Shown: positions 1-64,000 of the stretch, piece after piece
Layout of the letters: each line of letters opens with the position of its first letter
Position numbering within the stretch: the first letter of the stretch is position 1
NCBI GenBank assembly: GCA_964350935.1
Contig: CAYGLL010000003.1
Span: 1,487 to 65,486, forward strand
Source: an uncultured Candidatus Saccharibacteria bacterium
GTDB taxonomy: Bacteria > Patescibacteriota > Minisyncoccia > Phycocordibacterales > CAYGLL01
DNA: 64,000 nt
Reading direction: 5' to 3'
Notes under the pieces: generated by a model
Databases searched by the model: none
Told to the model about the DNA's origin: nothing
Seen by the model: only the letters and a program-made list of their open reading frames with translations
Translations under genes and position numbers: made by a program

Positions 1-250
1 ATTTCAAAATTTTTTCGGAAAGTTTCAAGGGAATATTTCATTCTCCCGCATTCATCCCCGCAGTATAGCTTCCGGGATGAATGCGAGAGAGTGGGAAGGG
101 GGTCGGGGAAACGGGAGTTTCCCCGTGGCGGAATGCAGTGAGCGAAGCGAGCGCTGAAAACCGAGGGGTTTTCAGAATAAATCCGCTCGCCTAATGCCTC
201 GTCAGCTTGCTGCGCTGATTGGACGAGCGGGGTTTATTGAACCATGTGTC

Positions 251-279
251 TTGCACCCTGTCGACTGATACGCTATACT
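251..279 (+). promoter_or_regulatory. candidate sigma70 promoter for rpmH (TTGCAC-17bp-TATACT)
   Basis: TTGCAC at 251-256, a 17-bp spacer and TATACT at 274-279, ending about 10 bp upstream of the rpmH start. Confidence 0.5.
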
Positions 280-289
280 CCGAGAACAT

Positions 290-424
290 ATGTCATTCAC
301 CTATAAGCCTAAAAAGAAGAAGCGGGCACGTACGCACGGGTTTCTGTCACGCTCAAAGTCTCCCGGAGGAAAAAATGTGATTGCTCGCCGCCGCCGCCGC
401 GGACGCAAAAAGATCGCTCTCTAG
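290..424 (+). CDS. rpmH: 50S ribosomal protein L34
   Basis: Hand translation gives [44 protein letters not shown], 44 aa and basic, typical of L34. It lies directly upstream of rnpA. The ORF is below the track cut-off. Confidence 0.85.
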
Positions 425-427
425 AGC

Positions 428-770
428 CATGCTTCCGAAAACGCGACGCGTATCGCGACTCCTTAAAGAACGCACCGAGGGTGTGAGAGCCCGCGTTTTT
501 TCAAATAGTGATTTTCGTATCACCGTCTACCCTTTTTCCGGGCCGAGTGTGTTTTCCTGTGCGGTAGCTAAAAAAATCCTCCCCCGCGCTGTTGATCGTA
601 ATCGAACGCGCCGCCGCCTCTATACTATTGTGCAGGAGCTGTTACCGAGTATTAAAAACGGGAACCTCTGTATGGTCCAAGTGCGGACACGGGAAGTTGG
701 AGGATTAGACCAGGTTCGTCTAAAAGAAAGTCTCATGAGTCTCCTCATGAAGGCAGCTGTTATGGACTAA
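428..770 (+). CDS. rnpA: RNase P protein component
   Basis: The ORF 381-770 has an internal start MLPKTRRV at 428. It is a basic protein containing NSDFRITVYPF..RAVDRNRTRRRL, immediately after rpmH and before yidC. Confidence 0.75.
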
Positions 771-813
771 GTGTAAAGTTGTCTTTAACCGCCGCATCGT
801 CTAGAATGTGTGA

Positions 814-1539
814 ATGTTGGCGCTTTACCATACTATTGTCTACCAGCCCCTCTATAACGGGCTTATTTTTTTGCTCAGTATTTCTCCGGTCATCGATACC
901 GGCATAGCCGTCATTATTTTAACGATTGTGGTAAAAATAGTGCTTTTCCCGCTGTCGAAAAAATTCATCGCCACGCAAATGGTTATGAAAGAGGTCCAGC
1001 CCCTGATTGATTCTATAAAAGCGAAGTATAAAGACCGTCAGGAACAAGCGCGAAAAATCATGGATGTCTATAAAGACAAAAAGGTCAATCCTTTTTCAGG
1101 TTTTCTCCTGATTTTAGTGCAAATCCCCATTCTCTTCGCACTCTACAGTGTTTTCAACAGTGGCCTTCCTGCCATTAAACTTGAGGATCTCTACTCGTTT
1201 ATCAGCGCCCCGAGCGAGGTGAGCATGATGTTCCTCGGTTGGTTTGATGTTTCTGAACACAAAAATATTATTTTGGCGCTTCTCGTTGCTCTCACCCAGT
1301 TTTTTCAGGCACGCTTTATGATTGCCGGACAAAAACCTGCTGCAGGCGGGGCTCCCTCGGCTGCCACAGACTTTGCACGTAGTATGAATGTTCAGATGCA
1401 GTACGTTCTTCCGATTTTTATTGGTGTCATTTCCTACAACCTCTCAGGCGCGCTTGCCATTTACTGGATTACGAGTAATCTATTCGCCATAGGGCAGGAA
1501 ATTTATATGAAACGCTTGCGAAAACTGAGAGCACAATGA
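814..1539 (+). CDS. yidC: YidC/Oxa1-family membrane protein insertase (short form)
   Basis: 241-aa multi-TM protein with the conserved rpmH-rnpA-yidC-jag gene order. Confidence 0.8.
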   Translation: MLALYHTIVYQPLYNGLIFLLSISPVIDTGIAVIILTIVVKIVLFPLSKKFIATQMVMKEVQPLIDSIKAKYKDRQEQARKIMDVYKDKKVNPFSGFLLILVQIPILFALYSVFNSGLPAIKLEDLYSFISAPSEVSMMFLGWFDVSEHKNIILALLVALTQFFQARFMIAGQKPAAGGAPSAATDFARSMNVQMQYVLPIFIGVISYNLSGALAIYWITSNLFAIGQEIYMKRLRKLRAQ

Positions 1540-2006
1540 ACGAAGAAATAAAAAAAATGATCGAAACCCTCCTCACCCACATGGGTGTTTCTTTCACTGA
1601 AATTGAAATTCGGTCAGCTGAAGGTCCCGAGTCTCTCACTTTTGTTATCAGAACAAATGAGTCCGGAATTCTTATCGGAAAGCAGGGTGAACATTTTACC
1701 TCACTCAAGCATGTGGTGAAAAAAATGGTTCAGAAGAAGGTGGGGTCGGAAGATTTCAAGTTCTCAGTCGACGTGAATGATTATCAGACACGCATGCTGA
1801 ATGATCTCAAAACCAAAATCAAGATTATGGGTGATCGGGCGCTTTCATTTAAGGTCAATATCGAGCTTGAACCGATGAGTTCGTACGAGCGTATGATTGT
1901 TCATGCTTACTTTAGCGAAAACCCCGAGCTTTCAACCGAGTCGGTGGGAGAGGGTCGCAATCGTCACGTGGTCATCCGTTACACCCCAGATAAACTGAAA
2001 GCGTAG
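1536..2006 (+). CDS. jag: Jag/KhpB-like RNA-binding protein (KH + R3H)
   Basis: C-terminal R3H-like segment YERMIVHAYFSENPEL..RHVVIRY, and the start overlaps the yidC stop. Confidence 0.7.
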   Translation: MNEEIKKMIETLLTHMGVSFTEIEIRSAEGPESLTFVIRTNESGILIGKQGEHFTSLKHVVKKMVQKKVGSEDFKFSVDVNDYQTRMLNDLKTKIKIMGDRALSFKVNIELEPMSSYERMIVHAYFSENPELSTESVGEGRNRHVVIRYTPDKLKA

Positions 2007-2040
2007 AGCGTCTAAGGAGAACATAGTTTACGAAGTTACG

Positions 2041-3339
2041 TTATTCCAGATCGTACACCCAGGCGGTCTGGTCGTTTTTATTTATGAACGCAAGATAGTT
2101 TTCAGCGGCATTGAGTTTAAGATCTACGGCATCAAAGGTTGTTTTTCCGAACGTCTCCAGGTCGGCGATGAGTTCTACCGCGCCTGTTTTACTATCGATT
2201 TTTACCAGCGTATCGTTAAAATTTATACCACCTTGGTACCACAGATCAGGATACTCTGCCGGAAAAAGATCCTTCGGCACCGCACAAAAGACAGCCGCTT
2301 CGATTCGGGACCAGGCGCACTTTTCAGGAAAGGTTTTAACATCAAGTTCAAATGACCCGCCAGTTTTTACATTATAGAGTGAGGTGACGATCTCACCATT
2401 ACTACTTCCTGAATAGAGTACGGTGTCCCCCGCCGGGTTGAGACTTGCCGTTAAACCACGGATGTTTCCGATAAGTTGCTGGAAAAGCGCTGTTTTGGTG
2501 TTGAGAGAGTAGAAGTAGCCATTCGTGTGCGCGGTCGCTTTGGTTTGGAGTGTCACTGTTGTTTCGTTTGGCCAGAGCGCGATCCATTCATCCGACGGAG
2601 AATCAAAGAGTGTTGTTTTTTTTGTGCCATCAGGATTTATCATGACGCCACTTGCACCGTTCCCGTGTGATACTAAATAGAAGAGCTTGTCGCCTTTAGG
2701 TGATGAGGTGATCGAGGTCACGTTTTGAGGAAGGAAGGTCGCTTCAAATTCGTGTGTGTCACTTTCGGCAACGGTTGAGGCGCCGATTCGACTTCCTGTG
2801 GTTGTGGTCATATCCATTGCCACCAGTTTTCCGTAAAAACCTTCAATTGTCGTACCATCGTCTTTCAGATATCGTACTGCAACACCTCTGCCCTGCTCTG
2901 CCCAGACGCCATCATAAACAACAGAACGAATGTCAGTGTTTAAGAGACGTTCCTGACGCTGATCGTCAGGTGATACCTCGTAAATGCGGGGAAGTGTTTT
3001 TCGTTCGATATAGCGGATTTTTGAAATATTTTCCCGATCGACGAACGTGATTCCCGCCACAGGTTCAACAGAAATTTTTTTCAACTTATTAGTTGATGTG
3101 GGGAGTTGTTGGTTCGGTGAAACACCAGGTGGTGGATTTTGTCCGGGGTTTGGGTTTGGAGAGCTAGGTGGCGGATTGTTGGGGAATGGAAAAAGATTTT
3201 GAGGTGTTCCTGATGGGGTTGGACTAATCTCAGGGTCTGTGCCGGTTTCGTTGTTGAGATAGAGATAGAAACCAACAAAAGCTCCGCCCAAGAGGAGAAT
3301 AAAGAGAACGATAATGATGGTGGTAAGTTTTCGTGACAT
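2041..3339 (-). CDS. secreted/membrane-anchored hypothetical protein with Pro-rich linker and beta-propeller-like domain
   Basis: N-terminal TM helix, a PPPSSPNPNPGQNPPPG linker and a 300-aa beta-rich C-terminus. It is the last gene of the minus-strand operon. Confidence 0.4.
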   Translation of the reverse strand: MSRKLTTIIIVLFILLLGGAFVGFYLYLNNETGTDPEISPTPSGTPQNLFPFPNNPPPSSPNPNPGQNPPPGVSPNQQLPTSTNKLKKISVEPVAGITFVDRENISKIRYIERKTLPRIYEVSPDDQRQERLLNTDIRSVVYDGVWAEQGRGVAVRYLKDDGTTIEGFYGKLVAMDMTTTTGSRIGASTVAESDTHEFEATFLPQNVTSITSSPKGDKLFYLVSHGNGASGVMINPDGTKKTTLFDSPSDEWIALWPNETTVTLQTKATAHTNGYFYSLNTKTALFQQLIGNIRGLTASLNPAGDTVLYSGSSNGEIVTSLYNVKTGGSFELDVKTFPEKCAWSRIEAAVFCAVPKDLFPAEYPDLWYQGGINFNDTLVKIDSKTGAVELIADLETFGKTTFDAVDLKLNAAENYLAFINKNDQTAWVYDLE

Positions 3340-3345
3340 AAATCT

Positions 3346-4029
3346 TTATCGAGGGGGTGGTGGTGCCGGTGGATTTCCCGACCAGTGGCAGCATACCTGG
3401 CCGGAAGTTATTCTGTGTCCTGGGGCTGGGTTCGGATTTTGTGTGCAGGCGTATCCTGGAGTAGAAATTGAGCTTACGAGAGTATAGTCGGGTCTTATTT
3501 CGCAACCAACGCTTGCAGACCGTTTGACATAAAGTTGGTTTCGTTCGCCGGCCGGTGGTGGCGGAGCAACGTTTCCTACTGGAGCGCCCGGTGTTATCAA
3601 CTGGAGATTAGTTACAAGGTCGGGGTTTAGGGTGTAGAGAATGAGATAGGAGAGAAAAGCAAGAAGAAGACCACCCAACGCATTCCAGATTCTCTTTTTT
3701 GCAGCTTCTTTACTGGTGATTGCTTCACTCACCATATATTCAATACCAGCATACGTTATGACAATAACGGCGAGGATTCCCGCAATCGCGATACCACCTT
3801 TGTAAGCTCCGGGGAGATAACGCTCGAGACGTGTATAGCAGTTAGTGCTGCGAGTTTGAGCGTTGGCCGCGCTACACGCTCCGTCAGTGGTTCCGGGAAT
3901 AGGTGCCATAGGAATGTAGTCTTCGAACGGTGGAATAATTTGTGCGTCTAGAGTGAGCGGTATGACGGAAGCCCAGAGAGTGATGGCGAGACAGGCTATT
4001 TTTGGCAGTAGTATAAAAATTTTTTTCAT
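3346..4029 (-). CDS. candidate VirB2/TrbC-like pilin (signal peptide + two hydrophobic helices, Cys/Pro-rich tail)
   Basis: Signal peptide MKKIFILLPKIACLAITLWASV followed by two TM segments (GGIAIAGILAVIVITYAG and GGLLLAFLSYLILYTL). It sits three genes below the VirB4-family ATPase. Confidence 0.35.
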   Translation of the reverse strand: MKKIFILLPKIACLAITLWASVIPLTLDAQIIPPFEDYIPMAPIPGTTDGACSAANAQTRSTNCYTRLERYLPGAYKGGIAIAGILAVIVITYAGIEYMVSEAITSKEAAKKRIWNALGGLLLAFLSYLILYTLNPDLVTNLQLITPGAPVGNVAPPPPAGERNQLYVKRSASVGCEIRPDYTLVSSISTPGYACTQNPNPAPGHRITSGQVCCHWSGNPPAPPPPR

Positions 4030-4037
4030 AACATTTG

Positions 4038-5042
4038 TTAACGAAGAGTGCCAAAACTAATATCAACTTTTGTTGAGGATGTATCGTAGGGTCTCAAGCT
4101 GTTTTTCGCAGATACACTGAGGCCGGTAACTTTTTTAACATCTTTATTTTTACGCATAAGCAGTGATTGTTTGTTCTCGTTTTCGGAAAGATTCTTACCG
4201 TCGATCTGCCAGGTATACCCTACTGAACTTAAAGGTTGCGAAAAAAAATAAGGGGTGGCTGCAACCATAAGATCGTTGCCCTCAGCAAGATATCCTCCAG
4301 CAAGAAAATGATTAGTCATGGTTCCGTAGAGTGGACTTTCCGGGTACAAAACAAGCTTAGGCGAGAGTGGTTCAAGATTCAGGAGTCCGCGCGCGGTCAT
4401 AGTCCCGTCAACCGACGAAACTTCAACGGTAATTCGTAATGCTGAGAATCGGCTTTCATCTTCGAGACGGAACGAATCTTTACCAAAACCCGATTGCTGG
4501 TCCATAACTTTAGTCCCCACTTTCCATTTATAGACCAGGTTCTTACTCGGGATTGCTTTTCCGTTTTGACCCACAAAATGAGGAAGAGCAAAGATGGTTG
4601 CAGAACTCTGGTTGGTGAAGAGCGCCTTGCCTTTGTAAAAGGGCGGTGTATAGGTATTTGCACGCCATGAAATTTCAACACCGGCCGGACGCAGGAACAC
4701 CGTTTTAGTAACATTGGTGCCGTCGGGAGCTTTAATAACAGCGCTCACTTCAAGCGCACTCCCCAATGCCCCGGTTCGGAAGCTTATCTTTTTTTCACCC
4801 ACACCACTCTTAGTGAGTTTCCCGTTCACATACCACGAGATCGTCGCAAAATTGAGATTGGTCGAGAACGTTTTTACTTCGGCGATCACTGTTTCGTTGG
4901 GACGGGGCGGGTCGGGACTAAATTGAATCTCATAAAAACTGTCCAAGAATGAAGATTGTTGCGCGTTAAGAGTTGCTGGAATAAGGATAAGCAGTAGCGC
5001 AGATACTACCCATACACACCTTGTAAAGACGGATTGTTTCAT
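4038..5042 (-). CDS. secreted hypothetical protein
   Basis: Cleavable-looking signal peptide followed by a beta-rich sequence, inside the T4SS-like operon. Confidence 0.4.
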   Translation of the reverse strand: MKQSVFTRCVWVVSALLLILIPATLNAQQSSFLDSFYEIQFSPDPPRPNETVIAEVKTFSTNLNFATISWYVNGKLTKSGVGEKKISFRTGALGSALEVSAVIKAPDGTNVTKTVFLRPAGVEISWRANTYTPPFYKGKALFTNQSSATIFALPHFVGQNGKAIPSKNLVYKWKVGTKVMDQQSGFGKDSFRLEDESRFSALRITVEVSSVDGTMTARGLLNLEPLSPKLVLYPESPLYGTMTNHFLAGGYLAEGNDLMVAATPYFFSQPLSSVGYTWQIDGKNLSENENKQSLLMRKNKDVKKVTGLSVSAKNSLRPYDTSSTKVDISFGTLR

Positions 5043-5094
5043 ACGTAAATAGTAGACCTATTTTACCATGCTCACCAAACTCACCTTACGCCAA

Positions 5095-6915
5095 TTATCC
5101 ACCGGCAGCCTCGTGTTCTGCTTTGGCTTTCTTAATCGAAAGAACCTGCGAAGGGTCTGAGGTGATGATTTGGTCTTCAGTGTAGGAGGCAATGATTTTG
5201 ATTGCTACGTGTTTGAGACCGACGAAGAACATGCCCTCCCCTACATCTGATTCAAGAAGCAGATATTTCTCTTCGTCGGTGAGATTAAATACTTGCTGCA
5301 GGCGATCAATCGAAGTCGGTGATTGTTTAAGGAGAATTTGGATTGAAGAGTTGGTGAGAATGGGAAGGCCGTAGGGGGATTTCAAAAAGTCATCAACGTC
5401 CTGGGTGATGGTTGCAAGGCCTAAGTAGTACTTGCGGCCGCGCTTCGCGAGTCCTAGAAGGAACGAGGCAGTATCATCGGAACGCATCATCCACCATGCC
5501 TCGTCGATAACCATCAGGCGCTTGCGTAAGTTTTTACGGATCGCGACCCAGATATAGTGTGTGACGATGTACATCGCAACCGGCTTCAGTTCGTCTTCCA
5601 TGTCGCGGAGCGAGAAGACAATGAACTTCGCGTTGATATCAACGTTTGAAGGCTGGTTCAGGAATCCTGACCATGTGCCGCGGGTATATTTTGAAAGTTT
5701 CTGAACCAGGACCTCAGCTCCTTCCATACCGGCCAAAACAAGTTCGAAGTCCGACATGAGGGGTGGTTCGGCATTGGTAAAATCACCGTCAGGTGTGATG
5801 TCTTTGAGTGCGTAGGTTTCTGTGATGGCACGGTCGATGATCGCATCCTCAGCAGGTGAAAGACCCCCGAGCATGATGCGGAAGAGGCCGACCAGCGTGA
5901 CGATGTTTGAACGCAACACATCTGAAGGGGACTCATCTTCGCGGATCATAGGAAGATCAAAAGGGTTGATGTGGTGTTCGGAGGTCAGTGAGATGTTGAA
6001 GTAGCGTCCTCCGACCGCCTCAGCCATGTATTCGTACTCGCGTTCAGGGTCGATAACAATAACTTCAGTATCGAACATGAGCGTGCGTAAAATTTCGAGT
6101 TTAGTCGTGTAGGATTTACCGGAACCAGATTTGGCAAAGGTGATCGAGTTGTAGTTCTCAAGACCGAATCGATCAAAGAGCACCAGTGATGAATTGTGAC
6201 GATTTATCCCGTAGAGAATTCCCTTGTCTGAGGTAAGGTCAAAGGAAACAAAGGGAAAGACACTCGACAATGGCGATGAGTTGAGTTTGGAGTGAACACC
6301 GAGTTCATCTGAGCAAATCGGTAGTGTTGAGCGAAAACCCTGCTCCTGCTGGAAGAGTGCCGGTTTGATATAGATGAGTTTCGATTCGAGGAGTGATTTT
6401 ACTTCGGACTCGATTTTATCAAGCTCTGCCTCATTATCTCCATAGATGGTGATGTAGAGTCCGACATCAAAGATCTTTTCCTGAGCCTGCTGGAGATCAT
6501 CGCGGAGTTTTTCAAGGTCCTGGTAGGCGGTATCGAGCATTGGGTCGCGCACCAACCCTTTTTCTTCTCGCATGTGAATCTGGCTTGAAACCTCGGCAAC
6601 TTTTTTCTGAAACTGTCGGAGTATTTGTGAGGTTTCAATAGGGTGAACAAAAATAGCGATATCAAATACTTTGTCGAGGTTGATGATTGGTGAAAACCAG
6701 CCTTCAGAAAGGAAGCGCGGGTATGACATAACAAAGAAGGTGCGGGCGATTTTTTCAGCGATGTGAAATTCGCGCGGAAGGATTTTGAGGGCTGAAGGAG
6801 CAATAATGTCTTTAAGTTCCAGGACGCCGGCCTCGTAAATTTCCTGCGGCAAAATTGCCGTGATCTGCGGCTTTTTCGACTGCGGTTTGAGGCCTAATTT
6901 TTCAAGTAATCCCAT
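5095..6915 (-). CDS. VirB4/TrbE/CagE-family conjugation-type ATPase, C-terminal two-thirds
   Basis: Walker A FAKSGSGKSYTT and Walker B VIDEAWWMM, typical VirB4 motifs. There is no N-terminal domain and the ORF starts right after the IR element. Confidence 0.8.
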   Translation of the reverse strand: MGLLEKLGLKPQSKKPQITAILPQEIYEAGVLELKDIIAPSALKILPREFHIAEKIARTFFVMSYPRFLSEGWFSPIINLDKVFDIAIFVHPIETSQILRQFQKKVAEVSSQIHMREEKGLVRDPMLDTAYQDLEKLRDDLQQAQEKIFDVGLYITIYGDNEAELDKIESEVKSLLESKLIYIKPALFQQEQGFRSTLPICSDELGVHSKLNSSPLSSVFPFVSFDLTSDKGILYGINRHNSSLVLFDRFGLENYNSITFAKSGSGKSYTTKLEILRTLMFDTEVIVIDPEREYEYMAEAVGGRYFNISLTSEHHINPFDLPMIREDESPSDVLRSNIVTLVGLFRIMLGGLSPAEDAIIDRAITETYALKDITPDGDFTNAEPPLMSDFELVLAGMEGAEVLVQKLSKYTRGTWSGFLNQPSNVDINAKFIVFSLRDMEDELKPVAMYIVTHYIWVAIRKNLRKRLMVIDEAWWMMRSDDTASFLLGLAKRGRKYYLGLATITQDVDDFLKSPYGLPILTNSSIQILLKQSPTSIDRLQQVFNLTDEEKYLLLESDVGEGMFFVGLKHVAIKIIASYTEDQIITSDPSQVLSIKKAKAEHEAAGG

Positions 6916-6924
6916 TTTATATAT

Positions 6925-7015
6925 GAATTATGAAGCAGGAATTATGAATTAAGAAAAGAGATTTCTTTTTGGTCAGATTCTTTTTCATTATTCTTAATTC
7001 GTTATTCATAATTCT
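6925..7015. mobile_element. MITE-like inverted-repeat element (GAATTATGAA...TTCATAATTC ends) splitting VirB4
   Basis: Left arm gaattatgaagcaggaattatgaattaagaa and right arm ttcttaattcgttattcataattc are reverse complements. The 103-bp block sits exactly between the VirB4 N- and C-terminal ORFs. Confidence 0.45.
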
Positions 7016-7018
7016 TTT

Positions 7019-7663
7019 TTAGTTTAGTTGAATCGGTTTCTCAATATCGCCGGGATTGAATATTTTGTAGTAGAGCTCGATGATCTCTTCGGTCCCCAGT
7101 TGTACGACCCTGATACCGCAGCGGATCAATCCCTGTTCAATAATGGAGAGGCGCTGTTCAAGTTGTGCCCGATTTTCTTCGAAATTTTCTTCTTTATCCC
7201 GCACCAGCTCGTCTTTAGTGCGGCTTCCGCCCATGCCCGGGATCCCACCAAGACCCTTTTTTCCACCCATCGCGGTTGGTGAGAAGGGCACCACAACGAA
7301 AAACGTTTTAGTCATGATACTTGTGCTTTCGGTGAATGTTTTTACGAATTCAATGTATTCGCGCGTCTGAATTTTCATCAGCTCATCCTCCTGATTCTTG
7401 TAGCGATCTTCGAGAAGCGCAAGGTATGGCCGAATATCCAGGCGTCGTGACTGAACGAATATTTGAATCGAAAAATCAAGCGAGTTTAAAAAGTTTTGAA
7501 ACTGAATAATGATTGCCTGCTGATTTTCTTCTGACTTGAGCGCAAAGTTCAGGGACGAGGTCATGGCAATACCGCGCAGCCCCCCGTCTTTCAGGATAAC
7601 TACACCATCACGTATCTCTTTGATGGGAACGAATTCCTGTGCAGCTTTTGATTTGATGGCCAT
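7019..7663 (-). CDS. VirB4-family ATPase, N-terminal domain fragment
   Basis: MAIKSKAAQEFVPIKEIRDGVVILKDGGLRGIAMTSSLNFALKSEENQQAIIIQF... matches the N-terminal domain pattern of Gram-positive VirB4 homologues. The track's TTG start at 7723 reads through the repeat, so the start is taken at MAIKSK. Confidence 0.6.
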   Translation of the reverse strand: MAIKSKAAQEFVPIKEIRDGVVILKDGGLRGIAMTSSLNFALKSEENQQAIIIQFQNFLNSLDFSIQIFVQSRRLDIRPYLALLEDRYKNQEDELMKIQTREYIEFVKTFTESTSIMTKTFFVVVPFSPTAMGGKKGLGGIPGMGGSRTKDELVRDKEENFEENRAQLEQRLSIIEQGLIRCGIRVVQLGTEEIIELYYKIFNPGDIEKPIQLN

Positions 7664-7679
7664 AAATAAGTGGAAGGAA

Positions 7680-7830
7680 GAATTATGAATTATGAAGTAT
7701 GAGGGAAGGTATACAGTATACAACGCGATGAGCTAAAAGATGCGATCCAGTTTCTTTCTCTCGGCTGTAAAATACATTCTTTTTTCTTAATTCTGTATTC
7801 ATAATTCTTAATTCATTACTCGCAATTCAT
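7680..7830. mobile_element. second copy of the inverted-repeat element (no cargo)
   Basis: gaattatgaattatgaag at 7680 and cttaattctgtattcataattcttaattcat at 7786-7830 are inverted copies of the locus A arms. Confidence 0.4.
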
Positions 7831-8275
7831 CCCTCCGCCCGTGGCGCACATCCTCGTCTTCAGTAACGGGATTCAGACTCTCTTTGATGTCGAGACTCCA
7901 GGTGAGGTCTTTGAGTTTTGAAGCAGAAAGCTTTGGTACATAGATCGGTTGCTGTTTCTTTTCCTCTTCAGCAGCTTCGGTAACCAGTTTTGGTTTAGGA
8001 TCAATTTTTTTCCAAGTATAGAGGCGGTCCCCGATGTAATATTTGAAGGCAGATTCCATAACATTAATGAATGCGCGGCCGTGTACTTTGTAGAATGCGA
8101 GTGCGAGTGAAACACCAACAACAGGAATGATAAAGATAATTCCCCACCACTTAAGGAATGACCAGATGACGAAGGCAAGGCCACCTCCGCCAATCAGAAA
8201 GACGAACTGTTTGAAGGTGAACGGTCCGAAGATTTTGTCTTCGACGCCTGTAAATTGTGGGACTTGAAAACGCAT
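7808..8275 (-). CDS. PrgI/VirB3-like small membrane protein
   Basis: N-terminal FTGVEDKIFGPFTFKQFVFLIGGG followed by two TM helices, adjacent to the VirB4 N-terminal ORF. Confidence 0.5.
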   Translation of the reverse strand: MRFQVPQFTGVEDKIFGPFTFKQFVFLIGGGGLAFVIWSFLKWWGIIFIIPVVGVSLALAFYKVHGRAFINVMESAFKYYIGDRLYTWKKIDPKPKLVTEAAEEEKKQQPIYVPKLSASKLKDLTWSLDIKESLNPVTEDEDVRHGRRDELRVMN

Positions 8276-8285
8276 GACAACGAAA

Positions 8286-8716
8286 GAATTATGAAGTGTG
8301 AATTACGAATTACGAATAAACTCTTTTGATTTTTTAATTAAACCGTTACAAAGCTTGCTCACCGTGATTGTGTGTTGTTCGGTTTCCATACATTCTTCAG
8401 AAGTTACATATCCAAGGTCTTTTGCGATAATTAATTGATTTTGTATCTCGGTAAGAGATCCGAGCGATATGTAATAGAATTTTACCTTTTCTTTAAATGA
8501 CTCTCTACTAAATCCTTCAGCGATGTTTGAAGTTATCGAGACGACCGCCCTTCTCATCTGGTTTACGAGCCCGAACTGCTCATCCTTAGGAAATTTTTTT
8601 GTTAGTTGGTAGATGGCAATAACGAGTACATGCCCTTCTTTCCACACATTCAAATCGGTAAATGACGATATTTTTTTCTGTCCGATTTCATTATTCATAA
8701 TTCTAAATTCATTCTT
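8286..8716. mobile_element. inverted-repeat element copy carrying a four-helix-bundle protein gene
   Basis: gaattatgaagtgtgaattacgaattacgaataa (8286-8320) and cattattcataattctaaattcattcttcg (8688-8716) flank ORF 8303-8698. The cargo start codon lies inside the GAATTATGAA motif. Confidence 0.45.
8303..8698 (-). CDS. four-helix-bundle protein (23S rRNA intervening-sequence protein family)
   Basis: DLNVWKEGHVLVIAIYQLTKKFPKDEQFGLVNQMRRAVVSITSNIAEGFSRES...LGSLTEIQNQLIIAKDLGY is the typical signature of this family. Confidence 0.75.
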   Translation of the reverse strand: MNNEIGQKKISSFTDLNVWKEGHVLVIAIYQLTKKFPKDEQFGLVNQMRRAVVSITSNIAEGFSRESFKEKVKFYYISLGSLTEIQNQLIIAKDLGYVTSEECMETEQHTITVSKLCNGLIKKSKEFIRNS

Positions 8717-8717
8717 C

Positions 8718-8740
8718 GTTGAGTAGTTTTGCTACTCAAC
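8718..8740 (-). terminator. perfect 9-bp hairpin overlapping the stop of ORF 8732-9781
   Basis: gttgagtag-ttttg-ctactcaac. Confidence 0.35.
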
Positions 8741-9781
8741 TGGTTCTCTGTACGGATCGGTTGAATATTTCTTTTCTTCACGCAGAGCAGCGGTGGTCGA
8801 AGTAAGTTTTTGCTCGACGATACCTTTTTCGGTTGGTGTTAGCGGTTTGCCCGGAGTTCCAAAGGGGGTGATGCTCGGTTGCCAGACTGGGCGTTGCGGT
8901 GGCGCAGGTCTTGCCGGCGGCGGGGGTGGTGGAGTTAAGGATGTTATGGGTTTTTCAACAGTACGTTGAGGTGGTTGAGGGGGCAGTGCTTGCAGTGCAG
9001 GAGGTGTGGGGGTTGAAGCCGGAGGAGTGAATACGGGAGGTTTCGGCGCCGGAGCTTCCATACGGGGTTTGGTCGGAATTACAGCTGCAAGAGGTGGCTT
9101 CGTCTGAACCTGAGGTGCGGGTGGAGTTTTTTCGGGAGTGTTTTGAGGAGGCCGCTGAAACTGTTGCCACATCGTTCCGGAATTGTTCGAAGAAACAGTG
9201 CCTGAAGGAAGGTTCGGAGGAGCGCTCGCGGGAGGTTTTGGTGCTGGAGGCGTAAAAGCAGTTTTCTGCGGTGGGAGTGAAAATCGTTTAGGCGCAGTAA
9301 ATGGAGAAGGTGGAGCTTGAGGAGGCGCAGTGGGCGGCGGCATAGCTTTAGATGGCGGTATGAACCCGTTTGGCATTAGGGGGTTGCTACGCGGAGAAGG
9401 TGGCGGCGCAAATGTTCGTCGGTTGAGAATAACTTCAGGTGGGGCAGCGTCTGCAGTTTCTTGAGGATGAACCTGTTTCAGTGCCTCACGTATCTCAAGA
9501 AAAACCTTTTGGTTTACCTCAGTCGCAATAAGATTTGCTTTGTCCGTTGGAATGCCAAGCGACTTGTGGACATTCTCAACAAATGAGTTTGGTCGCTCAA
9601 GGCCGATCATCACAAACATTGCCTCATTAGAGAGATTAGTCTGTTGTTCTTCGGAGAGAAGGAATTTTTCGGCGATGGTCGCGACTTTGCTTGGGTAATC
9701 AGAGGAAAGAATGACATTTTGAATGTCTTTGGGAAGCGCCTCAAATCGTTCCAGTATTTCTTTTTTAGTTTCTTCGTCCAT
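8732..9781 (-). CDS. hypothetical protein with ~110-aa N-terminal domain and long proline-rich low-complexity tail
   Basis: About 200 aa of PPxP repeats, possibly a cell-envelope-spanning linker, within the T4SS-like operon. Confidence 0.4.
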   Translation of the reverse strand: MDEETKKEILERFEALPKDIQNVILSSDYPSKVATIAEKFLLSEEQQTNLSNEAMFVMIGLERPNSFVENVHKSLGIPTDKANLIATEVNQKVFLEIREALKQVHPQETADAAPPEVILNRRTFAPPPSPRSNPLMPNGFIPPSKAMPPPTAPPQAPPSPFTAPKRFSLPPQKTAFTPPAPKPPASAPPNLPSGTVSSNNSGTMWQQFQRPPQNTPEKTPPAPQVQTKPPLAAVIPTKPRMEAPAPKPPVFTPPASTPTPPALQALPPQPPQRTVEKPITSLTPPPPPPARPAPPQRPVWQPSITPFGTPGKPLTPTEKGIVEQKLTSTTAALREEKKYSTDPYREPVE

Positions 9782-9787
9782 TAGTTT

Positions 9788-12337
9788 TTATTTTTTATCC
9801 CCTCCTTCTTTTTTGTCTTTTTTATCCTTCTTTTTTCCCTCCCCCTCATCATCTTCGTCAGGCTCCTTAAAGTCCTCACCGTATTTTTTCTTATGCCACT
9901 TTTTGAACATTTTCTCGAAGTCCTTACTCATACCCACTTCATCGTCATCTTCGTCATCGTCCGCTTTTTTCCCAGCTGACTTTCTGATTTTTTCGGCAAT
10001 TTTCCTGTTACCTTCTGTATCGCGGAAGCGATTACGCCAGAAAGAATCAGTTCTGCTTTTTTCCTCGAACGACTTAATGACGGATTCTTTCTGACCCTCG
10101 GCCGTTCTTAAGGTCGTTTTGGTCAGATCGTCATAGTTGCTTTCAGTGACCCCTTTCTTGTTTAAGTATTCCTGCACATCTTTGTAATCTTCAAGTTCTT
10201 TTTCTCCGTCCTTCAGCTGTTCTTTGTTTTTATCGAGCCACTCTTTTGATTTTTGTATGCGCTCGTTCGATTGTTGTATACGTGCCTCCGCCTCGCGTTT
10301 TATCTGTGTATCGCCTACTTGGTTTTTTGATATTTCCTCGTCTGCTTCAATTTGCTTTTTATCTACGTCTATTTGGTTTTGTACCACAGCTCCTTCTTTC
10401 ACGAGGGCTTCAAGGTCAGTCGTAGCTTTCTTGAAGGATTGAACAAAGTTTTTCTCAATTTCCTGAGTAACGGTTTCAGTGTTTTTCTTAATCTCATTAT
10501 TAATGCGCTCAATCGCTTTACCAAAGTTTGTTACTTTATTTTCTGCCTCACTCATTTCGCGATCAGTGTTTTGAATCTTTGTCTCTGCAGCAGCCATCTT
10601 TTGTTGGGCCTCATCATGTTGGGTCTGTGATGTTGCAGTCGTAATGGCTTTTGCGGCATCATCTTTGTCCTTCATTGCCTGCGCTCTTTGCTTAGTCAGA
10701 CTCTCTACCATTGCTTTTGCTTCACCAAGTTGTGTGGTCGTTGTCTTCTTCTCGTCCTCGAGTGGTTTATTACGCACGCTCGCGGTTTCGGTAATCATTT
10801 TGTTGCGAGCTTCCACAACTGTTTCACGCGTATCTTTTTCATCCTTTGCTTTCTTTGCGACAATATCACCAAACTTTTGTTCCTTTTTAACGCGGTCTTC
10901 CTGACGTTTATTAAACGACGTGGTTACAATACCTTCAGCTCCAAACATAGAGAGCGGACTCTTTTTACCCAACCCGGCTTTATCAGCAAGTTTCTGGAAG
11001 CCTTTATTCTCTCTGATATCAAAGCCGGCCTTTGAAACGCGGTCAGTTCCGGTGATAGTGCGTTTCGCAGCCCAGCGTCCAATAGCAGTCTTTCCAAGCA
11101 GTCCTTCTCCGCCCGCGATGCTATGAATTTTGCCACCAAGTGCTCCTTGTCCGGAAACCACTCCTGAAGCAACACGGCCGAGCGCCACTCTTCCAGCCGC
11201 CGCGGCTCCTCCCGTTGCAACTCCTAATGCGACCGTTCCCACAGCAGCCGCAACCGCCGCTCCGATTTTTTGCGCGAGCGAACCGAACTCGCCACCTAAC
11301 TCTTTTGTTTTTCTGACGACGAAAACGAGAAGACCGATCGCAATGATGTAGTTGAGGTAAAATGTTGGGTCGAGATCGCCGCCAGGAATAACTGAACTTC
11401 CCACAATGCTGGCGAAACCATCAATGACAGTAACGGCCAAGTAGTAGAGAACCATAAAGACCGGAGCAACGAGTGTTTGATCCCAGAGCTGTTTCCACCA
11501 CCAGTTTGATGCGCCTTTCGCGCCCGGAATAACATTCCCCACAAAACCAATCGGGGAAAGCATGAGAACAAAGGTGAGGCCGATAATTCTTCCCACAAAT
11601 ACTAAAACCACTGAGCAGAAAACATAGATGGCAACGCCAATGAGGAGCGCGCGCGCAATACTAATGAGGTATTTGGAGGTGCCGCTTAAGTTGTCTTCCG
11701 GTCGTTGGCCGGCAGTTGCCTGTGGGGCTACGCTGCCAGTTGCACGTGTTGGGTCGTATGTTCGAACAACGTCGGTTCTTTTAATGAAGTCTTCACTGAG
11801 CGATCGTGTGCCTCTACTCGTTATGGCACTGTAAAATCCATGTGCAACGATGTTTCCTGCATCAATAATAACTTTCGTAAAAAAGAGACTGAAGTTGATG
11901 AGGAGGATCGCGATGACCACCTTGGGGAGGTATGTTTTTGCCTGGTAGGAGCCTTCCTGAAGAATGGTTGAGATCGCGACGTAGATGAGAATAAAAATGA
12001 AGCTCATATTGATGAGATCGCGAACAATTTTCCACCCCACATTGATGCCCGCGATGCTGTTTAAAACAGCCGAGTTGAGGTTCAGTTTAATGACCGCATC
12101 GAGCACCAAACCGATGATGCCGAGAATGATGCCCATGACTGGCAAGATTATAAATTCAAAAAGAGCGTTATATACCTCACCCACGCAGTCGGCCAGACTA
12201 AAGTTAAAGAGTGAAATACAGGCCGCGCTCGCTTGTTGCGGAACAAAAATCACCACCAGAAGAACGCAGAGTGAAAGAATCGCGAACAGTTTCCGGTATT
12301 TTGGTGTCACTCTTTTTTTTCTAAAAAAGTTTATCAT
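9788..12337 (-). CDS. VirB6/TrbL-like polytopic membrane protein with long charged coiled-coil C-terminus
   Basis: Signal peptide, then at least six TM helices over ~350 aa. A K/E/D-rich coiled-coil/low-complexity tail follows (EKELEDYKD...KKDKKDKKEGGDKK). Confidence 0.45.
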   Translation of the reverse strand: MINFFRKKRVTPKYRKLFAILSLCVLLVVIFVPQQASAACISLFNFSLADCVGEVYNALFEFIILPVMGIILGIIGLVLDAVIKLNLNSAVLNSIAGINVGWKIVRDLINMSFIFILIYVAISTILQEGSYQAKTYLPKVVIAILLINFSLFFTKVIIDAGNIVAHGFYSAITSRGTRSLSEDFIKRTDVVRTYDPTRATGSVAPQATAGQRPEDNLSGTSKYLISIARALLIGVAIYVFCSVVLVFVGRIIGLTFVLMLSPIGFVGNVIPGAKGASNWWWKQLWDQTLVAPVFMVLYYLAVTVIDGFASIVGSSVIPGGDLDPTFYLNYIIAIGLLVFVVRKTKELGGEFGSLAQKIGAAVAAAVGTVALGVATGGAAAAGRVALGRVASGVVSGQGALGGKIHSIAGGEGLLGKTAIGRWAAKRTITGTDRVSKAGFDIRENKGFQKLADKAGLGKKSPLSMFGAEGIVTTSFNKRQEDRVKKEQKFGDIVAKKAKDEKDTRETVVEARNKMITETASVRNKPLEDEKKTTTTQLGEAKAMVESLTKQRAQAMKDKDDAAKAITTATSQTQHDEAQQKMAAAETKIQNTDREMSEAENKVTNFGKAIERINNEIKKNTETVTQEIEKNFVQSFKKATTDLEALVKEGAVVQNQIDVDKKQIEADEEISKNQVGDTQIKREAEARIQQSNERIQKSKEWLDKNKEQLKDGEKELEDYKDVQEYLNKKGVTESNYDDLTKTTLRTAEGQKESVIKSFEEKSRTDSFWRNRFRDTEGNRKIAEKIRKSAGKKADDDEDDDEVGMSKDFEKMFKKWHKKKYGEDFKEPDEDDEGEGKKKDKKDKKEGGDKK

Positions 12338-14343
12338 GGCACAACAAGTGTTCCCTGGTTAATGACGGTACCGTTAATTACACCGCCTCTGATCACGTCT
12401 GCTTCACCCGTGGTGAAGCCTGAAGAGATAAGCCCGCCGGTTGAAACGATGCCACCTATGAGCGGGATTACGTCAGCAACTGTCCCGCCGTCGTAGGTAC
12501 AGAAGCAGTTGTTGTCGAAATAATTGTTTGCCACTGTCCAACTTGCGAGTGAAGTACCGCTCAAAAGTGTTCCCCCGGTTATTACCGTACCCCCATTGAT
12601 TTGCCCTGTTTCAATGTGAATGACATTTATGGTTGTTCCGGCGCGATAGACAACTGGCGCAGTACTTCCATTGTCAGTATAGGTGGTGTTTGGCGCGAGG
12701 TGGGCGCTTGGCGGATACACCAGTGTTCCGCTTAGCTGTCCGCCGACAAGATTGATCGGGGTTATATTTCCAATAATCTGTGCACCGGTTATTTCTGCGC
12801 CGATAATTGAACCCACAGTCTGACTTACCGAGCCGCGGGTATCAACACCGTTTGCCCATGCTCCGGTAGTAAGACCGAGCGCATCATCGGCGGTAATAAT
12901 TCCACTCGAACTTCGGATCGGTGATGTTGCACTAAACATAATGCCGTCAACGGTTTGTGTGGCAATGTTGATCGTACGAACCGCTGTTGCACATCCGGCG
13001 GGATGACAAAGATACACGGTGCCGGCACGGGCGATCATTGAACCAGTGCTTTGTACTATGGCAGATGATGCTGCGCGTATACGAAGCCCCGTTCCTACAG
13101 GGGTAAACCTCATGTTAGTAACATTGACGTTTCTCAAGGTTCCATTGATGTCAGCCCCGACCAAGTGAAGGCCGAATGCTGTTGTTGAGGTTGCGGGGCC
13201 GCCACCAATTGGTGTCGATGTGCCAATCACGGGTGGTGTAGGGGTTGCGATAATGAAATCCGGAAGAGGTGGTGGCGGATCAATGTCAGGGCCGGTAAGA
13301 GTGCCGCCGGCGCGAGTGCCAATGATAGTATCGTCAAAAGCAGCCTGTGCCGAATTACGCGTGTTTCCAGTTGTCGCTCCAGCCAACCCGTTAAGCGCGG
13401 TGCTCAAGAGCTGATTCATAAGTGCGCCGATGATTTCGTTGATTTCGTCAGCAACTTCAAGGCGGCGCTTACCACTATCTAAGCTGTCGTTGATTTGAGT
13501 TTCTACAACAGATCCAGGAGTAACCGTTTCTGAGTAGTACGCTGTTGAGCAGTCACTCGTTTCGTTGCCGGACGTGTCATAACATTTTTCTTGTGAGAGA
13601 AACCCCCTTCCCCAACTTAACTGCTTGTCTTTGAGTATTGTTTTGTTTGCAATACGGAGTCCCGCTTCCGCTTGAGCAATAGTGAACGCACCATACATAT
13701 TGTTTTGCGGTCTGCCGGTCATTGATATCCAACTATCCCATCCGTTTGCACTCGTACGATTGAAAACGTCTTGAGTGTTTTGGATTACCCGTGAGAGCGT
13801 ACAGCCGTTGCGTTGTTTGAAACGACCCGTCGCTAAGTTGAGTTCAAGTGCAAGGGCAAAATTAATATCAAACTGATTACACAAAAATCCAAAATCAGAA
13901 CTCGCAATAAATGCACCGATCTCATGATCGGCAAGGTCGGTAAAGAATGCTCCCGGGTCCTGGATAAATCCCGGTCCGCCCTGAAAACCACCCTGGATCC
14001 ATTGCACGATGCTGTCTCCAATGTAGGAAATAAGCGTGTTCAGGACGGCAAAAGCGATACCGTCGAGAATATTTTCTTTGGTTTCCAAAGACTGAGAAAC
14101 ACGCGCCATGAGTGTAGTATTTTGTTGCACGACGCGCATGGTGTTTACCGCCTGCTGAAGTCCCTGCTGAGTGATGCGTTGTAACTGAAGATCGTTCACA
14201 GGAACTGTTGCTCCTTGTGCAGATGCGGTCGAAATTTCAAGAAAGGGTGTTGCTATCAGAGCAAGAATACCCACGATACTAAAAAAAGTTCTCGATGTGA
14301 GAAAAAAATTGAAGAAAGCAAAAGTGACGTGGCTTTTCCTCAT
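12334..14343 (-). CDS. large secreted Gly/Thr-rich hypothetical protein (beta-helix-like repeats)
   Basis: Signal peptide, and a C-terminal half with GGT/ING repeats. It overlaps the start of the VirB6-like gene by 4 bp. Confidence 0.4.
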   Translation of the reverse strand: MRKSHVTFAFFNFFLTSRTFFSIVGILALIATPFLEISTASAQGATVPVNDLQLQRITQQGLQQAVNTMRVVQQNTTLMARVSQSLETKENILDGIAFAVLNTLISYIGDSIVQWIQGGFQGGPGFIQDPGAFFTDLADHEIGAFIASSDFGFLCNQFDINFALALELNLATGRFKQRNGCTLSRVIQNTQDVFNRTSANGWDSWISMTGRPQNNMYGAFTIAQAEAGLRIANKTILKDKQLSWGRGFLSQEKCYDTSGNETSDCSTAYYSETVTPGSVVETQINDSLDSGKRRLEVADEINEIIGALMNQLLSTALNGLAGATTGNTRNSAQAAFDDTIIGTRAGGTLTGPDIDPPPPLPDFIIATPTPPVIGTSTPIGGGPATSTTAFGLHLVGADINGTLRNVNVTNMRFTPVGTGLRIRAASSAIVQSTGSMIARAGTVYLCHPAGCATAVRTINIATQTVDGIMFSATSPIRSSSGIITADDALGLTTGAWANGVDTRGSVSQTVGSIIGAEITGAQIIGNITPINLVGGQLSGTLVYPPSAHLAPNTTYTDNGSTAPVVYRAGTTINVIHIETGQINGGTVITGGTLLSGTSLASWTVANNYFDNNCFCTYDGGTVADVIPLIGGIVSTGGLISSGFTTGEADVIRGGVINGTVINQGTLVVP

Positions 14344-14457
14344 ATATCAAGCATATTTTAACACACGAGGTGTGCTAAACCCTTGTTAAAACTGTGAATT
14401 GGCGCGCTAAAATTACGGGCAACGCAGAATGATTTTGCCCTCGGATAGACATCACTT

Positions 14458-15480
14458 CTACTGCTTAATAGTCGGCGGTGTCGGATACAGGAGCGGATAG
14501 GCCGCTTCATCTTTTTCAAACACAATGCGATGACCTTCGAAGTATAAGACGAGTCCGTCGAATGCAGTAGTTAGCTGATCGATTGCCAGTTTGTACTGCC
14601 CGATTCCTACAATAGTCACCACAGGGTCGTCATAGATTTTTGTGAAGGTTTCAATGACGCTTCCTACACGACTTAGGGCATTAATCAGTTTGAGGTGAGC
14701 TTGGGCGGCACTTTGAGGGACCTTGAGTTTAAGTGAGTCGGCAACTATTTTTTGGTACGCAGCCGCCATGGTGGCTAACTGGGAGGGTATTTCAGGATTT
14801 TTAGTGTCCACAGCATCGGCGAGAAGTATTATTTCGTGTTGAATGTTGGGCGGCGAATCATTTTGGTGAATTTCACCCAATTTGTTGCCAAAAGCCTTCA
14901 AACTGGTGATTGACTCATCTGGCATCGTTAAAATATCGCTTAATGAATAGACTTTTGCGTTAAGTTCACCTTGTTCGGTATTGACAACCTCCTTTATTAT
15001 AGTTTCAGTTTCTTCCGATGAGAGCTTTTTGCCTGAATTTTTAGCATCAAGAAGCTCGGTGTATGACTTACGAGCAAGTTTTTGCGTTGCAGTAAGGCCG
15101 TTTTCTTGGTCTACCAGTGCGTCTGCCTTAAGTGTGTCATCGGGGCCCTTAATTCGAGGATCACGATTTTGAGCCGTTTCTTCGCCGTCGAGCGTTCCAT
15201 CCCCGTCAGTATCTGGGTTTTTAAGCTCGGTTTTCCAGAGTTTTTCCTCCCAATCCTTAAGACCGTCGTCATCTGAGTCAATTTCAGTCACCTTTTTTAT
15301 GAGAGGGTTTTCGGCAAAAGTCTCGTTTTCCGAGCTTTTATTTGAAGCAGAGTATTCAATGTTGTCACCACTGTCTCGCTGAAAGAAATACGCACCCAAA
15401 ATGATGGAAACGCAGATGATAAGGAGTGCGATATTTTTTTTACTGAGAGTTTTCATAGCAAATTCACAGAACACCATCAT
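14458..15480 (-). CDS. membrane-anchored protein with thrombospondin-type-3-like Ca-binding repeats
   Basis: DSDDDGLKDWEE and DTDGDGTLDGEE DxDxDG-type motifs, with an N-terminal TM helix. Confidence 0.35.
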   Translation of the reverse strand: MMVFCEFAMKTLSKKNIALLIICVSIILGAYFFQRDSGDNIEYSASNKSSENETFAENPLIKKVTEIDSDDDGLKDWEEKLWKTELKNPDTDGDGTLDGEETAQNRDPRIKGPDDTLKADALVDQENGLTATQKLARKSYTELLDAKNSGKKLSSEETETIIKEVVNTEQGELNAKVYSLSDILTMPDESITSLKAFGNKLGEIHQNDSPPNIQHEIILLADAVDTKNPEIPSQLATMAAAYQKIVADSLKLKVPQSAAQAHLKLINALSRVGSVIETFTKIYDDPVVTIVGIGQYKLAIDQLTTAFDGLVLYFEGHRIVFEKDEAAYPLLYPTPPTIKQ

Positions 15481-15492
15481 CGTAGCACAATC

Positions 15493-16821
15493 TTGCGTGG
15501 TATAGTGATTGGTATGAAGAAACGTCTCTATAGTAGATTTTTTTTACCCGGCGCTCTTGTTGTGTTGGTCACTTTGGTTTCGAGCAGTGTGTCGGCACAA
15601 ATTTTTGTGACCGATGATTTTTCGCAACAAACCACGATCTCCCCTTCTGTTTCAGTGCCGCTCTGTTCATTTATGCGCTCACTTTTTATCGGAGTGACCT
15701 CGACCGAAGTTCTCTGCCTTCAACAGTATCTAAATAGTGCAGGTTTTACTGTTGCACTAAGCGGCGCGGGTTCACCAGGAAATGAGAGCATGTATTTTGG
15801 AGCTAAAACAAAACGAGCCCTGGTCAGCTGGCAGACGGCGCATAACGTCCCGGGGACGGGATTGTTCGGACCGCTTTCGCGGGCTGAGTATGCAAAAGCT
15901 ATCGTCGGATTTTCTCCAACACCCCGAGTGGCACCGAGTCCGATTGTCGTTGTTAATCCGTCACCTGTTGCACCAAGCCCGACCCCCACGCCCCTCACCC
16001 CGGTCATCACGAATGTGTACCCGACAGAAGTTAAGAGTGGCGCAACGGTAATCATCACGGGAAAAAATTTTACGTTAACCGGAAACTCAGTGGTGCTCGG
16101 TGACGGACCGCTCGCGCGCCGGTTTGACAATCTCTTTTCCCCGGACGGAAAAACTATTTCATTCACCTATCTTTCTCCTGAAGTGAAAACAATGACCGAG
16201 GCAGAGATACGGGCTCTGCCCCCGAGCGTGGTCGCTCAGATAGAAAATCCGCTTAAAGCTGTCGGAAAAACAATTGCGGACGCTCTTGTTCCGTACAAAG
16301 GAATGCAGACTGAAGCAGAAGTTGATGCATTTCTTCGTCAGAACAGTCACTCGTTGAATGAGCTCTACCATTTTTTTTGGGTAACGGTTCAAAATCAGAA
16401 TGGCGAAGGAATTTCACAAGGCCCCTTACTGCGCGGTATGCGCAGGCTTGCGTTCGAGATGGCGCGGGAAAAAGCTTTTCCTCTCGCACTCTCTACTGTT
16501 GGAAAAGAATTTAAAAAACTGGTGAATAAACTCTTGCCTACCGCTCATGCGCAGTATGGCGGCGGTTATACGAGTGGTGTTGTCATGCAGTGTACCTGCG
16601 CTTCGGGATCTCTCACTTTTCAGACTGATATTAATGGCAGCGGCACCGGGCTCTATTATTTTGCTCCCGGCTTTCAGCCAAGTGTGGGAACAGGGCTCGT
16701 GGCTGGGCCGTGGCTTGGCGGCTATCTTTCGGGAGCGGGAATTTGCATTATCGGCGCAACGCCATACTGTGTTGAATTAACTGCGAATCTTCCGCTTGTT
16801 CCTATTGGTTTTGGAAGTTAG
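15493..16821 (+). CDS. secreted protein with peptidoglycan-binding-like and IPT/TIG-like domains
   Basis: LQQYLNSAGF...GAKTKRALVSWQTAHNVPGTG resembles a PG_binding_1 domain, and VITNVYPTEVKSGATVIITGKNF resembles IPT/TIG. Confidence 0.4.
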   Translation: MRGIVIGMKKRLYSRFFLPGALVVLVTLVSSSVSAQIFVTDDFSQQTTISPSVSVPLCSFMRSLFIGVTSTEVLCLQQYLNSAGFTVALSGAGSPGNESMYFGAKTKRALVSWQTAHNVPGTGLFGPLSRAEYAKAIVGFSPTPRVAPSPIVVVNPSPVAPSPTPTPLTPVITNVYPTEVKSGATVIITGKNFTLTGNSVVLGDGPLARRFDNLFSPDGKTISFTYLSPEVKTMTEAEIRALPPSVVAQIENPLKAVGKTIADALVPYKGMQTEAEVDAFLRQNSHSLNELYHFFWVTVQNQNGEGISQGPLLRGMRRLAFEMAREKAFPLALSTVGKEFKKLVNKLLPTAHAQYGGGYTSGVVMQCTCASGSLTFQTDINGSGTGLYYFAPGFQPSVGTGLVAGPWLGGYLSGAGICIIGATPYCVELTANLPLVPIGFGS

Positions 16822-17680
16822 TTTCTCCGAGACGCATCGCGAGCGTTTTCCAGTGTTCAACTGAAAGATCTTCTGCACGTATATCATGCGGAATGTTTAG
16901 TTCTGAAAATAATTTTTCAAGCGCAGGTTTTTCTCCCGGGAGGTTATTCAAAAGTTTTTTCCGCTTGCTGCCAAAACCTTGTTTGAGGATTTCAAAAAAT
17001 TTCTTTTCGTCAAGTTCTGCGAAAAATGTTTTAGAAATGTTGGTGATAGCGAGAATTGCCGAGTCAACATTGGGCGCCGGGACAAACGCACCACGCGGAA
17101 CTTTTTGAGTGAGTGTTGGCGTGCCGTACGCTTTAATCGAAATTGAAAGAATGCTTTGCTTTCCCTCACGTGCAACAATGCGGTCCGCAACCTCTTTTTG
17201 AGTAAGCACAACAATTGTTGTTGGTTGATGCTCGGATTCAAGAAATTTTTTAAAAATCGCACCGGTAATGTAGTAAGGGATATTAGCTATAAGCTTGTAG
17301 CTGTTAGCTGTTAGCTTTAGTGAATCGAGATTAACTTTAAGAATGTCGGCGTGTACGAGTTGAAGTTGACCCGAAGCAATTTCCTTGGAAAATTTTTCAC
17401 TGAGAATAGGAATGAGGCGGTCATCTTTTTCAACTGCAATTACTTGCGCATTTCGTGAAAGTAATTCACGTGTGAGTGTTCCTTCTCCGGGGCCGATCTC
17501 GAGAACAATTTCACCCGCGCGAATATCCCCCGCGTCAACAATTTTTTTCAAAATTCCGGGTGAACGTAAAAAATTCTGCCCGAGTGATTTCCTTGCCTGT
17601 ACGAAAAATTTTTCTTCGCTGCGATTGGAAGAAGTACTACGCTTCGTGTAAAAATTTTTCGTTTCGGGTTTCTGAAACAT
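16802..17680 (-). CDS. rsmA: 16S rRNA (adenine1518/1519-N6)-dimethyltransferase
   Basis: GQNFL..GEIVLEIGPGEGTLTREL motif. The track ORF has an about 49-aa upstream extension, so the start is taken at MFQKPE. Confidence 0.75.
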   Translation of the reverse strand: MFQKPETKNFYTKRSTSSNRSEEKFFVQARKSLGQNFLRSPGILKKIVDAGDIRAGEIVLEIGPGEGTLTRELLSRNAQVIAVEKDDRLIPILSEKFSKEIASGQLQLVHADILKVNLDSLKLTANSYKLIANIPYYITGAIFKKFLESEHQPTTIVVLTQKEVADRIVAREGKQSILSISIKAYGTPTLTQKVPRGAFVPAPNVDSAILAITNISKTFFAELDEKKFFEILKQGFGSKRKKLLNNLPGEKPALEKLFSELNIPHDIRAEDLSVEHWKTLAMRLGETNFQNQ

Positions 17681-17707
17681 CAGTTGATAGTACTTGATTT
17701 GTTTTTT

Positions 17708-17745
17708 ATGTAAAGAAAATGGCCGGCACGCAAGGCGTGCCGGCC
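17708..17745 (-). terminator. rho-independent terminator (11-bp GC stem) after ORF 17751-18266
   Basis: ggccggcacgc-aag-gcgtgccggcc, followed by ATTTTCTTT on the minus strand. Confidence 0.55.
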
Positions 17746-17750
17746 ACCAG

Positions 17751-18266
17751 TCACTTTTTTCCGTCTCGGATTCTCCAGCCACCAGAAGTTTTGACCATCG
17801 GTTCGCGCATTCCATTGAGCGCGGCAAACCTATCCCAGTCTATTCCGTGCACACTTTCGAGCCACACTCGTTCGACGCCTTTTTCCACGAGGTCAATCAC
17901 GTTGTTTGCCCAGCCGGCTGGGACGTAGAATTCTCGTCCAAACTGCTCTGCAGACGGAAACCCCTGTGAGTCGATCCAGGCTTTGGAATGGTTAATGCAG
18001 GTTACTGAGGGAGCTTCGCAACGGTGTGCACCATTAAGGGCGGCGAAATGGTTAAGTAATGACAGGGGGTGTGCGAAGTCCCTCTTCTTGCTTAATTCAG
18101 GTGCCCCCGGCAACTCAACGATGCACTCGAGTAGTTCCCAGATATCAACCCAGCCCCACTTTTCGAGCCTGTCCCGGTCAGTTGTGGGATGAGCTGTTGT
18201 GAATAAAATATTTTCCAGGCTGAGCCGGTAGATGCACGGACGTGCGACTGTTCGTAGTATTTTCAT
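17751..18266 (-). CDS. hypothetical protein (no recognisable domain), slightly GC-elevated
   Basis: 171-aa ORF with its own terminator between rsmA and uvrD. Confidence 0.35.
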   Translation of the reverse strand: MKILRTVARPCIYRLSLENILFTTAHPTTDRDRLEKWGWVDIWELLECIVELPGAPELSKKRDFAHPLSLLNHFAALNGAHRCEAPSVTCINHSKAWIDSQGFPSAEQFGREFYVPAGWANNVIDLVEKGVERVWLESVHGIDWDRFAALNGMREPMVKTSGGWRIRDGKK

Positions 18267-18390
18267 GCGTTTCTCCTTACTGCCTAGTGGCAGCTGTGTA
18301 GGATTTTGGTAGCCGATCTTGTGAAAGACCTGTTAAGCTCCGGTGACTACAGTAACATTTTTTACCTCTATAGTCAATAGTCTGAAATGG

Positions 18391-20331
18391 CTACAAATAT
18401 ATGGTTTTGAGTGAATTTGAACCGTCATCTGCCATGAGGAGATGGTCGGGAATGTCGGAGAGGAAGTCAGAGGGCAGGTTTACCTGGCGGGAACCGAAAA
18501 TAGTGCGCACGGACGAGTACGAGAGAAACAGTTTTTTCTTGGCGCGCGTCAACGCCACGTAAAAAAGTCGGCGTTCTTCCTCCTCATCGCGCTCTTCCCC
18601 GCCACCCATTCCCTCGTGTGGAAAAAGTCCGGTCTCAAGTCCGGTGATAAACACATTTTCAAACTCAAGCCCCTTTGAAGCGTGCACCGTCATGAGTTTA
18701 ACTTTCACGCTCTTGTCTTCAATTTCATCCTGATCGCTTGCAAGCGCCGCGTCTTCTAAAAATTTGGTAATCCCCGTTTCAGGATCAAAGAGGTCGTAGC
18801 GCAGGGCCAGAGTTGCGAGTTCGCGGATGTTTTCCAATCGTTCAACATCTTCCTCATGTCCTTCTTTGTATATTTTTTCCATGCCGGTTTCACGAACGAC
18901 AAATTTAACCGTTTCAGATGTTTTGTGTGAAAGCGCGAATTCACGAATTTCAACGAGAAGACTATTAAATCGTACGACTTTTTCTCCGACCGCACCCGGA
19001 AGTGGTTTTCCCTCAAACATTTTAAGAAGCGTCACTTTTCCAATCCCGCGCGGAGGAACATTCACGATACGTTTAACGTCGGAGAGGCTTTGAGGGTTGA
19101 GTGCTGCACGAATAAACGAGAGCACATCTTTTACTTCCTTACGTTCGAAAAAACGTGTACCGATAATTTGGTACGGAATTTCTTCTGAGAGAAAGGCTTC
19201 TTCGAGTGCGCGCGATTGGAAATTGGCGCGAAAGAGAACGGCGATCTCGTCGGGTGACGTTCCGGAGGTGAGAAGTCGCTTTGCCGTGCGCGCGACGTAG
19301 AGCGCCTCATCAGCCTCGTCATATGCACTGTAGAGCGAGATCTGTTCTCCCTCGGAGTTGTTGGTGAAGAGTGTTTTGTCCTTGCGCTTAAGGTTTTTCT
19401 TAATGATATCGTTTGCTGCCTCAAGAATCGTTTTGGTTGAGCGGTAATTTTGTTCAAGAAGAACCGTTGTTGCGTCAGGAAAATCTTCTTCGAAATCTAA
19501 AATGTTGTCGATGCGCGCGCCGCGCCAGCTGTAAATCATCTGGTCAGCATCCCCGACGACGCAAATATTTTTATTTTTCTCCGAAAGCAGCCGCGCAATC
19601 TTGTACTGAACCTTGTTAGTGTCCTGATACTCATCGATGTGAATATGCGACCAGACGTTATGATATTTTTCTTTTATTTCCGGTCGAGAAGCGAGCAGGT
19701 TCGCTGTTTTTAGGAGAAGATCATCAAAGTCGAGCGCACCTTCGTCCGCGAGTATCTTTTCATACTCTTTCCATACCTTACCCACCAACCGCTTCCAGAA
19801 ATCTGATGAGTTTTCATTTAGGAAGTCCATGAAGGTCTTTCCTTCACCCTTTTCGCGCGAGATTGCACCCAGGATTTTCCCCGATTCGTACTGCTTGGGA
19901 TCATAACCCGCCTTTTGGAGCGCTTCTTTGATCGAACGCTTTGAATCACTGCGGTCAAAAATGGAAAACCGGGCCGGGAGGCCCAGAAGTCGGGCGTTTT
20001 CCTTTAAAATGTGAACCCCGAGTGAATGAAACGTACTCACGAAAGGAATCCCCTCAAGTGAAACGGGACGATTGAGTTCACGGCTCTCTTTTAGAAGTTT
20101 GAATACGCGGTCCCGCATCTCAGCTGCTGCTTTGTTGGTAAAGGTAATCGCGAGGATCTTTTTCGGGTCGATCCCACTTCGGACCAGATGGAGAATTCGG
20201 TAACTTATCGTCTTGGTTTTTCCTGCACCTGCTCCGGCAACAACCAAAATCGGTCCGGAGGTGTGAGTTGCAGCTTTTCTCTGCTCCGGGTTGAGGGTTT
20301 CGAGGTAATGTTCTTCAAACATCGTCGACAC
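18391..20331 (-). CDS. pcrA: UvrD/PcrA-family ATP-dependent DNA helicase
   Basis: LVVAGAGAGKTKT Walker A and UvrD motifs throughout the 646 aa. Confidence 0.85.
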   Translation of the reverse strand: MSTMFEEHYLETLNPEQRKAATHTSGPILVVAGAGAGKTKTISYRILHLVRSGIDPKKILAITFTNKAAAEMRDRVFKLLKESRELNRPVSLEGIPFVSTFHSLGVHILKENARLLGLPARFSIFDRSDSKRSIKEALQKAGYDPKQYESGKILGAISREKGEGKTFMDFLNENSSDFWKRLVGKVWKEYEKILADEGALDFDDLLLKTANLLASRPEIKEKYHNVWSHIHIDEYQDTNKVQYKIARLLSEKNKNICVVGDADQMIYSWRGARIDNILDFEEDFPDATTVLLEQNYRSTKTILEAANDIIKKNLKRKDKTLFTNNSEGEQISLYSAYDEADEALYVARTAKRLLTSGTSPDEIAVLFRANFQSRALEEAFLSEEIPYQIIGTRFFERKEVKDVLSFIRAALNPQSLSDVKRIVNVPPRGIGKVTLLKMFEGKPLPGAVGEKVVRFNSLLVEIREFALSHKTSETVKFVVRETGMEKIYKEGHEEDVERLENIRELATLALRYDLFDPETGITKFLEDAALASDQDEIEDKSVKVKLMTVHASKGLEFENVFITGLETGLFPHEGMGGGEERDEEEERRLFYVALTRAKKKLFLSYSSVRTIFGSRQVNLPSDFLSDIPDHLLMADDGSNSLKTIYL

Positions 20332-20480
20332 ACTATACCATCTAGTTAGGTAAAAAATAAGCTGAAAAAACCTATAGTTATAGCCACAGGAAAGCTATCC
20401 ACACCCCTAAATATAGTCAAGTTGACTTTTACCCCCCAGAAACTATAGTAGATAGGTGGCAGGCTACGTCCGAACGATTT

Positions 20481-21614
20481 ATGGCTCTATTGAGCCACTT
20501 TTCAGAAAAGACCGATTTACCAGCTAACTATAGGCTTATTTCGACTAATGGCGGTTTACAAGATCCGAACAAGGCCAGGGTAGGTGTCTTGGATCATAAT
20601 AAGTCTCGTTTATTTGGGCTTCACACAAAGCTTATTTTTTCGCTTATTGGAATGACGCTCCCCCTTACAGCTTCCGCAGGTTTCTTCTCGTTTGTGACTG
20701 ATTTCCTGAGTCCTAAACAAGAAGATGTCGTCGAGCAACCAAAGAATTCTCAGAACATGGTGCTCTTAAAATCGGTCGCTACCCCTGACCTTCAGAGTGC
20801 TCGTGGCGGCGGTGACATTGTTGTTGTCGGCGGAAATGCTCTTCTTCCAGAAACCGGCCCCTCAGGAACCCTCGCTGATATTGAAGAAAGTCACGGGACG
20901 ACTATCAGTGTGTATGTTGTTCGCCCCGGTGACACACTCTCGGCAATTTCAAAGATGTTCGGCGTAACAGTTTCGACTATCGTTGGCGCTAACAATATTC
21001 AGCGCGGCATTATTCAACCGGGCCAGAAGCTCGTCATTCTTCCTATTTCAGGGCTTGAATACACGGTTAAATCAGGTGACACGATCGCTTCAATTGCCAA
21101 GAAATACAAGGCAGATGCAAGCGAAATCGTCCAGTACAATGGTTTGGGCGAAGGAATTGCACTCAAGGTTGGCGAAAACATCTTTATTCCTGATGCTGAG
21201 ATTCCTCCCACACCGGCGACTCCAAACGGAAGAACGGCTCCGCTTCGCGGTGCGGGTGGTCCTGAATATGCCGGCTATTACATGCGGCCGGTTATTGGCG
21301 GAGTGCGGACCCAAGGTTTGCATGGCTATAACGGTATTGATCTCGGCGCTCCTATCGGAACACCGGTTTACGCATCGGCATCGGGCGATGTCATCATCGC
21401 AAAGAGTTCAGGCTACAACGGTGGTTATGGTCAGTATGTTGTCATCAATCATGCGAACGGTACACAGACACTCTACGGACACCTGAGTGCTGTCTATGTT
21501 GGCGTTGGTTACCATGTTGCGCAAGGCCAGCTCATCGGTTCTGTTGGTAACACAGGTAAATCAACCGGCCCACACCTGCATTTTGAGGTTCGCGGCGCAC
21601 GAAACCCTTTCTAA
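20481..21614 (+). CDS. LysM-domain M23-family peptidase
   Basis: Two LysM repeats (YVVRPGDTLSAISKMFGV and YTVKSGDTIASIAKKYKA). The C-terminal M23 motifs are HGYNGIDLGAPIGTPVYA and GNTGKSTGPHLHFEV. The true start is probably downstream, at an internal signal peptide. Confidence 0.75.
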   Translation: MALLSHFSEKTDLPANYRLISTNGGLQDPNKARVGVLDHNKSRLFGLHTKLIFSLIGMTLPLTASAGFFSFVTDFLSPKQEDVVEQPKNSQNMVLLKSVATPDLQSARGGGDIVVVGGNALLPETGPSGTLADIEESHGTTISVYVVRPGDTLSAISKMFGVTVSTIVGANNIQRGIIQPGQKLVILPISGLEYTVKSGDTIASIAKKYKADASEIVQYNGLGEGIALKVGENIFIPDAEIPPTPATPNGRTAPLRGAGGPEYAGYYMRPVIGGVRTQGLHGYNGIDLGAPIGTPVYASASGDVIIAKSSGYNGGYGQYVVINHANGTQTLYGHLSAVYVGVGYHVAQGQLIGSVGNTGKSTGPHLHFEVRGARNPF

Positions 21615-21680
21615 AGAAATAGCATAAAATAGCATCAAAAAACCCCCTCTAAGATAAGGGTTTTTTTGACGTTCAAATAG

Positions 21681-21709
21681 TTGACTTTTACTTATAAATA
21701 TGCTATTAT
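21681..21709 (+). promoter_or_regulatory. candidate sigma70 promoter (TTGACT-17-TATTAT) for ORF 21788
   Basis: Consensus-like hexamers with 17-bp spacing. Confidence 0.4.
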
Positions 21710-21787
21710 TAATCTAGAAATCACCAATGTCTCTAGCCGTGTGGCTGGATACAGAAGTGGTATAGAAAACACCTGCACTTCAAAACT

Positions 21788-22240
21788 ATGACAATCACCT
21801 GGACTATGTTACTCACTGCTGTGACCCTCTTCTTCTCGCTCTTCGGCGCCTGGGCGGTCGGCCGCCTTCACGATCGGTCCGAAAGCAAGCGGGTTCTCGC
21901 CCTTGCGTGGGCAAAGCTCGTTCTCGGGCTTCTCATCACGGTATATCTCGGCTTCAGCCAGATGCACAAGGCGGTGCCCGCCGATCAGCTCGCCGTCAAC
22001 AAGACCTATTGGGTGGCATCTGAGTTTCGGCACGCAAAGGATGGCGATCCGTTCAAACTTGAGAACTATGCCGTTATCACTGACGGCGAACACTTCCAGA
22101 CTATTCGCCTCGCACTTCATCCTGGCACGACCAACGACTTCGGTCTCAAAGTCGTGAAGACGCCGAATCTCGACGGTGGCCTGGACAGTGTGTACCTCAC
22201 CAAGTTCAGCCGGATGCCCGGCACATCAAGCTTCCAGTAA
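21788..22240 (+). CDS. hypothetical membrane protein
   Basis: 150 aa with two N-terminal TM helices, followed by a strong terminator. Confidence 0.4.
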   Translation: MTITWTMLLTAVTLFFSLFGAWAVGRLHDRSESKRVLALAWAKLVLGLLITVYLGFSQMHKAVPADQLAVNKTYWVASEFRHAKDGDPFKLENYAVITDGEHFQTIRLALHPGTTNDFGLKVVKTPNLDGGLDSVYLTKFSRMPGTSSFQ

Positions 22241-22259
22241 ACCCTCATCGGTTTACGGA

Positions 22260-22320
22260 CCCCGCTTCTTACCAGGAGCGGGGTTTTTCTATAAAAAATC
22301 CCGCACGAGTGGTGCGGGAT
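22260..22320. terminator. pair of convergent rho-independent terminators
   Basis: ccccgcttcttaccaggagcgggg+TTTTT on the plus strand and atcccgcacgagtggtgcgggat (T-run on the minus strand) between convergent genes. Confidence 0.6.
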
Positions 22321-22329
22321 AGAGAGACG

Positions 22330-22611
22330 TTAACTGAGCCTGATCACCTGTTCTTTTCCGGTTTGGTCTTTGATGATGAGCGTGCTGCCTTCTTCGGTCA
22401 CACATTCGGTCGCCAGGTCGTAGAGGGCTAGGGCGTGTCGGATCGTATCGACTTCAGACGCGTGGCCCTGCCTCGCAGTAACTTTTTGAATCGCTCCAAA
22501 AGTTTTTTTGTTGACGGTGAGAATTATGCCGCCGCTGTCTTTTTGTTCGCAGGGGAAGAATTGAGCAATGCCCTTCAGGGTTTTTTGCAGGGCTTTCAGT
22601 AATTTGTTCAT
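22330..22611 (-). CDS. hypothetical small protein
   Basis: 93-aa ORF with its own terminator and no recognised domain. Confidence 0.35.
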   Translation of the reverse strand: MNKLLKALQKTLKGIAQFFPCEQKDSGGIILTVNKKTFGAIQKVTARQGHASEVDTIRHALALYDLATECVTEEGSTLIIKDQTGKEQVIRLS

Positions 22612-22733
22612 ACAAGTTTTGGAATGTGCTGTTGGTTCTGTCCGGAGGGAATATTAGCCTATGCGGGCAGCAAGTCAATCCATTTTGTTGCAAACAGTTT
22701 TAAGGTGTGATGAGATAGTTTGTAGTTAGATCT

Positions 22734-23369
22734 ATGAAAACAAAACCTAAACGGAGAGGTCCGAAGGTGGACTGCTCTGATGATGATTTAGTTCTACGTG
22801 CTCGACGTGGAAATGCGAAAGCTTTTACTGCTCTCTACGAAAAACACCGTGCGAGAATGAGAGGAGCCGCGTACAGCATGTGTCGTGATGACACAGACGC
22901 GGAAGATATCTGCCAGATGGCGTGGGCACGGGCGTGGAAGAAGATCAGAAAATTTCGCAACGACAGTTCGTTCTCGACCTGGATGACAGTCATTGTGCGT
23001 CGTGTGTTTATCGACATGAGGAGAAAGAAGAAGCGAGAAGATCTCGAGTCTCTGGAATTTCTTCAGGAAAATGGAACTCATTTAGATCCAACGCACAAGG
23101 TTGTTGACCCCGCCTTTTTACCGGACAAGGTGATGCAGAATGAGGACACGGCGCATTTTGTGCGAAGCATGGTGGGTCTGATGAAAGAACCACACCGCAC
23201 GGTGATGCAACTGTTCTTTTTTGAAGGACTTCAGCACGACGAGATTGCCCGAGTGATGGGGATTCCCTTAGGCACGTCACTTTCCCGATTAGGTTACGGT
23301 AAGAAAATGCTTAAGGTGATTATCGAGAGAAAACTAAATGGCGAACTACGTACAGCACTCTCTTCATAA
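22734..23369 (+). CDS. sigma-70 family (ECF-type) RNA polymerase sigma factor
   Basis: Region 2 (DICQMAWARAWKKIRKFRNDSSFSTWMTVIVRR) and region 4 (LQHDEIARVMGIPLGTSLSRL). Confidence 0.75.
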   Translation: MKTKPKRRGPKVDCSDDDLVLRARRGNAKAFTALYEKHRARMRGAAYSMCRDDTDAEDICQMAWARAWKKIRKFRNDSSFSTWMTVIVRRVFIDMRRKKKREDLESLEFLQENGTHLDPTHKVVDPAFLPDKVMQNEDTAHFVRSMVGLMKEPHRTVMQLFFFEGLQHDEIARVMGIPLGTSLSRLGYGKKMLKVIIERKLNGELRTALSS

Positions 23370-23447
23370 CTCGTTTCGGATCTAGGTCCGCGCGAGTTTT
23401 TTATTAAGAAAAACCGCCCCGAAATCTGGGACGGTGTGTTTGAGTGA

Positions 23448-24032
23448 CTATTCGATCCTTCTGCCCGATTCCTTAATGCTCAGGGACAGAAGACGAAAAC
23501 CAATTACGGTTATGTTTTCTCGGCGACAAAATGCGCGTGAGCGCTTCTTGAGTATCTCGATCATGTCTGCTGTCGGCTCTTCGCCGAAGAATATCGCAAC
23601 GCTTTGAAATGCAGGGTGCTCAGTGAATGGTCTTTGTGCTTTCTCCTCCCATTCTTGCTTGTGCTGTTGATTACTCTCTTCTGCTGCGTAGGATTTTTTT
23701 CGGGATTGTGCCAAGCACTCCTCTTTGTAGTGTTCCTGAGCCTCAGTACCGTTTTCCCCTAGTCGGAAATGTCCTCCCATTCCGTTGTTAAACCATCCCG
23801 GGGTGGACCATATTTCGACAGGACGCCGACAGCCGTGCTCGTCAGGTGGCTGTAAGATTTTTTCTTCAAACGGATTTGGCCCAGGGTTTTCTTCAGCAAA
23901 CTGAGAGGCCTCTTCCGAACCAATAGTGCATTCTCCTACAATTCCCGTGCTGTAGGCGCAGAGCTGTCTCTCGAAGTTGCCGGCGTATTGTTCGGTGTCG
24001 ACGACGAAAGCGAACGGTGGAATTTCAAACAT
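23448..24032 (-). CDS. hypothetical protein
   Basis: 194-aa ORF convergent with the sigma factor gene, no recognised domain. Confidence 0.3.
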   Translation of the reverse strand: MFEIPPFAFVVDTEQYAGNFERQLCAYSTGIVGECTIGSEEASQFAEENPGPNPFEEKILQPPDEHGCRRPVEIWSTPGWFNNGMGGHFRLGENGTEAQEHYKEECLAQSRKKSYAAEESNQQHKQEWEEKAQRPFTEHPAFQSVAIFFGEEPTADMIEILKKRSRAFCRRENITVIGFRLLSLSIKESGRRIE

Positions 24033-24147
24033 GCTAATTTCCTTTCCGGGTGTATTGTTTGTGTCTTTGGAAACTCTATACTACGGTAGTTTTTTTGCAA
24101 AGATTGCCGAACGGCAAATTCCTCCTTTAAACGAAAACCCAAATATT

Positions 24148-24951
24148 TTATTCTGGAATTGATTGCCACATGATCTCGAACATCTCACGATGCATTTGAA
24201 TAATGCTTTTGTTTTCAATAACAATGGCGAAAAAGGGCGGGTGGAGCTGGTGGATGATTATGCGTTTAGGAATAATCACGAGGTTTGTTGTTAGAAGTGT
24301 TTTATCAGGGAGCATTTTTATTTCTACTCCGTATAGCCCTCTTTCTCGTTTGAGTTTTTGTGAAAGATCTGAATTTTGAAACAACGCCCGAATTTTAAAG
24401 TTCATCTTTGCTCGTCGACGAATGAAATCTTCAAAATATTCTGGGTCGAGTGCCATCCACGGCTCCATGTGAGAAAGTACCAAATAATCTTTAAAGGGTT
24501 CGGCGTCTTTGAGCAATCCTTCGTAGACCGATTTGATCCCCTCAAGCCCTTCATAGTATTTAATGAAACTCTCCCCTCCCTTTAGGTTGTAGAGCGCCAT
24601 AAATTCTCCAAGATTTTTTCTGAAATCCTCTTTGCGTCGCTCGAGAAGTGATTCAATTTTTTCAGGATTCTCGGCCTCAAAGTATTTTTTTAAACCTCGA
24701 AGTTCAATTTTCATCAAACCTTTCTGTTTTAAGGTTTCGAGGATTGAATAAACAGTTGTTCGCTTCAATTCTGCAGCGCGCGAGATCGAAAGCACCGTGC
24801 TTGGACCTAAAGATAGAGCAGAAAAGTAGACAGACGCCTCGTTTTCAGAAAGCCCGGTATCGGTAAGTAGCGAGGTAATTTTGTTGTTTTTCATATAAAC
24901 GTCGGAAAATCCGACAACAGTAATACTATGTAATATAAGGATATTTGTCAA
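24148..24951 (-). CDS. TrmB-family transcriptional regulator (paralog 1 of 4)
   Basis: N-terminal wHTH LSENEASVYFSALSLGPSTVLSISRAAELKRTTVYSILETLKQKGL plus the TrmB C-terminal domain. The start is likely at the internal MKNNK. Confidence 0.65.
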   Translation of the reverse strand: MTNILILHSITVVGFSDVYMKNNKITSLLTDTGLSENEASVYFSALSLGPSTVLSISRAAELKRTTVYSILETLKQKGLMKIELRGLKKYFEAENPEKIESLLERRKEDFRKNLGEFMALYNLKGGESFIKYYEGLEGIKSVYEGLLKDAEPFKDYLVLSHMEPWMALDPEYFEDFIRRRAKMNFKIRALFQNSDLSQKLKRERGLYGVEIKMLPDKTLLTTNLVIIPKRIIIHQLHPPFFAIVIENKSIIQMHREMFEIMWQSIPE

Positions 24952-25055
24952 TAAATATGGTATCTGGTCGACAAAATAGACATAACTTTACAAATATGTA
25001 AAAATATTGCATAGAAACACCAGTCCTACCGCTGGGCTGAAACACTACCTGCTCC

Positions 25056-25340
25056 ATGAAAACTAAATCGATCTATCTGTTCACTGATTCAAAGTCATTC
25101 GAAGCCGCCATTCGGGCACGAGCGGAAAAACATGATTTGTTGATAGTTTCCGATCCAGTCGCTGCGACCTTCGTAGTGACGGACTCCCCATACTTTGCTA
25201 GGAAAGAACTGTTAAAGTTTGGCAAGCCCATTTTCTGTGTCAAATGGCATGAGGAGAAACCTCCGGTCATTCTGATCAAGAGCAGTGACACAGATTTTGC
25301 CTTCGAGACATTTTTTTCATTGGTTTCAGACGGGAGATAA
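25056..25340 (+). CDS. hypothetical small protein (paralog of 25614-25886)
   Basis: Shares DSKSFE..KP.F..IK.SS.D with the downstream paralog. Confidence 0.4.
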   Translation: MKTKSIYLFTDSKSFEAAIRARAEKHDLLIVSDPVAATFVVTDSPYFARKELLKFGKPIFCVKWHEEKPPVILIKSSDTDFAFETFFSLVSDGR

Positions 25341-25360
25341 AAACACTCGAAAGGAAAATT

Positions 25361-25588
25361 ATGACAGCAAAAATCATTGCGTATGTGTTGTCGACCTTGG
25401 GATTAAGCAGCTTCGGGGTCTCAATGTCCTGGACTATGGCCGGAGCTTTCAGATGGGATCAGTTAATTCCAAAAAGGCTCAGAGAAAGAGGGGATGCACC
25501 AGAGTTATTGATGTGTGTCGTGTGCACTATCGCATTTATCCTGACGCTCATTGGAATACTGTCTTTGCAGGATTTGGCCAAAAATTAA
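25361..25588 (+). CDS. small two-TM membrane protein
   Basis: 75 aa with RBS aggaaaattATG, lying between the two paralogs. Confidence 0.4.
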   Translation: MTAKIIAYVLSTLGLSSFGVSMSWTMAGAFRWDQLIPKRLRERGDAPELLMCVVCTIAFILTLIGILSLQDLAKN

Positions 25589-25613
25589 CCTCAACACCAG
25601 AAAGGAAACAAAA

Positions 25614-25886
25614 ATGAAAAAAATCTACGTCCACACAGATTCGAAGTCTTTTGAGGAATTGGCAAGAGTGTTGGTGATTGAAGCAAAATTGGCGATAGCG
25701 GCAAATTTGCAGGAGGCGGATATCATCATCACAAATGAAGCGTTAGTACCAGAAAGTCTGGAAAAATTAAACAAGCCATTCTTTTACTTTGGTTACGCTG
25801 ACCCGACAGAGCCTTTTATCAAGGTATCGTCGAGAGATGTAAGCCATCGGAAGACTCTCGAGATATTTCTGAGCACCCTCCGTTAA
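25614..25886 (+). CDS. hypothetical small protein (paralog of 25056-25340)
   Basis: Start taken at MKKIYVHTDSKSFE with RBS aggaaacaaaaATG. The track ORF has an upstream extension. Confidence 0.4.
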   Translation: MKKIYVHTDSKSFEELARVLVIEAKLAIAANLQEADIIITNEALVPESLEKLNKPFFYFGYADPTEPFIKVSSRDVSHRKTLEIFLSTLR

Positions 25887-25971
25887 GGTGTGTGGACAGA
25901 AAATCCCAAAGTTCAAACCTCTGTTGAAAACACAAACTCGTTCTGGGCTAGCGTCTAGGACGAGTTTTTTG

Positions 25972-27525
25972 TTACACAGTTAATTTCCTCGGACGATACT
26001 GAAGCGCTTCGAGGATATGAGAAGTCTCAATATTTTGTTTTTGGTCGAGGTCGGCAATGGTGCGGGCGAGTTTAATGACGCGATGGTAACTGCGAGGCGA
26101 TAGGTCGAGTTTACGCGCGCTTTCATTTAAGAGGTTTCTAACATTATCGGAGAGTATGGCATGTGCGGCAAGTTCACGGACACTCATTTCAGCATTCGTA
26201 CTAATGTTTTTTTCGTTATTTTTGAACCGTAGTTTTTGAATTTCGCGCGCCAAAGATATTTTTTCACGAGCAGCAGCGCTTTCATTGCGCGTTACGATTT
26301 CTTCAGAAAGTTTCTCGTGTGAAATGGAAGAAACCTCGGTCCAGAGATCAATGCGATCGATAATTGGCCCGGACATTTTGCGTCGATAGCGTTCAATGGC
26401 GCCGGGAAGACAAATACATGTTTTCTTGGCGACGCCATAATTGCCACACGGACACGGGTTCATCGCGGCAACTAAAATAAATTGTGCGGGAAAACGCGCA
26501 GTTCCTTTGGCCCGCGCAACGGAGATCACGCGCTCTTCTAAGGGTTCGCGTAAAGATTCGAGAACCCGCCGATCGAACTCCGGAAACTCATCGAGAAAAA
26601 GAATTCCGCGGTGCGCGAGCGTTATTTCTCCCGGCCGAAGAGATTGTCCTCCGCCAACAACGGCGACGTGAGAGGCTGTGTGATGCGGCGCGCGAAAGGG
26701 AGCATTGGTTACGAGTTTCCCGCCAAGATTTCCTGCAACCGAATGAATTCCCGTCACCTCCAGCACTTCGTCGAATGAAAGCTGCGGCAAAATCCCGGCC
26801 AAGGCTTTGGCGAGCATTGTTTTTCCGGTTCCCGGCGGTCCCCAGAAAGCGACGTTGTGTCCTCCAGATGCGGCAATAATGAGTGCACGCTTGGCGTTTT
26901 CCTGGCCGTGAATATCTGAGAGATCAATTTCCGCAGGACGACTTTCTCGCGGAATCTCTGTTTTTGGTTGCGGCGTTATTTCAAGAATGTTCCCCGTCGT
27001 ATCTTTTTTAAATGTGAGGTGGTCCACAATTTCTTCAAGATCAGCAACCGGATAAACGGTAATGCCTGAAATGAGAGCGGCTTCTGAGGCATTATCTTTC
27101 GGTACGTATACTTTTTCGATGCCGCTTTCCGCCGCTTTTCGTACGAGAGGCAGCACTCCTTTGACGGGGCGTACGACACCATCAAGAGAAAGTTCACCCA
27201 AAAATAGTTTTTTGTCGGGGTTAAATTTAATGTCGCCTGCTGCGAGGAGGTAGCCAAGTGCGATAGCGAGATCGAAGTTGGAACCCTCTTTTTTGACCTC
27301 AGCCGGAGCTAGTGAGATGGTGATTTTTTGATTGCGTTGTTTCGGGGACTTAAAGTTTGAGTTTTTGATGGCGGCTGACACACGATCGCGTGCTTCTTCA
27401 ACAGCTTTGTCAGGAAGGCCTACAATTGAAAAAGCGTGTAACCCCTTAGCGAGGTCCACCTCAACATCGATGAGGTGAGCCTCGAGGAAAACGGTCTGCG
27501 CACTTTGTACCTTCGCGAAACTCAT
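25972..27525 (-). CDS. comM: YifB/ComM-family Mg-chelatase-like AAA ATPase
   Basis: N-terminal Lon-like/ChlI domain followed by AAA+ motifs (GPPGTGKTMLAKA). Confidence 0.8.
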   Translation of the reverse strand: MSFAKVQSAQTVFLEAHLIDVEVDLAKGLHAFSIVGLPDKAVEEARDRVSAAIKNSNFKSPKQRNQKITISLAPAEVKKEGSNFDLAIALGYLLAAGDIKFNPDKKLFLGELSLDGVVRPVKGVLPLVRKAAESGIEKVYVPKDNASEAALISGITVYPVADLEEIVDHLTFKKDTTGNILEITPQPKTEIPRESRPAEIDLSDIHGQENAKRALIIAASGGHNVAFWGPPGTGKTMLAKALAGILPQLSFDEVLEVTGIHSVAGNLGGKLVTNAPFRAPHHTASHVAVVGGGQSLRPGEITLAHRGILFLDEFPEFDRRVLESLREPLEERVISVARAKGTARFPAQFILVAAMNPCPCGNYGVAKKTCICLPGAIERYRRKMSGPIIDRIDLWTEVSSISHEKLSEEIVTRNESAAAREKISLAREIQKLRFKNNEKNISTNAEMSVRELAAHAILSDNVRNLLNESARKLDLSPRSYHRVIKLARTIADLDQKQNIETSHILEALQYRPRKLTV

Positions 27526-27628
27526 ATAAATGTTGCTATAGTATAACAACTAAATTAGTTAATGCAAAGAGGTAGCTGAAACAAGAGAAAAACACCGCTC
27601 CACACTCGGAGCGGTGTTTTTCATAAAC

Positions 27629-27985
27629 TTACTTCATGTGTTGTTTGCAGGTCGATGCGGCAGGGTTCGCGTTCAGTCTCTCTTCCTCAATCGGAGAGTT
27701 GCAGACGCTACAGCTTCCGAATGTCCCCTTCTCGATTCGGACAAGCCCGTCTTTGAGTTCGTTGAAGCGGATCTCAAGTTGCTTCAGGATCGCCGTGTGA
27801 TCTTCAAATTCTTCGATTGAGTCAGCGACCTCATTTTCATCTGCTTTATCAACGTCCATTACCGCAGGTGTCGCCTCCCAGTCTGAAGGATTTTTCGGAT
27901 TTTGCCGCCCGACGCTTTTTAATTCCTCCTCAACTTTCTCAAGTTCAGTCTGAATTTTCCCTTTGTATTTATTGGTGTCTACCAT
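27629..27985 (-). CDS. DksA/TraR-family C4 zinc-finger protein
   Basis: C-terminal CSVCNSPIEEERL..C motif. Confidence 0.65.
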   Translation of the reverse strand: MVDTNKYKGKIQTELEKVEEELKSVGRQNPKNPSDWEATPAVMDVDKADENEVADSIEEFEDHTAILKQLEIRFNELKDGLVRIEKGTFGSCSVCNSPIEEERLNANPAASTCKQHMK

Positions 27986-28027
27986 AGCCCTATTGTACCA
28001 AATCGTTTTGAGAAAGCGACCGCGAGG

Positions 28028-28906
28028 TTAGCGCTTGAGCTTAAATGCATTCACGCGCTTGGTAATTTCTTCTACGGTGTACTCGTTTGTCGTGATGAGA
28101 ATGGTTTCGTGATCAATAAAGCTGTAGACAATCAGGAGTTTGTCGTCGGCGGTTTTAAGCACGCGAACATCTTTGTTTTTAATGAGACCTGATTTGAACG
28201 GTTTATTTTCTGCGGTAGTAAGTGCCCGGCCGTTTAAGAGCGGCATAAATTTCTGCGCGAGATTGCTTTCCCACGCAAACATTCCGGTAACGGCGCTTTC
28301 ATAGAGATCAGTTTTGAGAATGATGAATGCGTGATTGCCGTCAAACGAGTGAACGCCGACCGTAAAGTTACTGAGAAGCGCCTGTGAAAGTCCCGAAGGA
28401 AGATCAGTTTCCATAATGCGTAAAAATCGTTTGGCTCCCATATAGAGATCGGTACTTTCTTTAAGGTAGAGAACTTTTACCGTTGAAATTGAAACAGGTG
28501 CTGCGATTTCCTTTTGTAGTGTATCAATTAACGACGAACGAGTTACTCCGGGAAGGAGAATATCTTTTTCAGTATCAGCGAGTATCAGAGGGTCGGGACG
28601 TTGTACGGTAAGTATTTCCTCAATCACCTGGTTGTTGCGATGCACAATGTAGGTGATGCCGCTCGCACTTATGATAAGCACGGCGATGATAACGATCGCC
28701 CAGATTTTTTTACGTGAGAGTCTTTTAGCACTTCCTCCAAATCCGCCACCTTGAGCATCACGTGCTCGTTCTGCCATTGCAATGCGCGTCAAAGAAACGT
28801 TATCTTTTTTGATTGCTTCCTGAATATCAGCTTCATAGGTGCGAAGTCCCTGTACCTTTTGAGGCTGTTTTTTCTGTTCCGGTGAAGAATTTAAATCTCC
28901 TTCCAT
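28028..28906 (-). CDS. membrane-anchored hypothetical protein
   Basis: Single TM helix at about residue 70 and a 200-aa extracytoplasmic domain. Confidence 0.35.
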   Translation of the reverse strand: MEGDLNSSPEQKKQPQKVQGLRTYEADIQEAIKKDNVSLTRIAMAERARDAQGGGFGGSAKRLSRKKIWAIVIIAVLIISASGITYIVHRNNQVIEEILTVQRPDPLILADTEKDILLPGVTRSSLIDTLQKEIAAPVSISTVKVLYLKESTDLYMGAKRFLRIMETDLPSGLSQALLSNFTVGVHSFDGNHAFIILKTDLYESAVTGMFAWESNLAQKFMPLLNGRALTTAENKPFKSGLIKNKDVRVLKTADDKLLIVYSFIDHETILITTNEYTVEEITKRVNAFKLKR

Positions 28907-28917
28907 ATGTTTATTAA

Positions 28918-31065
28918 TTACGTTAGTGACGGAGGCGTTGATCCAGTTGCGGTGCCTTTCATTTTTCCGTCGGCAAAGGTAGGATCAGCTCGTTTGATTG
29001 AAAGATTGATACGTTTCTTTTCATCAATCTCTTTAACTACAACGGGAACCTTGTCACCTTCTTTCAAAACATCGGTAACGCGGTTGACGCGCGCAGGCGA
29101 AATTTCTGAGATGTGAACAAGTCCTTCTGCGTTGTGACCGATCTTAACGAATGCGCCAAAGTCCAAAATTCGTGTAACAACACCGTCAAATCGCTCACCT
29201 GTTTTGTACTCGCGGGTCATATCTTCGATCCATTTCTTTGCATTTTCTACACCTGGTGACATGCCAGTGATAAATACCGTCCCGTCGTCTTCGATGTCGA
29301 TATCGGCTCCTGTTGTGTCGATGATCTCATTAATGGTTTTGCCGCCGGTGCCGATGACGAGGCCGATCTGATCTTCCTTGATCTTGATGGTAAGGATGCG
29401 TGGCGCGCGTAGAGAAAGTTCGGTGCGCGGCGTTGCAATTTCTTTGGTGATAAATCCCAAAATTTTCAAACGAGCAGCTTTTGCCTTTTCAAATGCCTCA
29501 ACAAGAATGGAGAGCGGAATGCCGTCAACTTTAACGTCCATTTGTACGGCCGTGATTCCCTTCTCGGTGCCGGCAACTTTGAAATCCATATCGCCGTGGT
29601 GATCTTCAGGTCCCTGAATGTCGGTCAGCACGCGATGTTTTTTTCCTTCCATCATGAGGCCTGAAGCAATACCGGCAACAGGAGCAGAAATGGGAACGCC
29701 AGCGTCCATAAGTGAAAGCGTTCCCCCGCAAACCGAGCCCATTGAGGTTGAGCCGTTTGAGGCAACTGCTTCAGAAACGATGCGGATCGTGTACGGGAAT
29801 TTTTCTTTGGGCGGCAACACGGCAAGGAGCGCTTTTTCTGCAAGTGCTCCGTGGCCGATCATGCGGCGGTTTAATCCACCCATGCGGCCTGTTTCGCCCA
29901 CAGAAAATGGCGGAAAGTTGTAGTGGTGCATAAAGCGCTTGTTCTCTTCCCCTTCCATACCGTCAATGATTTGTGCGTCACGCGGACTTCCGAGTGTGAG
30001 AGCCGAAAGAATGTGTGTTCCTCCACGATAGAAAATACCTGAACCGTGGAGTACGGGTGAAAATCCGCCAGCTTTAACGAAGATAGGTCTAAGGTCGTCC
30101 ATACCGCGTCCGTCAGGGCGCTCGTTGTCCTCCAGGATTCCGCGGTGAAGTTCTATATCGAAAGCTTCGTCAATATAGCTTTTAGCAACCGCATGTTCTT
30201 CCTCAGGAAGTTCTTTTTTAAAAAGTTCACTCCATGCATCTTTCAACGCCTCGATCGATTTTTTACCCGGTTCTTTTGAGAAGACTGCCTTTGAAATTTT
30301 TGGCGCGATTTCTTTTTTGAACAGTGCGATGAGTGCTGCGGAAGGCTCCGGTTTTGCGACAACTTTTTTCTTTTTGCCGAGCTCGGCGACAATTCCTTCC
30401 TGGAATTTTTGAAATGCATCAATTTCTTTAGATGCGGCCGCGAGAGCGGCATTAATCGTTTCTTCGTTCGTTTCGAATGCGCCGACCTCGATCATGTTGA
30501 TGTTCCCGTCTTTGCCGCAGGCAACCATGTCAAACTCGCGCGTTTCTGATTCACGAAATGCATAGGCCGGATTAATGACAAACTCAGCGCTGTCTTTTGA
30601 TTTGCCGATGCGCACTGCGCCCACAGGTCCGTTCCAGGGAATGTCTGACGTTGCGAGGGCGAGCGAGGCTGCATTTACTGCCAAGATATCCGGATCGTCT
30701 TCATCAACCGAAAGAACGGTGATGACCACCTGAACGTCGTGGCGAATGTATTGAGGAAAAAGGGGGCGAATGGTGCGATCAACAACGCGTCCGGAGAGAA
30801 TTGCTTCGTCTGAAGGGCGGCCCTCGCGGCGCACAAAACGGCTTCCGAGAATTTTTCCGGTTGCATAAAAGCGCTCTTCGTAATCAACGGTGAGAGGAAA
30901 GAAGTCGGTTCCCTCGCGCGCATTTTTTGACATCACTGCAGTCGCGAGAACCACCGTGTTTCCATAGCGAAGCATAACCGAGCCATTGGCCTGGTCTGCG
31001 AGGTCGCTAAAGGTTGCTGTTAATTTTTTTCCGGCAATTTCCGTCGAGTATTCTTTTATTTGCAT
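28918..31065 (-). CDS. pnp: polynucleotide phosphorylase
   Basis: Two RNase PH domains followed by KH (IGLVIGTGGKTINEI) and S1 (GERFDGVVTRILDFGAFVKI) domains. Confidence 0.9.
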   Translation of the reverse strand: MQIKEYSTEIAGKKLTATFSDLADQANGSVMLRYGNTVVLATAVMSKNAREGTDFFPLTVDYEERFYATGKILGSRFVRREGRPSDEAILSGRVVDRTIRPLFPQYIRHDVQVVITVLSVDEDDPDILAVNAASLALATSDIPWNGPVGAVRIGKSKDSAEFVINPAYAFRESETREFDMVACGKDGNINMIEVGAFETNEETINAALAAASKEIDAFQKFQEGIVAELGKKKKVVAKPEPSAALIALFKKEIAPKISKAVFSKEPGKKSIEALKDAWSELFKKELPEEEHAVAKSYIDEAFDIELHRGILEDNERPDGRGMDDLRPIFVKAGGFSPVLHGSGIFYRGGTHILSALTLGSPRDAQIIDGMEGEENKRFMHHYNFPPFSVGETGRMGGLNRRMIGHGALAEKALLAVLPPKEKFPYTIRIVSEAVASNGSTSMGSVCGGTLSLMDAGVPISAPVAGIASGLMMEGKKHRVLTDIQGPEDHHGDMDFKVAGTEKGITAVQMDVKVDGIPLSILVEAFEKAKAARLKILGFITKEIATPRTELSLRAPRILTIKIKEDQIGLVIGTGGKTINEIIDTTGADIDIEDDGTVFITGMSPGVENAKKWIEDMTREYKTGERFDGVVTRILDFGAFVKIGHNAEGLVHISEISPARVNRVTDVLKEGDKVPVVVKEIDEKKRINLSIKRADPTFADGKMKGTATGSTPPSLT

Positions 31066-31241
31066 GGTGCCACATACGTGGCCTGCGGATTTCAGACTTG
31101 AAATTGAATTTCAAACCTGCCTATCCGACGGCCACACTACTAATAAGTGTTTCCACGCTAGCATAAAAAACATCGATTGACAAAAAGTGCCTCGCGCGTA
31201 GTTTTAATCCAAACAGTTCTACAACAACCAAAGGAAAAATT

Positions 31242-31619
31242 ATGCCTGTTATTCGTTTCATCGGTCTTCCCTCACTCAGCGGAGAGCAAGAAGCCGAACT
31301 GATTGAACTCTGTCACAGGGCCGTTCGCGGCGTACCCAATCTTGAATTAACGGAAAACCTCGAGAAGCATGTTTCGGTTTTGATTTCGAACGACCGCTTA
31401 CCGGGACGGCAACGCCCAGTCATCTTTGTCGAGGTTTTTGGACTTTTACGCAAACCACGTCGCCAAAACAACGACCGTCAACTTCTATGTGATCAACTCA
31501 TTCAATTTTTTGAGACCTTTGCATCACTTCACCTCTCGCATATTGGTGAGACGCTCGTCGAGTGCAATGTCGAGCCATTTATCGAGAGTTCACACAGAGC
31601 CGAAGTTTTCGGGTCATAA
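31242..31619 (+). CDS. hypothetical protein (possible tautomerase-like, Pro-1)
   Basis: Begins MPVIRF and is ~125 aa; the assignment is speculative. A strong terminator follows at 31633-31660. Confidence 0.3.
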   Translation: MPVIRFIGLPSLSGEQEAELIELCHRAVRGVPNLELTENLEKHVSVLISNDRLPGRQRPVIFVEVFGLLRKPRRQNNDRQLLCDQLIQFFETFASLHLSHIGETLVECNVEPFIESSHRAEVFGS

Positions 31620-31632
31620 TTTTGAACGCGAA

Positions 31633-31660
31633 CGCCGAGGCAACCCCTCGGCGTTTTTTT
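31633..31660 (+). terminator. rho-independent terminator
   Basis: cgccgaggcaacccctcggcg+TTTTTTT. Confidence 0.65.
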
Positions 31661-31705
31661 GTCTCAAAAAAAGGAAGACCCGCCAACGGTAAACGTGTGG
31701 CGGGT

Positions 31706-32286
31706 CTATTTTCTGTTGTAGTATTCTTCCAACGTGCTAAACGAGATTCCTCGTTCGGGATATTCCACGACCCACTCTCGGGCGTCACTCGTACCTGCAG
31801 GACGAACATGAAGGGCATCTCCCATCGACAGAATGATTAGCGAGTCACTCCACTTCACGGAAAACTGAGATGTCCTGTTTGTTCCCCGTGCGGTTGTGAT
31901 GATCTGCGGGTCTCCGTCGAGCTTCGAAACAAATCCTTTTTTCGGAGACTGTATTTGAGAGAGCGTGTGAACACGTACCAGTACCGGTGCGAGTTCGTGT
32001 GATCTCTCAAGAAGCTGATCATCAGGTGATCGGGTGATGCGAATACCGGCCCCTCGTTCAATCTCACAGGCTACCACGTAGTTGTTGAGAATGGGGGGTG
32101 GGTCTTCCGTAGAAAACGGAATCCATGTTTTTTTCTTCCCCGGGCATCCCAGGGAAAACCCGAAATGTGGTCCCGATTGGGAAACAGCAATACCGTCGAT
32201 AAGGCGAAGGCTCCCTACACCCTCAGAACTTCGCAGTTCATGAGGGGTCTCTTCATGTTGGAAGAACACAGTATATGTTCTCATTA
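31706..32286 (-). CDS. hypothetical protein
   Basis: Start chosen at MRTYTVFFQHEE. The track ORF has a 94-aa N-terminal extension that looks unlikely to be real. Confidence 0.3.
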
Positions 32287-32372
32287 GTTTTAACCTTTCT
32301 TTGAAGAGCGTTACTCCATGTAAGAGTACACAAAGATAGTATTTTGTCAAAATTTGATCGCTCAATGTTTGT

Positions 32373-32412
32373 AAATAAAAAAAGGCGCCGTGCACAACCT
32401 GTGCACGGCGCT
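32373..32412 (-). terminator. rho-independent terminator after GC-rich gene
   Basis: ggcgccgtgcacaacctgtgcacggcgcc with a T7 run on the minus strand. Confidence 0.6.
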
Positions 32413-32438
32413 TGAGAAGGCATGAGCCTTCGAGGAAC

Positions 32439-33626
32439 TTATGGCTGTTTGACACCGACAGTCTCAGCGGCCGGAGTGCAACCTTCCGCAACAACCTCGA
32501 GTGTGAGTTTGTCGAGCGCGACCGCAGTCGTGCCCGGCCGACGCGTGTTGCGTTTCGGCGGAGCAACGGACTTGTTTCCGGCAGGCTTTTCGGCCTGCTT
32601 GCGGGCCGGTTGAACGGTGTCAGTCACCGGACTTGCAGTCGCGGTCGTTTCCGCAGGCGCATCTGGCGTGGCGGTAACCGTGATGAGCACGGGGCCCTCG
32701 GCGTGGCCGGCGGGAACAAAGGTCCCCTCCGGCTTACCAGGAACCCAGAGCATTTCACCAGCGACAGGAGCCGTGGGCGGGAGAGCGGCGATCTGCTTTC
32801 TCGACGCTTTCGGAAACTCACGCTTCACGCGCGGGTCAGCGACCTCAACGTAGATGGCATCCTTTCCGGACCCGATGCGCTTCTCGAAGGCGAAGTCCTC
32901 GCCGACGAAGCTCGTGGATCGCTCCAGGAGTTCACCGAGGTGTCCGTAGAACGCCTGCACACGCTTGCGCCCTTTGCCAGTTTCGCTTGTCGGCCCCTCA
33001 AACTGCCAGACGCGGTACACGTCGTTCGTGACTCCCGGAGGGAAACTCCGGGGGTCGGCGCACAGAGAGCGACTGCCGTCCGCGTTGCGACGTTCCCACT
33101 TGGTTTCGGCCGTGAGGACGATTGCTCCCGCACCAGTGGTATGGAACGGAGCCAATGGGTCGCCTTTGGCGAGCCGAGGGTACTCGGCGTTGAAGTCAGC
33201 GAGCGTCCCCTCGAAGTAGGGCTGGTCTGCCTGCGCTGCGCCGTTTGAGGTGCAGTTCACATGTGTCGCGAAGTAGTACGGACGACCCGCGATTTCCTTC
33301 ACCGCGTCGGAGTAGTGAAACCCGACGCCGACGAGGAAGGTTAGGAATCCCCCCTCAGGGCGACGTGAGAGTTCCGGTTGAATGAGCACGACCTGCGTGC
33401 CCTGCTCGAACCTGAAGTCTCCGAGTTCACCGGCGGTTTCGGGGAGTTCCCGTCCGGCAACGATCTTATAGACGTTGCCGAGCGAGAAGTGAACCCCGCG
33501 CTGACCACTTTCATGGTCGGCGACGCTGATGAAGCCGAACTTCTTCTCCCGGTTGACGTAGGTCACGTAACCGACGATGACTTCGACGTTGCCGCGTTTG
33601 GTTTTGAGTACGAGTTTGCTGTTCAT
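32439..33626 (-). CDS. hypothetical protein with N-terminal cold-shock-domain-like fold; strongly GC-rich (foreign-looking)
   Basis: 395 aa with N-terminal GYVTYVNREKKFGFISV resembling a CSD. The DNA is about 60%+ GC against a ~45% background. Confidence 0.45.
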   Translation of the reverse strand: MNSKLVLKTKRGNVEVIVGYVTYVNREKKFGFISVADHESGQRGVHFSLGNVYKIVAGRELPETAGELGDFRFEQGTQVVLIQPELSRRPEGGFLTFLVGVGFHYSDAVKEIAGRPYYFATHVNCTSNGAAQADQPYFEGTLADFNAEYPRLAKGDPLAPFHTTGAGAIVLTAETKWERRNADGSRSLCADPRSFPPGVTNDVYRVWQFEGPTSETGKGRKRVQAFYGHLGELLERSTSFVGEDFAFEKRIGSGKDAIYVEVADPRVKREFPKASRKQIAALPPTAPVAGEMLWVPGKPEGTFVPAGHAEGPVLITVTATPDAPAETTATASPVTDTVQPARKQAEKPAGNKSVAPPKRNTRRPGTTAVALDKLTLEVVAEGCTPAAETVGVKQP

Positions 33627-33774
33627 TTCGATGTGCCTTTCAGTGCTAGTTTTCTCTGAGGTGGCGATAGCCTTATCCAGGTAGAGTTACCCGAGACCTT
33701 AGTGAAAACGTATCTGGTGCAATCTTATCATAAATAAACCATATTGTCAATAGTCGTAGGATGGAGTTTTCGGC

Positions 33775-33807
33775 ATACAAAAACCCCTCAAAATGGGGGT
33801 TTTTTGG
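33775..33807 (-). terminator. bidirectional rho-independent terminator
   Basis: aaaaacccctcaaaatgggggtttttt. Confidence 0.55.
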
Positions 33808-33826
33808 CTCTATTTTGATATTGATA

Positions 33827-34372
33827 TTAGCCGCGCTGAGCTCGTTGTCGTTGACTACCGCGCACCTGCCCCATCAGGTATTTACGCTGATTTTCGTCGA
33901 GATCGATAAAGTCGTCTGCAGCCTCAATAAGCTTTGCTGACGTCGATTTTCCAAATGAAACAACCTCAACCTGGCATCCTTCGTTTGTTTTCAAATACTC
34001 AACCAAAGGCACGAAATCGCCATCTCCTGAAAGAAGAATGACAGCATCAAGCTTGGGCGCAAGTTTAACGGCATCAATCGCAAGTCCCACATCCCAGTCA
34101 GCTTTTTTTGCTCCGCTTCCGAAAATTTGAAGATCTTTAACCTTTGTTTCGATACCCATTTTACCCAGGGCCTCAAAAAATGCCTGTTCTTCGCCGGATT
34201 CTGTTGAAATGACATAGGCGACCGCACGAATGAGTGATCGCTCGGCAACCGCATCTTTGACGATCTGACCGAAATTTACTTTGGTATGATAAAGGTTTTT
34301 GGCGCTATGGTAAAGGTTTTGCGTATCAATGAATACACCAACACGCTGTTCTTTGTGTTTAATAATTGACAT
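33827..34372 (-). CDS. NYN-domain (LabA-like) protein
   Basis: VGVFIDTQNLYHSAK...ILLSGDGDFVPLVEYLK. Confidence 0.7.
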   Translation of the reverse strand: MSIIKHKEQRVGVFIDTQNLYHSAKNLYHTKVNFGQIVKDAVAERSLIRAVAYVISTESGEEQAFFEALGKMGIETKVKDLQIFGSGAKKADWDVGLAIDAVKLAPKLDAVILLSGDGDFVPLVEYLKTNEGCQVEVVSFGKSTSAKLIEAADDFIDLDENQRKYLMGQVRGSQRQRAQRG

Positions 34373-34518
34373 ATGATTATTGTACTACAGTAGTTAACAA
34401 AACAATCCCGCATTCGCAGGGTTGTTTTTAAAATTATTTCGGTTAGCGAGAAGCGAAGTGGGAAATTCTGATTTTCTACTTCGTTCGAGCGAAGACGAAA
34501 CAAAGGGTTTAATACCCT

Positions 34519-34785
34519 TTATTTGCGTAAATCGAGTTTTTTGAGGAGAGAGTTGTAGCGTCGTTTGTTTTTCTTCTCCAAATATCTCATGTGTGACTGG
34601 CGATTTGCGACGAGCGACAAAAGTCCGCGTCGTGAATGCTTGTCTTTCTGATGTTTTTTGAGGTGGCCGGTTAACTCTTGAATGCGGCGCGTTAAAATTG
34701 AGATCTGAACCTCAGGTGAGCCGGTGTCTTTGTCATGCATGCCGGCCTCCTTAATTATTTTCTGCTTTTTTGTTTTTTTCAGCAT
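34519..34785 (-). CDS. rpsO: 30S ribosomal protein S15
   Basis: GSPEVQISILTRRIQELTGHLKKHQKDKHSRRGLL..RYLEKK. Confidence 0.85.
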   Translation of the reverse strand: MLKKTKKQKIIKEAGMHDKDTGSPEVQISILTRRIQELTGHLKKHQKDKHSRRGLLSLVANRQSHMRYLEKKNKRRYNSLLKKLDLRK

Positions 34786-34911
34786 GTTTCAACAGTCTAA
34801 CACGAAAGGTGAATTATTGCAATACTTTCAGTAGTTTATGAATAAAAAATGAGGTGACGTTACTAAGAGTGAGAGTGAATATGTGAAAATAATCTTATTT
34901 AGAGCCATTTT

Positions 34912-35871
34912 TTGGAAGTTGTCTCAATTTCCAATATGTCGCACAATATTTGTATGGAGATTGTTAACTACAAACGTGAGTTCCTCGAATATCTTGAGCT
35001 TGAAAAAGGGCGGAGCCTTAAAACAATTGAAAATTATGATCGATATCTCTCACATTTTATTGAACAAAGTAAGGTTCGCTTTGCGAGTGACATAACCGAC
35101 AGCTGTGTAAAACAGTTTCGTCTCGAGTTGAACCGTCAGCTTGTCCCCCACTCATCTGCGCACAGCCGCCAAACGCTTAAAAAGAAAACTCAAAACTATT
35201 ACCTCATCGCGCTACGTGTTTTCCTCAAGTATCTTATACGTCAGGGGGTTAAAACGTTATCACCGGATCGAATTGAGCTTGCACGTTTAGGTGAGCGATC
35301 CCTTGACCTCATTTCAGGAACCGAACTTTCACGTCTGTTGGCCGCGCCTTCTGGCGATGAGCTTAAGGACGTAAGAGATAAGGCTATACTGGAGCTTCTC
35401 TTTTCAACCGGACTACGTGTTTCTGAGGTTGCTTCATTGCCGCGCGATATTGATATCTCTCACGACGAACTTTCGGTGCGCGGAAAGGGTGAAAAGGTGC
35501 GCGTCGTCTTTATTTCTCCGACCGCAAAGGAGGCAGTGAAAAAATATCTTCAGAAACGAAAAGATATGAACGATATGTTGTTCGTAAATATTAAAAAAGG
35601 ATCGGGTGAAGAAATGAGCGCACCTCTCACCTCGCGTTCGATTGAACGTATTGTAAAATTTTACGCGATTAAAGCCGGTATCTCAAAAAAAGTTACGCCG
35701 CACGTCATTCGCCACAGTTTTGCTACCGATCTTTTGCGCAACGGCGCAGATCTACGCTCGGTGCAGATGCTTCTTGGTCACTCAAATATTTCGACAACTC
35801 AAATTTATACGCATATCACTGACAAACAACTAAAAGAAATTCACAAAAAATTTCACAATCGTGGAAGTTAG
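34912..35871 (+). CDS. xerD: tyrosine site-specific recombinase XerC/XerD family
   Basis: C-terminal HVIRHSFATDLLRNGADLRSVQMLLGHSNISTTQIYTH carrying the catalytic R-H-R-Y motifs. Confidence 0.8.
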   Translation: MEVVSISNMSHNICMEIVNYKREFLEYLELEKGRSLKTIENYDRYLSHFIEQSKVRFASDITDSCVKQFRLELNRQLVPHSSAHSRQTLKKKTQNYYLIALRVFLKYLIRQGVKTLSPDRIELARLGERSLDLISGTELSRLLAAPSGDELKDVRDKAILELLFSTGLRVSEVASLPRDIDISHDELSVRGKGEKVRVVFISPTAKEAVKKYLQKRKDMNDMLFVNIKKGSGEEMSAPLTSRSIERIVKFYAIKAGISKKVTPHVIRHSFATDLLRNGADLRSVQMLLGHSNISTTQIYTHITDKQLKEIHKKFHNRGS

Positions 35872-35934
35872 TTTCGAGAGAGCGCTGGGGAGGTCTTTTT
35901 AACGGCCAGGAACAAGTGTCTTTAAAGGACAAAC

Positions 35935-35943
35935 TTATCCACA
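35935..35943 (+). promoter_or_regulatory. perfect DnaA box TTATCCACA flanked by AAAGGACA/TGTCCTTT repeats
   Basis: An exact match to the consensus 9-mer. Four AAAGGACA or TGTCCTTT copies lie within 35922-35985, including the 10-bp inverted repeat atgtccttta...taaaggacat. Confidence 0.4.
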
Positions 35944-36233
35944 TTATGTCCTTTACGACATGCTTGTAAAGGACATATAATAATCCTCGGATACATAAAA
36001 CAGTTCTTTGATAAAAGACGTGGCCCTTTCCACTACGTTTTCTCCTACGCAAATCGGAGATTCATTCTAAAACTTTCATTCCACCCTTCCTTCACTCTTT
36101 TGGTTGGATGAGTTACAAAAGAATCCCAACGATTTGCAAGAACCGCTTTTTGCAAAATCTCTCTGCAAGAGCGGTTTTTCTTTTCTTGTCTACACTGTGA
36201 ATTTAGATAGACACGTGCTTTCACGTGAAAGTA

Positions 36234-37757
36234 CTATTCCACGAAATGTTTCTTTCGAATACTTTTTATTTTTTCCTCCTCTTCTTTATCTTTCTTTTCT
36301 TTCCCCTTTTTTCCCATTGTTTCAAGTTCTTTCTCCGACATGTTCATGAGTTCGATAGATTTTTTTTCAAGATATTCGGGTGTATTTTTTTTGGGATCAT
36401 CAAGGACTTCTTCCAGTAAAGCGTGCAAAACGTGCCCTATTTTTGGTCCAGGGTTCGTTTGAGCCACTTCCATTATCCTTTTTCCGTCTATTTTTAGCAT
36501 TGAAACCGATATGGGGTCGCTCATAACCTCTTCAATAAGAGATTTGTATTTTCTTAGTCTGTAGGGGTTCTCTTTTGGGCGCCCGGTACCGATACGATCA
36601 CAGTTTCGAACGTTCATAAGGTCCCAGATCCTATCTTTGCCGACATTAGCAACGATTCTACGAACCGCTGAGAGGGATATTTGTTCGGTGTCTGAGAAAA
36701 ACATGTGCCAGCGGACTAGTTTCGCAACTTCCTCAATTGTTTTCACGGGAAACTTCAGATCTTTAAGAGTTTCACGTGTAATCCGCTCTCCTATAACTTC
36801 GTGGCCGTGGAAAGTCCAATCTTTCTTTTCTTCAGACCAGCGCCGGCTTTTAGGTTTACCGATATCGTGAAAAAGAGCCGCTAAACGAATTTCAAAGGAA
36901 AACTTTTTATCAGCCGCATGTTGGAGAGACTTAAGCAAGTGCTCCCAAACGTCGTATTTGTGGGTCTTATTTTGTGTTACACCAACAGATTCGGCTAGTT
37001 CTTTCGAAATATAGGTAAGAATCCCCAATTTCTGGCTTAAAACAAGTCCTCGAGAAGGTTGCTCAGACATGATTACACGTGAAAACTCATCGCGAACACG
37101 TTCTTTGGCTATGTTTTTCAACAGATTAGCATTGGCCCTGATTCCTTCGACTGTTTTACTGTTGAGTTCGAAATCGAGCTCTGTAGAAAGCCTTATAGCG
37201 CGGAGCATCCGAAGCGCATCCTCGTTGAAGCGGTCGTGGGGTTCCCCGACCGTCGTCAGGATGCGTTCTTTAAGGTCACGGATTCCCCCATAGAGGTCTA
37301 TAATATGTCCTTTATAAGAATTGTCCTTTATAACCTCAATATCGATGGCGATGGCGTTTATCGTAAAATCACGACGCTTGAGATCCTCCTCAACGCTTTC
37401 ACTAAACTTAACTGTGTCAGGACGTCGATTGTCCGAATATTCAGTTTCGGTGCGAAATGTAGTTACTTCGACGATTTGAAGAGATGGGTCATCCGTTTCA
37501 TTTTTTACGCCAACTGTTCCAAATTTATTTTCGTAAAATGACTCAGTTTTAAACAAATCGAGTATTTGGTCTGGCGTTGCGTTTGTTGTTACGTCCCAGT
37601 CTTTAGGTTTTCTCTCTATAATGAGATCTCGTGTACAGCCACCCACCAAATAAGCCTTATATTTAGCCTTTTTTAAACTTTCAACGACACGAGAAACTTC
37701 TTGCGGGATAGTAAATTTTTTCTCAAAAGGCTCGTTCATTTCCTGATTTTCGCACAT
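36234..37757 (-). CDS. cca: CCA-adding tRNA nucleotidyltransferase with C-terminal HD domain
   Basis: GGCTRDLII...DWDVTT polymerase-beta-type head and a C-terminal HD domain (HDIGK). The track's N-terminal extension is antisense to tRNA-Arg, so the start is set at MCENQEMNEP. Confidence 0.75.
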   Translation of the reverse strand: MCENQEMNEPFEKKFTIPQEVSRVVESLKKAKYKAYLVGGCTRDLIIERKPKDWDVTTNATPDQILDLFKTESFYENKFGTVGVKNETDDPSLQIVEVTTFRTETEYSDNRRPDTVKFSESVEEDLKRRDFTINAIAIDIEVIKDNSYKGHIIDLYGGIRDLKERILTTVGEPHDRFNEDALRMLRAIRLSTELDFELNSKTVEGIRANANLLKNIAKERVRDEFSRVIMSEQPSRGLVLSQKLGILTYISKELAESVGVTQNKTHKYDVWEHLLKSLQHAADKKFSFEIRLAALFHDIGKPKSRRWSEEKKDWTFHGHEVIGERITRETLKDLKFPVKTIEEVAKLVRWHMFFSDTEQISLSAVRRIVANVGKDRIWDLMNVRNCDRIGTGRPKENPYRLRKYKSLIEEVMSDPISVSMLKIDGKRIMEVAQTNPGPKIGHVLHALLEEVLDDPKKNTPEYLEKKSIELMNMSEKELETMGKKGKEKKDKEEEEKIKSIRKKHFVE

Positions 37758-37796
37758 TTTTCTCAATTCACACAATCTAATGTATGATGATTTTAT

Positions 37797-37869
37797 GCGT
37801 TCGTAGCTCAATGGATAGAGCACTTGCCTTCGAAGCAAGGGGTTGCAGGTTCGAGTCCTGCCGAGCGCG
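37797..37869 (+). tRNA. tRNA-Arg (anticodon TCG), no encoded CCA
   Basis: Hand-folded cloverleaf: acceptor GCGTTCG/CGAGCGC, anticodon loop CTTCGAA and T-loop TTCGAGT. Confidence 0.7.
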
Positions 37870-38080
37870 CAGCGATCGAGCAAGGCGATTTATCGCCTTG
37901 CGAGCAGGACTCGAAAAGGCTGAGTATATTTCTGGAAAATTCTTATTTTTCTGGAATTCGAAGCCTGTACCGGTCCTGTAGGGACCGGGTCCCAACCACT
38001 GATCTCGTAGAGATCGAGTTTTTCTTGATAGCCTGTAGTTTTTTGCCCAAACGCCTTGTTGTGCTAGAATTTCGAAGTTC

Positions 38081-38151
38081 GCGGGTATGGTTTAGTGGTA
38101 GAACACGTCCTTGCCAAGGATGAGATGGGAGTTCGATTCTCCCTACCCGCA
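38081..38151 (+). tRNA. tRNA-Gly (anticodon GCC), no encoded CCA
   Basis: Acceptor GCGGGTA/TACCCGC, anticodon loop TTGCCAA and T-loop TTCGATT. Confidence 0.7.
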
Positions 38152-38362
38152 CACGAACGAAGTGAGTTGGCGGTAGAGCACGCAACCTTCGTTGCGTGCG
38201 TGGAGAATCGAACGCCGGAGCGTTGCCGAGCCAGCAGGTGAGGCCGCGAGGCGGTGGCTAGGCCGAGGAGTGCGGCGGCACGACGAGAGCCGATGCCGGT
38301 TCTCCTGTCCGCAGGGATTGATCCCTCTCCGCACAAAATAAATTCCAGCTCGCGTCCAGATG

Positions 38363-38391
38363 TTTACAAATCTGTGGATAAATGTGGGGAT
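38363..38391 (+). promoter_or_regulatory. cluster of three DnaA boxes (TGTGGATAA x2 perfect, TGTGGGGAT degenerate) at ~10-bp phasing, followed by AT-rich stretch
   Basis: TGTGGATAA at 38363-38371 and 38383-38391 is the exact reverse complement of TTATCCACA, and an AT-rich stretch follows from 38400 to 38500. Confidence 0.45.
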
Positions 38392-38508
38392 ATGTGGATA
38401 AAGGACAAAGTCTCTTAGTCTTATATATGTCTTATAAATGGCTCTACTGAGCCTTAAGATGTCCAAAATGCTACATATCTAAAAAGTTACACGTGAAACA
38501 CGTTTTAT

Positions 38509-38925
38509 ATGAAAGAGGAGGACATAACATTACAAGTCGGGGTTAAAATTTTGCTTAAAAATAGTAAAGGTGAGTTCTTGGTTCTTCTTAGATCCCGAAT
38601 AAAATACGGAAATTTTGGAGATATGTGGGATATTCCAGGTGGCAGAATAATCCCCGGAACTGACTTAATCGAAAATCTTAGACGGGAAATTAAGGAGGAA
38701 ACAGGTCTAAATTACACGGGAATACCGGTTTTAGTGGCCGCTCAGGATGTTTTGAGACATAAAGACAAGCATGTAGTTCGTTTAACGTATATAGGTGAGT
38801 TAGACGGAGTGCCTGTTTTAGACGACGAAAATACTGAATATAAGTGGCTAACTCTCCCAGAAATGAAGAAAATGAATGATTTAGACCAGTATGTGCGGGA
38901 ACTACTCAAACGCGATTTTATTTAG
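38509..38925 (+). CDS. NUDIX hydrolase
   Basis: Nudix box GGRIIPGTDLIENLRREIKEETGL. Confidence 0.75.
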   Translation: MKEEDITLQVGVKILLKNSKGEFLVLLRSRIKYGNFGDMWDIPGGRIIPGTDLIENLRREIKEETGLNYTGIPVLVAAQDVLRHKDKHVVRLTYIGELDGVPVLDDENTEYKWLTLPEMKKMNDLDQYVRELLKRDFI

Positions 38926-38934
38926 GCTCATCCT

Positions 38935-39330
38935 ATGGAAAAATGGAGTGAAAAGCGACAATTTGGTAATAAGGGTGAGGAAATAGCCACAAAATTCCTT
39001 ATTTCAAACGGTTTTGAGATTAAAGAAAGGAACTTTTTGCGAAAATATGGCGAAATAGACATTGTTGCACGTTCAAAAGACAACGTTTTTCATTTTATTG
39101 AGGTAAAAAGTGTTTCCCGTGAAAGCACTGACGGTGATAAGAAGGATGAATTTAGGCCGGAAGACAATATTACTCCGGAAAAAATACGAAGTTTGTCGCG
39201 AGTTATTCAGGTATATATCGAAGAAAAAAAGCTCGACGACTTTGACTGGGTGTTTTCGATAATAACGGTAAAGATTGATGAGAAAAATAAGGTTGCACGA
39301 GTAAAATTCATCGAAGATATTGTCCTTTAG
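38935..39330 (+). CDS. yraN: YraN/UPF0102-family endonuclease-like protein
   Basis: GNKGEEIATKFLISNGFEIKERNFLRKYGEIDIVA..FIEVK. Confidence 0.65.
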   Translation: MEKWSEKRQFGNKGEEIATKFLISNGFEIKERNFLRKYGEIDIVARSKDNVFHFIEVKSVSRESTDGDKKDEFRPEDNITPEKIRSLSRVIQVYIEEKKLDDFDWVFSIITVKIDEKNKVARVKFIEDIVL

Positions 39331-39373
39331 TGCGTTCTTGATTTCTGTGTTAAACTCAACTTTCGGGTAATTA

Positions 39374-39444
39374 CGGGGCGTAGTGCAACGGTAGCATACT
39401 TGATTTGGGATCAAGCGGTCCGAGTTCAAATCTCGGCGCCCCGA
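39374..39444 (+). tRNA. tRNA-Pro (anticodon TGG), no encoded CCA
   Basis: Acceptor CGGGGCG/CGCCCCG, anticodon loop TTTGGGA and T-loop TTCAAAT. Confidence 0.65.
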
Positions 39445-39665
39445 CACGAACGAAGTGAAGTGACGGCGAGAAAAGCGCCTGCGCGCTTTTCGGCCGAGAT
39501 TTGAAAAGGTTCTCCCATATCGAACGCCGGCTTGTGCGGCGTGAGATGGGAAACCTGTACTGAAGCTGTAAGCTTCAAATCTATTTGTATAATGTTAATA
39601 AACTAGGGGATTTCTTGTGGATTTGATGTTGAAAGATGTTTGTGTTATCAAATATCTACACGACA

Positions 39666-39986
39666 ATGTCAACAACTTTTAAGAAAAATACTGAAGACTT
39701 TGTGTGCGAGAAGTGTGGTTTTTCAGTGGTAGGTGACGGATACACTAACCATTGTCCAAAATGTTTGTGGAGCAAGCACGTCGACGTAAATCCGGGGGAT
39801 AGGGCAGAGGTGTGTAAAGGAATGATGGAACCTCGTGACGTTGTGTTTGAGCGCGGGGGATACGTTCTTGTTCATCGCTGCGTGAAGTGTGGCTATGAAA
39901 AAAGAAATAAGGTTGATGAGCGTGATGATTTTGATAAAGCAATTGAAATTGCAAAAAAGAACTCGCGGAAGTATATGGATATGTAG
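39666..39986 (+). CDS. RNHCP-domain zinc-ribbon protein
   Basis: FVCEKCGF..GYTNHCPKCLWSKH...HRCVKCGYEK. Start taken at MSTTFKKN. Confidence 0.5.
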   Translation: MSTTFKKNTEDFVCEKCGFSVVGDGYTNHCPKCLWSKHVDVNPGDRAEVCKGMMEPRDVVFERGGYVLVHRCVKCGYEKRNKVDERDDFDKAIEIAKKNSRKYMDM

Positions 39987-40199
39987 GCCCGCTCCAACTG
40001 TTTTTACAAAACACGCATATCCGTCTACTGACGGATTGCTATGCTTGGCTCGTCAGCCTGCGCAATGTTTTGTAAATGCCAGTTCTCGCTTTGGTGGCTA
40101 GTGGTATACTTCGTATTCTAACTTCGGATACAAATTGCTCTGCGAAGAGCAATTTGTTACGATACAGCGCACTGTGAGGTGTATTTTGAAATAAGAAAT

Positions 40200-40270
40200 G
40201 CGGGACTAGTTTAATGGTAGAATAGAAGTTTTCCAAACTTTTGGTGGGAGTTCGATTCTCCCGTCCCGCA
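40200..40270 (+). tRNA. tRNA-Gly (anticodon TCC), no encoded CCA
   Basis: Acceptor GCGGGAC/GTCCCGC, anticodon loop TTTCCAA and T-loop TTCGATT. Confidence 0.65.
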
Positions 40271-40430
40271 CAGCAATGAGCGCAGCGAATATGCTGTGCG
40301 AGGACAGCAAGCACCTACGTGCTTGCGTGGGAGAATCGAAAAGCTTCTCCCATATTTTCGAGTCATTCTTATGCTGAGAAAATGGGAAAGCTGCACTGCT
40401 CCTGTAGGGAGCGATTTCGTCCCGCACAGA

Positions 40431-41198
40431 TTAATTTGTCACAGGAGTTGAGATTTTCCAGATTTCCTCAAACTGAACCTTGATTAGTTGTGCAAAATCT
40501 TTACTTTGGACCACGAAACCAAAACCTTCTTTTTCTGATGAAAGAAATGCCACTTTGTCTTCGTACATCCAGTAACCCATATCCCAGGTCATACTTTCGG
40601 GAGCGATTCGTAAATCTCGCAAGTGTTCTTCACCGGACCCTAAATAAGGAAATTTTTTCGTATCTAAAACACGATCTTTTGGCCAAATGACCCTTAAAAA
40701 TATGTTTCTCTTAATTCTTTTTTCGTTTAAATCTTTCAGATATTCATCTCCAAGTATTTTCATCATCTCACTCATCGGCCACATGAGAATTGTCTCTATG
40801 TTTCGATTCATCATTATGTGGTTGATCACCTGCTTCACGCCTTCTTTTCCGGAATAGAATTTAATTCGAGGCTCGATAGAATCAGTTTTACGTAAAAGAT
40901 CCGAAAGAGATTTTTTAAATTCACTTTTTTCATTTTCAAGTGCTTTGATTTTGTCGTTCAAGAGTTCCTCAATGTTCCTAACATTATCAATTGAGAATAT
41001 TTTCTTACCGTCTTCACTTCGCTGCGTTACTAAACCATGCTGAATTAGAATTTTAAGGTGATCGTAGACTGATGAGCGGGGGATAGAAACTCTTTCGGCA
41101 AGTTTTCGCGCGTTAGTCGGCCCCTTACTTACAAGTTCATTAAAAACTTGCTGGGCAATTGGTGATAGATCGAGTTCCTCAAAGATTTTCTTAAACAT
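40431..41198 (-). CDS. TrmB-family transcriptional regulator (paralog 2 of 4)
   Basis: N-terminal wHTH NARKLAERVSIPRSSVYDHLKILIQHGLV and a TrmB-like C-terminus. Confidence 0.6.
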   Translation of the reverse strand: MFKKIFEELDLSPIAQQVFNELVSKGPTNARKLAERVSIPRSSVYDHLKILIQHGLVTQRSEDGKKIFSIDNVRNIEELLNDKIKALENEKSEFKKSLSDLLRKTDSIEPRIKFYSGKEGVKQVINHIMMNRNIETILMWPMSEMMKILGDEYLKDLNEKRIKRNIFLRVIWPKDRVLDTKKFPYLGSGEEHLRDLRIAPESMTWDMGYWMYEDKVAFLSSEKEGFGFVVQSKDFAQLIKVQFEEIWKISTPVTN

Positions 41199-41324
41199 CC
41201 TTCTATTATAAGGCTTTATAGTTATTTGTCGAAATTCGACGACAGATAGACATATTTGACAAAGTTTGATAAAGTATGTAAAGAAAAATCAGAGTATTAG
41301 GAATTCAACCGAATTCCCTCTGGT

Positions 41325-41624
41325 TTGAAAAGTTGTTTGAAAGTTCAACTTATGAAAGAAATTCTTCACAATGTCCTTATCCTCTGTCACGTCGTAACCA
41401 TTATTGGGGCATTGGGTTTCCCCTTCATCTCCCTCACAGTGTGTGGGGTAATGGCTATTCGTGAGAGCTTGGAGGATCTTGATTATTACGGTATCGACGG
41501 TTTTATCAAGGAAAAGTGGTGCAACAGACATGATCGGCTGCTCAGTTCGTTTGCTCTATGTATCTTTCCGATTTGCACACTAGTTACTTTGGGATGGATG
41601 GCGGTAAAACTGTTTGGCCCATAA
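41325..41624 (+). CDS. small membrane protein
   Basis: 99 aa with two or three TM helices, divergent from the TrmB-like gene. Confidence 0.35.
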   Translation: MKSCLKVQLMKEILHNVLILCHVVTIIGALGFPFISLTVCGVMAIRESLEDLDYYGIDGFIKEKWCNRHDRLLSSFALCIFPICTLVTLGWMAVKLFGP

Positions 41625-41877
41625 AAAGAAAGGAAAAATTATGTACGTGATACCAACTGTGCTACTCATCTGCATCATAGAACTATTCATTCTGCCCAAA
41701 ATCAAATGTGTTGGGCGGTATTGGCAGGTCCAGGCTGAACACAAAGCGAAGTTAGGAGAGGAGGAGCGCTACAACTACCCCGATCCAGACCGAATGACCA
41801 ACCAGTGGCTTGCCGGTTCAGCTCTTCTCTACCTCGGACTCTTGGCTCTGGGAATTAGTCTTAGTTTCATCCATTGA
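41614..41877 (+). CDS. small membrane protein
   Basis: 87 aa with TM helices at both ends, overlapping the upstream ORF by 11 bp. Confidence 0.35.
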   Translation: MAHKKKGKIMYVIPTVLLICIIELFILPKIKCVGRYWQVQAEHKAKLGEEERYNYPDPDRMTNQWLAGSALLYLGLLALGISLSFIH

Positions 41878-41902
41878 GCCATGTGTTTTAGCTCTTCATA
41901 AC

Positions 41903-41970
41903 AACCTGATCGCAGGATCAGGTTGTTTTTCTATTTGCAAAAAGAAATATTTTTTGAATTTACCTCGGAC
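41903..41970. repeat. ~70-bp repeat copy 1 (terminator hairpin + conserved tail), shared with 43526-43595
   Basis: aacctgatcgcaggatcaggtt+TTTTT, then ctatttgcaaaaagaaatattttttgaattt, almost identical to the copy at 43526. Confidence 0.6.
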
Positions 41971-41984
41971 AGTCTGCTTTGCAC

Positions 41985-42800
41985 TTACTTCTCCTTACTT
42001 ATACTCCAGATTGTATCGAACCAGCCTTTCATGGTGTTGCTGAAGTCGACACTTTCAAACAGTGTTCCGAATATTTCATGTGCCATGGTGATAATTGCTA
42101 CGCGCGAGTCATAGATCATAATCATAGAGTCAAAATTGATTGATTTCGGGGGAATGCGCACTTCGCGGTTGTTTGTCGGGTCGGCCTCATATTTTTTGTT
42201 AAATCCTTCAAGCGATTCTGCATACAGGATTTTATTTTTTATTCCCCACTTAGACCGGTCTTTAATGTAGTTAGTCACATATTCTTTCCCGAATCGTTCA
42301 TAGATACCTTCGTACACAGCTGTCCGAACAAGTTTTTCTTTTGAGGTAAGACTGTCCCGGTATAATTTTTTTACACCTTCAGTTCCTTCAAAATATTGAA
42401 CGCGCGGCTGAACAATAGGGCCTTTATATTTTTTTTTTCCTAGCGATTCGCTTAATTTTTTAACATCAGCCTCTAATTTTTTGAGATCCGACAATTTTTC
42501 AGAATGAAGGGATAAAAGTTTTTCAGGCCCCGCAAACATTATTTTTCGGCCATACTCTGCTCCCAGATTCCAGCACAAACCCTTTTCTTCGAGTGATTCA
42601 ATGACGTTATAGGCGTTAGATCGGGTAAGTCCGGTGAGTTTGGCGAGAGCACTCACTACGAGTGGTGGGGAAGTGATTCCCTGAAGATATACACGTTGTT
42701 CGATTTCTGTAACCCCTAGTCTACTTAGTATTAAGGCTGTATTATTCTGTTGTCCAAATTCTGTGGGCATATATACATTATCATATATCAATGATATCCT
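41985..42800 (-). CDS. TrmB-family transcriptional regulator (paralog 3 of 4)
   Basis: wHTH LVVSALAKLTGLTRSNAYNVIESLEEKGL. The start is set at MPTEFGQ, because the track's longer ORF would overlap the divergent gene. Confidence 0.55.
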   Translation of the reverse strand, partial: RISLIYDNVYMPTEFGQQNNTALILSRLGVTEIEQRVYLQGITSPPLVVSALAKLTGLTRSNAYNVIESLEEKGLCWNLGAEYGRKIMFAGPEKLLSLHSEKLSDLKKLEADVKKLSESLGKKKYKGPIVQPRVQYFEGTEGVKKLYRDSLTSKEKLVRTAVYEGIYERFGKEYVTNYIKDRSKWGIKNKILYAESLEGFNKKYEADPTNNREVRIPPKSINFDSMIMIYDSRVAIITMAHEIFGTLFESVDFSNTMKGWFDTIWSISKEK

Positions 42801-42818
42801 TTTGTCAATTGGGCTAAT

Positions 42819-43514
42819 GTGGCTCAAGTGAACATTGAAAAGGCGCTTATGAAGAAAACAGAACTTACGAAACTCATTTTGGAAAAACTTGGTGGTGAAA
42901 GTGAAGCCCGGAAGTTTCTCCTTGGCGAAAAGCGGTTGGTTGATGCAGATGTATATCAACGAATATTACATATGGAGAATGTTGTGGTTGGTGACCAGCA
43001 AGTAGCAGACTCGATACCATACAGACCACTGTGCATTCTAAAAACAGGACCTCGGTTTTTTGGGAATCGTCGGCTACAGCTTCTGTGTGCAAAAGTGGTG
43101 GGATTGGAAGTTGAACCGGAGCTCGGAGCGTGGTGGTTACGAACACGCCGTTCCATAACGACCAAAAGTAATATTGAGTTGGAGTTGGTTACGGTTACAC
43201 CAAAAAGCCTCGGTGTTACCCAGTATCATAATGGGGGTTACAAAAAGATATACGAAAAAGCATGGGAATTAGGTCTCTCTGTATGTCCTTTCGATCTAGC
43301 ATTCGACATTGCGATGCTCCAAAAGCAAAGAAAATTGGAGGGGGACTATATAATCGGTAAAAAGTCCCCACCCTCCGGTGAGATTGCAGGAGTTTTTACT
43401 CGGGGTAGGAAGAAGCCTTTTGTGAAAATCGTGTATCTCGAATCAAGTTTATGTGATCCTGAGGAAAAATGGATCTTTGTTTGGCGAAAGGCACTTTACA
43501 GCGAGAATGTGTAA
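42819..43514 (+). CDS. hypothetical protein
   Basis: 231-aa ORF divergent from the TrmB-like paralog; the start is uncertain. Confidence 0.35.
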   Translation: MAQVNIEKALMKKTELTKLILEKLGGESEARKFLLGEKRLVDADVYQRILHMENVVVGDQQVADSIPYRPLCILKTGPRFFGNRRLQLLCAKVVGLEVEPELGAWWLRTRRSITTKSNIELELVTVTPKSLGVTQYHNGGYKKIYEKAWELGLSVCPFDLAFDIAMLQKQRKLEGDYIIGKKSPPSGEIAGVFTRGRKKPFVKIVYLESSLCDPEEKWIFVWRKALYSENV

Positions 43515-43525
43515 TAATTCGTAAA

Positions 43526-43595
43526 CGGCCTGATCGCAAGATCAGGCCGTTTTTCTACTTACAAAAAGAAATATTTTTTGAATTTGCTGCGAAAC
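43526..43595. repeat. ~70-bp repeat copy 2
   Basis: cggcctgatcgcaagatcaggccg+TTTTT, then ctacttacaaaaagaaatattttttgaattt. Confidence 0.6.
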
Positions 43596-44392
43596 ATGTC
43601 GGCTTTGCGTTTGTTGCGCGTAACAGAAAACCGGTTTTTACCTTTTTGTGAAAGGATTTTTTCGAGTTCTTGTTTTTCAGCTTCTCCAAAATCCTTACTC
43701 TTTTGGTAAAAGGATTCAATATCACCGCATACTTTTTTATCGAGCCAGACCTCGATCACAAAATCACCAATAATGTTCACGTAGTAATTATTTTTTTCAA
43801 ACAATCCTTTTTCGAGCATTTCGTAGTGTGTAGTGGTCGTTCCTAAAAATGTTTTGGCAAGTTTATCAAGCGGAGTACGATTGGCACACAATATAGCTAG
43901 TTTTTGTCTCCGACCAGCAATTTTTTTAAAAAGCCCTGTCTCGTTTTCAGTTCGCGCGAGTAAAAACCATTCGTGAGGGTTGTAAATAAGCACGGGGAGT
44001 TGCGGGGAGGAGGTTTCAACGAGCGTAATAAAAACGTGCGACCAAAATGCGTCAGTAAGCACTGGATTTTTGAAGTAGTACTGAATTTTTTCTCCTTGGT
44101 GCAGATTGAGAAAGGTGTTGTTAGGAGAATCGGTATTTCTGATTGCGTGTTCGGCTTTTCTAAAAAATTCCTCCATTGAAGAAATCCAGACACCGCTCAA
44201 ACTGATATTTTTTTTGTGAACCACGACCACCTCGGTTTTTTTAAGTTTTCGGATCGTCTGATAAACACCCTGTTTGGTGGTTTTTGGCCGCTTGTTTTTG
44301 ATTATTTCAATGAGTTTAACGATTGGGAGCGGGCCACTTTGAAGGTGTACAAAAATATAGTCTTCAGTTGAGATCGGGGATAGGAGATTCAT
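43559..44392 (-). CDS. divergent TrmB-like/wHTH regulator (paralog 4 of 4)
   Basis: N-terminal HTH-like IVKLIEIIKNKRPKTTKQGVYQTIRKLKK. The C-terminus, FYLQKEIFFEF in the other frame, lies inside the shared repeat. Confidence 0.4.
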   Translation of the reverse strand: MNLLSPISTEDYIFVHLQSGPLPIVKLIEIIKNKRPKTTKQGVYQTIRKLKKTEVVVVHKKNISLSGVWISSMEEFFRKAEHAIRNTDSPNNTFLNLHQGEKIQYYFKNPVLTDAFWSHVFITLVETSSPQLPVLIYNPHEWFLLARTENETGLFKKIAGRRQKLAILCANRTPLDKLAKTFLGTTTTHYEMLEKGLFEKNNYYVNIIGDFVIEVWLDKKVCGDIESFYQKSKDFGEAEKQELEKILSQKGKNRFSVTRNKRKADMFRSKFKKYFFL

Positions 44393-44540
44393 AGAGATAC
44401 CCTAGCAGAGGAGTACCTAAAAGTAAACAAATTATTTACTTTTTATTATAAAAATAAGGATATTTTGACATAAACTACTAAATATTGTATAGTTGCAGCA
44501 GAAGAAAGCTATTGTTGCTTTCAGAACTTTGAAAGGAAAC

Positions 44541-44822
44541 ATGAAAAAAATCTTGTTAAGTGTCCTCTACTTGTCAACACTGGTTTGTTTGGTAGGAGTT
44601 GCCTGGAAATTCTGCGGTCCGATCAAACACACCAAAGAAATTGTGAACGTTGTTTATCGGGGTTACCGAACAAGTTTTGAAGTTCACCGAGTTCGAGTAA
44701 ACGAATTTACCGGAGCGTTTTGGATGTTCGGCATTTACGTCATTCCTTTTTTAGCTTTTGCAGGTATCAGCCTAATAGGTTTGAGTGATATCGGAGCTTC
44801 AAAAAAGGAAAATGAGGGCTGA
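44541..44822 (+). CDS. small membrane protein
   Basis: Start at MKKILLSVLYLSTLV. It has two TM helices. Confidence 0.35.
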   Translation: MKKILLSVLYLSTLVCLVGVAWKFCGPIKHTKEIVNVVYRGYRTSFEVHRVRVNEFTGAFWMFGIYVIPFLAFAGISLIGLSDIGASKKENEG

Positions 44823-45013
44823 ATTGAGATCTCATGTCACATGCGCCGCTAACAAAACGCACCAACCCGAGCACTATTTCGGCGGAATAGTGCTCACTGT
44901 CTCGGAATGTGTGTTCCGACTGATGAGTCCGAGCCTAAACCGCTAAGCGGTCGGCCAAGCAGGACGAAACAGGGAAGTAGTTCCTTGAAAACAACAAAAA
45001 ACCTACAAAATCT

Positions 45014-45631
45014 ATGAACTGCACAAACATGAACCCGGTAATTCTGATTGAAGAAATCAAGAAGGTGGAAGCGGTAGTTACACCAATTCCGATCGATAAA
45101 GACGCAAACATCCGCGTCTTACTTGAAGAGTGGTCCAAGCGCCACCCAGTCATTCGGGACGTAATTGATGGAAAGACAACTGTCATGGAGTACCTGACAC
45201 CGTTTGCGGAAGACTTGAGCGGCCTCAGCCTCTTCAAGCGGTTGAAACTCAACCACAAACACGATCTGCGGGTGCTTAATTTCACTGACGAAGCACTTTC
45301 AGTGAAGGGGTATGAGGGGGGAAGTAGCGGAAGGGGAGGAGGGCACTATGTCTCAATAACCGAAGGACCAGATGGCTTACCGTATGTCGGAGGAACTTTT
45401 TGGTTTCTTATGACAATCGCACTTCTGGTTTTAAGCTTAGGTTTCTTCTCTGAACCAGCTCGAGGTTGGCCTGCAGGAATGTTTTGCTTCGCTTTGTCTT
45501 GTTTCTGCGGCCTTGCCACCTATTCCACATGGTTTTATGGACCGTTCGAGTTCACACGAGAACTTGTTCCGGTTCTGAAGGATAGGGCAGAATACCTCGA
45601 CGAAATCATCAGGCGCTCTTACCCGCGCTGA
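45014..45631 (+). CDS. hypothetical membrane protein
   Basis: 205 aa with a Gly-rich segment SSGRGGGH followed by two TM helices. Confidence 0.35.
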   Translation: MNCTNMNPVILIEEIKKVEAVVTPIPIDKDANIRVLLEEWSKRHPVIRDVIDGKTTVMEYLTPFAEDLSGLSLFKRLKLNHKHDLRVLNFTDEALSVKGYEGGSSGRGGGHYVSITEGPDGLPYVGGTFWFLMTIALLVLSLGFFSEPARGWPAGMFCFALSCFCGLATYSTWFYGPFEFTRELVPVLKDRAEYLDEIIRRSYPR

Positions 45632-45663
45632 TTCGGTAGGTTTCTCAACAAGAAAGGTGAAAT

Positions 45664-45936
45664 ATGAAAAAAATTACTGCACCGATTCTGGCATGGGCAA
45701 GGAGAAAAGGGGCACAAATCGATGAGTTCTTCGCAAAGAAATCAGAAGATCAGCTTACAAAATACGCAATTGTCACCCTCGTTAGTTTGGTGGCTCTTGA
45801 TCTCGGGTTGTTGATTTTGCAGATCAAACTCAATTCCCCGGGCTGGTTGGTCTGTGTTCAGGGTTTCTTTTGGCTCGTCACTGTATTATTTAGGGCGGGG
45901 TTCTTTGCAGTCAGTTCGACGGGACGTGATCTTTGA
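45664..45936 (+). CDS. small membrane protein
   Basis: 90 aa with two TM helices and a terminator at 45945-45977. Confidence 0.35.
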   Translation: MKKITAPILAWARRKGAQIDEFFAKKSEDQLTKYAIVTLVSLVALDLGLLILQIKLNSPGWLVCVQGFFWLVTVLFRAGFFAVSSTGRDL

Positions 45937-45944
45937 AATCCACA

Positions 45945-46037
45945 ACCGCTCTCACAGAAATGTGGGAGCGGTTTTTCTATACCCAACGAAAAAACCGCTG
46001 GCCTAAAACCTTACGGTTCGGCTGAAAGCGGTTTTTT
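45945..46037. terminator. two successive terminator hairpins between convergent genes
   Basis: accgctctcacagaaatgtgggagcggt+TTTTT, then aaaaaaccgct...agcggttttttcg. Confidence 0.55.
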
Positions 46038-46074
46038 CGTTCTCCGGAGAAACGGAGTAAATAAATCGAGCGAT

Positions 46075-46347
46075 TTATTTTACAGCGTCCTTCAACGCTT
46101 TTGCTGCGCGGAACTTCGGCACTTTCATTGCGGCGACCTGAATGGTCTCACCGGTGCGTGGGTTTCGTGCCTGGCGAGCGGCGCGGGTCTTTACTGAAAA
46201 GATGCCCAAACCTGCGATTGATACTTCCTCACCCTTTTTGAGAGTGCTGATGATCGTATCAATCATCTTGTCTACTGCCTGCTCTGCCTGAACCTTCGTG
46301 CCGCCCAACAATACGTGGACAGCCTCTACGATACCTTGCTTGTTCAT
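46075..46347 (-). CDS. hup: HU-family DNA-binding protein
   Basis: GLGIFSVKTRAARQARNPRTGETIQVAAMKVPKFRAAKALKDAV. Confidence 0.85.
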   Translation of the reverse strand: MNKQGIVEAVHVLLGGTKVQAEQAVDKMIDTIISTLKKGEEVSIAGLGIFSVKTRAARQARNPRTGETIQVAAMKVPKFRAAKALKDAVK

Positions 46348-46439
46348 GTGTTTATTATTTAAACGACCTTAGTAAATTGTCGACAATACAACGGAATAAT
46401 TATATAAGAGGCCATTTTTTATGCAATCAATAGATAAAG

Positions 46440-46468
46440 TTGACAATATATATACAATATGGTACAAT
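46440..46468 (+). promoter_or_regulatory. consensus sigma70 promoter TTGACA-17-TACAAT
   Basis: A perfect -35 hexamer, a 17-bp spacer and a near-consensus -10 hexamer. Confidence 0.55.
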
Positions 46469-46474
46469 ATACCC

Positions 46475-46711
46475 CGAATACGGATCGACGGGAAACGCTC
46501 AAAACGAAAGGAACTGAAATATGCACAGTGGCTCGTTTCAAAAAGGGTCCCGCGGTGGATCCAGTCGAAAACAGAAACCGCCTAATCTTGTCGTGCTTTA
46601 TCGGCGCGCCAAGAAAAAGGAGTCACGGGAAGGGTGGCCGCCGGGTGCGAGGGCGCGCCGGGACTAACACTCTTCCAATAAGGCGGCGAACCCTCGGTTC
46701 GCCGCCTTTTC
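46475..46711 (+). ncRNA. promoter-to-terminator bounded ~235-nt GC-rich structured transcript (candidate sRNA / riboswitch-like leader; also contains a 48-aa basic ORF 46521-46667)
   Basis: Bounded by a strong promoter and the terminator aggcggcgaaccctcggttcgccgcct+TTTT. A 9-bp GC stem cggcgcgcc...ggcgcgccg is present. The RBS aaaggaa sits 8 nt before the ATG of MHSGSFQKGSRGGSSRKQKPPNLVVLYRRAKKKESREGWPPGARARRD. Confidence 0.35.
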
Positions 46712-46810
46712 TCTTAAAGACAAATCGATGTCCTTGAGAAAAGTATTGATAGCTCATAGAGAATGGTGTAGGGTGGGGAAAGACTGAAATCAATTCTGAA
46801 CGCCATTGTT

Positions 46811-47044
46811 ATGAAGAAAGAATTCACACCGGAAGAACGTCAGCAGCGGGCTGAGTATTATGCAAAGCGAATCGCCCGTTATCTCATTGTAATGATTCTC
46901 GCACTTATAGCACTTCTCTTTTTATGGCTCATCAGCAAATGGACGAGTGAGCCTAAGGAAGAAAGGGAACCTCGTCGTCCACAAAACTACGCTTTCTGCC
47001 CCGCACCGCGCGGGGCTTTTTCTTTATCAGCGTATAAATATTGA
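46811..47044 (+). CDS. small membrane protein
   Basis: 77 aa with one TM helix. Confidence 0.35.
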   Translation: MKKEFTPEERQQRAEYYAKRIARYLIVMILALIALLFLWLISKWTSEPKEEREPRRPQNYAFCPAPRGAFSLSAYKY

Positions 47045-47084
47045 CAAAACTAGAAATATATGTAAATTTCCCTTTAGGAATACT

Positions 47085-47435
47085 ATGAACCGCTACTCAA
47101 TTCTCGCGCTCTTTTCAGTATTTGTGATTCTCGTCAGTTTCTTTCTTGGTTTTGAACCAATTTCTCGCATGGTTGGAATGGGCATTGTTTTCTACGCTGG
47201 GTACAAGCTGGAGATAATCGAGATTCCCTTGTTTGTCTCAGGGATCACCGGACTAATTCTTGCGTTTGTTTGTAAGGATTTTACACCCTGGGCTTATCCG
47301 GAACCGCCATTTATTGGAGGAAAGGGGAGTTGGGCACTTTGGTTTGCGCTTCTGCTCATTTCAATTTTTGCTCTTGTCTGGGGTATATGTGAAGCGTTCA
47401 AAAACGAACAGGTGCGTGTCGAAACGACTGACTGA
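47085..47435 (+). CDS. small membrane protein
   Basis: Start at MNRYSILALFSV. It has three TM helices. Confidence 0.35.
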   Translation: MNRYSILALFSVFVILVSFFLGFEPISRMVGMGIVFYAGYKLEIIEIPLFVSGITGLILAFVCKDFTPWAYPEPPFIGGKGSWALWFALLLISIFALVWGICEAFKNEQVRVETTD

Positions 47436-47475
47436 ACATTTAGGGCCTTCTTGATAAGGCACAACAAAAACCACT

Positions 47476-47512
47476 GCAGATTGCTCTGCAGTGGTTTTTT
47501 TCTTTGTATTTT
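47476..47512. terminator. bidirectional rho-independent terminator
   Basis: aaaaaccactgcagattgctctgcagtggttttttt. Confidence 0.65.
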
Positions 47513-47519
47513 CCACTTA

Positions 47520-49049
47520 CTATCTCGCGGTTTCGATTGCGCGCATTTCACGAATGACCGTCACGCGAATTTCGCCAGGATATTTGAGTTCCTGTTCAAT
47601 TTTGAGAGCGATGTTGCGTGAAAGGTTTTTAGCCTCGAGATCTGACATTTCTTCCGGCTTAACAAAGACGCGGATTTCGCGGCCGGCCTGAAGAGCGTAT
47701 GACTTCTCGATTCCAGGGAAACCATTGGCAATCGCTTCGAGATCCTGAAGACGTTTGAGATAGTTTTCAATTGAATCACGTCGTGCGCCGGGACGTCCGC
47801 CGGAAATTGCGTCGGCAACCTGAACAATGATTGATTCGGGTGTTTCGTACGGATATTCCTCGTGGTGTGCCTGCATTGCTTTAACGATTGCTTCGTCTGC
47901 GCCGAACTTCTGGAGAATTCTGCGACCAATCTCAACGTGTGTTCCCTGAACTTCGTGGTCGACAGCTTTTCCAATGTCGTGGACAAGAGCTCCGGCTTTC
48001 GCAACTGCTACGTTTGCGCCGAGTTCCTGTGCGATCATGCCCGCGATGTGAGCCATTTCAATTGAGTGCTGCAAAACGTTCTGACCGTAACTCGTACGGA
48101 AGTAGAGGCGGCCCAAGATTGAAAGAATACGGGTGTCGAGATTCAAAACACCAACTTCATACGCAGCCTGCTGGCCTTTCTCCTTTATGATTTTGTTGAT
48201 GTCCTGAGTTGCCTTTTCAACCTCCTTCTCGATTTTTGCTGGCTGAATACGGCCGTCAACGATAAGATTTTCAAGAGCCATGCGGGCGATTTGGCGGCGG
48301 ACAGGGTCAAACGAAGAGAGGGTAATCGTGCCGGGAGTGTCGTCCACAATAACTTCAACGCCGGTTGCGCGTTCAAACGCTTTGATGTTACGGCCTTCTT
48401 TACCGATGATTTTCCCTTTGATCTCATCATTAGGGATGTTGACGCTTGAGGTAAAGATATCTGATGAAACTGAGTTGCCGAGGCGGTGAACAGCCGACGT
48501 AATGATTTCTTTGGCGCGCGCCTCAAGTTTTTCCTCACCCGTTTGTTCAAGTTTCTGCATGCGCACCAGAAGATCGTTCTCAGCATTTTTCTCAATCGCT
48601 TTCAGGAGTTCGTTTTTCGCTTCCTCGCGAGAAAGTCCGGCAACGCGTTCAAGCTCGCCCTGTTTTTTTAATTCCATTGCGTCGACCTTGTCTTTCTTTT
48701 CTTTGATTTCGGTAATTTTGCCTTTGAGTGCAACAACTTCTTTATCGAGCTCCGACTGGCGTTTTTCAACGATGTCCTCTTTATTGATAACGCGCTCCTC
48801 TGCTTTCTTAAGTTTCTCTTCCTTTTCTCGCATTTCCGACCGGACTTCCTTCAAGGTTTCGGATGCTTTATTCTCGGCTTCGATTAATATTTTTTTTGAC
48901 TTCTCCTGTGCCTGAAGTTCCATTTGTTTCAACTCAAGCTCCATCGAGCCTTTTTTGCCAAGCGAAATGATCAGACGCAGATAATAGCCGAGGGCGATGC
49001 CGATTGCCCCGGCGATACTCCCATACATTATGACTAATTTAAGTGACAT
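47520..49049 (-). CDS. rny: ribonuclease Y
   Basis: N-terminal TM helix, coiled coil, KH domain and HD domain (HSIEMAHIAGMIAQELG...LVHDIGK). Confidence 0.85.
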   Translation of the reverse strand: MSLKLVIMYGSIAGAIGIALGYYLRLIISLGKKGSMELELKQMELQAQEKSKKILIEAENKASETLKEVRSEMREKEEKLKKAEERVINKEDIVEKRQSELDKEVVALKGKITEIKEKKDKVDAMELKKQGELERVAGLSREEAKNELLKAIEKNAENDLLVRMQKLEQTGEEKLEARAKEIITSAVHRLGNSVSSDIFTSSVNIPNDEIKGKIIGKEGRNIKAFERATGVEVIVDDTPGTITLSSFDPVRRQIARMALENLIVDGRIQPAKIEKEVEKATQDINKIIKEKGQQAAYEVGVLNLDTRILSILGRLYFRTSYGQNVLQHSIEMAHIAGMIAQELGANVAVAKAGALVHDIGKAVDHEVQGTHVEIGRRILQKFGADEAIVKAMQAHHEEYPYETPESIIVQVADAISGGRPGARRDSIENYLKRLQDLEAIANGFPGIEKSYALQAGREIRVFVKPEEMSDLEAKNLSRNIALKIEQELKYPGEIRVTVIREMRAIETAR

Positions 49050-49349
49050 ATGCGGTTTGCGTCCCGCTTTTTATCTCGTGTGTACCAAAATTAGGCCTTC
49101 AAGGCTTTCATCAAAAGATATCTTTACAAGTGAATTAAAACTTTCGATCATGGAAGTGTTTCGGTGTTGTAACGATAACGGACGGGATAAAAAACAGAAC
49201 GGTAATTACAAGTGCTAATATCCACATCATAGTTGACTTTTGCTTTTTTGTCTACATTAAGGCTTGGTCCGCTTTTTGGCGGACACCACTAAACTTTTTA
49301 AGTGAAAATCCTCTTTTATAGAACATTGCGGAGTCGAGTCTGCGAGACG

Positions 49350-49384
49350 AGCATAGGAAAACCCTACATCATCTTGTAGGGTTT
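49350..49384 (-). terminator. terminator after clpP
   Basis: aaaccctacaagatgatgtagggtttt on the minus strand. Confidence 0.5.
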
Positions 49385-49418
49385 ATCCGCGTTCTATAAA
49401 AGGGGGTTTGAGCGACCC

Positions 49419-50009
49419 CTACTTCTTGTTTTTGAGAATTTCGTCGACGATACCGTATTTAAGTGCTTCTTCCGCACCCATGAAGAAGTCACGGTCAACA
49501 TCTCTTTCGATTTTTTCGAGCGTTTGGCCGCTGTTCTCTGCCAGAATGCCATTAAGTTGCCGTTTCAGCTTCAAAATCTGCTTTGCCGAAATCTCGATAT
49601 CTGATGCCTGACCTTCAACACCACCCAACGGCTGGTGGATCATGACTTCAGAGTGGGGGAGAATGAAGCGCTTACCCTTAGTTCCGGCCGAGAGGAGAAT
49701 CGAGGCCATCGAGGCGGCAATACCGACACAGATCGTTGAAACCTCATTCTTAATGTGTTTCATCGTGTCATAAATCGCCATGCCAGCATACACGCTTCCG
49801 CCGCCTGAGTTGATATAGAGCATAATGTCTTTCTTTGCGTCTTCGGATTGAAGAAAGAGGAACTGCGCAATGATGATATTTGCCGTATGCTCGTCGATGG
49901 GGCCGCCGAGAAAGATAATACGCTCTTTAAGGAGGCGCGAGTAAATATCATAAGCGCGCTCGCCGAACTGAGACTTTTCAATGACGGTTGGAATGAGAAT
50001 TGATGACAT
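49419..50009 (-). CDS. clpP: ATP-dependent Clp protease proteolytic subunit
   Basis: Catalytic Ser motif GIAASMAS and His in MIHQP, with a typical ClpP length. Confidence 0.9.
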
Positions 50010-50205
50010 ATGTTAGTAAATAGTTAGTAGTAAGTAGAAAGTAGTGTGCAGAAACAGGGAAAGTATATCAGCGCTTCTAAAAATTGACAAATAATAAAAT
50101 TAAGGTAATTTGGTTTTGAATCGCTCTTTGTAATTACATTGCCGAGAATTTCGATTCAAGGTTTGAGTCACCTAAACAAAGTCTCAAGTACACCTGTATA
50201 TCCGT

Positions 50206-50880
50206 ATGAAACCAGAACTACCGTTACATCGAATTGACATAACAGCGTTGGCGGAGAGGATTGATGAGTCTGAGACGACAGTGAAGCTGGCTCTCAAAGG
50301 AGGTGACCGAGACTCCTTTTGTGGTCTTGGTCAGATTCGCAGTGTCAAAGATGCTGAACGTTTTTTTAAGAGAACCGAAAATCCAGTGCGACGGGCGGAG
50401 ATCGCTTTACGAGGTATCGGATTTTGCAAGTCACTCGAAGAGCTTGAGGGTTTTGAGGCCTTTGTTCAGGTGAATGAGTTCGCCAACCCTAACCCCGTTC
50501 AAAGTACGAGTCTCGATTTCAGAGCGGCCTATACAACCAGATTCCGAGCACTGTGGCCCGATGCGGAAGCTCGTGTCAGAACATTCACGGACGGATGGAA
50601 ACTCTATGAGTCCGTCGATCCCGAAGTGTTTCCTGACCTTGCGCGAAATGCGCTCTTGCTCACCGTACGGCTGGGGAATGATCCTGAAGAAATTGTCAGA
50701 CTTGTTCGTGTCGAGGTTCTTGAGGGGGAGGATGGCAGGATTCTCCTTGGTCGGGCATATGATCTTGCAACGCCTGAACAGGTTGTTGAAATGCTCAAAC
50801 AGGGCGACATAGAACAACGGCACGGTATGCTTTTTAATGATGCTGTCTGTTTCGTCTCTACACTCTTCGAGAAGGAATAA
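50206..50880 (+). CDS. hypothetical protein (GC-elevated)
   Basis: 224-aa ORF with the strong terminator cccgccgaacacaatcggcggg+T6. The overlapping minus-strand ORF 50431-51216 is rejected. Confidence 0.4.
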   Translation: MKPELPLHRIDITALAERIDESETTVKLALKGGDRDSFCGLGQIRSVKDAERFFKRTENPVRRAEIALRGIGFCKSLEELEGFEAFVQVNEFANPNPVQSTSLDFRAAYTTRFRALWPDAEARVRTFTDGWKLYESVDPEVFPDLARNALLLTVRLGNDPEEIVRLVRVEVLEGEDGRILLGRAYDLATPEQVVEMLKQGDIEQRHGMLFNDAVCFVSTLFEKE

Positions 50881-51054
50881 TTTTGTTTCAAACCCGCCGA
50901 ACACAATCGGCGGGTTTTTTGTTTGACAGCATATTTTTTTGGAGTAAGGTAACCTCGAACGGTTCTTTGCAAATGGTTTGCGAAGATAAACAAAAAACTG
51001 GCGAGTCTTGCGCATCGCGCAGGAAGAGCCCAAAAAAAAGAAAGGAACGAGCGT

Positions 51055-51999
51055 ATGAAAAAAACAGCGCGAGTTACTACGGAAAAAATGAGTAGGGCAC
51101 AGCGGGATGAGATACGGCAGAAGAATCGGAAGTTTCCGTTCGATACGAGAACGAGGAAGTTGGTTCACGCAGACGCGAGTGGTCTCTGGGCGACATTGGA
51201 GATGTTCGCATCTCATGGTTTAACCGAGCGACACATGAATCGGTTGCGGAAAGAGAAAGCACTTCTCGCTGCGGTTGGTGATTTCATTCTTCTTGACGGT
51301 TTCGCGCCTGTTTCGGGTTACGAGGCCGCGGCCGTGAACATTCTTGGTGCTGAGAATGTGATTCTTGCGCCGTCATTCTTTCTTCATCTTGGAGGTCTCG
51401 AACGGAGACACGCACAACCGATATCCTACCATTCGCACTCATCGAGATCCGCTCTTGATAGTGAAGATATGGCGGAGTTTCAAAAAATGCTTCGCGGTTG
51501 TGGGAGAGAGAATGCTCTGGGGACTGCACGCTGGGTCATGTGTTATCTTCATGGTACCGATACTGTTACTGCAAACAGGGTGTGGGGCACACTCCCCATT
51601 TTTACCGAAGGTCTCGATCCCAACTCTTGCGGTTCCTGGTTTTCGGTTCCGATAACACAGGAAGGGTATTATCTTCTTGATTTTGGAGTCGAGAAGTTTG
51701 TTGGCCGGGACGATTCCGCGCGCCACACTCTTTTACTTGAAACCAAAACAGAAGAGGCCTCGGACGAAGTTGTCCTCCTCGCACTCGCACTCGGACTTCT
51801 TTCAAAGCATCGACATTTGATGCCGCCAGGAAGTTACCATCATGGTAACCATCGGCACAACGGCAACTATCCATTCATTGGTGTTACTGAAGATGGTTTT
51901 ATCGACGTTCGCACCGATGTGCCCGATCACCTCATGCAGTTTTTAGGCAAAGGGGGGCCGGGAATGGTTCGCTCATTCTATCTCGGAGATCTTTCATGA
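51055..51999 (+). CDS. hypothetical protein (GC-elevated)
   Basis: 314-aa ORF with the strong terminator gccccgttcgcgcatgcgcgaacggggc+T6. Confidence 0.4.
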   Translation: MKKTARVTTEKMSRAQRDEIRQKNRKFPFDTRTRKLVHADASGLWATLEMFASHGLTERHMNRLRKEKALLAAVGDFILLDGFAPVSGYEAAAVNILGAENVILAPSFFLHLGGLERRHAQPISYHSHSSRSALDSEDMAEFQKMLRGCGRENALGTARWVMCYLHGTDTVTANRVWGTLPIFTEGLDPNSCGSWFSVPITQEGYYLLDFGVEKFVGRDDSARHTLLLETKTEEASDEVVLLALALGLLSKHRHLMPPGSYHHGNHRHNGNYPFIGVTEDGFIDVRTDVPDHLMQFLGKGGPGMVRSFYLGDLS

Positions 52000-52129
52000 C
52001 AACTTGCCCCGTTCGCGCATGCGCGAACGGGGCTTTTTTCATGTAAAAGCGGAGCTATTGACAAAATAGCAATTTCAGTATAGTCTATTTTTTGAACCAG
52101 AACCTTCAACAACCACAGCTAAGGAAACT

Positions 52130-52348
52130 ATGGACATCTACAACCGGTATCTTATGAGGCCTTCGGGTGAACGAAAACATCAGGCGCAAACAGCGCCCGA
52201 ATCCGCAACTTTCGCGGTCATGGATCTTCTCCGGTCAGAGGAAAAACTGCCGGCCGGATGGGATCAAATGGGTGAGACGGAGAGAAACAAACTGATGGAG
52301 AAAATGTGTGATTACATCAGTCGATCCATTGAGGATTTCCGACCGTGA
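52130..52348 (+). CDS. small hypothetical protein
   Basis: 72-aa ORF with the terminator gcggacgagaccactctcgtccgc+T. Confidence 0.3.
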   Translation: MDIYNRYLMRPSGERKHQAQTAPESATFAVMDLLRSEEKLPAGWDQMGETERNKLMEKMCDYISRSIEDFRP

Positions 52349-52416
52349 GCTTTTGAAGCGGACGAGACCACTCTCGTCCGCTTTTTTATTTTTTTAAAAT
52401 AAGTACACTAGACTCT

Positions 52417-53127
52417 ATGCGACTCCATAACTTTTTTATTGAGCACCCAATCGGTAATGCGACGAGTATTTCGGTTGAAGATACCGACCTCATTCATCAG
52501 TGGTTAAAAGTTTTTCGTATGAAGACGGGAGATCGCGTCGTACTTTTAGACAACAGCGGTAGTGAGTATGAGTGTGAGATAACAATGCTTTCCCATGACT
52601 CAGCTCGGTGCACTGTTGTTGAGAAACGACAGAATAAAAATATTTTATCAAAAGATGTCTGGCTGTTTCAATCGCTCGTGAAAAAAGATACGTTCGAGTG
52701 GGTTGCCGAAAAAGCAACCGAGCTTGGTGTTACACACATTGTGCCGATTGTTTCAGAACGTAGCGAAAAAAAGGATATCAATGTCGATCGATTGAAAAAA
52801 ATTATCAGGGAAGCTTCCGAGCAGTCTTTTCGGGGGACTCTTCCGATTCTCCACCCGGTACAAAATCTTGAAGTGACTCTTTCAGACGTTACTGCGGCGA
52901 GCGAAATAAAACGGATCGCTCTCCATACGGCAGGCCCCGCATTTTTACATGAAAGCATGAAATCCAATAAGCTCGCCTTTTTTATCGGGCCTGAGGGTGG
53001 CTGGACCGAGAGTGAGATCAACCTTTTTTCAACTCACGAGGTGCCCGTGTACTCACTCGGCGCTCAGGTGTTGCGATCGGAAACTGCTGCGATCGCTGCG
53101 CTCTCGCTTGCACTTTTGAGTTCGTAG
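52417..53127 (+). CDS. rsmE: 16S rRNA (uracil1498-N3)-methyltransferase RsmE
   Basis: 236 aa with an N-terminal PUA-like domain and a C-terminal SPOUT fold (FFIGPEGGWTESE). Confidence 0.65.
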   Translation: MRLHNFFIEHPIGNATSISVEDTDLIHQWLKVFRMKTGDRVVLLDNSGSEYECEITMLSHDSARCTVVEKRQNKNILSKDVWLFQSLVKKDTFEWVAEKATELGVTHIVPIVSERSEKKDINVDRLKKIIREASEQSFRGTLPILHPVQNLEVTLSDVTAASEIKRIALHTAGPAFLHESMKSNKLAFFIGPEGGWTESEINLFSTHEVPVYSLGAQVLRSETAAIAALSLALLSS

Positions 53128-53202
53128 AACAGATAGAGGAGAGACCATGCTCTGGTATTGACGCTCGCGCTTTGAAGAGTAGGCTGGTTAAGGAGATGTT
53201 CT

Positions 53203-53691
53203 ATGACTAACACTGAGCGTATTATCCGTGGACATTTTTTTGATACCGAGGACGACAGAGAGTATTTCAGGGTGTACGAGCGATACCGCAGACTTTTCTT
53301 TACTGTTCAGAGGGAAAACGGGCGGCGCAAACGTTTCTTTGAATTTCGTTTGGCGAAAGCAAATTTCAGTCGCGAAGAGGCACGGCGTTATTTTGAAGTG
53401 ACGCGGTTTGGGCGCATTCCTTTATTTGAACCCCAGGTATCCCGTGGCTACTGGCTCCTCCGATGGCTTCAGATTCTTCAGGTTGTTTTTCGCGACAGCA
53501 CGGTTCCCGTGGGAGACCACGAGAGTCTTGTTGTCGGCGAGGCCTATGAATTTTTCTGCGGTGAAAAAGAGTACGAACGAGCCGCAGTGGTGCTGCGTCT
53601 TTCACGGGAGTGCAAAGTTCCGTTTCGACGATCAGTAGTACTCGCGCGTCATGATGCGTATATCGAAACTCTCACAACAAAAGTCGCGTAG
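53203..53691 (+). CDS. hypothetical protein
   Basis: 162-aa ORF with a terminator at 53682-53720. Confidence 0.3.
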   Translation: MTNTERIIRGHFFDTEDDREYFRVYERYRRLFFTVQRENGRRKRFFEFRLAKANFSREEARRYFEVTRFGRIPLFEPQVSRGYWLLRWLQILQVVFRDSTVPVGDHESLVVGEAYEFFCGEKEYERAAVVLRLSRECKVPFRRSVVLARHDAYIETLTTKVA

Positions 53692-53735
53692 CTTTTTGCT
53701 CGCGACTTTTTCTTTTTTATAGCTGAGAGACAGGA

Positions 53736-54797
53736 TTACTTTTTCTGTGACTCCAGAAACCCAAACACTTTTTCATTCATGAGGACCAGGGTTACGTAGT
53801 CTTCTACGCGATCGCGCGCGGCATCTTTATGTTCTTTCATAACCTGGTCAGTTTCATTTTTGATTTCTTCGGCGGTCGGAGAAATTTTTTCTTCGCCAGC
53901 AATTGCACTCAGAATCAATTGAAGCGATGCACGTTTTTTTGCATCGGGAATCCACTCGGTCCGCAGCTCGTCCGGAGTTTTTTTTATGTGTTTGATGTAG
54001 TCTTCGACTTTAAGGCCCATGCGCTCGATGTCCATTTTGAAGCGAACATCGATTTTTTCGAGTTCATGTTCGATCAGTAGTTTGGGCGGCGTGATCGATG
54101 TTTCTTTTAAGATTTTATCGGTGAGCGCAATGCGGCGTTTGTCTTTTGCCTGAGTTTCTTTTTCCCGTACCAACCCCGCCTTTATTTTTTCTTTGAAATC
54201 TGCGACATCTTTAAAATTTCCAATGAGTTTGACGAACTCATCAGTGACAGGCGGGAGCTTAAGATCTTTATCGTTCTCAACATGCTCGTGAGGTTCACCG
54301 GTGGTGTGTTTGTGTTCGTGCTCCGCGCGCGCAATGTGGCGACGTATGTCATCAATCGCATCGGTAATTTCCTTTTCAGTTATTTCAGTCGGCGATTCTT
54401 TTTTTGAAAAAATATCTGCAGCAATTTTTTTGTAGTCGGGAAGTTTGATCTCCGGCAAGACCGAGGTCGTTGCCTTGAAGCCGAGCGCATTTCCCGGAGC
54501 GAGTTTGGTAATTTGGATTGACGGATAGCCAATCGCTTTTATTTTTTCCTCGGTCACAATTTTTCCGTACACTTCGGCAACAGCGTCTTTCGCCGCTTCC
54601 TGCAGCAGACTCGCTTCACCGACGTGTTTCACCACGACATCGTCAGGCGCAAACCCCGGACGAAAACCTTTGATCTCGATGGTCTTTTTTAAATTTTGAA
54701 GCGTTTTCGATCGATAGGGAAGAAACGCGTCCCAGGGAAGTTCGGCCTCGATCTCAATCTGTGAATCCTCGATATTTTTTTTGGTGTGAGTATGCAT
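53736..54797 (-). CDS. tig: trigger factor (short form)
   Basis: N-terminal ribosome-binding domain with a GFRPG motif (IKGFRPGFAPDDVVVKHVG). Start at MHTHTKK. Confidence 0.65.
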   Translation of the reverse strand: MHTHTKKNIEDSQIEIEAELPWDAFLPYRSKTLQNLKKTIEIKGFRPGFAPDDVVVKHVGEASLLQEAAKDAVAEVYGKIVTEEKIKAIGYPSIQITKLAPGNALGFKATTSVLPEIKLPDYKKIAADIFSKKESPTEITEKEITDAIDDIRRHIARAEHEHKHTTGEPHEHVENDKDLKLPPVTDEFVKLIGNFKDVADFKEKIKAGLVREKETQAKDKRRIALTDKILKETSITPPKLLIEHELEKIDVRFKMDIERMGLKVEDYIKHIKKTPDELRTEWIPDAKKRASLQLILSAIAGEEKISPTAEEIKNETDQVMKEHKDAARDRVEDYVTLVLMNEKVFGFLESQKK

Positions 54798-54882
54798 GGG
54801 AGTTGAGTTTACTCTAATCTTTTGGAGTCGGCAAGAGAAAAAAAGTACGCGTTTCCGCAAGGCCGTTTTTAGAAAAATATTC

Positions 54883-55077
54883 TTAGTTGGTGGTGGCGGG
54901 AGAAGGGGTCGGGTCGACTGCTTTTTGAATTGATTTTCCGTAAATTAAAAATCCCCCGACAAGGAGTATGGCGAGAATGATGACGATCCCAACAATGGGA
55001 CCAAGCGATCCTTTTTCAGAATTAATTTCGGAAGGGGTTTCTTCCGATGAGATGTTTGGTGTTTTGGGATTTTCCAT
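54883..55077 (-). CDS. small membrane protein
   Basis: 64 aa with one TM helix. Confidence 0.3.
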   Translation of the reverse strand: MENPKTPNISSEETPSEINSEKGSLGPIVGIVIILAILLVGGFLIYGKSIQKAVDPTPSPATTN

Positions 55078-55166
55078 GGTTTAAGGTGAGCTAAGTATAT
55101 AGGCAAACGCCGCGATCGAAAAGTTTCGATCGCGGCGATAATGCGTTCTAATGGTGTTCGCCCGAA

Positions 55167-57164
55167 TTAAAGGAATGGAACGAGGAGAAGGGCAATGATA
55201 TTGATGATCTTGATGACAGGATTGATGGCTGGCCCCGCAGTGTCCTTATAAGGATCTCCAACCGTATCGCCAGTGACTGCGGCCTTGTGAGCTTCAGATC
55301 CTTTGCCGCCGTGGTTTCCTTCCTCAATATGCTTCTTGGCATTGTCCCACGCTGCGCCGCCTGAAGTCATTGAGATAGCGACGAAGATTCCGGTGACGAT
55401 TGAACCGACGAGAAGTCCGCCCAAGGCTTCCTTTCCAAGACCGAACGCAACAACAACAGGAATTACGACCGGAAGAAGTGCAGGGACGATCATTTCTTTA
55501 ATAGCCGCGCGCGTGACGATATCGACGCAGCGGGCGTAATCAGGAATGCCAGTACCAGCCATAATTCCTGGAATTTCTTTGAACTGTCGGCGAACTTCGA
55601 TCACTACGCTTCCTGCTGCCTTGCTGACCGCCTTCATTGAGATTGCAGCGAAGAGAAACGGAATGAGACCGCCCAAGAGAAGTCCCGCGACAACATTCGG
55701 GTCGCTCAAATCAAAGACTCCAGTAGAGCCGGCTTTTTTCAAATCCTCAACGTATGAAGCGAAGAGAACGACCGCGGCCAATCCTGCTGAACCAATTGCG
55801 TAGCCCTTGGTGACCGCCTTTGTGGTGTTACCGACAGCGTCCAATGCATCTGTGACCTCGCGGACATTCTTTGGAAGACCTGACATTTCCGCAATACCGC
55901 CGGCGTTGTCGGTAATGGGGCCGAAGGCGTCGATCGCGACGATAATGCCAGTCATTGAGAGCATGCTCATGGTTGCAAGCGCGACACCGTAGAGGCCGGC
56001 ATAGTGGTACGATGCCAAGATACTTCCGACGATCACAATGACCGGGAGCGCGGTTGCCTCCATACCGACTGAAAGACCGGTAATGATGTTTGTGCCGTGT
56101 CCAGTTTCAGATGATTTCGAAATTGAGCGGACCGGACGGAAGCTCTTTGAAGTGTAGTACTCAGTGATGAGGACGATAAGTGCGGTTGCAACGATACCGA
56201 CGATCATGGGGGCAAAAAGTTCCTTGAAACCGAGTGCGGTGCCTGTGCTCTCGGTCAAGATATTTTGGAATTTGTTTGCGAGGACAGCAAAGCCAACCAA
56301 CGCCAAGATGCTTGACGCGGCGAGACCTTTATAGAGTGCGCCCATGATCGAGCCTGACTTTCCAAGTCGGACAAAGAATATACCGATGAGTGAGGCGATA
56401 ATTGAGATGCCGCCGATGGCGAGGGGAAGCGTGATAGCTTCAGCCGCATTTGGGAAAATAAGACTGCCCAAGATCATTGCAGCAATTGCTGAAACAGCGT
56501 AGGTTTCGAAAAGGTCAGCGGCCATACCAGCACAGTCACCGACATTGTCACCGACGTTGTCGGCAATAACAGCTGGGTTGCGCGGATCGTCTTCCGGAAT
56601 TCCTGCTTCAACTTTTCCGACGAGGTCAGCACCGACGTCAGCACCTTTAGTAAAGATGCCCCCGCCCAAACGAGCGAAGACTGAGATCAAACTCCCTCCG
56701 AAGGCCAAACCAATGAGTGCTGAAACATCTTTTGTGACGAAGAAGAAGAGCGCAACCGAGAGAAGTGCGAGCCCGACAACTAAGAGTCCGGTGACCGCGC
56801 CGCCCTCGAATGCAACGGCGAGCGCTTCGCGCAAACCTTTCTTGGCCGCTTCCGCGGTCTTTACGTTAGCACGAACAGAAACGTTCATGCCGATGTAGCC
56901 GGCGACTGCTGAAGCAATAGCGCCGATCAAGAATCCAACCATTGTCGTTGAATTCAAGAAGTAGCCGATCAAGGCTGCAATGACGAGGGCCACAACTGCT
57001 ACCGTTTTGTACTGACGGTTGAGATAAGCCTTGGCGCCAGTCTGAATAGCGCTCGCAATTTTCTGCATTTTCTCGTCGCCGTTTGGCTTGCTGCCGATGC
57101 GACTAATAATAAAACCTGCTCCGACAATCGCTAACCCTGCTGAAACGAGTGAAAAAATCTCCAT
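55167..57164 (-). CDS. hppA: membrane-bound proton/sodium-translocating pyrophosphatase
   Basis: 665 aa with about 16 TM helices and the motifs [18 protein letters not shown] and [19 protein letters not shown]. Confidence 0.9.
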
Positions 57165-57242
57165 ACAAATTAGTAATAATACCTAGTAATAAAGCCGCAA
57201 AATAGAATATACTCCTTTTAACAACCGTGTTATTTTACACCG

Positions 57243-58442
57243 TTATTCCTTTTCATCAACTACCTCAACAGTAGCTTTCGGAGGTGCCTCAGATGGGGTT
57301 CCTCCGTCAAGTTCTGCCTCTGCCGAGTTTTCTCCTGCCGTTGATCGAATGTCGATTTTCCAGCCGGTAAGTTTAGCTGCGAGACGAACGTTCTGGCCGC
57401 CTTTTCCGATAGCGAGCGACTGCTGGTCTTCGCTTACTTCAACGATCGCGCGTTTTTCTTCAGCATTTACCGTTACGCTCACCACCTTTGCCGGTGAGAG
57501 TGCGTCTTCGATGAAGCGCTTTTGGTCACCTGACCATTCTATAATATCAATTTTTTCGCCGCCGAGTTCGCTCATGACTGTTGAAACGCGGACGCCGCGC
57601 TGGCCGACGAGTGATCCGACCGGATCGATGTGGGTGTCGTTTGATGAAACGGCGATTTTTGAACGTGAGCCCGCTTCACGTGCGATTGCCTTTATTTCAA
57701 CGACGCTCGTTGCAATTTCAGGCGCTTCCTGTTCAAAAAGTTTTGCGAGAAAACGCGGGTGTGATCGTGAGACGCGCAAGAATATGCCGCGCGGAGATTC
57801 TTCTACGTTGTAGAGATAGGCGCGCAGGCGTTCCCCCTGGCGGAATCGTTCGCCCGGGATCTGCTCTTCGTAGGGAAGAATTGCCGTTGCGCGTCCCATA
57901 TCAATAAAGATATTTCCGCGTTCAATGCGCTGCACAGTTCCTGAAATAACTTCACCCTCGCGTGCGCCATATTCATTCAAGACAGAAACTTTTTCAGCCT
58001 CGCGGACTTTTTGAATAATCACTTGCTTTGCGGTCTGAGCTGCAATACGTCCGTAGTCATCTTTTGTCTCGAGGGGGAAGACGATTTCGTCGTCGATCGC
58101 AGCATCTTTTTTTATTTTTTTAGCGTCGTCAAGAAGAATGTGGTGCTCGGCGTTGAAACGAACTTTGTGTTCAGTGTCTACAGCCATTTCTTCAGGTGTG
58201 AGTTCCGGTTCGTCTTCAAAACGAACGAGCGTACCATCAACAACGATTTTAACTTGGTAGAAATCAGTTTTCCCGGAGTTGAGGTCGAATTTTGCCCGCA
58301 CGATCTGACCTTTTTTTCCGTACTCTTTTTTGTAGGCGGTCGCAAGAGCAGACTCAATTGCTTCAAGAATTTTTTCACGGGGAATACCGCGTTCTTCTTC
58401 GAGTTGATCTAATACCGAATTAATTACTTTGAGGTCGAACAT
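57243..58442 (-). CDS. nusA: transcription termination/antitermination factor NusA
   Basis: N-terminal domain followed by S1 and two KH domains. Start at MFDLKV. Confidence 0.85.
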   Translation of the reverse strand: MFDLKVINSVLDQLEEERGIPREKILEAIESALATAYKKEYGKKGQIVRAKFDLNSGKTDFYQVKIVVDGTLVRFEDEPELTPEEMAVDTEHKVRFNAEHHILLDDAKKIKKDAAIDDEIVFPLETKDDYGRIAAQTAKQVIIQKVREAEKVSVLNEYGAREGEVISGTVQRIERGNIFIDMGRATAILPYEEQIPGERFRQGERLRAYLYNVEESPRGIFLRVSRSHPRFLAKLFEQEAPEIATSVVEIKAIAREAGSRSKIAVSSNDTHIDPVGSLVGQRGVRVSTVMSELGGEKIDIIEWSGDQKRFIEDALSPAKVVSVTVNAEEKRAIVEVSEDQQSLAIGKGGQNVRLAAKLTGWKIDIRSTAGENSAEAELDGGTPSEAPPKATVEVVDEKE

Positions 58443-58864
58443 GAATGATTTTCTTGTGAGCGAAGAGAGCTTGAAAATCTTCACCCTGTGGAATAATGCT
58501 TTGTGCATTCAAATCCGGAGGATTTTTATTCCACGGGGTTTAAAAATTATAGTCGCTTTGCTCCTTAATTTTTTAATAAAAGCCGTATTCAACCCTTATA
58601 TTAGCTCCTCGGCTCAGCAATAAGAAATATGACATATAATTGGTTCGTTCGGTCAAAATGCTTAATCAGAATTAATCATTTCTCCCTCACTGCCAATTAT
58701 AATAATTTCTCATTGCTTCGCTCTACGTTGCTAATAAAAAGGTTCGCCTCCGAGGCGAACTTAACTTTGTTACCTTACTACAATCACTCCCTCATGTCAA
58801 ACTCAACTTCCTCCGACTCATAGGCTGTTTATAGAGTCTCTTTTTCCACACTAAATCCACACAC

Positions 58865-60208
58865 TTGTCCCCAGTAGTGGGGTACAATGGTAGTATGTCC
58901 GTTTCTCGATTTGTACATCCAAAAAAAGTCTTTCTTGTTGCGGCAGGTATCGTTTGTTCAATTCTTTTTATATCAGGGGTTTTTGCATTTCTCACGTTCG
59001 ACAAACAGCCCGTTTTTGCAGCAGTAGGAGACGTTGAGCTTGCGGGGTGGGCGTGGTCGCCTACGATTGGCTGGATTAGTTTTAAAAATGCGAGTGGTCC
59101 AACGTATGGAGTTGTACGTAACGGAGCTTTTTTAAGAGGCTATGCATGGGCAAATCCGGCTGACACTGCTCCTGCAGTTGATATTCCTAATATCGGTGCT
59201 ATTCGTTTTGATCCGCCAGGACCTTATCCATCGGTACCATCATCAGGAACCATTGCGGGTCCGGCTCAGTTTGGCGGGAGCGGAAATAACCTCCTCGGTG
59301 GTTGGGCGCGCGCCTGTGCCGTCTTTGTAAGCGCCTGTGATGGCGCGCTTCGGCCCGACAGTGAACGCGGCGGTTGGGACGGTTGGATCAGTTTAAGGGG
59401 GCTTGCAGGTGGAGGTTACGGTGTTGCACTCGTCGGAACTCATTTTGAAGGATATGCCTGGGGCGGCGATGTTGTCGGGCCGATTAGTTTTAATCCGCAT
59501 TGTGGCGACACAACCGGCAATCAAACCGGTCCCGGTACCTGTGGCGCGGGAGTCATGCTCGCTACTGGCTATACTATGGCAATTAATCCCTCCGCGCAGG
59601 CCATCACACCGGGGGGAACAGCTGCAGCTTCAATTGTATTAAGCTCGGTCGGAGGATTTAGCGGAAGCGTGACAATTTCTGCTGTGAGTGTGCTTCCACC
59701 GGGCGCGCAGATAACATTTGGCGCTGGGGGAAATAGCTGCGTAGTTCCGTGCACGTTGAGTTTTACAATGGGAAATTTCCCGGCAGGAAGTGCGACCTAT
59801 ACTATTACGTTGCGGGGAAGTTCGTCATCGCTTCCGGATCAGGACAGAACTTTTTCAGTTTTTGTAGCAAATCCCGATCCACGTGTTGATATTAAGGTAA
59901 ACGGTTCTGATGGCCCGGTTGTGGTAAATCCCGGACAACGAGTCGCACTTCGATGGACCTCAACGTATTCAATTAACTTAACTCCAACAGGGTGCCGACT
60001 TTTTGAAACAGTAGGAACTGCAGCTGAGCAGGAAATTCCGGGACCTTTTGATGTAACCACCAACACGACTCATTCGTTTACGGCGACCGCGGCGAGTTAC
60101 CGATTCCGTATAACCTGTACCTATAGTGGTAATACGCCGCCACAGCTTGGGACAGCGGGTGATTTAATTACCATTAATCGCCGGCCGGGAGGGTTTGAGG
60201 AATTTTAA
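58865..60208 (+). CDS. secreted/membrane-anchored Gly-rich hypothetical protein (GC-elevated) with repeated GYAW...IGxISF motifs
   Basis: N-terminal TM anchor, and three copies of an aromatic motif (AGWAWSPTIGWISF, RGYAWANP..IGAIRF, EGYAWGGDVVGPISF). Confidence 0.4.
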   Translation: MSPVVGYNGSMSVSRFVHPKKVFLVAAGIVCSILFISGVFAFLTFDKQPVFAAVGDVELAGWAWSPTIGWISFKNASGPTYGVVRNGAFLRGYAWANPADTAPAVDIPNIGAIRFDPPGPYPSVPSSGTIAGPAQFGGSGNNLLGGWARACAVFVSACDGALRPDSERGGWDGWISLRGLAGGGYGVALVGTHFEGYAWGGDVVGPISFNPHCGDTTGNQTGPGTCGAGVMLATGYTMAINPSAQAITPGGTAAASIVLSSVGGFSGSVTISAVSVLPPGAQITFGAGGNSCVVPCTLSFTMGNFPAGSATYTITLRGSSSSLPDQDRTFSVFVANPDPRVDIKVNGSDGPVVVNPGQRVALRWTSTYSINLTPTGCRLFETVGTAAEQEIPGPFDVTTNTTHSFTATAASYRFRITCTYSGNTPPQLGTAGDLITINRRPGGFEEF

Positions 60209-60211
60209 TCT

Positions 60212-60565
60212 ATGCCACCTTTAGAACAACCTAAGAGAAATCACCACGCGCTGCTCTTAACAGCTGTTCTTGCCCTGGTTCTAATTTTGGTCGTCGTGCT
60301 TATATATATATCGGTAAAAAAAATGGGGCCCGCTCCTTCTCCTTCAACTACAGTGCCCGTGTCACCAACACCAGTTAATAACGCGTATCTACTCCCGCCA
60401 CCTCTTACTCCTGAGCAGGCGAAAGATATCAGCGCAGGACTTGAGAGCGTCTCCCCGATGACCGCAGATGAAAGAAAAAAGATGGAAAGTATTCTCAAAA
60501 ATTCTGAGACCCCGCCACTCACCAAAGAACAACAGGAAGAAATGCTTCGATCATCAAATCATTAG
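60212..60565 (+). CDS. small membrane protein
   Basis: 117 aa with one TM helix and a Pro-rich extracellular part. Confidence 0.35.
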   Translation: MPPLEQPKRNHHALLLTAVLALVLILVVVLIYISVKKMGPAPSPSTTVPVSPTPVNNAYLLPPPLTPEQAKDISAGLESVSPMTADERKKMESILKNSETPPLTKEQQEEMLRSSNH

Positions 60566-60582
60566 TCATTAATCAATCAACC

Positions 60583-61374
60583 ATGAAAAAAATTCTCAGC
60601 GCCGTCGCTCATCTCTCGCTCGCTCTTGTGGTTGTGGGCGGATTAAGTTATGTAGAAGCCGCCTGGCAACCACCGACGGCCGCTCCGGTGCAAGATGCAG
60701 TTATTAACCCTCCATTAAATACGGGAAGTGCAAATCAGGTTAAAACCGGTTCAATTGGCGCTTCTTCCATTGTTACCGCTTACAGTATTAATGTGGGTGC
60801 CCCGGGCACTGTCGGAAGCCCAAGTATGACGAATTCGCTTCTCCTTGCTCCACAGAGTGACAATCAGAATTTTTATATTGAACTCTTTGATAATACTCAT
60901 GGTACTGGTGGTAATCAGCGACTCCATTTTACAGCTGGCAATGCTAACCCTACCCTTATGACCATGGATTTCAATACCGCAAGTCCGAAGATAGTTACGT
61001 ACGTCGACAACTATATGCAGTACGGTAAATTGGCAGTCGGCGGACCCTCTGCTCCCGGCCCGGCAAGTGAAAAGGTGGAAGTGGCCGGAAGGGTAAAAGC
61101 TGATGACTACTGTTTACGTTCTGACCCCTCGAAATGTTTGAGCAATGCACTTGTTCCAACGGCTGAAGTTACGGTGACTAATAGCGTCGAGTACACAACA
61201 AGAACACTTCCGCTTCCGGCAGCTAGAATTTGTTTTCTAACAGCAAATAAGATTTCGGGGAGTTCGAGCACCAATGCTAATTGCTGGATTACAGGTTCCG
61301 GTACGACGTGGCAAATAAATGCACGCGGTGGCAATGGTGAAACCATATCGTGTTCCGCGCGCTGTATAGAGTAA
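60583..61374 (+). CDS. secreted cysteine-rich protein (tandem paralog A)
   Basis: Signal peptide MKKILSAVAHLSLALVVVGGLSYVEA and six Cys near the C-terminus. It is ~60% identical in the N-terminal half to the next gene. Confidence 0.45.
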   Translation: MKKILSAVAHLSLALVVVGGLSYVEAAWQPPTAAPVQDAVINPPLNTGSANQVKTGSIGASSIVTAYSINVGAPGTVGSPSMTNSLLLAPQSDNQNFYIELFDNTHGTGGNQRLHFTAGNANPTLMTMDFNTASPKIVTYVDNYMQYGKLAVGGPSAPGPASEKVEVAGRVKADDYCLRSDPSKCLSNALVPTAEVTVTNSVEYTTRTLPLPAARICFLTANKISGSSSTNANCWITGSGTTWQINARGGNGETISCSARCIE

Positions 61375-61404
61375 ATGTGACTAGAAAAAATAATTTAATT
61401 ACCA

Positions 61405-62189
61405 TGAAAAAAATTTTTAGTGCCATCACCCATCTCTCACTTGCCGTTCTTGTTGTCGGGGGATTAAGTTATGTAGAAGCCGCCTGGCAAGCACCGGTGA
61501 GCGCTCCGGTACAGGACGCTGTCATTGATCCTCCGCTCAATACCGGAGGTGTGAATCAGGTAAAGACCGGTTCAATCGGAGCATCATCTGTCACGGCGGC
61601 GTACGGTATGAATGTCGGCATCCCTGGAACTGTTGCTGCACCCGGATCCGCAGCGTCACTTAATATATGGCCGGATACTGATTCCAGCGCATTCCGTAAT
61701 AACCGGATTGTATTTTGGGGATCGAATAAACAGAATAATGGAGGTGCGGTATTTATGTTTTCAAGCCAGAACACTTTGGTTCCCACCATGATCATTGATG
61801 CAAGTATTAATGGTGCGGCCGGGAAAGTGGGCATTGGTACAGGTCTTCCGACCGCAACGAGCGAAAGATTAGAGGTTGCAGGAAAAGTTAGGGCAGATGA
61901 TTTTTGTCTTAACGCCCCTCAATCTTCGCAATGTCTGAGCAAGAAGAGTTCCTTTGATACGTATACACCCGTAACATGTTCAGTAGGAAGTGGCGACAGA
62001 ATCTGTAGTACTGGATTTAGTTTCACCACGCATATTTGTCTTCTCTCCTATGCTTACCAAGCTTGTGATTATGCGGGTGAAGGTGTTTTCGTTGATCCAG
62101 CAGACAACATGTGGAAAATAAGTCTTCACGGCGCAAGTTGTAAAAGTACCGGAGGACTTTCTGCGACGGCAATGTGTTTCAGCCGTTAG
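61405..62189 (+). CDS. secreted cysteine-rich protein (tandem paralog B)
   Basis: Start at MKKIFSAITHLSLAVLVVGGLSYVEA, with the same architecture as paralog A. Confidence 0.45.
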
Positions 62190-62304
62190 GGCACTATGAA
62201 GTTTCGGTTGTCCTCTTTTGTTGGTAGTAGATTACCGCGAGGATTTACTTTGTCGCGTAGAGGATATTGCTATAATGATTGTCATAATTTCAACCGGGAC
62301 TGTA

Positions 62305-63999
62305 TATGTACATCGAACCAAAAAAATTAAAAACCTTTATTGCTGATTCGGGTCTTGTCTCCGGGAAGGACTTGGATCTCGCTGAAGAAGAGACCGAGCG
62401 AACCGGTAAGGAAATTGACGTTGTCCTCGTTTCCCAGGGCAAGGTGAGTGACGAAGATATGTCGCGCATGAAGGCGTATGTGCTCGGTATACCCTTTGTA
62501 AATCTCAAAGGGCAAAAAGTTGATCTCAACGTTCTTTCGGTTATTCCCGAACCGATCGCACGCAATCACAATATTATTGCGTTTAAAAAAACACTCGATA
62601 CTCTCGAAGTGGCGATGCTCGATACCGATGATTTCGCGGCAATTGATTTTATTAAAAAGAAAACAGGTCTGAAGATTGTGCCCCGACTCACATCGGCCGA
62701 TTCGATCAGGAGCGTCTTGTTGCTGTACCAAAAAAGTTTGAAGGCGGAGTTCGGTGACATTATTGAAAAAGAATCGTCGGCAATTACGACGATGAAAGAT
62801 GACGACGGCGATGAGAATGTTTCCGAGAGTGATCTGAAAAAACTCGCCGAAGACCTTCCGGTGGTACGCATTGTTGACACACTCTTGAAGCATGCTATCT
62901 TGCAGAACGCTTCTGATATTCACATCGAACCGATGGATAAGGAGGTTGTGGTGCGCTATCGCATTGACGGAATCCTCCACGATACGATGGTACTGCCCAA
63001 GCGCATCGCCCCTTCAATTGTTGCGCGCATCAAAGTGCTCTCGAATTTACGTCTCGATGAAAAGCGATTGCCGCAGGACGGACGATTTAAGGTTGAAACG
63101 GACGCGGACAAGGTGTCCTTTCGTGTGTCAGTTCTCCCGATTTATTTTGGCGAGAAGATTGTTATGCGACTCCTGCGCGAGAATGTTTCGGGGTTTACGC
63201 TCGAGGTAATTGGTTTTCATGGCACTGGTCTTGAGCTCCTGCATAAAGCAACCAAGCAGAAAACGGGCATGATCCTCACCACCGGGCCCACGGGAAGCGG
63301 AAAATCAACGACACTTTATACGGTGCTTGATATTTTGAATACGCCCGACGTAAACATTTCAACAATCGAAGATCCGGTTGAGTATCAGATGCGGCGTATT
63401 AACCAAACCCAGGTTAAACCTGAGATTGGTTTCAACTTTGCGTCGGGACTGCGTTCCTTGATGCGTCAGGATCCTGACATTATTATGGTGGGTGAAATTC
63501 GCGACAGTGAGACCGTGTCACTTGCGGTGAATGCGTCCCTAACCGGTCACCTCGTACTTTCGACACTTCATACCAACTCTGCTGCGGGCGCTATCCCGCG
63601 CATGCTTGATATGAAAGTGGAACCATTTCTTCTTGTTTCAACCGTGAATGTGGTGATTGGTCAGCGTTTGGTGCGCCGTCTCTGTGGAAATAAATCCCGT
63701 TATACGCTTTCGAAGGCAGAGCTTGAGTCGCTTGGTAAAAAGGCAAATCTTGATTTGGTGTTGAAGGCGCTTAAAGAAGAAAAGGTGATTAAAGCCTCGG
63801 ATACCTGGAGCACTGTTTCGTTTTACAAACCGGAAAAGTCAGAAGATTGCGCAGATGGATATAGTGGTCGCATCGGTCTTTACGAAGTGTTGCGCATGTC
63901 GCCCACAATAAAAGAGTTGGTGCTGAAGAATGCTTCAGGCGATGATCTTGAGATGCAGGCCCGGAAAGAGGGAATGATGACGATGATTGAGGACGGTAT
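62305..63999 (+). CDS. pilB: type IV pilus assembly / type II secretion ATPase PilB/GspE family (3' partial, runs off window)
   Basis: Hand-read ORF from ATG 62305: GSPII_E N-terminal domain, Walker A TGPTGSGKSTTLY, Asp box and Walker B. It is absent from the ORF track because no stop occurs within the window. Confidence 0.8.
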
Positions 64000-64000
64000 T

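What the first reader, a model, noticed from the sequence alone, without database searches (positions are those of the whole stretch)
2041..15480. 13-kb minus-strand operon encoding a Gram-positive/CPR-style T4SS-like apparatus without relaxase or coupling protein
Eleven tightly packed or overlapping minus-strand genes make up the operon:
- a VirB2/TrbC-like candidate pilin (signal peptide plus two hydrophobic helices)
- a VirB4-family ATPase with Walker A/B motifs, split in two
- a PrgI/VirB3-like two-TM protein
- a long proline-rich protein
- an 849-aa VirB6-like polytopic membrane protein with a long K/E/D-rich coiled-coil tail
- two large secreted Gly/Thr-rich or beta-rich proteins
- a protein with thrombospondin-type-3-like DxDxDG calcium-binding repeats
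- a propeller-like secreted protein

No VirD4, relaxase or oriT is apparent. This suggests a non-conjugative surface appendage or host-interaction machine rather than a plasmid transfer system. The secreted components are unannotatable from sequence and are the likely novel parts.
Basis: partly seen in the sequence, partly recalled or inferred. Interest (0 to 1): 0.65.

Follow-up and report, generated by a model that had tools for sequence, protein, structure and literature searches.

The report
Chromosomal Patescibacteria-type type IV secretion operon
This is the origin-proximal, non-conjugative type IV secretion gene cluster that nearly all Paceibacteria (ultrasmall CPR bacteria) carry; it is real and well conserved, but the system was already described in 2023-2025, so only its unannotated exported accessory proteins are new ground.

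Summary
Window 2041-15480 carries eleven tightly packed minus-strand ORFs.

Homology supports five T4SS parts:
- a VirB4 ATPase (CD1110 family, above the curated cut-off);
- a separate TrsD-like VirB4 N-terminal piece;
- PrgI/VirB3;
- a polytopic VirB6-like protein;
- a VirB2-like pilin.

The VirB4 "split" is not a lesion: 79 of 80 related species loci have the same ~212 aa + ~604 aa pair. The whole order uvrD-ksgA-[cluster]-jag-yidC-rnpA recurs across Paceibacteria. No relaxase or coupling protein lies in the 64 kb, so this is not an ICE.

The system is already published (Wang 2023; Quinonero-Coronel 2025), including missing relaxase, TrsD, pilins and the rnpA/ksgA/rpmH neighbourhood. I file it as a new member of a known kind.

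What I add:
- Four N-terminally anchored exported proteins and a Pro-rich protein form a conserved, fast-evolving Paceibacteria module.
- One of them (334 aa) is a confident three-Ig-domain protein, with 2,350 clusters of relatives at 50% identity.
- The 669-aa protein is a weak VirB5/TrbJ-like candidate.
- The eleventh gene is not a T4SS part. It is a 23S-rRNA-IVS-type four-helix-bundle element, with two ORF-less hairpin copies in neighbouring spacers.

The parts
14458..15480 (-). g1, 340 aa. N-terminal membrane anchor, then bacterial TSP3-type DxDxDG calcium-binding repeats, then a helical domain. The true start is probably the internal Met at about 15456.
   Evidence: One search gives the sequence and one N-terminal hydrophobic segment. 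Weak TSP3-protein hits appear. The orthologue profile hits the Ca-binding region of Bap at 9e-5. TSP3_bac is found in 14 members of the mixed set of accessory orthologues, inferred to be g1 orthologues. Homologues occur in 45 of 80 related loci at the same position.
12334..14343 (-). g2, 669 aa. Signal peptide, a conserved ~330-aa mainly helical N-domain with conserved Cys/Trp/Gly, and a variable Gly/Thr-rich beta-rich C-region. It overlaps the g3 start by 4 nt. It is a candidate VirB5/TrbJ-like tip or adhesin protein (a lead only).
   Evidence: Sequence and alignment are. No Pfam or PDB sequence match was found. The AF2 model failed at pLDDT 41. Two homologues hit DUF4141 right after the signal peptide, at 2.3e-6 and 1.3e-5, both below the cut-off. 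One orthologue hits TrbJ at E 0.017. Within the mixed set of accessory orthologues a few members carry F5/8-type-C or Ig-like domains, which I infer sit in g2 C-regions; Bact_surface_Ig-like is shown directly at residues 530-567 of a g2 homologue. A direct test against R751 TrbJ was not significant.
9788..12337 (-). g3, 849 aa. VirB6-like polytopic membrane protein ('extended VirB6') with a ~470-aa K/E/D-rich coiled-coil tail, inferred to be cytoplasmic.
   Evidence: One search finds 8 hydrophobic segments. 5 of 31 orthologues hit Pfam TrbL/VirB6, best 1.6e-4; the window protein itself does not. Motifs NFS, SP and WW are conserved in the membrane part. Homologues occur in 59 loci.
8732..9781 (-). 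g4, 349 aa, with no signal peptide or TM segment. Conserved ~100-aa helical N-domain, a 21.5% proline linker, and an invariant C-terminal DPYRE motif. Role unknown.
   Evidence: No Pfam or PDB match was found. It was detected in about half of the related loci.
8276..8731 (-). IVS-type element carrying g5 (ORF 8303-8698, 131 aa, four-helix-bundle '23S rRNA intervening sequence protein'). It is bounded by inverted arms of tandem ~7-nt units (GAATTAT/GAATTAA). It is not a T4SS component.
   Evidence: PF05635 scores 1e-37 and TIGR02436 5e-36. The arms contain the ORF's start and stop codons and pair in the MFE fold. The gene sits in different spacers in different species, with genome-specific covarying arms. 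The architecture matches the Coxiella IVS (PMC4990558).
7808..8275 (-). g6, 155 aa, PrgI/VirB3-type small membrane protein.
   Evidence: PF12666 gives 1.9e-8 at 35.2 bits, above the gathering score of 27. flags three overlapping hydrophobic windows between residues 19 and 65, which I read as two TM helices. Homologues occur in 77 of 80 loci at about 52% identity.
7676..7815 (-). ORF-less hairpin with the same heptamer arms as the g5 element, in the g6-g7 spacer.
   Evidence: Pattern hits are. MFE is -30.8 kcal/mol with z -3.8.
7019..7723 (-). g7, TrsD-like protein equivalent to the N-terminal domain of VirB4, encoded as its own gene. The likely true start is the ATG at 7663, giving 214 aa.
   Evidence: NCBIfam VirB4_plasma N-region scores 1e-9, TrsD 1.8e-5, and CD1110 positions 2-112 score 2e-5. 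Homologues occur in 79 of 80 loci with a median length of 212 aa and 62% identity.
6916..7018 (-). ORF-less hairpin with the same heptamer arms, in the g7-g8 spacer.
   Evidence: MFE is -22.8 kcal/mol with z -6.4.
5095..6915 (-). g8, 606 aa, VirB4-family ATPase (C-terminal two thirds including the P-loop domain).
   Evidence: CD1110 family scores 363 bits against a cut-off of 325 and covers model positions 185-733. P-loop_TraG, AAA_10 and DUF87 also hit. More than 586 relatives at about 80% identity are all Patescibacteria MAGs. The best plasmid relatives are monoderm CD1110-type at 36% identity or less.
4038..5042 (-). g9, 334 aa. N-terminal signal/anchor helix followed by three tandem Ig-like beta-sandwich domains. 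A uniform, widespread family without a Pfam entry.
   Evidence: The AF2 model has pLDDT 93.3 and pTM 0.82. Foldseek against PDB returns only generic multi-Ig proteins (Hoc, NCAM, SbsB, GhpA) with TM 0.2-0.3. There are 2,350 clusters at 50% identity with E<=1e-30, all about 335 aa and full length. Homologues occur in 72 of 80 loci.
3346..4029 (-). g10, 227 aa. VirB2-like T4SS pilin: signal peptide, two hydrophobic helices joined by a basic loop, then a ~90-aa Pro/Cys-rich C-terminal extension. It is the only pilin gene in the window.
   Evidence: PF18895 gives 0.0016, below the gathering score, and Mbov_0395 pilin-like gives 3e-4. 40 of 41 orthologues hit PF18895, best 2e-11. An HMM of the family finds no second copy in the window.
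2041..3339 (-). g11, 432 aa. N-terminal anchor, Pro-rich linker, and a beta-rich domain that may be a TolB-like propeller. It has a conserved Cys pair and a WYxG motif.
   Evidence: TolB propeller similarity is E 0.012 and DUF5050 is E 0.043. 51 homologues are all unnamed. Homologues occur in 56 loci.

Best explanation
This is the Paceibacteria version of the chromosomal 'Patescibacteria-clade' type IV secretion system, which descends from monoderm (MPF-FATA) conjugation machinery.

Shown by homology and conservation:
- A membrane translocon is made of a VirB6-like polytopic protein (g3), PrgI/VirB3 (g6) and a VirB4 ATPase encoded as two polypeptides (TrsD-like g7 plus g8).
- There is a VirB2-like pilin (g10).
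- The cluster is vertically inherited at a fixed site beside rpmH-rnpA-yidC-jag and ksgA-uvrD.
- It has no relaxase, coupling protein or integrase next to it.

Inferred:
- VirB4 powers assembly of a pilus or tube of g10 subunits through the cell wall.
- The four N-terminally anchored exported proteins (g1 Ca-binding, g2 helical plus variable lectin/Ig-like C-region, g9 three Ig domains, g11 propeller-like) form the extracellular stalk and host-contact part. These proteins evolve much faster than the motor.

Favoured but unproven function: contact with the host cell and passage of macromolecules between host and symbiont, not plasmid transfer. I lean towards uptake from the host, because the export receptor (T4CP) is not part of the conserved cluster.
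For: - Family hits.
- More than 586 VirB4 relatives, all in Patescibacteria MAGs at about 80% identity. The nearest plasmid VirB4s are Firmicutes/Actinobacteria CD1110-type at 36% or less.
- The gene order uvrD-ksgA-g1-g2-g3-(g4)-g6-g7-g8-g9-g10-g11-(jag)-yidC-rnpA recurs in dozens of species loci.
- VirB4 is more conserved (80%) than the flanking housekeeping genes: yidC 47%, ksgA 52%, uvrD 56%.
- Flanks are housekeeping: rpmH 290-424, rnpA, yidC, jag, ksgA, uvrD.
- No relaxase or T4CP family was found in the window.
- Literature: the same system is essential for epibiotic growth in Southlakia (PMC10633639) and is surveyed phylum-wide (PMC12102498). Tubular host connections, possibly T4SS pili, were seen in a cultured Microgenomatia parasite (bioRxiv 10.64898/2026.06.21.733656).
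Against: - Function is inferred from homology only; no experiment exists for any Paceibacteria system.
- The window's own VirB6-like and pilin proteins are below family thresholds and are assigned through their orthologues.
- No VirB8-like or VirB1-like part was identified in the cluster.
- The pilin carries an unusual 90-aa C-terminal extension, so it may not polymerise like VirB2.
- A T4CP could be encoded elsewhere in the genome; most Patescibacteria have one. That weakens the argument for import over export.
- The g2 structure prediction failed.
Confidence: 0.8

Rival explanations
1. It is the mating-pair-formation module of an integrated conjugative element or plasmid remnant that transfers DNA.
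For: VirB4 belongs to the CD1110 family named for a conjugative transposon. The nearest non-CPR relatives sit on plasmids that are mostly typed as conjugative.
Against: - No relaxase, T4CP, integrase or repeats border the cluster.
- It lies between rnpA-yidC-jag and ksgA-uvrD at the same place in dozens of species.
- Its composition matches the surrounding DNA.
- VirB4 is 80% identical across species, while the nearest plasmid VirB4s are 36% or less.
- The published survey finds relaxases in only 103 of 3,035 genomes.
Confidence: 0.03
2. It is an effector or protein export machine that injects proteins into the host cell, as pathogen T4SSs do. The substrate receptor would be encoded elsewhere.
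For: VirD4-like genes exist in most Patescibacteria genomes away from virB4. Reviews speculate on effector delivery. g4 is a soluble Pro-rich protein with an invariant C-terminal DPYRE motif, which could be read as a secretion signal.
Against: The T4CP homologue is not essential in Southlakia, whereas the T4SS genes are. No candidate effector with a known toxic or enzymatic domain lies in the cluster. The cluster itself has no T4CP in 80 related loci by gene order.
Confidence: 0.25
3. The cluster is decaying: the split VirB4 and inserted elements mark a pseudogenised relic.
For: VirB4 is in two ORFs in different frames, 103 nt apart. An unrelated gene and two hairpin elements are inserted among the core genes.
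Against: The same two-ORF arrangement occurs in 79 of 80 loci with conserved lengths, and also in Southlakia as SEML1_0009 plus SEML1_0008, both essential. All eleven ORFs are intact. g8 is 80% and g7 62% identical across species. The insertions are confined to spacers.
Confidence: 0.02

Closest known systems
Patescibacteria-clade T4SS (Quinonero-Coronel et al. 2025, PMC12102498; Southlakia epibionticum SEML1_0006-0019, Wang et al. 2023, PMC10633639)
   Same: VirB4 with a separate TrsD-like gene, PrgI/VirB3, extended VirB6 and a PF18895 VirB2-like pilin. No relaxase or T4CP in the cluster. Chromosomal site next to rnpA, rpmH and ksgA, as reported for Paceibacteria.
   Different: There is one pilin gene with a C-terminal extension, not the 6-gene pilin array of Southlakia. 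No NTF2/VirB8-like gene and no adjacent lysozyme or peptidase is present. The Paceibacteria-specific exported set (g1, g2, g9, g11) and g4 are unannotated in the published work.
Monoderm MPF-FATA conjugative T4SSs (CTn2 CD1110 of Clostridioides, pGO1 TrsC/TrsD/TrsE, pCF10 PrgH/PrgI/PrgJ)
   Same: VirB4 is of the CD1110 type, above the curated cut-off. A TrsD-like partner, PrgI and a VirB6-like polytopic protein are present.
   Different: There is no relaxase, T4CP, VirB1-type hydrolase or VirB8-like protein in the cluster. A VirB2-like pilin is present, which Gram-positive systems lack. The cluster is fixed in the chromosome. Identity to plasmid VirB4s is 36% or less.
Mycoplasma ICE transfer genes (Mbov_0395 pilin-like, Mbov_0396 TM protein, Mbov_0397 VirB4)
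   Same: Weak profile matches: g10 to Mbov_0395 (3e-4), g8 to Mbov_0397 (257 bits) and g7 to its N-region (1e-9). This is another wall-reduced monoderm lineage with a pilin-like protein next to VirB4.
   Different: All scores are far below the equivalog cut-offs (590 for VirB4_plasma). The Mycoplasma genes are on a mobile ICE with its own DDE recombinase.
T4CP-less uptake systems (Helicobacter ComB; archaeal Ced)
   Same: A VirB4/HerA-type ATPase with a membrane pore and pilin, without a relaxase. These import rather than export DNA, which is the functional analogy I favour.
   Different: CedB and CedD profiles match only weakly (28.9 and 14 bits against cut-offs of 700 and 600). ComB needs diderm parts VirB7-10. 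There is no evidence here for DNA as the substrate.
23S rRNA intervening sequence with S23p ORF (Coxiella burnetii IVS, PMC4990558). This applies to g5 only.
   Same: A ~430-456-nt unit with a PF05635 four-helix-bundle ORF, tandem heptamer repeats before the start codon, and terminal inverted repeats forming a long stem.
   Different: It sits in spacers of a protein-coding operon and not in helix 45 of 23S rRNA. ORF-less copies lie in neighbouring spacers.

Membership tests
Patescibacteria-clade chromosomal T4SS | VirB4 ATPase of MPF-FATA affinity whose nearest relatives are Patescibacteria | tested here: met
   CD1110 family scores 363 bits against a cut-off of 325. The 80 best of more than 586 relatives are all Patescibacteria MAGs at 76-83% identity. 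Plasmid relatives are at 36% or less. No tree was built.
Patescibacteria-clade chromosomal T4SS | TrsD-like (VirB4 N-terminal) gene next to virB4 | tested here: met
   g7 hits the VirB4_plasma N-region at 1e-9 and TrsD at 1.8e-5, both below curated cut-offs. It is adjacent to g8 and conserved in 79 of 80 loci.
Patescibacteria-clade chromosomal T4SS | PrgI/VirB3 homologue near virB4 | tested here: met
   PF12666 scores 35.2 bits against a gathering score of 27.
Patescibacteria-clade chromosomal T4SS | VirB6-like polytopic membrane protein | tested here: inconclusive
   There are 8 hydrophobic segments. The window protein has no TrbL hit. 5 of 31 orthologues hit PF04610, best 1.6e-4. hhalign against a single R751 TrbL sequence had no power.
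Patescibacteria-clade chromosomal T4SS | VirB2-like pilin (PF18895) near virB4 | tested here: met
   The window protein scores 18.9 bits against 26.6. 40 of 41 positional orthologues hit PF18895, best 2e-11.
Patescibacteria-clade chromosomal T4SS | No relaxase and no T4CP in the cluster; chromosomal site near rnpA/rpmH/ksgA | tested here: met
   The whole genome was not available, so a distal T4CP cannot be excluded.
Conjugative ICE/plasmid T4SS | Relaxase, coupling protein, oriT, and integrase or element borders | tested here: not met
   None was found in the 64 kb. The nearest tyrosine recombinase (34912-35871) is 19 kb away, beyond housekeeping genes. oriT cannot be tested by sequence alone.
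VirB5/TrbJ minor pilin family (for g2) | Significant profile match to VirB5/TrbJ/TraC, or a three-helix-bundle fold | tested here: inconclusive
   Support is limited to DUF4141 hits in 2 homologues (2.3e-6 and 1.3e-5, below the cut-off of 30 bits) and one TrbJ hit at E 0.017. No PDB VirB5/TraC match was found. The g2 N-terminal HMM against R751 TrbJ gave E 1.6, within noise. The AF2 model was unusable.
Archaeal Ced DNA-import system | CedB/CedA family proteins | tested here: not met
   CedB scores 28.9 bits against a cut-off of 700 and CedD 14 against 600. No CedA-like hit was found.
23S-rRNA-type IVS element (for g5) | PF05635 ORF inside a stem formed by terminal inverted repeats with tandem heptamers | tested here: met
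   See, compared with PMC4990558. The usual location in rRNA is not met. RNase III cleavage cannot be tested with these tools.

The most novel reading that the evidence does not exclude
The fast-evolving exported set conserved in Paceibacteria (g1, g2, g9, g11) is a lineage-specific extracellular module of the first pilus-bearing monoderm T4SS. In this reading g2 is a VirB5-like tip protein whose swappable lectin/Ig-type C-region sets host specificity. The IVS-type hairpins in the g4|g6|g7|g8 spacers are RNase III sites that cut the operon mRNA and tune the stoichiometry of VirB6, VirB3, TrsD and VirB4.
Probability: 0.2. Interest if true: 0.6.

Novelty: new member of a known kind. Interest (0 to 1): 0.3.

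Why it matters
Patescibacteria make up a large share of bacterial diversity and live on other cells. Their T4SS is the only T4SS known to be essential for growth, and reviews state that its function is unknown.

This locus adds nothing new about the core machine. It does define the full conserved Paceibacteria gene set, including five unannotated proteins that any structural or genetic study of the machine in this class would have to account for. It also gives one confident fold (g9), one testable tip-protein candidate (g2), and an unexpected RNA-level feature within the operon.

Tried and rejected
- Structure prediction of g2 with a 21-sequence alignment gave pLDDT 41 and pTM 0.22. I did not use it for fold search.
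- Foldseek of the good g9 model against PDB returned only generic multi-Ig proteins with TM 0.2-0.3. No T4SS part such as VirB8/PrgL matched.
- Profile searches of g1, g2, g3, g4, g9 and g11 orthologue alignments against PDB sequences gave nothing significant except Ca-binding repeats for g1.
- hhalign of the g2, g3 and g10 profiles against single R751 TrbJ, TrbL and TrbC sequences found nothing. The expected positives also failed, so that test has no power.
- A g2 N-terminal HMM ranked R751 TrbJ at E 1.6 among other signal-peptide proteins.
- Promoter and terminator scans matched shuffled expectation.
- Rfam found only four tRNAs.
- The pseudogene and ICE readings were rejected on conservation and context.
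- I could not identify the source genome by name. The g2 and g9 proteins (and, over 78% of its length, g11) are present at 100% identity in public collections, g2 and g9 on a contig of up to 80,412 bp.

Full report
**1. What is there**

Window 2041-15480 holds eleven intact minus-strand ORFs with spacers from -4 to 114 nt. I number them g1 to g11 in transcription order.

| Gene | Coordinates | Length |
|---|---|---|
| g1 | 14458-15480 | 340 aa |
| g2 | 12334-14343 | 669 aa |
| g3 | 9788-12337 | 849 aa |
| g4 | 8732-9781 | 349 aa |
| g5 | 8303-8698 | 131 aa |
| g6 | 7808-8275 | 155 aa |
| g7 | 7019-7723 (likely start 7663) | 234 aa ORF (214 aa from 7663) |
| g8 | 5095-6915 | 606 aa |
| g9 | 4038-5042 | 334 aa |
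| g10 | 3346-4029 | 227 aa |
| g11 | 2041-3339 | 432 aa |

Base composition does not differ from the flanks.

**2. Core T4SS parts**

- **g8** is a VirB4-family ATPase. NCBIfam 'VirB4-like conjugal transfer ATPase, CD1110 family' scores 363 bits against a curated cut-off of 325 and covers model positions 185-733. Pfam P-loop_TraG, AAA_10 and DUF87 also hit. Walker A is AKSGSGKS and Walker B is VIDEAW.
- **g7** matches the N-terminal part of VirB4 models (Mbov_0397 family positions 100-233 at 1e-9; CD1110 positions 2-112) and TrsD (1.8e-5). Together g7 and g8 make one VirB4 encoded in two genes.
- **g6** is a PrgI-family (VirB3-like) protein above Pfam's gathering score.
- **g10** has a signal peptide and two hydrophobic helices joined by a basic loop. 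It hits T4SS_pilin PF18895 only weakly, but 40 of its 41 positional orthologues hit that family, best 2e-11.
- **g3** has eight hydrophobic segments and a ~470-aa charged coiled-coil tail. The window protein hits nothing, but 5 of 31 orthologues hit TrbL/VirB6. I treat the VirB6 assignment as likely, not proven.

**3. Context and conservation**

- *Left flank:* rpmH (290-424), rnpA, yidC and jag/KhpB lie to the left.
- *Right flank:* a divergent secreted PG-binding protein, then ksgA, uvrD/pcrA and an M23/LysM peptidase lie to the right.
- *Rest of the window:* none of the larger ORFs is a relaxase or VirD4-type ATPase. The nearest tyrosine recombinase is 19 kb away.
- *Relatives:* a scan of one genome per species found more than 586 relatives of g8. 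The best 80 are all Patescibacteria MAGs (Taylorbacteria, Zambryskibacteria, Kaiserbacteria, Campbellbacteria and others) at 76-83% amino-acid identity.
- *Gene order:* in those loci the order uvrD-ksgA-g1-g2-g3-(g4)-g6-g7-g8-g9-g10-g11-(jag)-yidC-rnpA recurs again and again.
- *VirB4 split:* the g7/g8 split (about 212 aa + 604 aa) is present in 79 of 80 loci. The split is therefore the native form and not a lesion.
- *Conservation of the motor:* median identity is 80% for g8, 62% for g7 and 52% for g6, against 47-56% for yidC, ksgA and uvrD. The motor is more constrained than its housekeeping neighbours.
- *Conservation of the accessory proteins:* they are only 25-38% identical.
- *Plasmid relatives:* the closest plasmid-borne VirB4s are Actinobacteria/Firmicutes CD1110-type proteins at 36% or less.
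- *Conclusion:* together this rules out an ICE or a decaying relic.

**4. The system is already described**

- Wang et al. 2023 (PMC10633639) showed that the homologous cluster of Southlakia epibionticum is essential for epibiotic growth. That cluster comprises SEML1_0008 (VirB4), 0009 (which Quinonero-Coronel et al. identify as the TrsD homologue), 0010 (PrgI), 0011/0013 (VirB6-like) and 0014-0019 (pilins). The paper noted the lack of relaxase and coupling protein.
- Quinonero-Coronel et al. 2025 (PMC12102498) surveyed 3,035 genomes. They defined a monophyletic Patescibacteria VirB4 clade nested in MPF-FATA and reported TrsD, VirB3, VirB6 and VirB2-like genes near virB4. Relaxases occurred in only 103 genomes and T4CP genes were mostly far from virB4. 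For Paceibacteria they reported the neighbourhood of dnaA/dnaN, rnpA, ksgA and rpmH.
- A 2025 review (PMC12857230) calls these systems newcomers to the superfamily, of unknown function and possibly pilus-forming.

**5. Accessory proteins, where something can be added**

- **g9.** With 120 homologues, AlphaFold2 gives a confident model (pLDDT 93.3, pTM 0.82) of an N-terminal helix followed by three tandem Ig-like sandwiches. Foldseek finds only generic multi-Ig surface proteins. A profile search of 1.84 billion cluster representatives finds 2,350 relatives at E<=1e-30, all about 335 aa and aligned end to end. This is a large, uniform family without a Pfam entry.
- **g2.** It has a conserved ~330-aa N-domain and a variable Gly/Thr-rich C-region. 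In the mixed set of accessory orthologues a few members carry discoidin (F5/8 type C) or Ig-like domains, which I attribute to g2 C-regions; one g2 homologue shows Bact_surface_Ig-like at residues 530-567. Its structure prediction failed.
- **g2 as a VirB5/TrbJ candidate.** The mature N-termini of family members (VPVND..., WVVFDPGNF..., GVGDVVTDPGN...) resemble the start of R751 TrbJ (GIPVIDGTNLSQN). Two homologues hit DUF4141 at that spot, and one orthologue hits TrbJ at E 0.017. A direct HMM test against TrbJ was not significant. 'VirB5-like tip protein' is therefore a lead at perhaps 30-40%.
- **g1.** It has bacterial TSP3-type calcium-binding repeats.
- **g11.** It is anchored, has a Pro-rich linker, and shows only weak TolB/DUF5050 propeller similarity.
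- **g4.** It has no export signal. It has a conserved helical N-domain, a proline-rich linker, and an invariant C-terminal DPYRE motif, with no known relative.
- **Not found.** No VirB8-like or VirB1-like gene was recognised inside the cluster.

**6. The eleventh gene**

- *What g5 is.* It is a PF05635 four-helix-bundle '23S rRNA intervening sequence protein' (1e-37). Inverted arms built of tandem ~7-nt units enclose it, and those arms contain its start and stop codons.
- *ORF-less copies.* Two hairpins with the same arms fill the g6-g7 and g7-g8 spacers (z -3.8 and -6.4). Of 13 matches to the arm pattern in 64 kb, 12 lie in 6925-8703, against 1.6 expected.
- *Related species.* The gene sits in other spacers (g6/g7, g7/g8, g2/g3) and always has genome-specific heptamer arms that stay complementary. 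ORF-less heptamer hairpins occupy the same slots elsewhere, for example L071 at z -13. Of 37 spacers tested, 19 have z < -3.
- *Closest known element.* The architecture matches the Coxiella 23S rRNA IVS, which has an S23p ORF, heptamer repeats and a terminal stem and is excised by RNase III (PMC4990558).
- *What differs here.* The element sits in an mRNA operon. Processing of the transcript by RNase III is a plausible consequence that has not been tested.

**7. Mechanism**

*Shown:* identity of the core parts, vertical inheritance at a fixed origin-proximal site, strong constraint on the ATPase, and lack of conjugation genes nearby.

*Inferred:*
- g3, g6, g7 and g8 form the membrane translocon.
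- g10 polymerises into a pilus or tube.
- g1, g2, g9 and g11 build the wall-spanning and host-contact parts.

*Favoured function:* contact-dependent passage of macromolecules between host and symbiont. I lean towards uptake from the host for two reasons. The conserved cluster lacks the export receptor. T4CP-less relatives such as ComB and Ced import. A distal T4CP cannot be excluded, so effector export remains a serious rival.

**8. Verdict**

This is a real, well-conserved, correctly interpreted locus of a published kind. Interest is modest (0.3) and rests on the unannotated accessory module and the IVS-type elements, not on the T4SS itself.

Noticed in passing
window 8276-8731, 7676-7815, 6916-7018 (minus strand); also L015, L018, L071, L076 and others: A 23S-rRNA-IVS-type element (PF05635 four-helix-bundle ORF inside a stem of tandem heptamer repeats) and two ORF-less hairpin copies sit in spacers of the T4SS operon. 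In related species the ORF occupies other spacers, with genome-specific covarying arms, and ORF-less heptamer hairpins fill the same slots. 12 of 13 arm-pattern hits in the 64 kb lie inside the operon.
   Followed up: partly
window 5095-6915 compared with 814-1539, 16802-17827 and 18391-20331, across L001-L080: The VirB4 ATPase is about 80% identical across Paceibacteria species. The neighbouring housekeeping genes are less conserved (yidC 47%, ksgA 52%, uvrD 56%), so the motor is under unusually strong constraint.
   Followed up: partly
window 8732-9781 (g4), C-terminus: The Pro-rich protein ends in an invariant D-P-Y-R-E motif across 21 orthologues, although its linker is highly variable. 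This may be a docking or recognition motif.
   Followed up: no
window 3346-4029 (g10) and orthologues in L-loci: The VirB2-like pilin carries a C-terminal extension that varies from about 0 to 350 aa between species. Single orthologues show CHAP, 3D, Peptidase_M15_4 or He_PIG domains after the pilin domain, that is, a pilin fused to cell-wall hydrolase or Ig modules.
   Followed up: no
window 12334-14343 (g2), residues about 43-60: The mature N-terminus (VPVNDLQLQ...) and those of its homologues (WVVFDPGNF, GVGDVVTDPGN) resemble the start of TrbJ/VirB5-type proteins (R751 TrbJ GIPVIDGTNLSQN). The statistical tests were not significant.
   Followed up: yes
window 15493-16821 (+): A divergently oriented secreted protein has a PG_binding_1 domain, a TIG/Ig domain and a Gly-rich C-domain. 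Its called start lies only 12 nt from that of g1, so one or both starts are probably internal. It is present in only a few related loci.
   Followed up: no
window 32439-44400: A GC-rich stretch (0.55 against about 0.46) holds a 395-aa ORF with no family. It is followed by a NYN-domain gene, a XerC/D-type recombinase (34912-35871), and an AT-rich stretch (0.41-0.43) with four tRNA genes and three TrmB-like regulators. This may be an island or a variable region.
   Followed up: no
window 28918-31065: Polynucleotide phosphorylase is encoded 13 kb from the cluster. A 2026 preprint links PNPase and VirB4 to host-RNA feeding in this phylum. Only co-occurrence was noted here.
   Followed up: no

What the first reader, a model, noticed from the sequence alone, without database searches (positions are those of the whole stretch)
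6916..8716. Three copies of a small inverted-repeat element (GAATTATGAA...TTCATAATTC) within 2 kb: one splits VirB4, one carries a four-helix-bundle gene
Matching inverted arms occur at three loci:
- Locus A: about 6925-6955 and 6990-7015.
- Locus B: 7680-7700 and 7786-7830.
- Locus C: 8286-8320 and 8688-8716.

Loci A and B enclose only 40-90 bp and no ORF, so they look MITE-like. Locus C encloses the complete gene for a four-helix-bundle protein of the 23S-rRNA-intervening-sequence family, and that gene's ATG lies inside the GAATTATGAA terminal motif.

Locus A sits exactly between the N-terminal-domain ORF and the ATPase ORF of a VirB4-family protein. The two ORFs are in different frames and are separated by 103 bp. 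This is consistent with an element insertion having split an essential secretion ATPase. This gene family is known to be scattered in genomes, in rRNA intervening sequences and near DGRs, but no transposition vehicle has been described for it. Here it looks like the cargo of a tiny inverted-repeat-bounded cassette that leaves cargo-less derivatives.
Basis: seen in the sequence. Interest (0 to 1): 0.8.

Follow-up and report, generated by a model that had tools for sequence, protein, structure and literature searches.

The report
Heptamer-armed hairpin cassettes in an operon
Three copies of a small hairpin element built from inverted runs of a 7-base unit sit in the gaps between genes of a secretion operon; one carries a four-helix-bundle gene, just as ribosomal-RNA intervening sequences do. 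They did not break the VirB4 gene, but they point to a widespread and apparently undescribed carrier for this gene family.

Summary
- Six period-7 arrays (GAATTAn and its complement) form three inverted-repeat elements at 6925-7014, 7680-7814 and 8286-8717.
- 16 of the 21 motif hits in the 64-kb window fall in these 1.8 kb.
- Element C encloses a PF05635/TIGR02436 four-helix-bundle (IVP) gene whose start and stop codons lie inside the arms.

**The VirB4 claim is wrong.** In 79 of 79 related Patescibacteria genomes the N-terminal ORF and the ATPase ORF are separate genes. They usually lie 1-20 nt apart, and their protein ends are conserved whether or not an element is present.

**The "vehicle" idea holds and generalises.**
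- About 87 of 95 IVP genes examined are flanked by inverted arrays.
- A 7-nt period scores best at about 85% of the ends.
- The cassettes are wedged, co-oriented, between operon genes.
- The same three spacers of this operon hold IVP cassettes, a GxxExxY nuclease cassette, bare hairpins or nothing in different genomes.
- Arm sequence tracks IVP similarity.
- The same design occurs in the 23S rRNA intervening sequences of Azospirillum and Coxiella, and around IVP genes in Nostoc, Anabaena and Riemerella.

**Still open.** How the elements move is unknown, and whether the bare hairpins derive from full cassettes is unresolved.

The parts
8276..8731 (-). Element C, the full cassette. It fills the spacer between the P349 gene (stop at 8732-8734) and the PrgI gene (start at 8275).
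   Evidence: (I21) and 11: the outer stem of the minimum-free-energy fold pairs the two arms.
8687..8717 (-). 5' arm of C in transcript sense: GAAGAAT GAATTTA GAATTAT GAATAAT GAA. It contains the IVP start codon (8696-8698).
   Evidence: hits at 8687-8696 and 8694-8703; period 7, 8687-8712.
8303..8698 (-). Cargo gene: a 131-aa four-helix-bundle protein of the 23S-rRNA-intervening-sequence family.
   Evidence: - PF05635, E = 1.3e-37.
- TIGR02436, 123 bits against a cutoff of 24.
- Closest solved structure is XCC0516, 2GSC, E = 2e-19.
- The motif Q..R...S...N..E is conserved.
8286..8316 (-). 3' arm of C in transcript sense: TTCGTAA TTCGTAA TTCACAC TTCATAA TTC. It contains the IVP stop codon (8303-8305).
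   Evidence: 8300-8317, period 7, 100% matches.
7664..7814 (-). Element B, an ORF-less hairpin in the PrgI|VirB4-N spacer. The arms are 7784-7814 (5' in sense, containing the PrgI stop at 7808-7810) and 7680-7702 (3' in sense). The interior is about 81 nt.
   Evidence: I3, I18: 17 nt, 94% complementary; -32.6 kcal/mol, z = -4.2.
6916..7018 (-). Element A, an ORF-less hairpin that fills the 103-nt spacer between the VirB4-N ORF and the VirB4 ATPase ORF. The arms are 6984-7014 (5' in sense) and 6925-6955 (3' in sense).
   Evidence: - (I1: 40 nt, 78%; -22.8 kcal/mol, z = -4.55).
- Its 5' arm matches that of B over about 40 nt, including the order of variant units.
7019..7663 (-). VirB4 N-terminal-domain gene (214 aa from the ATG at 7663). 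It is an ancestral stand-alone gene, not a fragment.
   Evidence: -: a separate ORF in 79 of 79 relatives.
- PF26593 TraC-like.
5095..6915 (-). VirB4-type ATPase gene (606 aa), intact.
   Evidence: - PF19044, E = 1e-26.
- 76-83% identical over residues 1-606 to relatives that start at the same Met.
7808..8275 (-). PrgI (VirB3-like) gene, flanked by elements C and B. Its last codons and its stop are encoded by the arm of B.
   Evidence: PF12666, E = 1.9e-8; sequence.

Best explanation
**What it is.** The three loci are copies of one repeat family: hairpin elements whose two arms are inverted tandem arrays of a 7-nt unit (GAATTAn on the transcript strand, nTAATTC on the return arm).
- They sit exactly in the stop-to-start spacers of a co-directional type-IV-secretion-like operon of a Paceibacteria (candidate phyla radiation) genome.
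- The gene order is P349 | PrgI | VirB4-N | VirB4-ATPase.
- Element C is the cargo-bearing form. It is a promoterless, sense-oriented four-helix-bundle (IVP) gene whose start and stop codons are embedded in the arms.
- Elements A and B are ORF-less copies.
- The design matches the ORF-bearing intervening sequences of 23S rRNA. This is an intervening-sequence-type selfish cassette living in messenger-RNA operons instead of rRNA.
- The two-gene VirB4 is ancestral and has nothing to do with the element.

**How it works (inferred).**
- The cassette is transcribed by read-through from the host operon.
- Its arms can pair into a long stem that brackets the ORF and brings the neighbouring stop and start codons together.
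- By analogy with rRNA intervening sequences, that stem would be an RNase III substrate. Cutting would release the ORF RNA and separate the flanking cistrons.

**How it spreads.**
- Spread is by copying arm plus loop, or arm plus cargo, into other operon spacers. No recognisable target duplication is left.
- The enzyme is unknown and probably acts in trans, because the same kind of arms carries unrelated cargo.
For: **Shown in the window**
- The motif is clustered and has a 7-nt period.
- The IVP gene is identified.
- A and B share about 40 nt of 5' arm, including the order of variant units.

**Shown in 80 GTDB relatives**
- The spacers are normally 1-20 nt, and the protein termini are conserved whether the spacer is empty or filled.
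- Expanded spacers hold heptamer-armed hairpins with or without IVP.
- All 20 IVP ORFs are co-oriented with the operon.
- The inverted-repeat score has a median of 14.5, against a median of 7 and a 95th percentile of 10 for 650 control ORFs.
- One metagenomic relative, L105, has all three spacers filled: IVP, GxxExxY and a divergent IVP.

**Shown in 80 metagenomic IVP loci**
- 69 of 75 have inverted arms.
- Lag-7 autocorrelation is 0.53-0.54 against 0.30 in controls. Lag 7 is the best lag in 75/92 and 80/91 ends, against 64/513 in controls.
- Neighbours are co-oriented in 50/53 (upstream) and 50/56 (downstream), with median gaps of about 27 and 16 nt.
- Hosts include carA|carB, secD|secF, AsnRS|AspRS and por operons.
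- Arm sequence outside the ORF correlates with IVP core similarity: Mantel rho = 0.36, null sd = 0.046.

**Link to rRNA intervening sequences**
- The Azospirillum lipoferum IVP lies inside the LSU rRNA gene (2529 bits), with arms GAGGACG GATGACA GAGGACG GAGGACA.
- The Coxiella intervening sequence has a 28-bp stem of terminal inverted repeats and tandem GACAGAT heptamers before the ORF. RNase III cuts at the first repeat, and the ORF is sense to the rRNA transcript (PMC4990558).

**Other phyla.** Nostoc, Anabaena and Riemerella IVP genes are flanked by inverted 7-nt arrays. Picosynechococcus and Leptolyngbya have inverted arrays with an 8-nt period.

**Hairpins copy as units.** In L005 the hairpins in spacers C and B share arm plus loop, 29 of 31 nt, p < 0.002.
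Against: - Arm mismatches show no excess of G.U-compatible pairs on the sense strand (135 against 160). Selection for an RNA stem is therefore not demonstrated, and complementarity could be maintained at the DNA level or simply be young.
- RNase III cleavage is only an analogy.
- No strain-level empty-site allele of this genome was found. Gain and loss is inferred from species that are at most 83% identical at the nucleotide level, apart from one pair at 91%.
- No target-site duplication and no transposase were found.
- The interiors of A and B show no remnant of the IVP gene (p = 0.78 and 0.09).
- All three copies lie within 2 kb, and no other copy occurs in the remaining 62 kb.
- A few IVP genes are flanked by direct arrays, one-sided arrays or no arrays (Pseudanabaena, Gemmatirosa, Calothrix).
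Confidence: 0.72

Rival explanations
1. One reading: a MITE-like element inserted into a once-continuous VirB4 gene, splitting an essential ATPase into two frames.
For: The two ORFs are in different frames, 103 nt apart, and the element fills the gap exactly.
Against: - 79 of 79 relatives encode two ORFs with their own stop and start, in mixed frames. 60 of the 79 are 30 nt or less apart with no element.
- The termini ...EKPIQxN* and MG(I/L)F.. are conserved with and without an element.
- The N-terminal ORF is a Pfam family of its own.
Confidence: 0.02
2. The hairpins come first. Heptamer-armed hairpins are host or parasitic intercistronic elements in their own right, comparable to REP elements. 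Small accessory genes (IVP, GxxExxY, Dam and others) secondarily lodge in or next to their loops. On this view A and B are landing pads, not derivatives.
For: - The interiors of bare hairpins carry no IVP remnant.
- In L005 spacer B the GxxExxY ORF sits between an extra 5' array and a complete hairpin that is a copy of the bare hairpin in spacer C.
- Bare hairpins occur in genomes or loci with no IVP nearby, and in phage spacers.
- rRNA intervening sequences replace the tips of existing helices (PMC4990558).
- The cargo is diverse.
Against: - Arm sequence tracks the IVP clade, not the host genome. Two cassettes in one genome (L017, L035, L053) have different arms.
- IVP start and stop codons are built into the arms.
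Confidence: 0.3
3. A DNA transposon with protein-bound ends. The arrays are multiple binding sites in inverted orientation at the two ends, as in Tn7 or Mu ends. They would be bound by the IVP pentamer or a partner recombinase, and pairing of the arms would be irrelevant.
For: - There is no sense-strand wobble bias.
- Each heptamer has a variable seventh position.
- Arm type co-varies with IVP clade.
- IVP is homologous to Avd, the nucleic-acid-binding cofactor of diversity-generating retroelement reverse transcriptases. The Avd models hit weakly.
Against: - No catalytic activity is known for the fold.
- The same kind of arms flanks non-IVP cargo and nothing at all.
- No target duplication is present.
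- No recombinase is linked to the element in the loci examined.
Confidence: 0.15
4. The elements are ordinary operon punctuation (terminators, attenuators or promoters) or chance low-complexity sequence.
For: They are intergenic, AT-rich and hairpin-forming.
Against: - No shuffle reached the observed motif count.
- No promoter-like or terminator-like site on the coding strand falls in the three elements. The stems are AT-rich and lack a T-run.
- Rfam finds nothing.
- Most relatives have 1-20-nt spacers here.
- The arms recur around IVP genes across phyla.
Confidence: 0.03

Closest known systems
ORF-bearing intervening sequences (IVS) of 23S rRNA (Leptospira, Coxiella, Xanthomonas, Brucella, Azospirillum)
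   Same: - The cargo family is the same (PF05635, also called S23p).
- The ORF is sense to the host transcript.
- Terminal inverted repeats bracket the ORF.
- The arms are made of tandem heptamers that end at the ATG: GACAGAT x3 in Coxiella (PMC4990558) and GAGGACG/GATGACA in Azospirillum.
- Distribution among relatives is sporadic.
   Different: - The host transcript is a protein-coding operon, not rRNA. The insertion site is a stop-to-start spacer, not the tip of helix 9, 25 or 45.
- ORF-less copies sit alongside.
- RNase III excision is untested here.
REP/BIME elements and MITEs
   Same: They are small, imperfect palindromes. They multiply within a genome, lie between co-transcribed genes and are transcribed with them.
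   Different: - No RAYT or other transposase partner was seen in the loci examined. The window was not screened for one, and no target duplication was found.
- The arms are period-7 arrays whose unit differs between lineages.
- A cargo-bearing form exists in which the ORF's start and stop are part of the arms.
Cyanobacterial STRR heptanucleotide repeats and other intergenic heptamer arrays (for example TAACTGA in Beggiatoaceae, PMC4679880)
   Same: - They are tandem 7-nt units in intergenic spacers, often ending just before a start codon.
- In Nostoc edaphicum and Anabaena sp. 90 such arrays flank IVP genes in inverted orientation.
   Different: STRR arrays are described as direct arrays of unknown function. 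I found no paper in the searchable library that links them to IVP genes or to inverted pairs.
Avd of diversity-generating retroelements
   Same: A homologous four-helix-bundle fold.
   Different: - The scores are below the family cutoffs: bAvd 25.5 against 40, and NF033474 22.8 against 80.
- No reverse transcriptase or template/variable repeat pair is adjacent.
Free-standing homing-endonuclease genes and integron gene cassettes
   Same: - They are promoterless small genes wedged between operon genes.
- The alternative cargo GxxExxY is a PD-(D/E)XK nuclease-fold protein.
   Different: - There is no integrase and no attC site. The inverted repeats flank both sides.
- IVP itself has no known nuclease activity.

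Membership tests
ORF-bearing rRNA intervening sequence (IVS) element | Encodes a PF05635 / S23p four-helix-bundle protein | tested here: met
   PF05635, E = 1.3e-37. TIGR02436, 123 bits against a cutoff of 24. 2GSC, E = 2e-19.
ORF-bearing rRNA intervening sequence (IVS) element | Terminal inverted repeats that bracket the ORF and can form a stem; the ORF is sense to the host transcript | tested here: met
   Arms at 8286-8316 and 8687-8717. The outer stem appears in the fold. The ORF is co-oriented with the operon.
ORF-bearing rRNA intervening sequence (IVS) element | Tandem heptamers in the arm just upstream of the ATG (Coxiella, Azospirillum) | tested here: met
   TRF calls period 7 at all six arms. 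Compare.
ORF-bearing rRNA intervening sequence (IVS) element | Inserted in a 23S (or 16S) rRNA helix | tested here: not met
   There is no rRNA in the window. The element lies between protein-coding genes.
ORF-bearing rRNA intervening sequence (IVS) element | Excised from the precursor RNA by RNase III | not testable with these tools
   Needs RNA end mapping or an in-vitro cleavage assay.
MITE | Terminal inverted repeats and multiple copies | tested here: met
   Three copies. A and B share about 40 nt of arm.
MITE | Target-site duplication flanking the element | tested here: not met
   No direct repeat was recognisable at the junctions of A, B or C, nor in the filled-versus-empty comparison.
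MITE | Deletion derivative of an autonomous element that encodes a transposase | tested here: not met
   - The only cargo types seen are IVP, GxxExxY, Dam and small ORFs.
- The interiors of A and B show no remnant of the cargo.
REP/BIME | Cognate RAYT (Y1 transposase) in the genome | not tested
   Only about 64 kb of the genome is available, and the window ORFs were not all screened.
Diversity-generating retroelement (Avd) | Avd-family score above cutoff and an adjacent reverse transcriptase with template/variable repeats | tested here: not met
   - bAvd 25.5 against a cutoff of 40, and NF033474 22.8 against 80.
- The neighbours are T4SS genes.
Intrinsic terminator / sigma-70 promoter | G+C-rich stem followed by a T-run, or -35/-10 hexamers on the coding strand | tested here: not met
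   No such site falls in the three elements on the - strand, and the counts are no higher than in shuffles.
Insertionally split VirB4 | Relatives encode one continuous VirB4 where the element is absent | tested here: not met
   79 of 79 relatives have two ORFs.

The most novel reading that the evidence does not exclude
- Four-helix-bundle IVP genes and inverted arrays of 7-nt units would together form one pan-bacterial class of operon-wedging mobile cassettes.
- The classical ORF-bearing 23S rRNA intervening sequences would be the special case that landed in rRNA.
- Bare heptamer hairpins, and at least part of the cyanobacterial STRR heptamer repeats, would be their ORF-less relatives.
- The arms would be the functional ends of a transposition or copying mechanism that leaves no target duplication and is not yet known. 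Two candidates are multi-site protein binding and reiterative, telomerase-like synthesis, which would give both 3' ends the same repeat.
- The same mechanism would also mobilise other small cargo, such as the GxxExxY nuclease and phage Dam methylase.
Probability: 0.35. Interest if true: 0.85.

Novelty: new variant of a known kind. Interest (0 to 1): 0.7.

Why it matters
- The function of the very abundant [quoted passage not shown] family has been open for 30 years. So has the origin of rRNA intervening sequences and of intergenic heptamer repeats.
- A simple structural rule ties these three puzzles together and makes them testable: the gene lies between inverted period-7 arrays and is wedged sense-oriented into operon spacers.
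- Testing needs only arm-binding assays, RNase III mapping and marked-element mobility assays.
- The rule offers a more mundane explanation for reports that IVP genes are "CRISPR-associated". In cas6|IVP|cas4 (Anabaena sp. 90) and cmr2|IVP|cmr3 (Picosynechococcus) the gene is wedged between operon genes, co-oriented, with inverted arrays on both sides.
- For annotation, it warns against calling the naturally two-gene VirB4 of Patescibacteria a pseudogene.

Tried and rejected
1. **A three-frame stop/restart function for the 7-nt period.** The excess of ATG and stop triplets in the arms is fully explained by the ORF's own start and stop codons. Rejected.
2. **An RNA-specific signature.** G.U-compatible mismatches number 135 against 160 A.C-type, so nothing favours a sense-RNA stem.
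3. **Remnants of the IVP gene inside bare hairpins.** None is significant for window A or B (p = 0.78 and 0.09). Five of six same-genome pairs in relatives were also negative. A seventh pair, L079, had too short an interior (about 21 nt) to be informative. Only the L005 hairpins match each other.
4. **Rfam.** No family matches at gathering or permissive thresholds. No rRNA was found in 20 metagenomic IVP loci that lack flanking ORFs.
5. **Strain-level empty sites.** Exact-protein look-ups returned only the same arrangement. The GTDB relatives are at most 83% identical at the nucleotide level, apart from one pair at 91% in which both members are empty.
6. **A profile scan with all 20 IVPs.** A 5-sequence subgroup was used instead, so the metagenome sample is biased toward IVPs like the one in the window.
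7. **The arm motif as a probe in viral contigs.** At least 120 stretches matched, but only 27 of 145 arrays have an inverted partner and only 2 IVP ORFs were present. The array alone is not diagnostic.
8. **Literature.** No paper in the searchable library links IVP genes to heptamer-armed cassettes outside rRNA. Ralph & McClelland 1993 could not be read.
Full report
**1. What is in the window**

All genes from 3346 to 14343 lie on the minus strand and form a type-IV-secretion-like operon. In transcript order the genes are:
- an 849-aa coiled-coil membrane protein;
- a 349-aa proline-rich protein (P349, 8732-9781);
- a 131-aa PF05635 protein (IVP, 8303-8698);
- PrgI (7808-8275);
- a 214-aa ORF (7019-7663);
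- a 606-aa VirB4/TraC-type ATPase (5095-6915);
- two further genes, one of them pilin-like.

The closest genomes are Patescibacteria of the Paceibacteria/Parcubacteria group, labelled Taylorbacteria, Zambryskibacteria, Kaiserbacteria and similar.

The motif GAATTATGAA with up to one mismatch occurs 21 times in the window. Shuffles give 7.3 +/- 2.7 and never more than 14. Sixteen of the hits lie between 6925 and 8703.

Three arm pairs are found:
- 6925-6955 with 6984-7014 (A);
- 7680-7702 with 7784-7814 (B);
- 8286-8316 with 8687-8717 (C).

Tandem Repeats Finder independently calls a period-7 array at each of the six arms.

On the transcript strand, A and B fold with z-scores of -4.55 and -4.16. 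In the fold of C the two arms form the outer stem.

The IVP start codon and stop codon lie inside the arms of C. The PrgI stop codon lies inside an arm of B.

There is no Rfam match. No promoter-like or terminator-like site on the coding strand falls in the elements.

**2. VirB4 was not split**

I fetched 80 loci from GTDB species representatives whose ATPase is 76-83% identical and mapped all operon proteins onto them.

- In 79 of 79 loci that contain both parts, the N-terminal ORF ends at its own stop and the ATPase ORF begins at its own ATG, in mixed frames.
- 60 of the 79 spacers are 30 nt or shorter, and many are 1-6 nt.
- The junction table shows conserved protein ends (...TEKPIQIN* and MGIFDF...) whether the spacer is 4 nt or holds a 500-nt insert. 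One example is L024 (empty) against L025 (506 nt).
- The N-terminal ORF is also a Pfam family of its own, PF26593 TraC-like.

Element A is therefore an insertion into a short spacer between two ancestral genes.

**3. The cassette idea is right and is general**

The same three spacers are hot spots in relatives. Expanded spacers of 55-660 nt hold hairpins whose arms are tandem units of about 7 nt. The unit differs between lineages:
- ATACGAA in L005 and L073;
- GAGTTAn in L017;
- AGCTTCn in L020, L025, L051, L059 and L065;
- CAACnnn in L079 and L046;
- AAAAGTA in L039.

An iterative profile search found 20 IVP ORFs in the window plus the 80 loci. Every one is co-oriented with the operon. They sit in spacer A (6 loci), spacer B (4) or upstream of PrgI.

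Their flanks give an inverted-repeat score with a median of 14.5. For 650 other ORFs the median is 7 and the 95th percentile is 10.

One metagenomic relative, L105, has all three spacers filled: IVP, a GxxExxY protein and a divergent IVP.

A metagenome scan with five IVPs like the window's returned 80 further loci. Only about nine of them are in T4SS operons.
- 69 of 75 testable genes have inverted flanks, with a median score of 18. The units are of the type GAATnAn, GTATTAn, GGAATAT or GTAGAAT.
- Over 92 cassettes, lag-7 autocorrelation of the ends is 0.53-0.54 against 0.30 in controls.
- Lag 7 is the best lag in 75/92 and 80/91 ends, against 64/513 control ends.
- The upstream neighbour is co-oriented in 50/53 cases and the downstream neighbour in 50/56. 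Median gaps are about 27 and 16 nt.
- The hosts are ordinary operons: carA|carB, secD|secF, AsnRS|AspRS, cupredoxin|P-type ATPase and histidine kinase|sigma-54 regulator.
- A pyruvate:ferredoxin oxidoreductase operon carries four elements in 3.4 kb, two of them bare hairpins.

Arm sequence strictly outside the ORF correlates with similarity of the IVP core (Mantel rho = 0.36, null sd = 0.046). Two cassettes in one genome can have different arms (L017, L035, L053). Arms and ORF therefore travel together.

**4. Link to the known element**

The Coxiella burnetii 23S rRNA intervening sequence shares the design (PMC4990558):
- a 28-bp stem formed by terminal inverted repeats;
- three tandem GACAGAT heptamers plus a degenerate fourth immediately before the S23p ATG;
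- RNase III cleavage at the first repeat;
- an ORF that is sense to the rRNA transcript.

That paper also records the 1993 proposal that such intervening sequences are mobile elements.

I verified a second case directly. On Azospirillum lipoferum plasmid p2 an IVP gene lies inside the LSU rRNA gene (Rfam 2529 bits). Its arms are GAGGACG GATGACA GAGGACG GAGGACA and their complement, with an inverted-repeat score of 23.5.

IVP genes on plasmids of cultured organisms show the same thing:
- Nostoc edaphicum: (GGGAGTA)n and (TACTCCC)n between nrdB and nrdA, score 31.5;
- Anabaena sp. 90: (GGTGACA)n between cas6 and cas4;
- Riemerella: (AAGGTTn)n;
- Nostoc ATCC 53789, Picosynechococcus (between cmr2 and cmr3) and Leptolyngbya also have flanking inverted arrays, with an 8-nt period in the last two.

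There are exceptions. Direct arrays flank the gene in Pseudanabaena and Gemmatirosa, and Calothrix has a one-sided array.

Earlier reports of IVP genes inside cas operons (PMC3936711; PMC10910872) fit this wedging behaviour.

**5. Cargo is not restricted to IVP**

- In L005 and L105, spacer B holds a GxxExxY / PD-(D/E)XK protein between inverted arrays. The matches are TIGR04256 E = 4e-18 and PF13366 E = 3e-20.
- In viral contigs, GAATTAT-type arms flank a Dam methyltransferase (PF05869, E = 2e-29; L226 830-1339) and a 94-aa ORF (L206). Bare hairpins fill several phage spacers.
- Most such arrays in viral contigs have no inverted partner (27 of 145 do), so the array alone is not diagnostic.

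**6. Are the bare hairpins derivatives?**

- Window A and B share about 40 nt of 5' arm, including the order of variant units.
- In L005, two hairpins share arm plus loop at 29 of 31 nt, p < 0.002. Hairpins therefore copy as units.
- The interiors of A and B, and of five of six tested hairpins in relatives, have no significant similarity to the resident cargo gene.
- In L005 spacer B the ORF sits beside a complete hairpin.

Whether hairpins are deletion products or landing pads stays open.

**7. Mechanism**

Shown:
- precise occupation of the spacer;
- sense orientation;
- no promoter-like site;
- arms capable of pairing;
- patchy occupancy among relatives.

Inferred:
- read-through transcription;
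- stem formation;
- RNase III processing, by analogy with rRNA intervening sequences.

Against a purely RNA-level role, arm mismatches show no sense-strand wobble bias (135 against 160). No target duplication, transposase or reverse transcriptase is linked. Because unrelated cargo shares the design, a trans-acting factor is more likely than the cargo itself. The idea that a 7-nt period supplies stops and starts in all three frames was tested and rejected.

**8. Verdict**

- The VirB4 interpretation is wrong.
- The vehicle interpretation is essentially right, and it turns out to be the rRNA intervening-sequence design operating in messenger-RNA operons across several phyla.
- I found no description of this rule in the searchable literature, although that library lacks many subscription papers.
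- I rate it a new variant of a known kind. Interest is 0.7.

Noticed in passing
L005:4698-5217 and L105:4896-5309: In two relatives the PrgI|VirB4-N spacer holds a GxxExxY / PD-(D/E)XK nuclease-fold gene (TIGR04256, PF13366) between inverted heptamer-type arrays. This is a second, unrelated cargo for the same kind of cassette.
   Followed up: partly
L226:820-1400; L206:470-3300 (IMG/VR contigs): - In viral contigs, GAATTAT-type inverted arrays flank a phage Dam methyltransferase (PF05869) and a 94-aa ORF.
- Bare hairpins or arrays occupy several spacers of one phage-like contig.
   Followed up: partly
L125:1248-4700: - A pyruvate:ferredoxin oxidoreductase operon carries four heptamer-armed elements in 3.4 kb. 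One of them has reversed polarity and a 390-nt non-IVP interior.
- The IVP cassette there sits between two small ORFs of 75 aa and about 70 aa, neither of which was scanned against a family library.
   Followed up: no
L003-L082 (80 GTDB relatives): All 19 IVP ORFs found in the 12-14-kb loci lie upstream of the ATPase gene, and none lies downstream. The P349-PrgI-VirB4N stretch is an unexplained hot spot.
   Followed up: no
L016:3900-6000: One relative fills all three spacers with a different repeat family. Its hairpins are built on CTCCCTTTCCTAAAGGGAG-like palindromes and have no heptamer period.
   Followed up: no
window 50014-50045: [quoted passage not shown] No inverted partner is nearby.
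   Followed up: partly
window 17283-17320: A period-7 array (TTAGCTG, 5.6 copies) lies inside the coding sequence of a KsgA-type rRNA adenine dimethylase (PF00398). It is probably coincidental.
   Followed up: partly
L165 (Anabaena sp. 90 pANA02) and L171 (Picosynechococcus PCC 7003): IVP genes annotated inside cas operons (cas6|IVP|cas4 and cmr2|IVP|cmr3) are flanked by inverted short-unit arrays. Published "CRISPR association" of this family may therefore reflect operon wedging rather than function.
   Followed up: partly
window 7019-7663: The ORF listing start (TTG at 7723) for the VirB4 N-terminal ORF lies inside element B. Alignment with relatives supports the ATG at 7663.
   Followed up: yes
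window 37797-40271: Four tRNA genes (Arg-TCG, Gly-GCC, Pro-TGG, Gly-TCC) are scattered over 2.5 kb, in a region whose GC content is lower than the rest of the window (about 41-43%).
   Followed up: no

What the first reader, a model, noticed from the sequence alone, without database searches (positions are those of the whole stretch)
24148..45936. Four paralogous TrmB-like regulators, each paired with divergent small membrane/hypothetical genes; two modules are a tandem duplication sharing a ~70-bp terminator repeat
TrmB-family wHTH regulators at 24148-24951, 40431-41198, 41985-42800 and 43559-44392 all lie on the minus strand. Each is divergent from a plus-strand set of very small, mostly membrane, proteins:
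- 25056-25886: two paralogous ~90-aa proteins flanking a 75-aa TM protein.
- 41325-41877.
- 42819-43514.
- 44541-45936.

The segment 41903-41970 is repeated almost exactly at 43526-43595. It contains a terminator hairpin, a conserved tail and the last codons of the TrmB-like gene. This indicates a recent tandem duplication of a regulator-plus-cargo module. The function of the cargo genes is unknown. Regulator-controlled small membrane proteins that diversify by duplication fit toxin/immunity-like, phage-exclusion or surface-variation systems.
Basis: partly seen in the sequence, partly recalled or inferred. Interest (0 to 1): 0.55.

Follow-up and report, generated by a model that had tools for sequence, protein, structure and literature searches.

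The report
TrmB-like regulators in a variable island
Three related gene regulators and one look-alike sit next to small, genome-specific genes of unknown function in an uncultured Patescibacteria genome. The repeated 62-base segment marks where one regulator unit was inserted, not a duplicated module. The locus is mostly ordinary but contains an overlooked self-cleaving hammerhead RNA.

Summary
R1 (24148-24894), R2 (40431-41198) and R3 (41985-42770) are true TrmB/TrmBL2-type paralogues, 23-26% identical over their full length. R4 (43559-44392) is not a TrmB member by sequence. It belongs to a conserved Patescibacteria family with no Pfam match, and its AlphaFold model has a winged helix plus a PLD-like domain, the same layout as TrmB.

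The 62-nt repeat is real (89% identical, with two compensatory stem pairs). It is R4's own terminator plus its last eight codons, left as a decayed relic beside R3. R3 and R4 share nothing else, so there was no tandem module duplication.

The closest relative lacks 40275-43559 (R2, C2, R3, C3) entirely. There, tRNA-Gly lies 210 bp from R4. The modules are therefore strain-specific insertions in a variable interval.

The cargo proteins have almost no detectable relatives and are not conserved alongside the regulators. Orthologous regulators elsewhere face ABC-transporter binding proteins or unrelated genes. Conserved palindromes over each regulator's own promoter suggest autoregulated local repressors.

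There is no support for a toxin or defence role. A probable type III hammerhead ribozyme (44894-44975) lies inside the fourth cargo operon, within a 474-bp insertion.

The parts
24148..24894 (-). R1, a TrmB/TrmBL2-type regulator (248 aa from ATG 24894)
   Evidence: Pfam PF01978 E 3e-14. Orthologues at 46-60% identity occur in about 15 Patescibacteria genomes. The family profile hits TrmBL2 (5bpd_A) over its full length, E 6e-9.
24900..24916 (.). R1 proximal operator candidate, GTCG-N7-CGAC, 21 nt upstream of the ATG
   Evidence: A GTCG-N7-CGAC-type site lies within about 25 nt of the annotated ATG in 11 of 16 R1-group upstream regions (sequences).
24966..24983 (.). R1 distal operator candidate (GTCW-N4/5-TGTCGAC), upstream of R1's -35 and facing the C1 genes
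   Evidence: Present in 15 of 16 R1-group upstream regions, about 65 bp from the proximal site. Background frequency is 0.058 per kb.
25056..25340 (+). C1a, a 94-aa ORF with no predicted TM segment and no detectable relatives
   Evidence: Paralogue of C1c (31% identity, E 4e-8). No other homologue in 5.8e9 clusters. Codon score is ambiguous at -0.007.
25361..25588 (+). C1b, a 75-aa ORF with one predicted TM segment
   Evidence: ORF list and hydropathy. Codon score -0.056, so weak coding support.
25614..25886 (+). C1c, a 90-aa paralogue of C1a
   Evidence: codon score 0.047.
40200..40271 (+). tRNA-Gly(UCC), left border of the variable interval
   Evidence: ARAGORN and Rfam. The same tRNA borders the interval in L051 and L047.
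40407..40429 (+). Decayed copy of the tRNA-Gly 3' end (att-like relic)
   Evidence: CGTCCCGCACAG is repeated at 40262 and 40418; 1 of 100 shuffles reached two matches. Sequence read.
40431..41198 (-). R2, a TrmB/TrmBL2-type regulator (255 aa)
   Evidence: PF01978 E 4e-11. Orthologues: L010 78%, L004 46%, L005 41%.
41228..41261 (.). R2 operator candidate, GTCG-N5-CGAC plus an adjacent GTC repeat, overlapping R2's -35
   Evidence: Conserved in the window, L010 and L005. The only GTCG-N5-CGAC in the window. Predicted promoter TCGACA-16-TATAAT.
41290..41322 (+). Conserved sequence and hairpin upstream of the C2 ORFs, a probable 5' leader (CAGAG..GGAATTC..GAATTCC..CTCTG)
   Evidence: The window and L010 align through this element, and similarity stops at the ORF start.
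41352..41624 (+). C2a, a 90-aa ORF with two predicted TM segments (doubtful gene)
   Evidence: Codon score 0.011 against 0.058 for antisense ORF 41289-41531. A public gene call used the antisense ORF. No homologue in related loci.
41641..41877 (+). C2b, a 78-aa ORF with two predicted TM segments
   Evidence: Codon score 0.106. No homologue in related loci.
41900..41990 (.). Repeat copy 1: terminator hairpin T1 (41900-41927) plus a decayed relic of the R4 3' end
   Evidence: The tail reads KFKKYFFL followed by CAA instead of a stop. It is 25/26 identical to the R4 3' end of L051.
41985..42770 (-). R3, a TrmB/TrmBL2-type regulator (261 aa from ATG 42770)
   Evidence: PF01978 E 1e-7. Orthologues: L011 73%, L013 73%, L005 67%. 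Predicted promoter TTGACA-17-TATGAT at 42808-42780.
42849..43514 (+). C3, a 221-aa protein with no predicted TM segment, from a very rare family
   Evidence: An exhaustive phmmer search gave 7 hits, of which 3 are plausible relatives with E about 1e-4. Alignment A6. No Pfam match. The AF2 model is poor (pLDDT 59.7) and gave no fold match.
43524..43585 (.). Repeat copy 2: terminator hairpin T2 (43523-43552) plus the true last 8 codons and stop of R4
43559..44392 (-). R4, a winged-helix plus PLD-like-domain regulator from a conserved Patescibacteria family with no Pfam match
   Evidence: 86 homologues at 37-76% identity. AF2 pLDDT 87.6. Foldseek hits: NucT E 1.2e-4 and TrmB 3qph E 1.3e-4. hhalign against the TrmB-like family gives only E 0.002, probability 13-17%.
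44423..44439 (.). R4 operator candidate, GTAAAY-N5-RTTTAC, at R4's -35
   Evidence: Conserved in 5 genomes whose R4 proteins are 60-76% identical to the window's (alignment A7). Unique in the window.
44465..44493 (+). Predicted C4 promoter (TTGACA-17-TATAGT)
   Evidence: Both hexamer regions are conserved in A7.
44504..44522 (+). Conserved hairpin upstream of the C4 genes, a probable 5' leader (GAAAGC-N7-GCUUUC)
   Evidence: Conserved in 4 genomes, with one compensatory pair in L047 (GAAACC/GGTTTC).
44541..44822 (+). C4a, a 93-aa ORF with two predicted TM segments; part of a 474-bp insertion absent from L051
   Evidence: (score 0.089).
44869..44895 (+). 12-bp hairpin directly abutting the ribozyme cleavage site
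   Evidence: MFE fold of 44860-44985, z -3.5.
44894..44975 (+). Probable type III hammerhead ribozyme (predicted cleavage after GUC, between 44901 and 44902)
   Evidence: Rfam RF00008, 40.5 bits (gathering cut-off 48.5), E 2.5e-5 for the whole window. The core sequences CUGAUGAG and CGAAAC are intact.
45014..45631 (+). C4b, a 205-aa protein with hydrophobic segments in its C-terminal part
   Evidence: Its N-terminus is conserved in L051. Otherwise no homologue. Codon score 0.067.
45664..45936 (+). C4c, a 90-aa protein with two predicted TM segments
   Evidence: 31% identical over 64 aa to an 88-aa ORF beside the R4 orthologue in L049 (E 1e-5). Codon score 0.098.
45944..45973 (+). Terminator-like hairpin ending the C4 unit

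Best explanation
The locus is not a duplicated module family. It is a set of independent, locally acting transcription regulators that are probably self-repressing.

**The regulators.** There are three old TrmB/TrmBL2-type paralogues (R1, R2, R3). The fourth, R4, comes from a separate conserved Patescibacteria family with the same winged-helix plus PLD-like layout.

**How each probably works.**
- R1, R2 and R4 each have a conserved palindrome over or flanking their own promoter, inside a divergent control region. No operator could be defined for R3.
- Binding there most likely represses the regulator gene and co-controls the facing unit.
- Release would depend on an unknown ligand sensed by the C-terminal domain.

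**The cargo.**
- The facing genes are interchangeable.
- In this genome they are small ORFs, most with predicted TM segments, that have almost no detectable relatives.
- In other genomes the same regulators face ABC-transporter binding proteins or unrelated genes.

**Origin of the arrangement.**
- R2+C2 and R3+C3 occupy a 3.3-kb strain-specific insertion between tRNA-Gly and the 3' end of R4, an interval that varies between genomes.
- The 62-nt repeat arose when the R3-C3-terminator unit was joined next to R4. The displaced terminator and last roughly 90 nt of R4 remain as a decaying relic (copy 1).
- Both hairpins have kept their pairing, consistent with working terminators for C2b and C3.

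**The hammerhead.**
- The C4 unit has gained a 474-bp cassette, C4a plus a type III hammerhead.
- The hammerhead probably cuts the transcript between C4a and C4b.

**Shown:** the homologies, the repeat, the insertions relative to relatives, and the conserved motifs. **Inferred:** operator function, repression, ligand sensing, the order of insertion, and ribozyme activity.
For: **Regulators**
- R1-R3 are homologous to each other and to TrmB.
- The family profile matches TrmBL2 over its full length, E 6e-9.
- R4 is a conserved family. Its model has pLDDT 87.6 and matches PLD-fold nucleases and TrmB 3qph.

**Candidate operators**
- R1 group: GTCG-N7-CGAC within about 25 nt of the ATG in 11 of 16 regions, and the distal site in 15 of 16, against a background of 0.058 per kb.
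- R2 group: the palindrome overlaps the -35 in 3 genomes.
- R4 group: GTAAAY-N5-RTTTAC is conserved in 5 genomes.
- Among the window's intergenic control regions, each palindrome occurs only in its own (one further GTCG-N7-CGAC at 62776 was not examined).

**Cargo is swapped**
- No cargo protein except C4c and the C4b N-terminus is found near orthologous regulators.
- R3 orthologues face Peripla_BP_6 genes in 3 genomes. R1 orthologues face NMT1-type ABC transporters in 2 genomes.

**Insertion**
- L051 has tRNA-Gly, then 210 bp, then R4.
- Two further relatives place RNHCP next to the R4 3' end, 3 bp away in one and 465 bp in the other.
- L047 holds 5 kb of different genes in the same interval.
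- GC content is 0.41 at 40-44 kb, against about 0.47 in most of the window.

**Repeat as a relic of R4**
- The C-terminal FKKYF is conserved in the R4 family.
- L047 and L051 end in KFKKYFFL*.
- Copy 1 carries that reading with a lost stop and an indel.

**Hammerhead:**
Against: - No binding, expression or cleavage data exist for any part of this locus.
- No operator could be defined for R3.
- R4's link to TrmB rests on a predicted structure and a weak profile match (probability 13-17%).
- No integrase lies inside 40275-43559, so the insertion mechanism is unknown.
- The polarity (insertion here rather than deletion in relatives) is inferred from four relatives only.
- No strain with an intermediate state was found. 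The metagenome scan gave one unrelated hit.
- Coding status of C1a, C1b and C2a is uncertain.
- The hammerhead scores below Rfam's gathering threshold because of a 28-nt insertion in stem II.
Confidence: 0.62

Rival explanations
1. One reading: units 41900-43523 and 43524 onward are a recent tandem duplication of a regulator-plus-cargo module. The cargo is then diversifying as a toxin/immunity, phage-exclusion or surface-variation system.
For: - The two copies are 1624 bp apart. Each precedes a minus-strand winged-helix regulator that faces plus-strand ORFs.
- R3 and R4 share a domain layout at fold level.
Against: - Similarity is confined to about 62-115 nt at 89%. The rest of the units shows none: R3 against R4 gives no blastp hit, and hhalign probability is 13-17%.
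- R3 and R4 each have separate orthologue series in other genomes at 60-76% identity, so they diverged long before the repeat formed.
- L051 lacks the R3 unit.
- Cargo proteins have no PADLOC hits, and no viral relatives were found for C3 or the regulators.
Confidence: 0.04
2. The repeat is a pair of attachment sites. On this view R3-C3 is a small integrative cassette placed by a site-specific recombinase acting at the R4 terminator and 3' end, with the 24 identical bases as the crossover core. The tRNA-Gly to R4 interval would then be a dedicated cassette-capture site.
For: - A perfect 24-nt block sits next to diverged arms.
- The element restores the 3' end of R4, as integrative elements do.
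- The interval varies between genomes (0.2, 3.3 and 5 kb).
- A decayed tRNA 3' copy lies nearby.
- A tyrosine recombinase gene lies at 34912-35871.
Against: - There is no recombinase inside the 1.6-kb unit.
- The recombinase at 34912 has a 61% orthologue next to the CCA-enzyme gene in L045, so it looks like the housekeeping Xer.
- The 24-nt block is also 25/26 identical in L051, whose DNA is otherwise 73% identical, so coding constraint on the R4 C-terminus explains it.
- R3 orthologues elsewhere are not flanked by such repeats or by R4.
- Homology-facilitated illegitimate recombination would give the same structure.
Confidence: 0.2
3. Several of the small 'cargo' ORFs are not genes. On this view the conserved functional products of the divergent promoters are the structured RNA leaders (41290-41322, 44504-44522) and the ribozyme, and the ORFs downstream are chance or very young.
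For: - The leaders are conserved across genomes while the ORFs behind them are unrelated.
- C1a, C1b and C2a have codon scores inside the range of spurious ORFs.
- C1a and C4b have no homologues in 5.8e9 clusters.
Against: - C2b, C4a, C4b, C4c and C1c score above the 95th percentile of spurious ORFs in the correct frame only; C3 scores just below it (0.033 against 0.037).
- C1a and C1c keep protein-level similarity.
- The C4b N-terminus and C4c have relatives beside R4 orthologues.
- C3 belongs to a small but real family.
- The ORFs are preceded by GAAAGG-type ribosome-binding sites.
Confidence: 0.12

Closest known systems
TrmBL2 / TrmB family of archaeal winged-helix regulators (Pfam PF01978; PDB 5BPD, 3QPH)
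   Same: - R1-R3 have the TrmB winged helix above Pfam's cut-off.
- As a family they align to TrmBL2 over its full length (profile positions 1-247 to chain residues 1-262, E 6e-9).
- Their length is about 250-265 aa.
- Orthologues of R1 and R3 sit divergently from genes for ABC-transporter binding proteins. This resembles the classical TrmB role at the trehalose/maltose transporter genes (own knowledge).
   Different: - They are bacterial (Patescibacteria).
- They lack the extra C-terminal sugar-binding subdomain of the roughly 340-aa TrmB. The match to 3QPH covers only residues 8-105.
- The candidate operators (GTCG-N5/7-CGAC) are not the archaeal TGM motif (own knowledge).
- The ligands are unknown.
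- In this genome they face ORFs with no detectable relatives, not transporter genes.
PLD-fold proteins without catalytic motif, as in the middle domain of TrmB (CDD cd09124, own knowledge); Nuc/NucT nucleases (PDB 1BYR, 6EHI)
   Same: The C-terminal domain of the R4 model matches NucT, Nuc and Zucchini (E 1e-4 to 5e-3), and the whole model matches TrmB 3qph (E 1.3e-4).
   Different: - R4 has no HxK..D motif. The invariant histidine sits in YNPHEWF, so nuclease or phosphodiesterase activity is unlikely.
- There is no sequence-level membership in any Pfam family.
tRNA-linked genomic islands and variable integration hotspots
   Same: - The inserted 3.3 kb abuts tRNA-Gly.
- It is absent from the closest relative and replaced by other genes in another.
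- It has lower GC.
- A decayed tRNA 3' copy and a duplicated gene 3' end mark its junctions.
   Different: - There is no integrase or mobility gene inside it.
- It is very small.
- The second junction repeat derives from a protein gene's 3' end and its terminator, not from the tRNA.
Bacterial type III hammerhead ribozymes that flank variable genes in prophage-like regions (Perreault et al. 2011, PMC3088659)
   Same: - The catalytic core is intact and the RNA has type III topology.
- It lies between small genes of changeable identity, just upstream of a start codon. This matches that paper's observation that bacterial hammerheads flank single genes or short blocks whose identity is not constant, and may cut long transcripts.
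   Different: - It is in a Patescibacteria chromosome, with no integrase or prophage genes beside it.
- There is one ribozyme, not a flanking pair.
- It has a 28-nt insertion in stem II, which puts it below Rfam's gathering score.
- It came in with a 474-bp cassette placed behind a conserved regulator-controlled promoter.

Membership tests
TrmB family (Pfam PF01978) | N-terminal TrmB-type winged helix scoring above Pfam's gathering cut-off (25.6 bits) | tested here: met
   R1 scores 53.1 bits, R2 43.0 and R3 31.9. This applies to R1-R3 only.
TrmB family (Pfam PF01978) | The same test applied to R4 and its family | tested here: not met
   R4 has no hit. None of 39 family members hits TrmB. hhalign probability is 13-17%.
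TrmBL2-type architecture (winged helix, coiled coil and C-terminal domain in about 260 aa) | Full-length collinear match to a solved TrmBL2 | tested here: met
   Profile A5 against 5bpd_A: positions 1-247 match residues 1-262, E 6.2e-9. This applies to R1-R3 as a family.
TrmB sensu stricto (sugar-sensing, about 340 aa) | C-terminal sugar-binding subdomain | tested here: not met
   The proteins are 248-261 aa. The match to 3qph_A covers residues 8-105 only. NCBIfam TrmB equivalog scores lie far below their cut-offs.
PLD superfamily enzymes | PLD fold | tested here: met
   Foldseek on the R4 model: 6ehi E 1.2e-4, 1byr E 6.6e-4, 4ggj E 2e-3. This rests on a predicted structure with pLDDT 87.6.
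PLD superfamily enzymes | Catalytic HxK(x)4D motif | tested here: not met
   The invariant residues of the R4 family include H140 in YNPHEWF, with no lysine two positions on.
Recent tandem duplication of a module | Similarity across the whole repeated unit at about the level seen in the repeat | tested here: not met
   89% identity over 62 nt only. There is no R3/R4 similarity and none among the neighbouring cargo proteins C2a, C2b, C3 and C4a.
tRNA-linked genomic island | Presence/absence polymorphism next to a tRNA gene | tested here: met
   L051 lacks 40275-43559, and L047 has other genes there.
tRNA-linked genomic island | Integrase gene within the island and intact flanking direct repeats of the tRNA 3' end | tested here: not met
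   No recombinase ORF lies in 40275-43559. The only tRNA 3' copy is decayed and just 150 bp from the tRNA.
Hammerhead ribozyme, type III (Rfam RF00008) | Conserved core (CUGAUGA, GAAA, cleavage triplet NUH) and three helices, with helix III open | tested here: met
   GUC, then CUGAUGAG, then CGAAAC. Stems I and II are closed, and helix III has 6 of 7 pairs. The MFE fold shows stems I and II.
Hammerhead ribozyme, type III (Rfam RF00008) | Score at or above Rfam's gathering threshold (48.5 bits) | tested here: not met
   40.5 bits, E 2.5e-5 for the window. The score is lowered by a 28-nt insertion in stem II.
Hammerhead ribozyme, type III (Rfam RF00008) | Self-cleavage | not testable with these tools
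   Needs in vitro transcription, or mapping of the 5' end at 44902.
Toxin-antitoxin or anti-phage defence systems | A recognisable toxin, immunity or defence protein | tested here: not met
   PADLOC gives no cargo hits; the regulators match only through their HTH domains. PHROGs and Pfam give no cargo hits.

The most novel reading that the evidence does not exclude
The conserved unit may be an 'expression socket': regulator, operator, promoter and structured 5' leader together. Patescibacteria would plug exchangeable small genes into it.

**What fits this reading**
- R4 (5 genomes) and R2 (2 genomes) keep the whole control region up to the ribosome-binding site, while the first downstream ORF is unrelated in each genome.
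- One such exchange is caught here as a 474-bp cassette (C4a, a hairpin and a hammerhead ribozyme) with TTGAAA at both junctions.

**What the ribozyme would do**
- It would act as a natural insulator that releases the new gene's mRNA with a 3' hairpin.
- It would also give the old downstream genes a structured 5'-OH end.

A second hammerhead in the same relative position, beside an R1 orthologue in L046, hints that this could recur.
Probability: 0.15. Interest if true: 0.7.

Novelty: new member of a known kind. Interest (0 to 1): 0.35.

Why it matters
**As posed.** The finding is mostly ordinary. Local winged-helix regulators sit in a variable, tRNA-linked stretch of a small uncultured genome, and the tandem-duplication claim is wrong.

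**Points of some value**
- R4 defines a conserved Patescibacteria regulator family with no Pfam match and a TrmB-like fold. Its candidate operator (GTAAAY-N5-RTTTAC) is testable.
- Phylogenetic footprinting gives concrete operator predictions for TrmB-like regulators in a phylum where almost no transcription factor has been studied.
- The regulators' control regions are conserved while the genes they face are swapped. This bears on how genes with no detectable relatives enter and become expressed in reduced genomes.
- A hammerhead ribozyme inside a chromosomal operon of such genes, delivered with an inserted cassette, is a clean natural case for studying ribozyme-mediated operon processing.

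Tried and rejected
- **C3 structure.** AF2 with a 4-sequence alignment gave pLDDT 59.7, and Foldseek against PDB found nothing below E = 1. No inference was drawn.
- **Cargo homologue searches.** C1a and C4b returned only themselves. No deeper alignment or structure could be built.
- **Family libraries.** Pfam, NCBIfam, PADLOC and PHROGs gave no cargo hits.
- **Viral-contig scans.** Searches for the C3 family, R1-R3 and the R4 family found no relatives. Alignment A5 was too divergent to scan with.
- **Metagenome scan for the 24-nt repeat tail.** The aim was to find strains with intermediate states. It gave one unrelated chance hit, L053.
- **Literature.** No paper in the library links TrmB, or hammerheads in this context, to Patescibacteria.
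- **R3 operator.** Orthologue upstream regions share the -35, the -10 and an ATGTAnATATG start region, but no clear common palindrome. A TATCAT-N6-ATGATA repeat in the window is not conserved.
- **Conserved block 41290-41325 as the C-terminus of the antisense 80-aa ORF.** Rejected, because in L010 that frame is closed by a stop just upstream (reading).
- **SD-sequestering switch in the C4 leader.** Dropped, because the alternative pairing is not kept in L047.

Full report
**Setting.** The window looks like a Patescibacteria (CPR, Paceibacteria-type) chromosome.
- It carries PNPase, RNase Y, HU, a Xer-type recombinase, a CCA-adding enzyme and four tRNAs.
- Every related locus recovered comes from a Patescibacteria metagenome-assembled genome, although some records carry other labels.
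- The same genome occurs in three public assemblies.

**The regulators.**
- R1 (24148-24894), R2 (40431-41198) and R3 (41985-42770) all hit Pfam TrmB PF01978 above its cut-off.
- They align with each other over about 250 residues at 23-26% identity (blastp E 1e-14 to 1e-22).
- A 21-sequence family profile matches the solved TrmBL2 structure 5bpd_A from end to end (E 6e-9). It matches TrmB 3qph only in the N-terminal 100 residues. They are therefore short, TrmBL2-type family members without TrmB's sugar-binding subdomain.
- No further copies exist in the window.
R1 starts at ATG 24894 and R3 at ATG 42770, as in the orthologues.

**R4 is different.**
- R4 (43559-44392) has no TrmB, PadR or other hit in Pfam, NCBIfam or PADLOC. 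None of 39 relatives has one either.
- It shows no pairwise similarity to R1-R3.
- It belongs to a well-conserved family of about 277 aa with 86 members at 37-76% identity, all Patescibacteria where named. Invariant motifs are YNPHEWF, NYYxN..GDF..E...D and a C-terminal FKKYF.
- Profile-profile comparison with the TrmB-like family gives a collinear 150-column alignment, but only E 0.002 and probability 13%. With another profile it aligns 37 columns of the winged helix.
- An AlphaFold model built on the family alignment is confident (pLDDT 87.6). It shows a winged helix, a long helix and an alpha/beta domain.
- Foldseek matches that model to the PLD-fold nucleases NucT, Nuc and Zucchini, and to TrmB 3qph (E about 1e-4).
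- The PLD catalytic motif is absent.
- R4 therefore works like a TrmB-type regulator in layout, but it is not a demonstrable family member and certainly not a recent paralogue.

**The cargo.**
- C1a and C1c are paralogues (31% identity, E 4e-8) flanking a 75-aa ORF with one predicted TM segment.
- C2a and C2b each have two predicted TM segments.
- C3 is a 221-aa protein with no predicted TM segment.
- C4a and C4c each have two predicted TM segments, and C4b has hydrophobic segments in its C-terminal part.
- None hits Pfam, NCBIfam, PADLOC or PHROGs.
- C1a and C4b have no homologue in 5.8 billion clusters. C3 has about three weak relatives in an exhaustive search.
- A codon-usage score trained on the window's long genes puts the four regulators with real genes (0.13-0.16).
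  - C2b, C4a, C4b, C4c and C1c score above the 95th percentile of spurious ORFs (0.037). C3 scores just below it (0.033).
  - C1a, C1b and C2a are ambiguous. An antisense ORF scores better than C2a and was the one called in a public assembly.

**Comparative genomics.** A scan of one genome per species with the R1-R3 alignment gave 43 loci.
- Orthologue series exist for each regulator: R1 at 46-60% in about 15 genomes, R2 at 78/46/41%, and R3 at 73/73/67%.
- The cargo does not travel with them. No cargo protein is detectable in any of these loci.
- R3 orthologues are divergent from Peripla_BP_6 binding-protein genes in three genomes. R1 orthologues are divergent from NMT1-type ABC transporters in two, and from unrelated genes elsewhere.
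- R4 orthologues keep a position near HU, with one or more small divergent ORFs between them. Those ORFs differ between genomes.
  - Only C4c has a relative, an 88-aa ORF in L049.
  - The C4b N-terminus is conserved in L051.

**Candidate operators.** Footprinting shows what is conserved.
- *R1 group.* Of 16 upstream regions, 11 have GTCG-N7-CGAC within about 25 nt of the annotated ATG. Fifteen have GTCW-N4/5-TGTCGAC about 65 bp further up, just beyond the -35, against a background of 0.058 per kb. In the window these sites are 24900-24916 and 24966-24983.
- *R2 group.* The window, L010 and L005 share GTCGTCGAATnnCGACAA over R2's predicted -35 (41228-41261).
- *R4 group.* Five R4 upstream regions share GTAAAY-N5-RTTTAC at R4's -35 (44423-44439). 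They also share an extended -10 a few bases before the ATG, both hexamers of the divergent promoter, and a leader hairpin with one compensatory change (alignment A7).
- Among the window's intergenic control regions, each palindrome occurs only in its own; one further GTCG-N7-CGAC at 62776, apparently inside an ORF, was not examined.
- The simplest reading is autorepression, with co-control of the facing unit. This is inferred, not shown.
- For R2, similarity between the window and L010 runs through the promoter, the operators and a 33-nt leader hairpin, and ends at the ORF start.

**The repeat.**
- 41900-41961 and 43524-43585 are 89% identical over 62 nt. Weaker similarity extends to about 41990 and 43616, with a 2-nt indel.
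- The stems differ by two compensatory pairs (AACAACC/GGTTGTT against AACGGCC/GGCCGTT). Both hairpins have a T run on the plus strand. Both are thus plausible terminators, T1 for C2b and T2 for C3.
- The tail of copy 2 is the end of R4 (KFKKYFFL, then stop). This C-terminus is conserved in the family.
- Copy 1 has the same reading with CAA in place of the stop and a frameshift upstream. It lies beyond the R3 stop, so it is a relic of an R4 3' end.
- The 24 identical bases need no special explanation. L051, at 73% overall DNA identity, is 25/26 identical there.

**Insertions.** L051 is the closest relative (R4 76% identical).
- It aligns to RNHCP, tRNA-Gly, R4 with its control region, and the start of C4b.
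- It lacks 40275-43559 and 44535-45008.
- In P0005's contig R4 ends 3 bp from RNHCP. P0003's contig has RNHCP next after R4, 465 bp away.
- L047 has 5 kb of other genes between R4 and tRNA-Gly, including another TrmB gene and a cobalamin-riboswitch-like element.
- R2+C2 and R3+C3 are therefore strain-specific insertions in a variable interval. The region's lower GC fits this.
- The structure C2, T1 with the R4 relic, R3, C3, T2, R4 is what results if an incoming R3-C3-T2-R4 segment recombined within R4 on one side and joined illegitimately about 90 nt inside the resident R4 3' end on the other. Site-specific integration at that end would give the same structure.
- I cannot tell these two routes apart. 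No recombinase lies inside the segment. The Xer-like gene at 34912 has a 61% orthologue next to the CCA-enzyme gene in L045.
- A decayed copy of the tRNA-Gly 3' end at 40407-40429 hints at older integration events.

**Hammerhead.**
- Rfam finds Hammerhead_3 at 44894-44975 on the cargo strand: 40.5 bits against a gathering score of 48.5, E 2.5e-5 for the whole window.
- The alignment shows the GUC cleavage triplet, CUGAUGAG and CGAAAC intact. Stems I and II are closed and helix III has 6 of 7 pairs. A 28-nt insertion in stem II lowers the score.
- The region folds better than any of 200 shuffles (z -3.5). A 12-bp hairpin ends six bases before the predicted cut.
- The ribozyme sits 39 nt upstream of the C4b start codon, inside the 474-bp segment that L051 lacks. 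TTGAAA occurs at both junctions of that segment.
- Cleavage would leave C4a mRNA ending in a hairpin. C4b-C4c mRNA would begin with the folded ribozyme body and a 5'-OH. This is inference.
- A second type III hammerhead lies in L046 (34.9 bits, E 1e-3). It is 20 nt upstream of an ORF with no detectable relatives, in the unit divergent from an R1 orthologue.
- Bacterial hammerheads that flank changeable genes are known from prophage-like regions (PMC3088659).

**Verdict.**
The duplication and toxin/defence interpretations are not supported.
- The locus is a cluster of ordinary local regulators in a variable interval, facing genes with almost no detectable relatives and unknown function.
- Points of modest interest are the R4 family, the concrete operator predictions, the conserved control regions with exchangeable cargo, and the hammerhead.

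Noticed in passing
window 44894-44975 (+): Probable type III hammerhead ribozyme between C4a and C4b, with an intact core and a 28-nt insertion in stem II. Rfam scores it 40.5 bits against a gathering score of 48.5, E 2.5e-5. It lies inside a 474-bp segment (44535-45008) that is absent from the closest relative, L051.
   Followed up: yes
L046 9351-9405 (+): Second type III hammerhead (34.9 bits, E 1e-3) in a Nomurabacteria MAG. It lies 20 nt upstream of a 162-aa ORF with no detectable relatives, about 1.3 kb from an R1 orthologue and on the divergent strand.
   Followed up: partly
L047 2346-2409 (+): AdoCbl-II riboswitch-like match (35.0 bits against a gathering score of 36.5). It lies just downstream of the R4 orthologue and upstream of an ECF-S-component-like gene, in the same variable interval.
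   Followed up: no
window 40407-40429: Decayed copy of the tRNA-Gly(UCC) 3' end, about 150 bp downstream of the tRNA and directly abutting the R2 stop codon. It may be a relic of an older integration.
   Followed up: partly
window 23448-24032 (-): 194-aa protein downstream of R1 on the same strand. It matches phage protein family phrog_23621 (unknown function) at E 3e-38 and has no Pfam hit.
   Followed up: no
window 41290-41322 and 44504-44522 (+): Short hairpins upstream of the C2 and C4 ORFs, probably in their 5' leaders. They are conserved in other genomes (L010; L051, L047, L049) although the ORFs behind them are unrelated.
   Followed up: partly
window 32000-34000: GC rises to 0.55, against about 0.47 elsewhere. 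A 395-aa ORF (32439-33626, -) and a 286-aa ORF (31706-32566, -) have no Pfam hits and are overlapped by long antisense ORFs. This may be foreign DNA.
   Followed up: no
window 62776: The only other GTCG-N7-CGAC palindrome in the window, apparently inside ORF 62327-62980 (-). It was not examined.
   Followed up: no
L040, L046, L036, L023, L028, L042: TrmB-like regulator genes recur within a few kb of the HU and RNase Y genes in several Patescibacteria genomes. R4 occupies that neighbourhood in this genome.
   Followed up: partly
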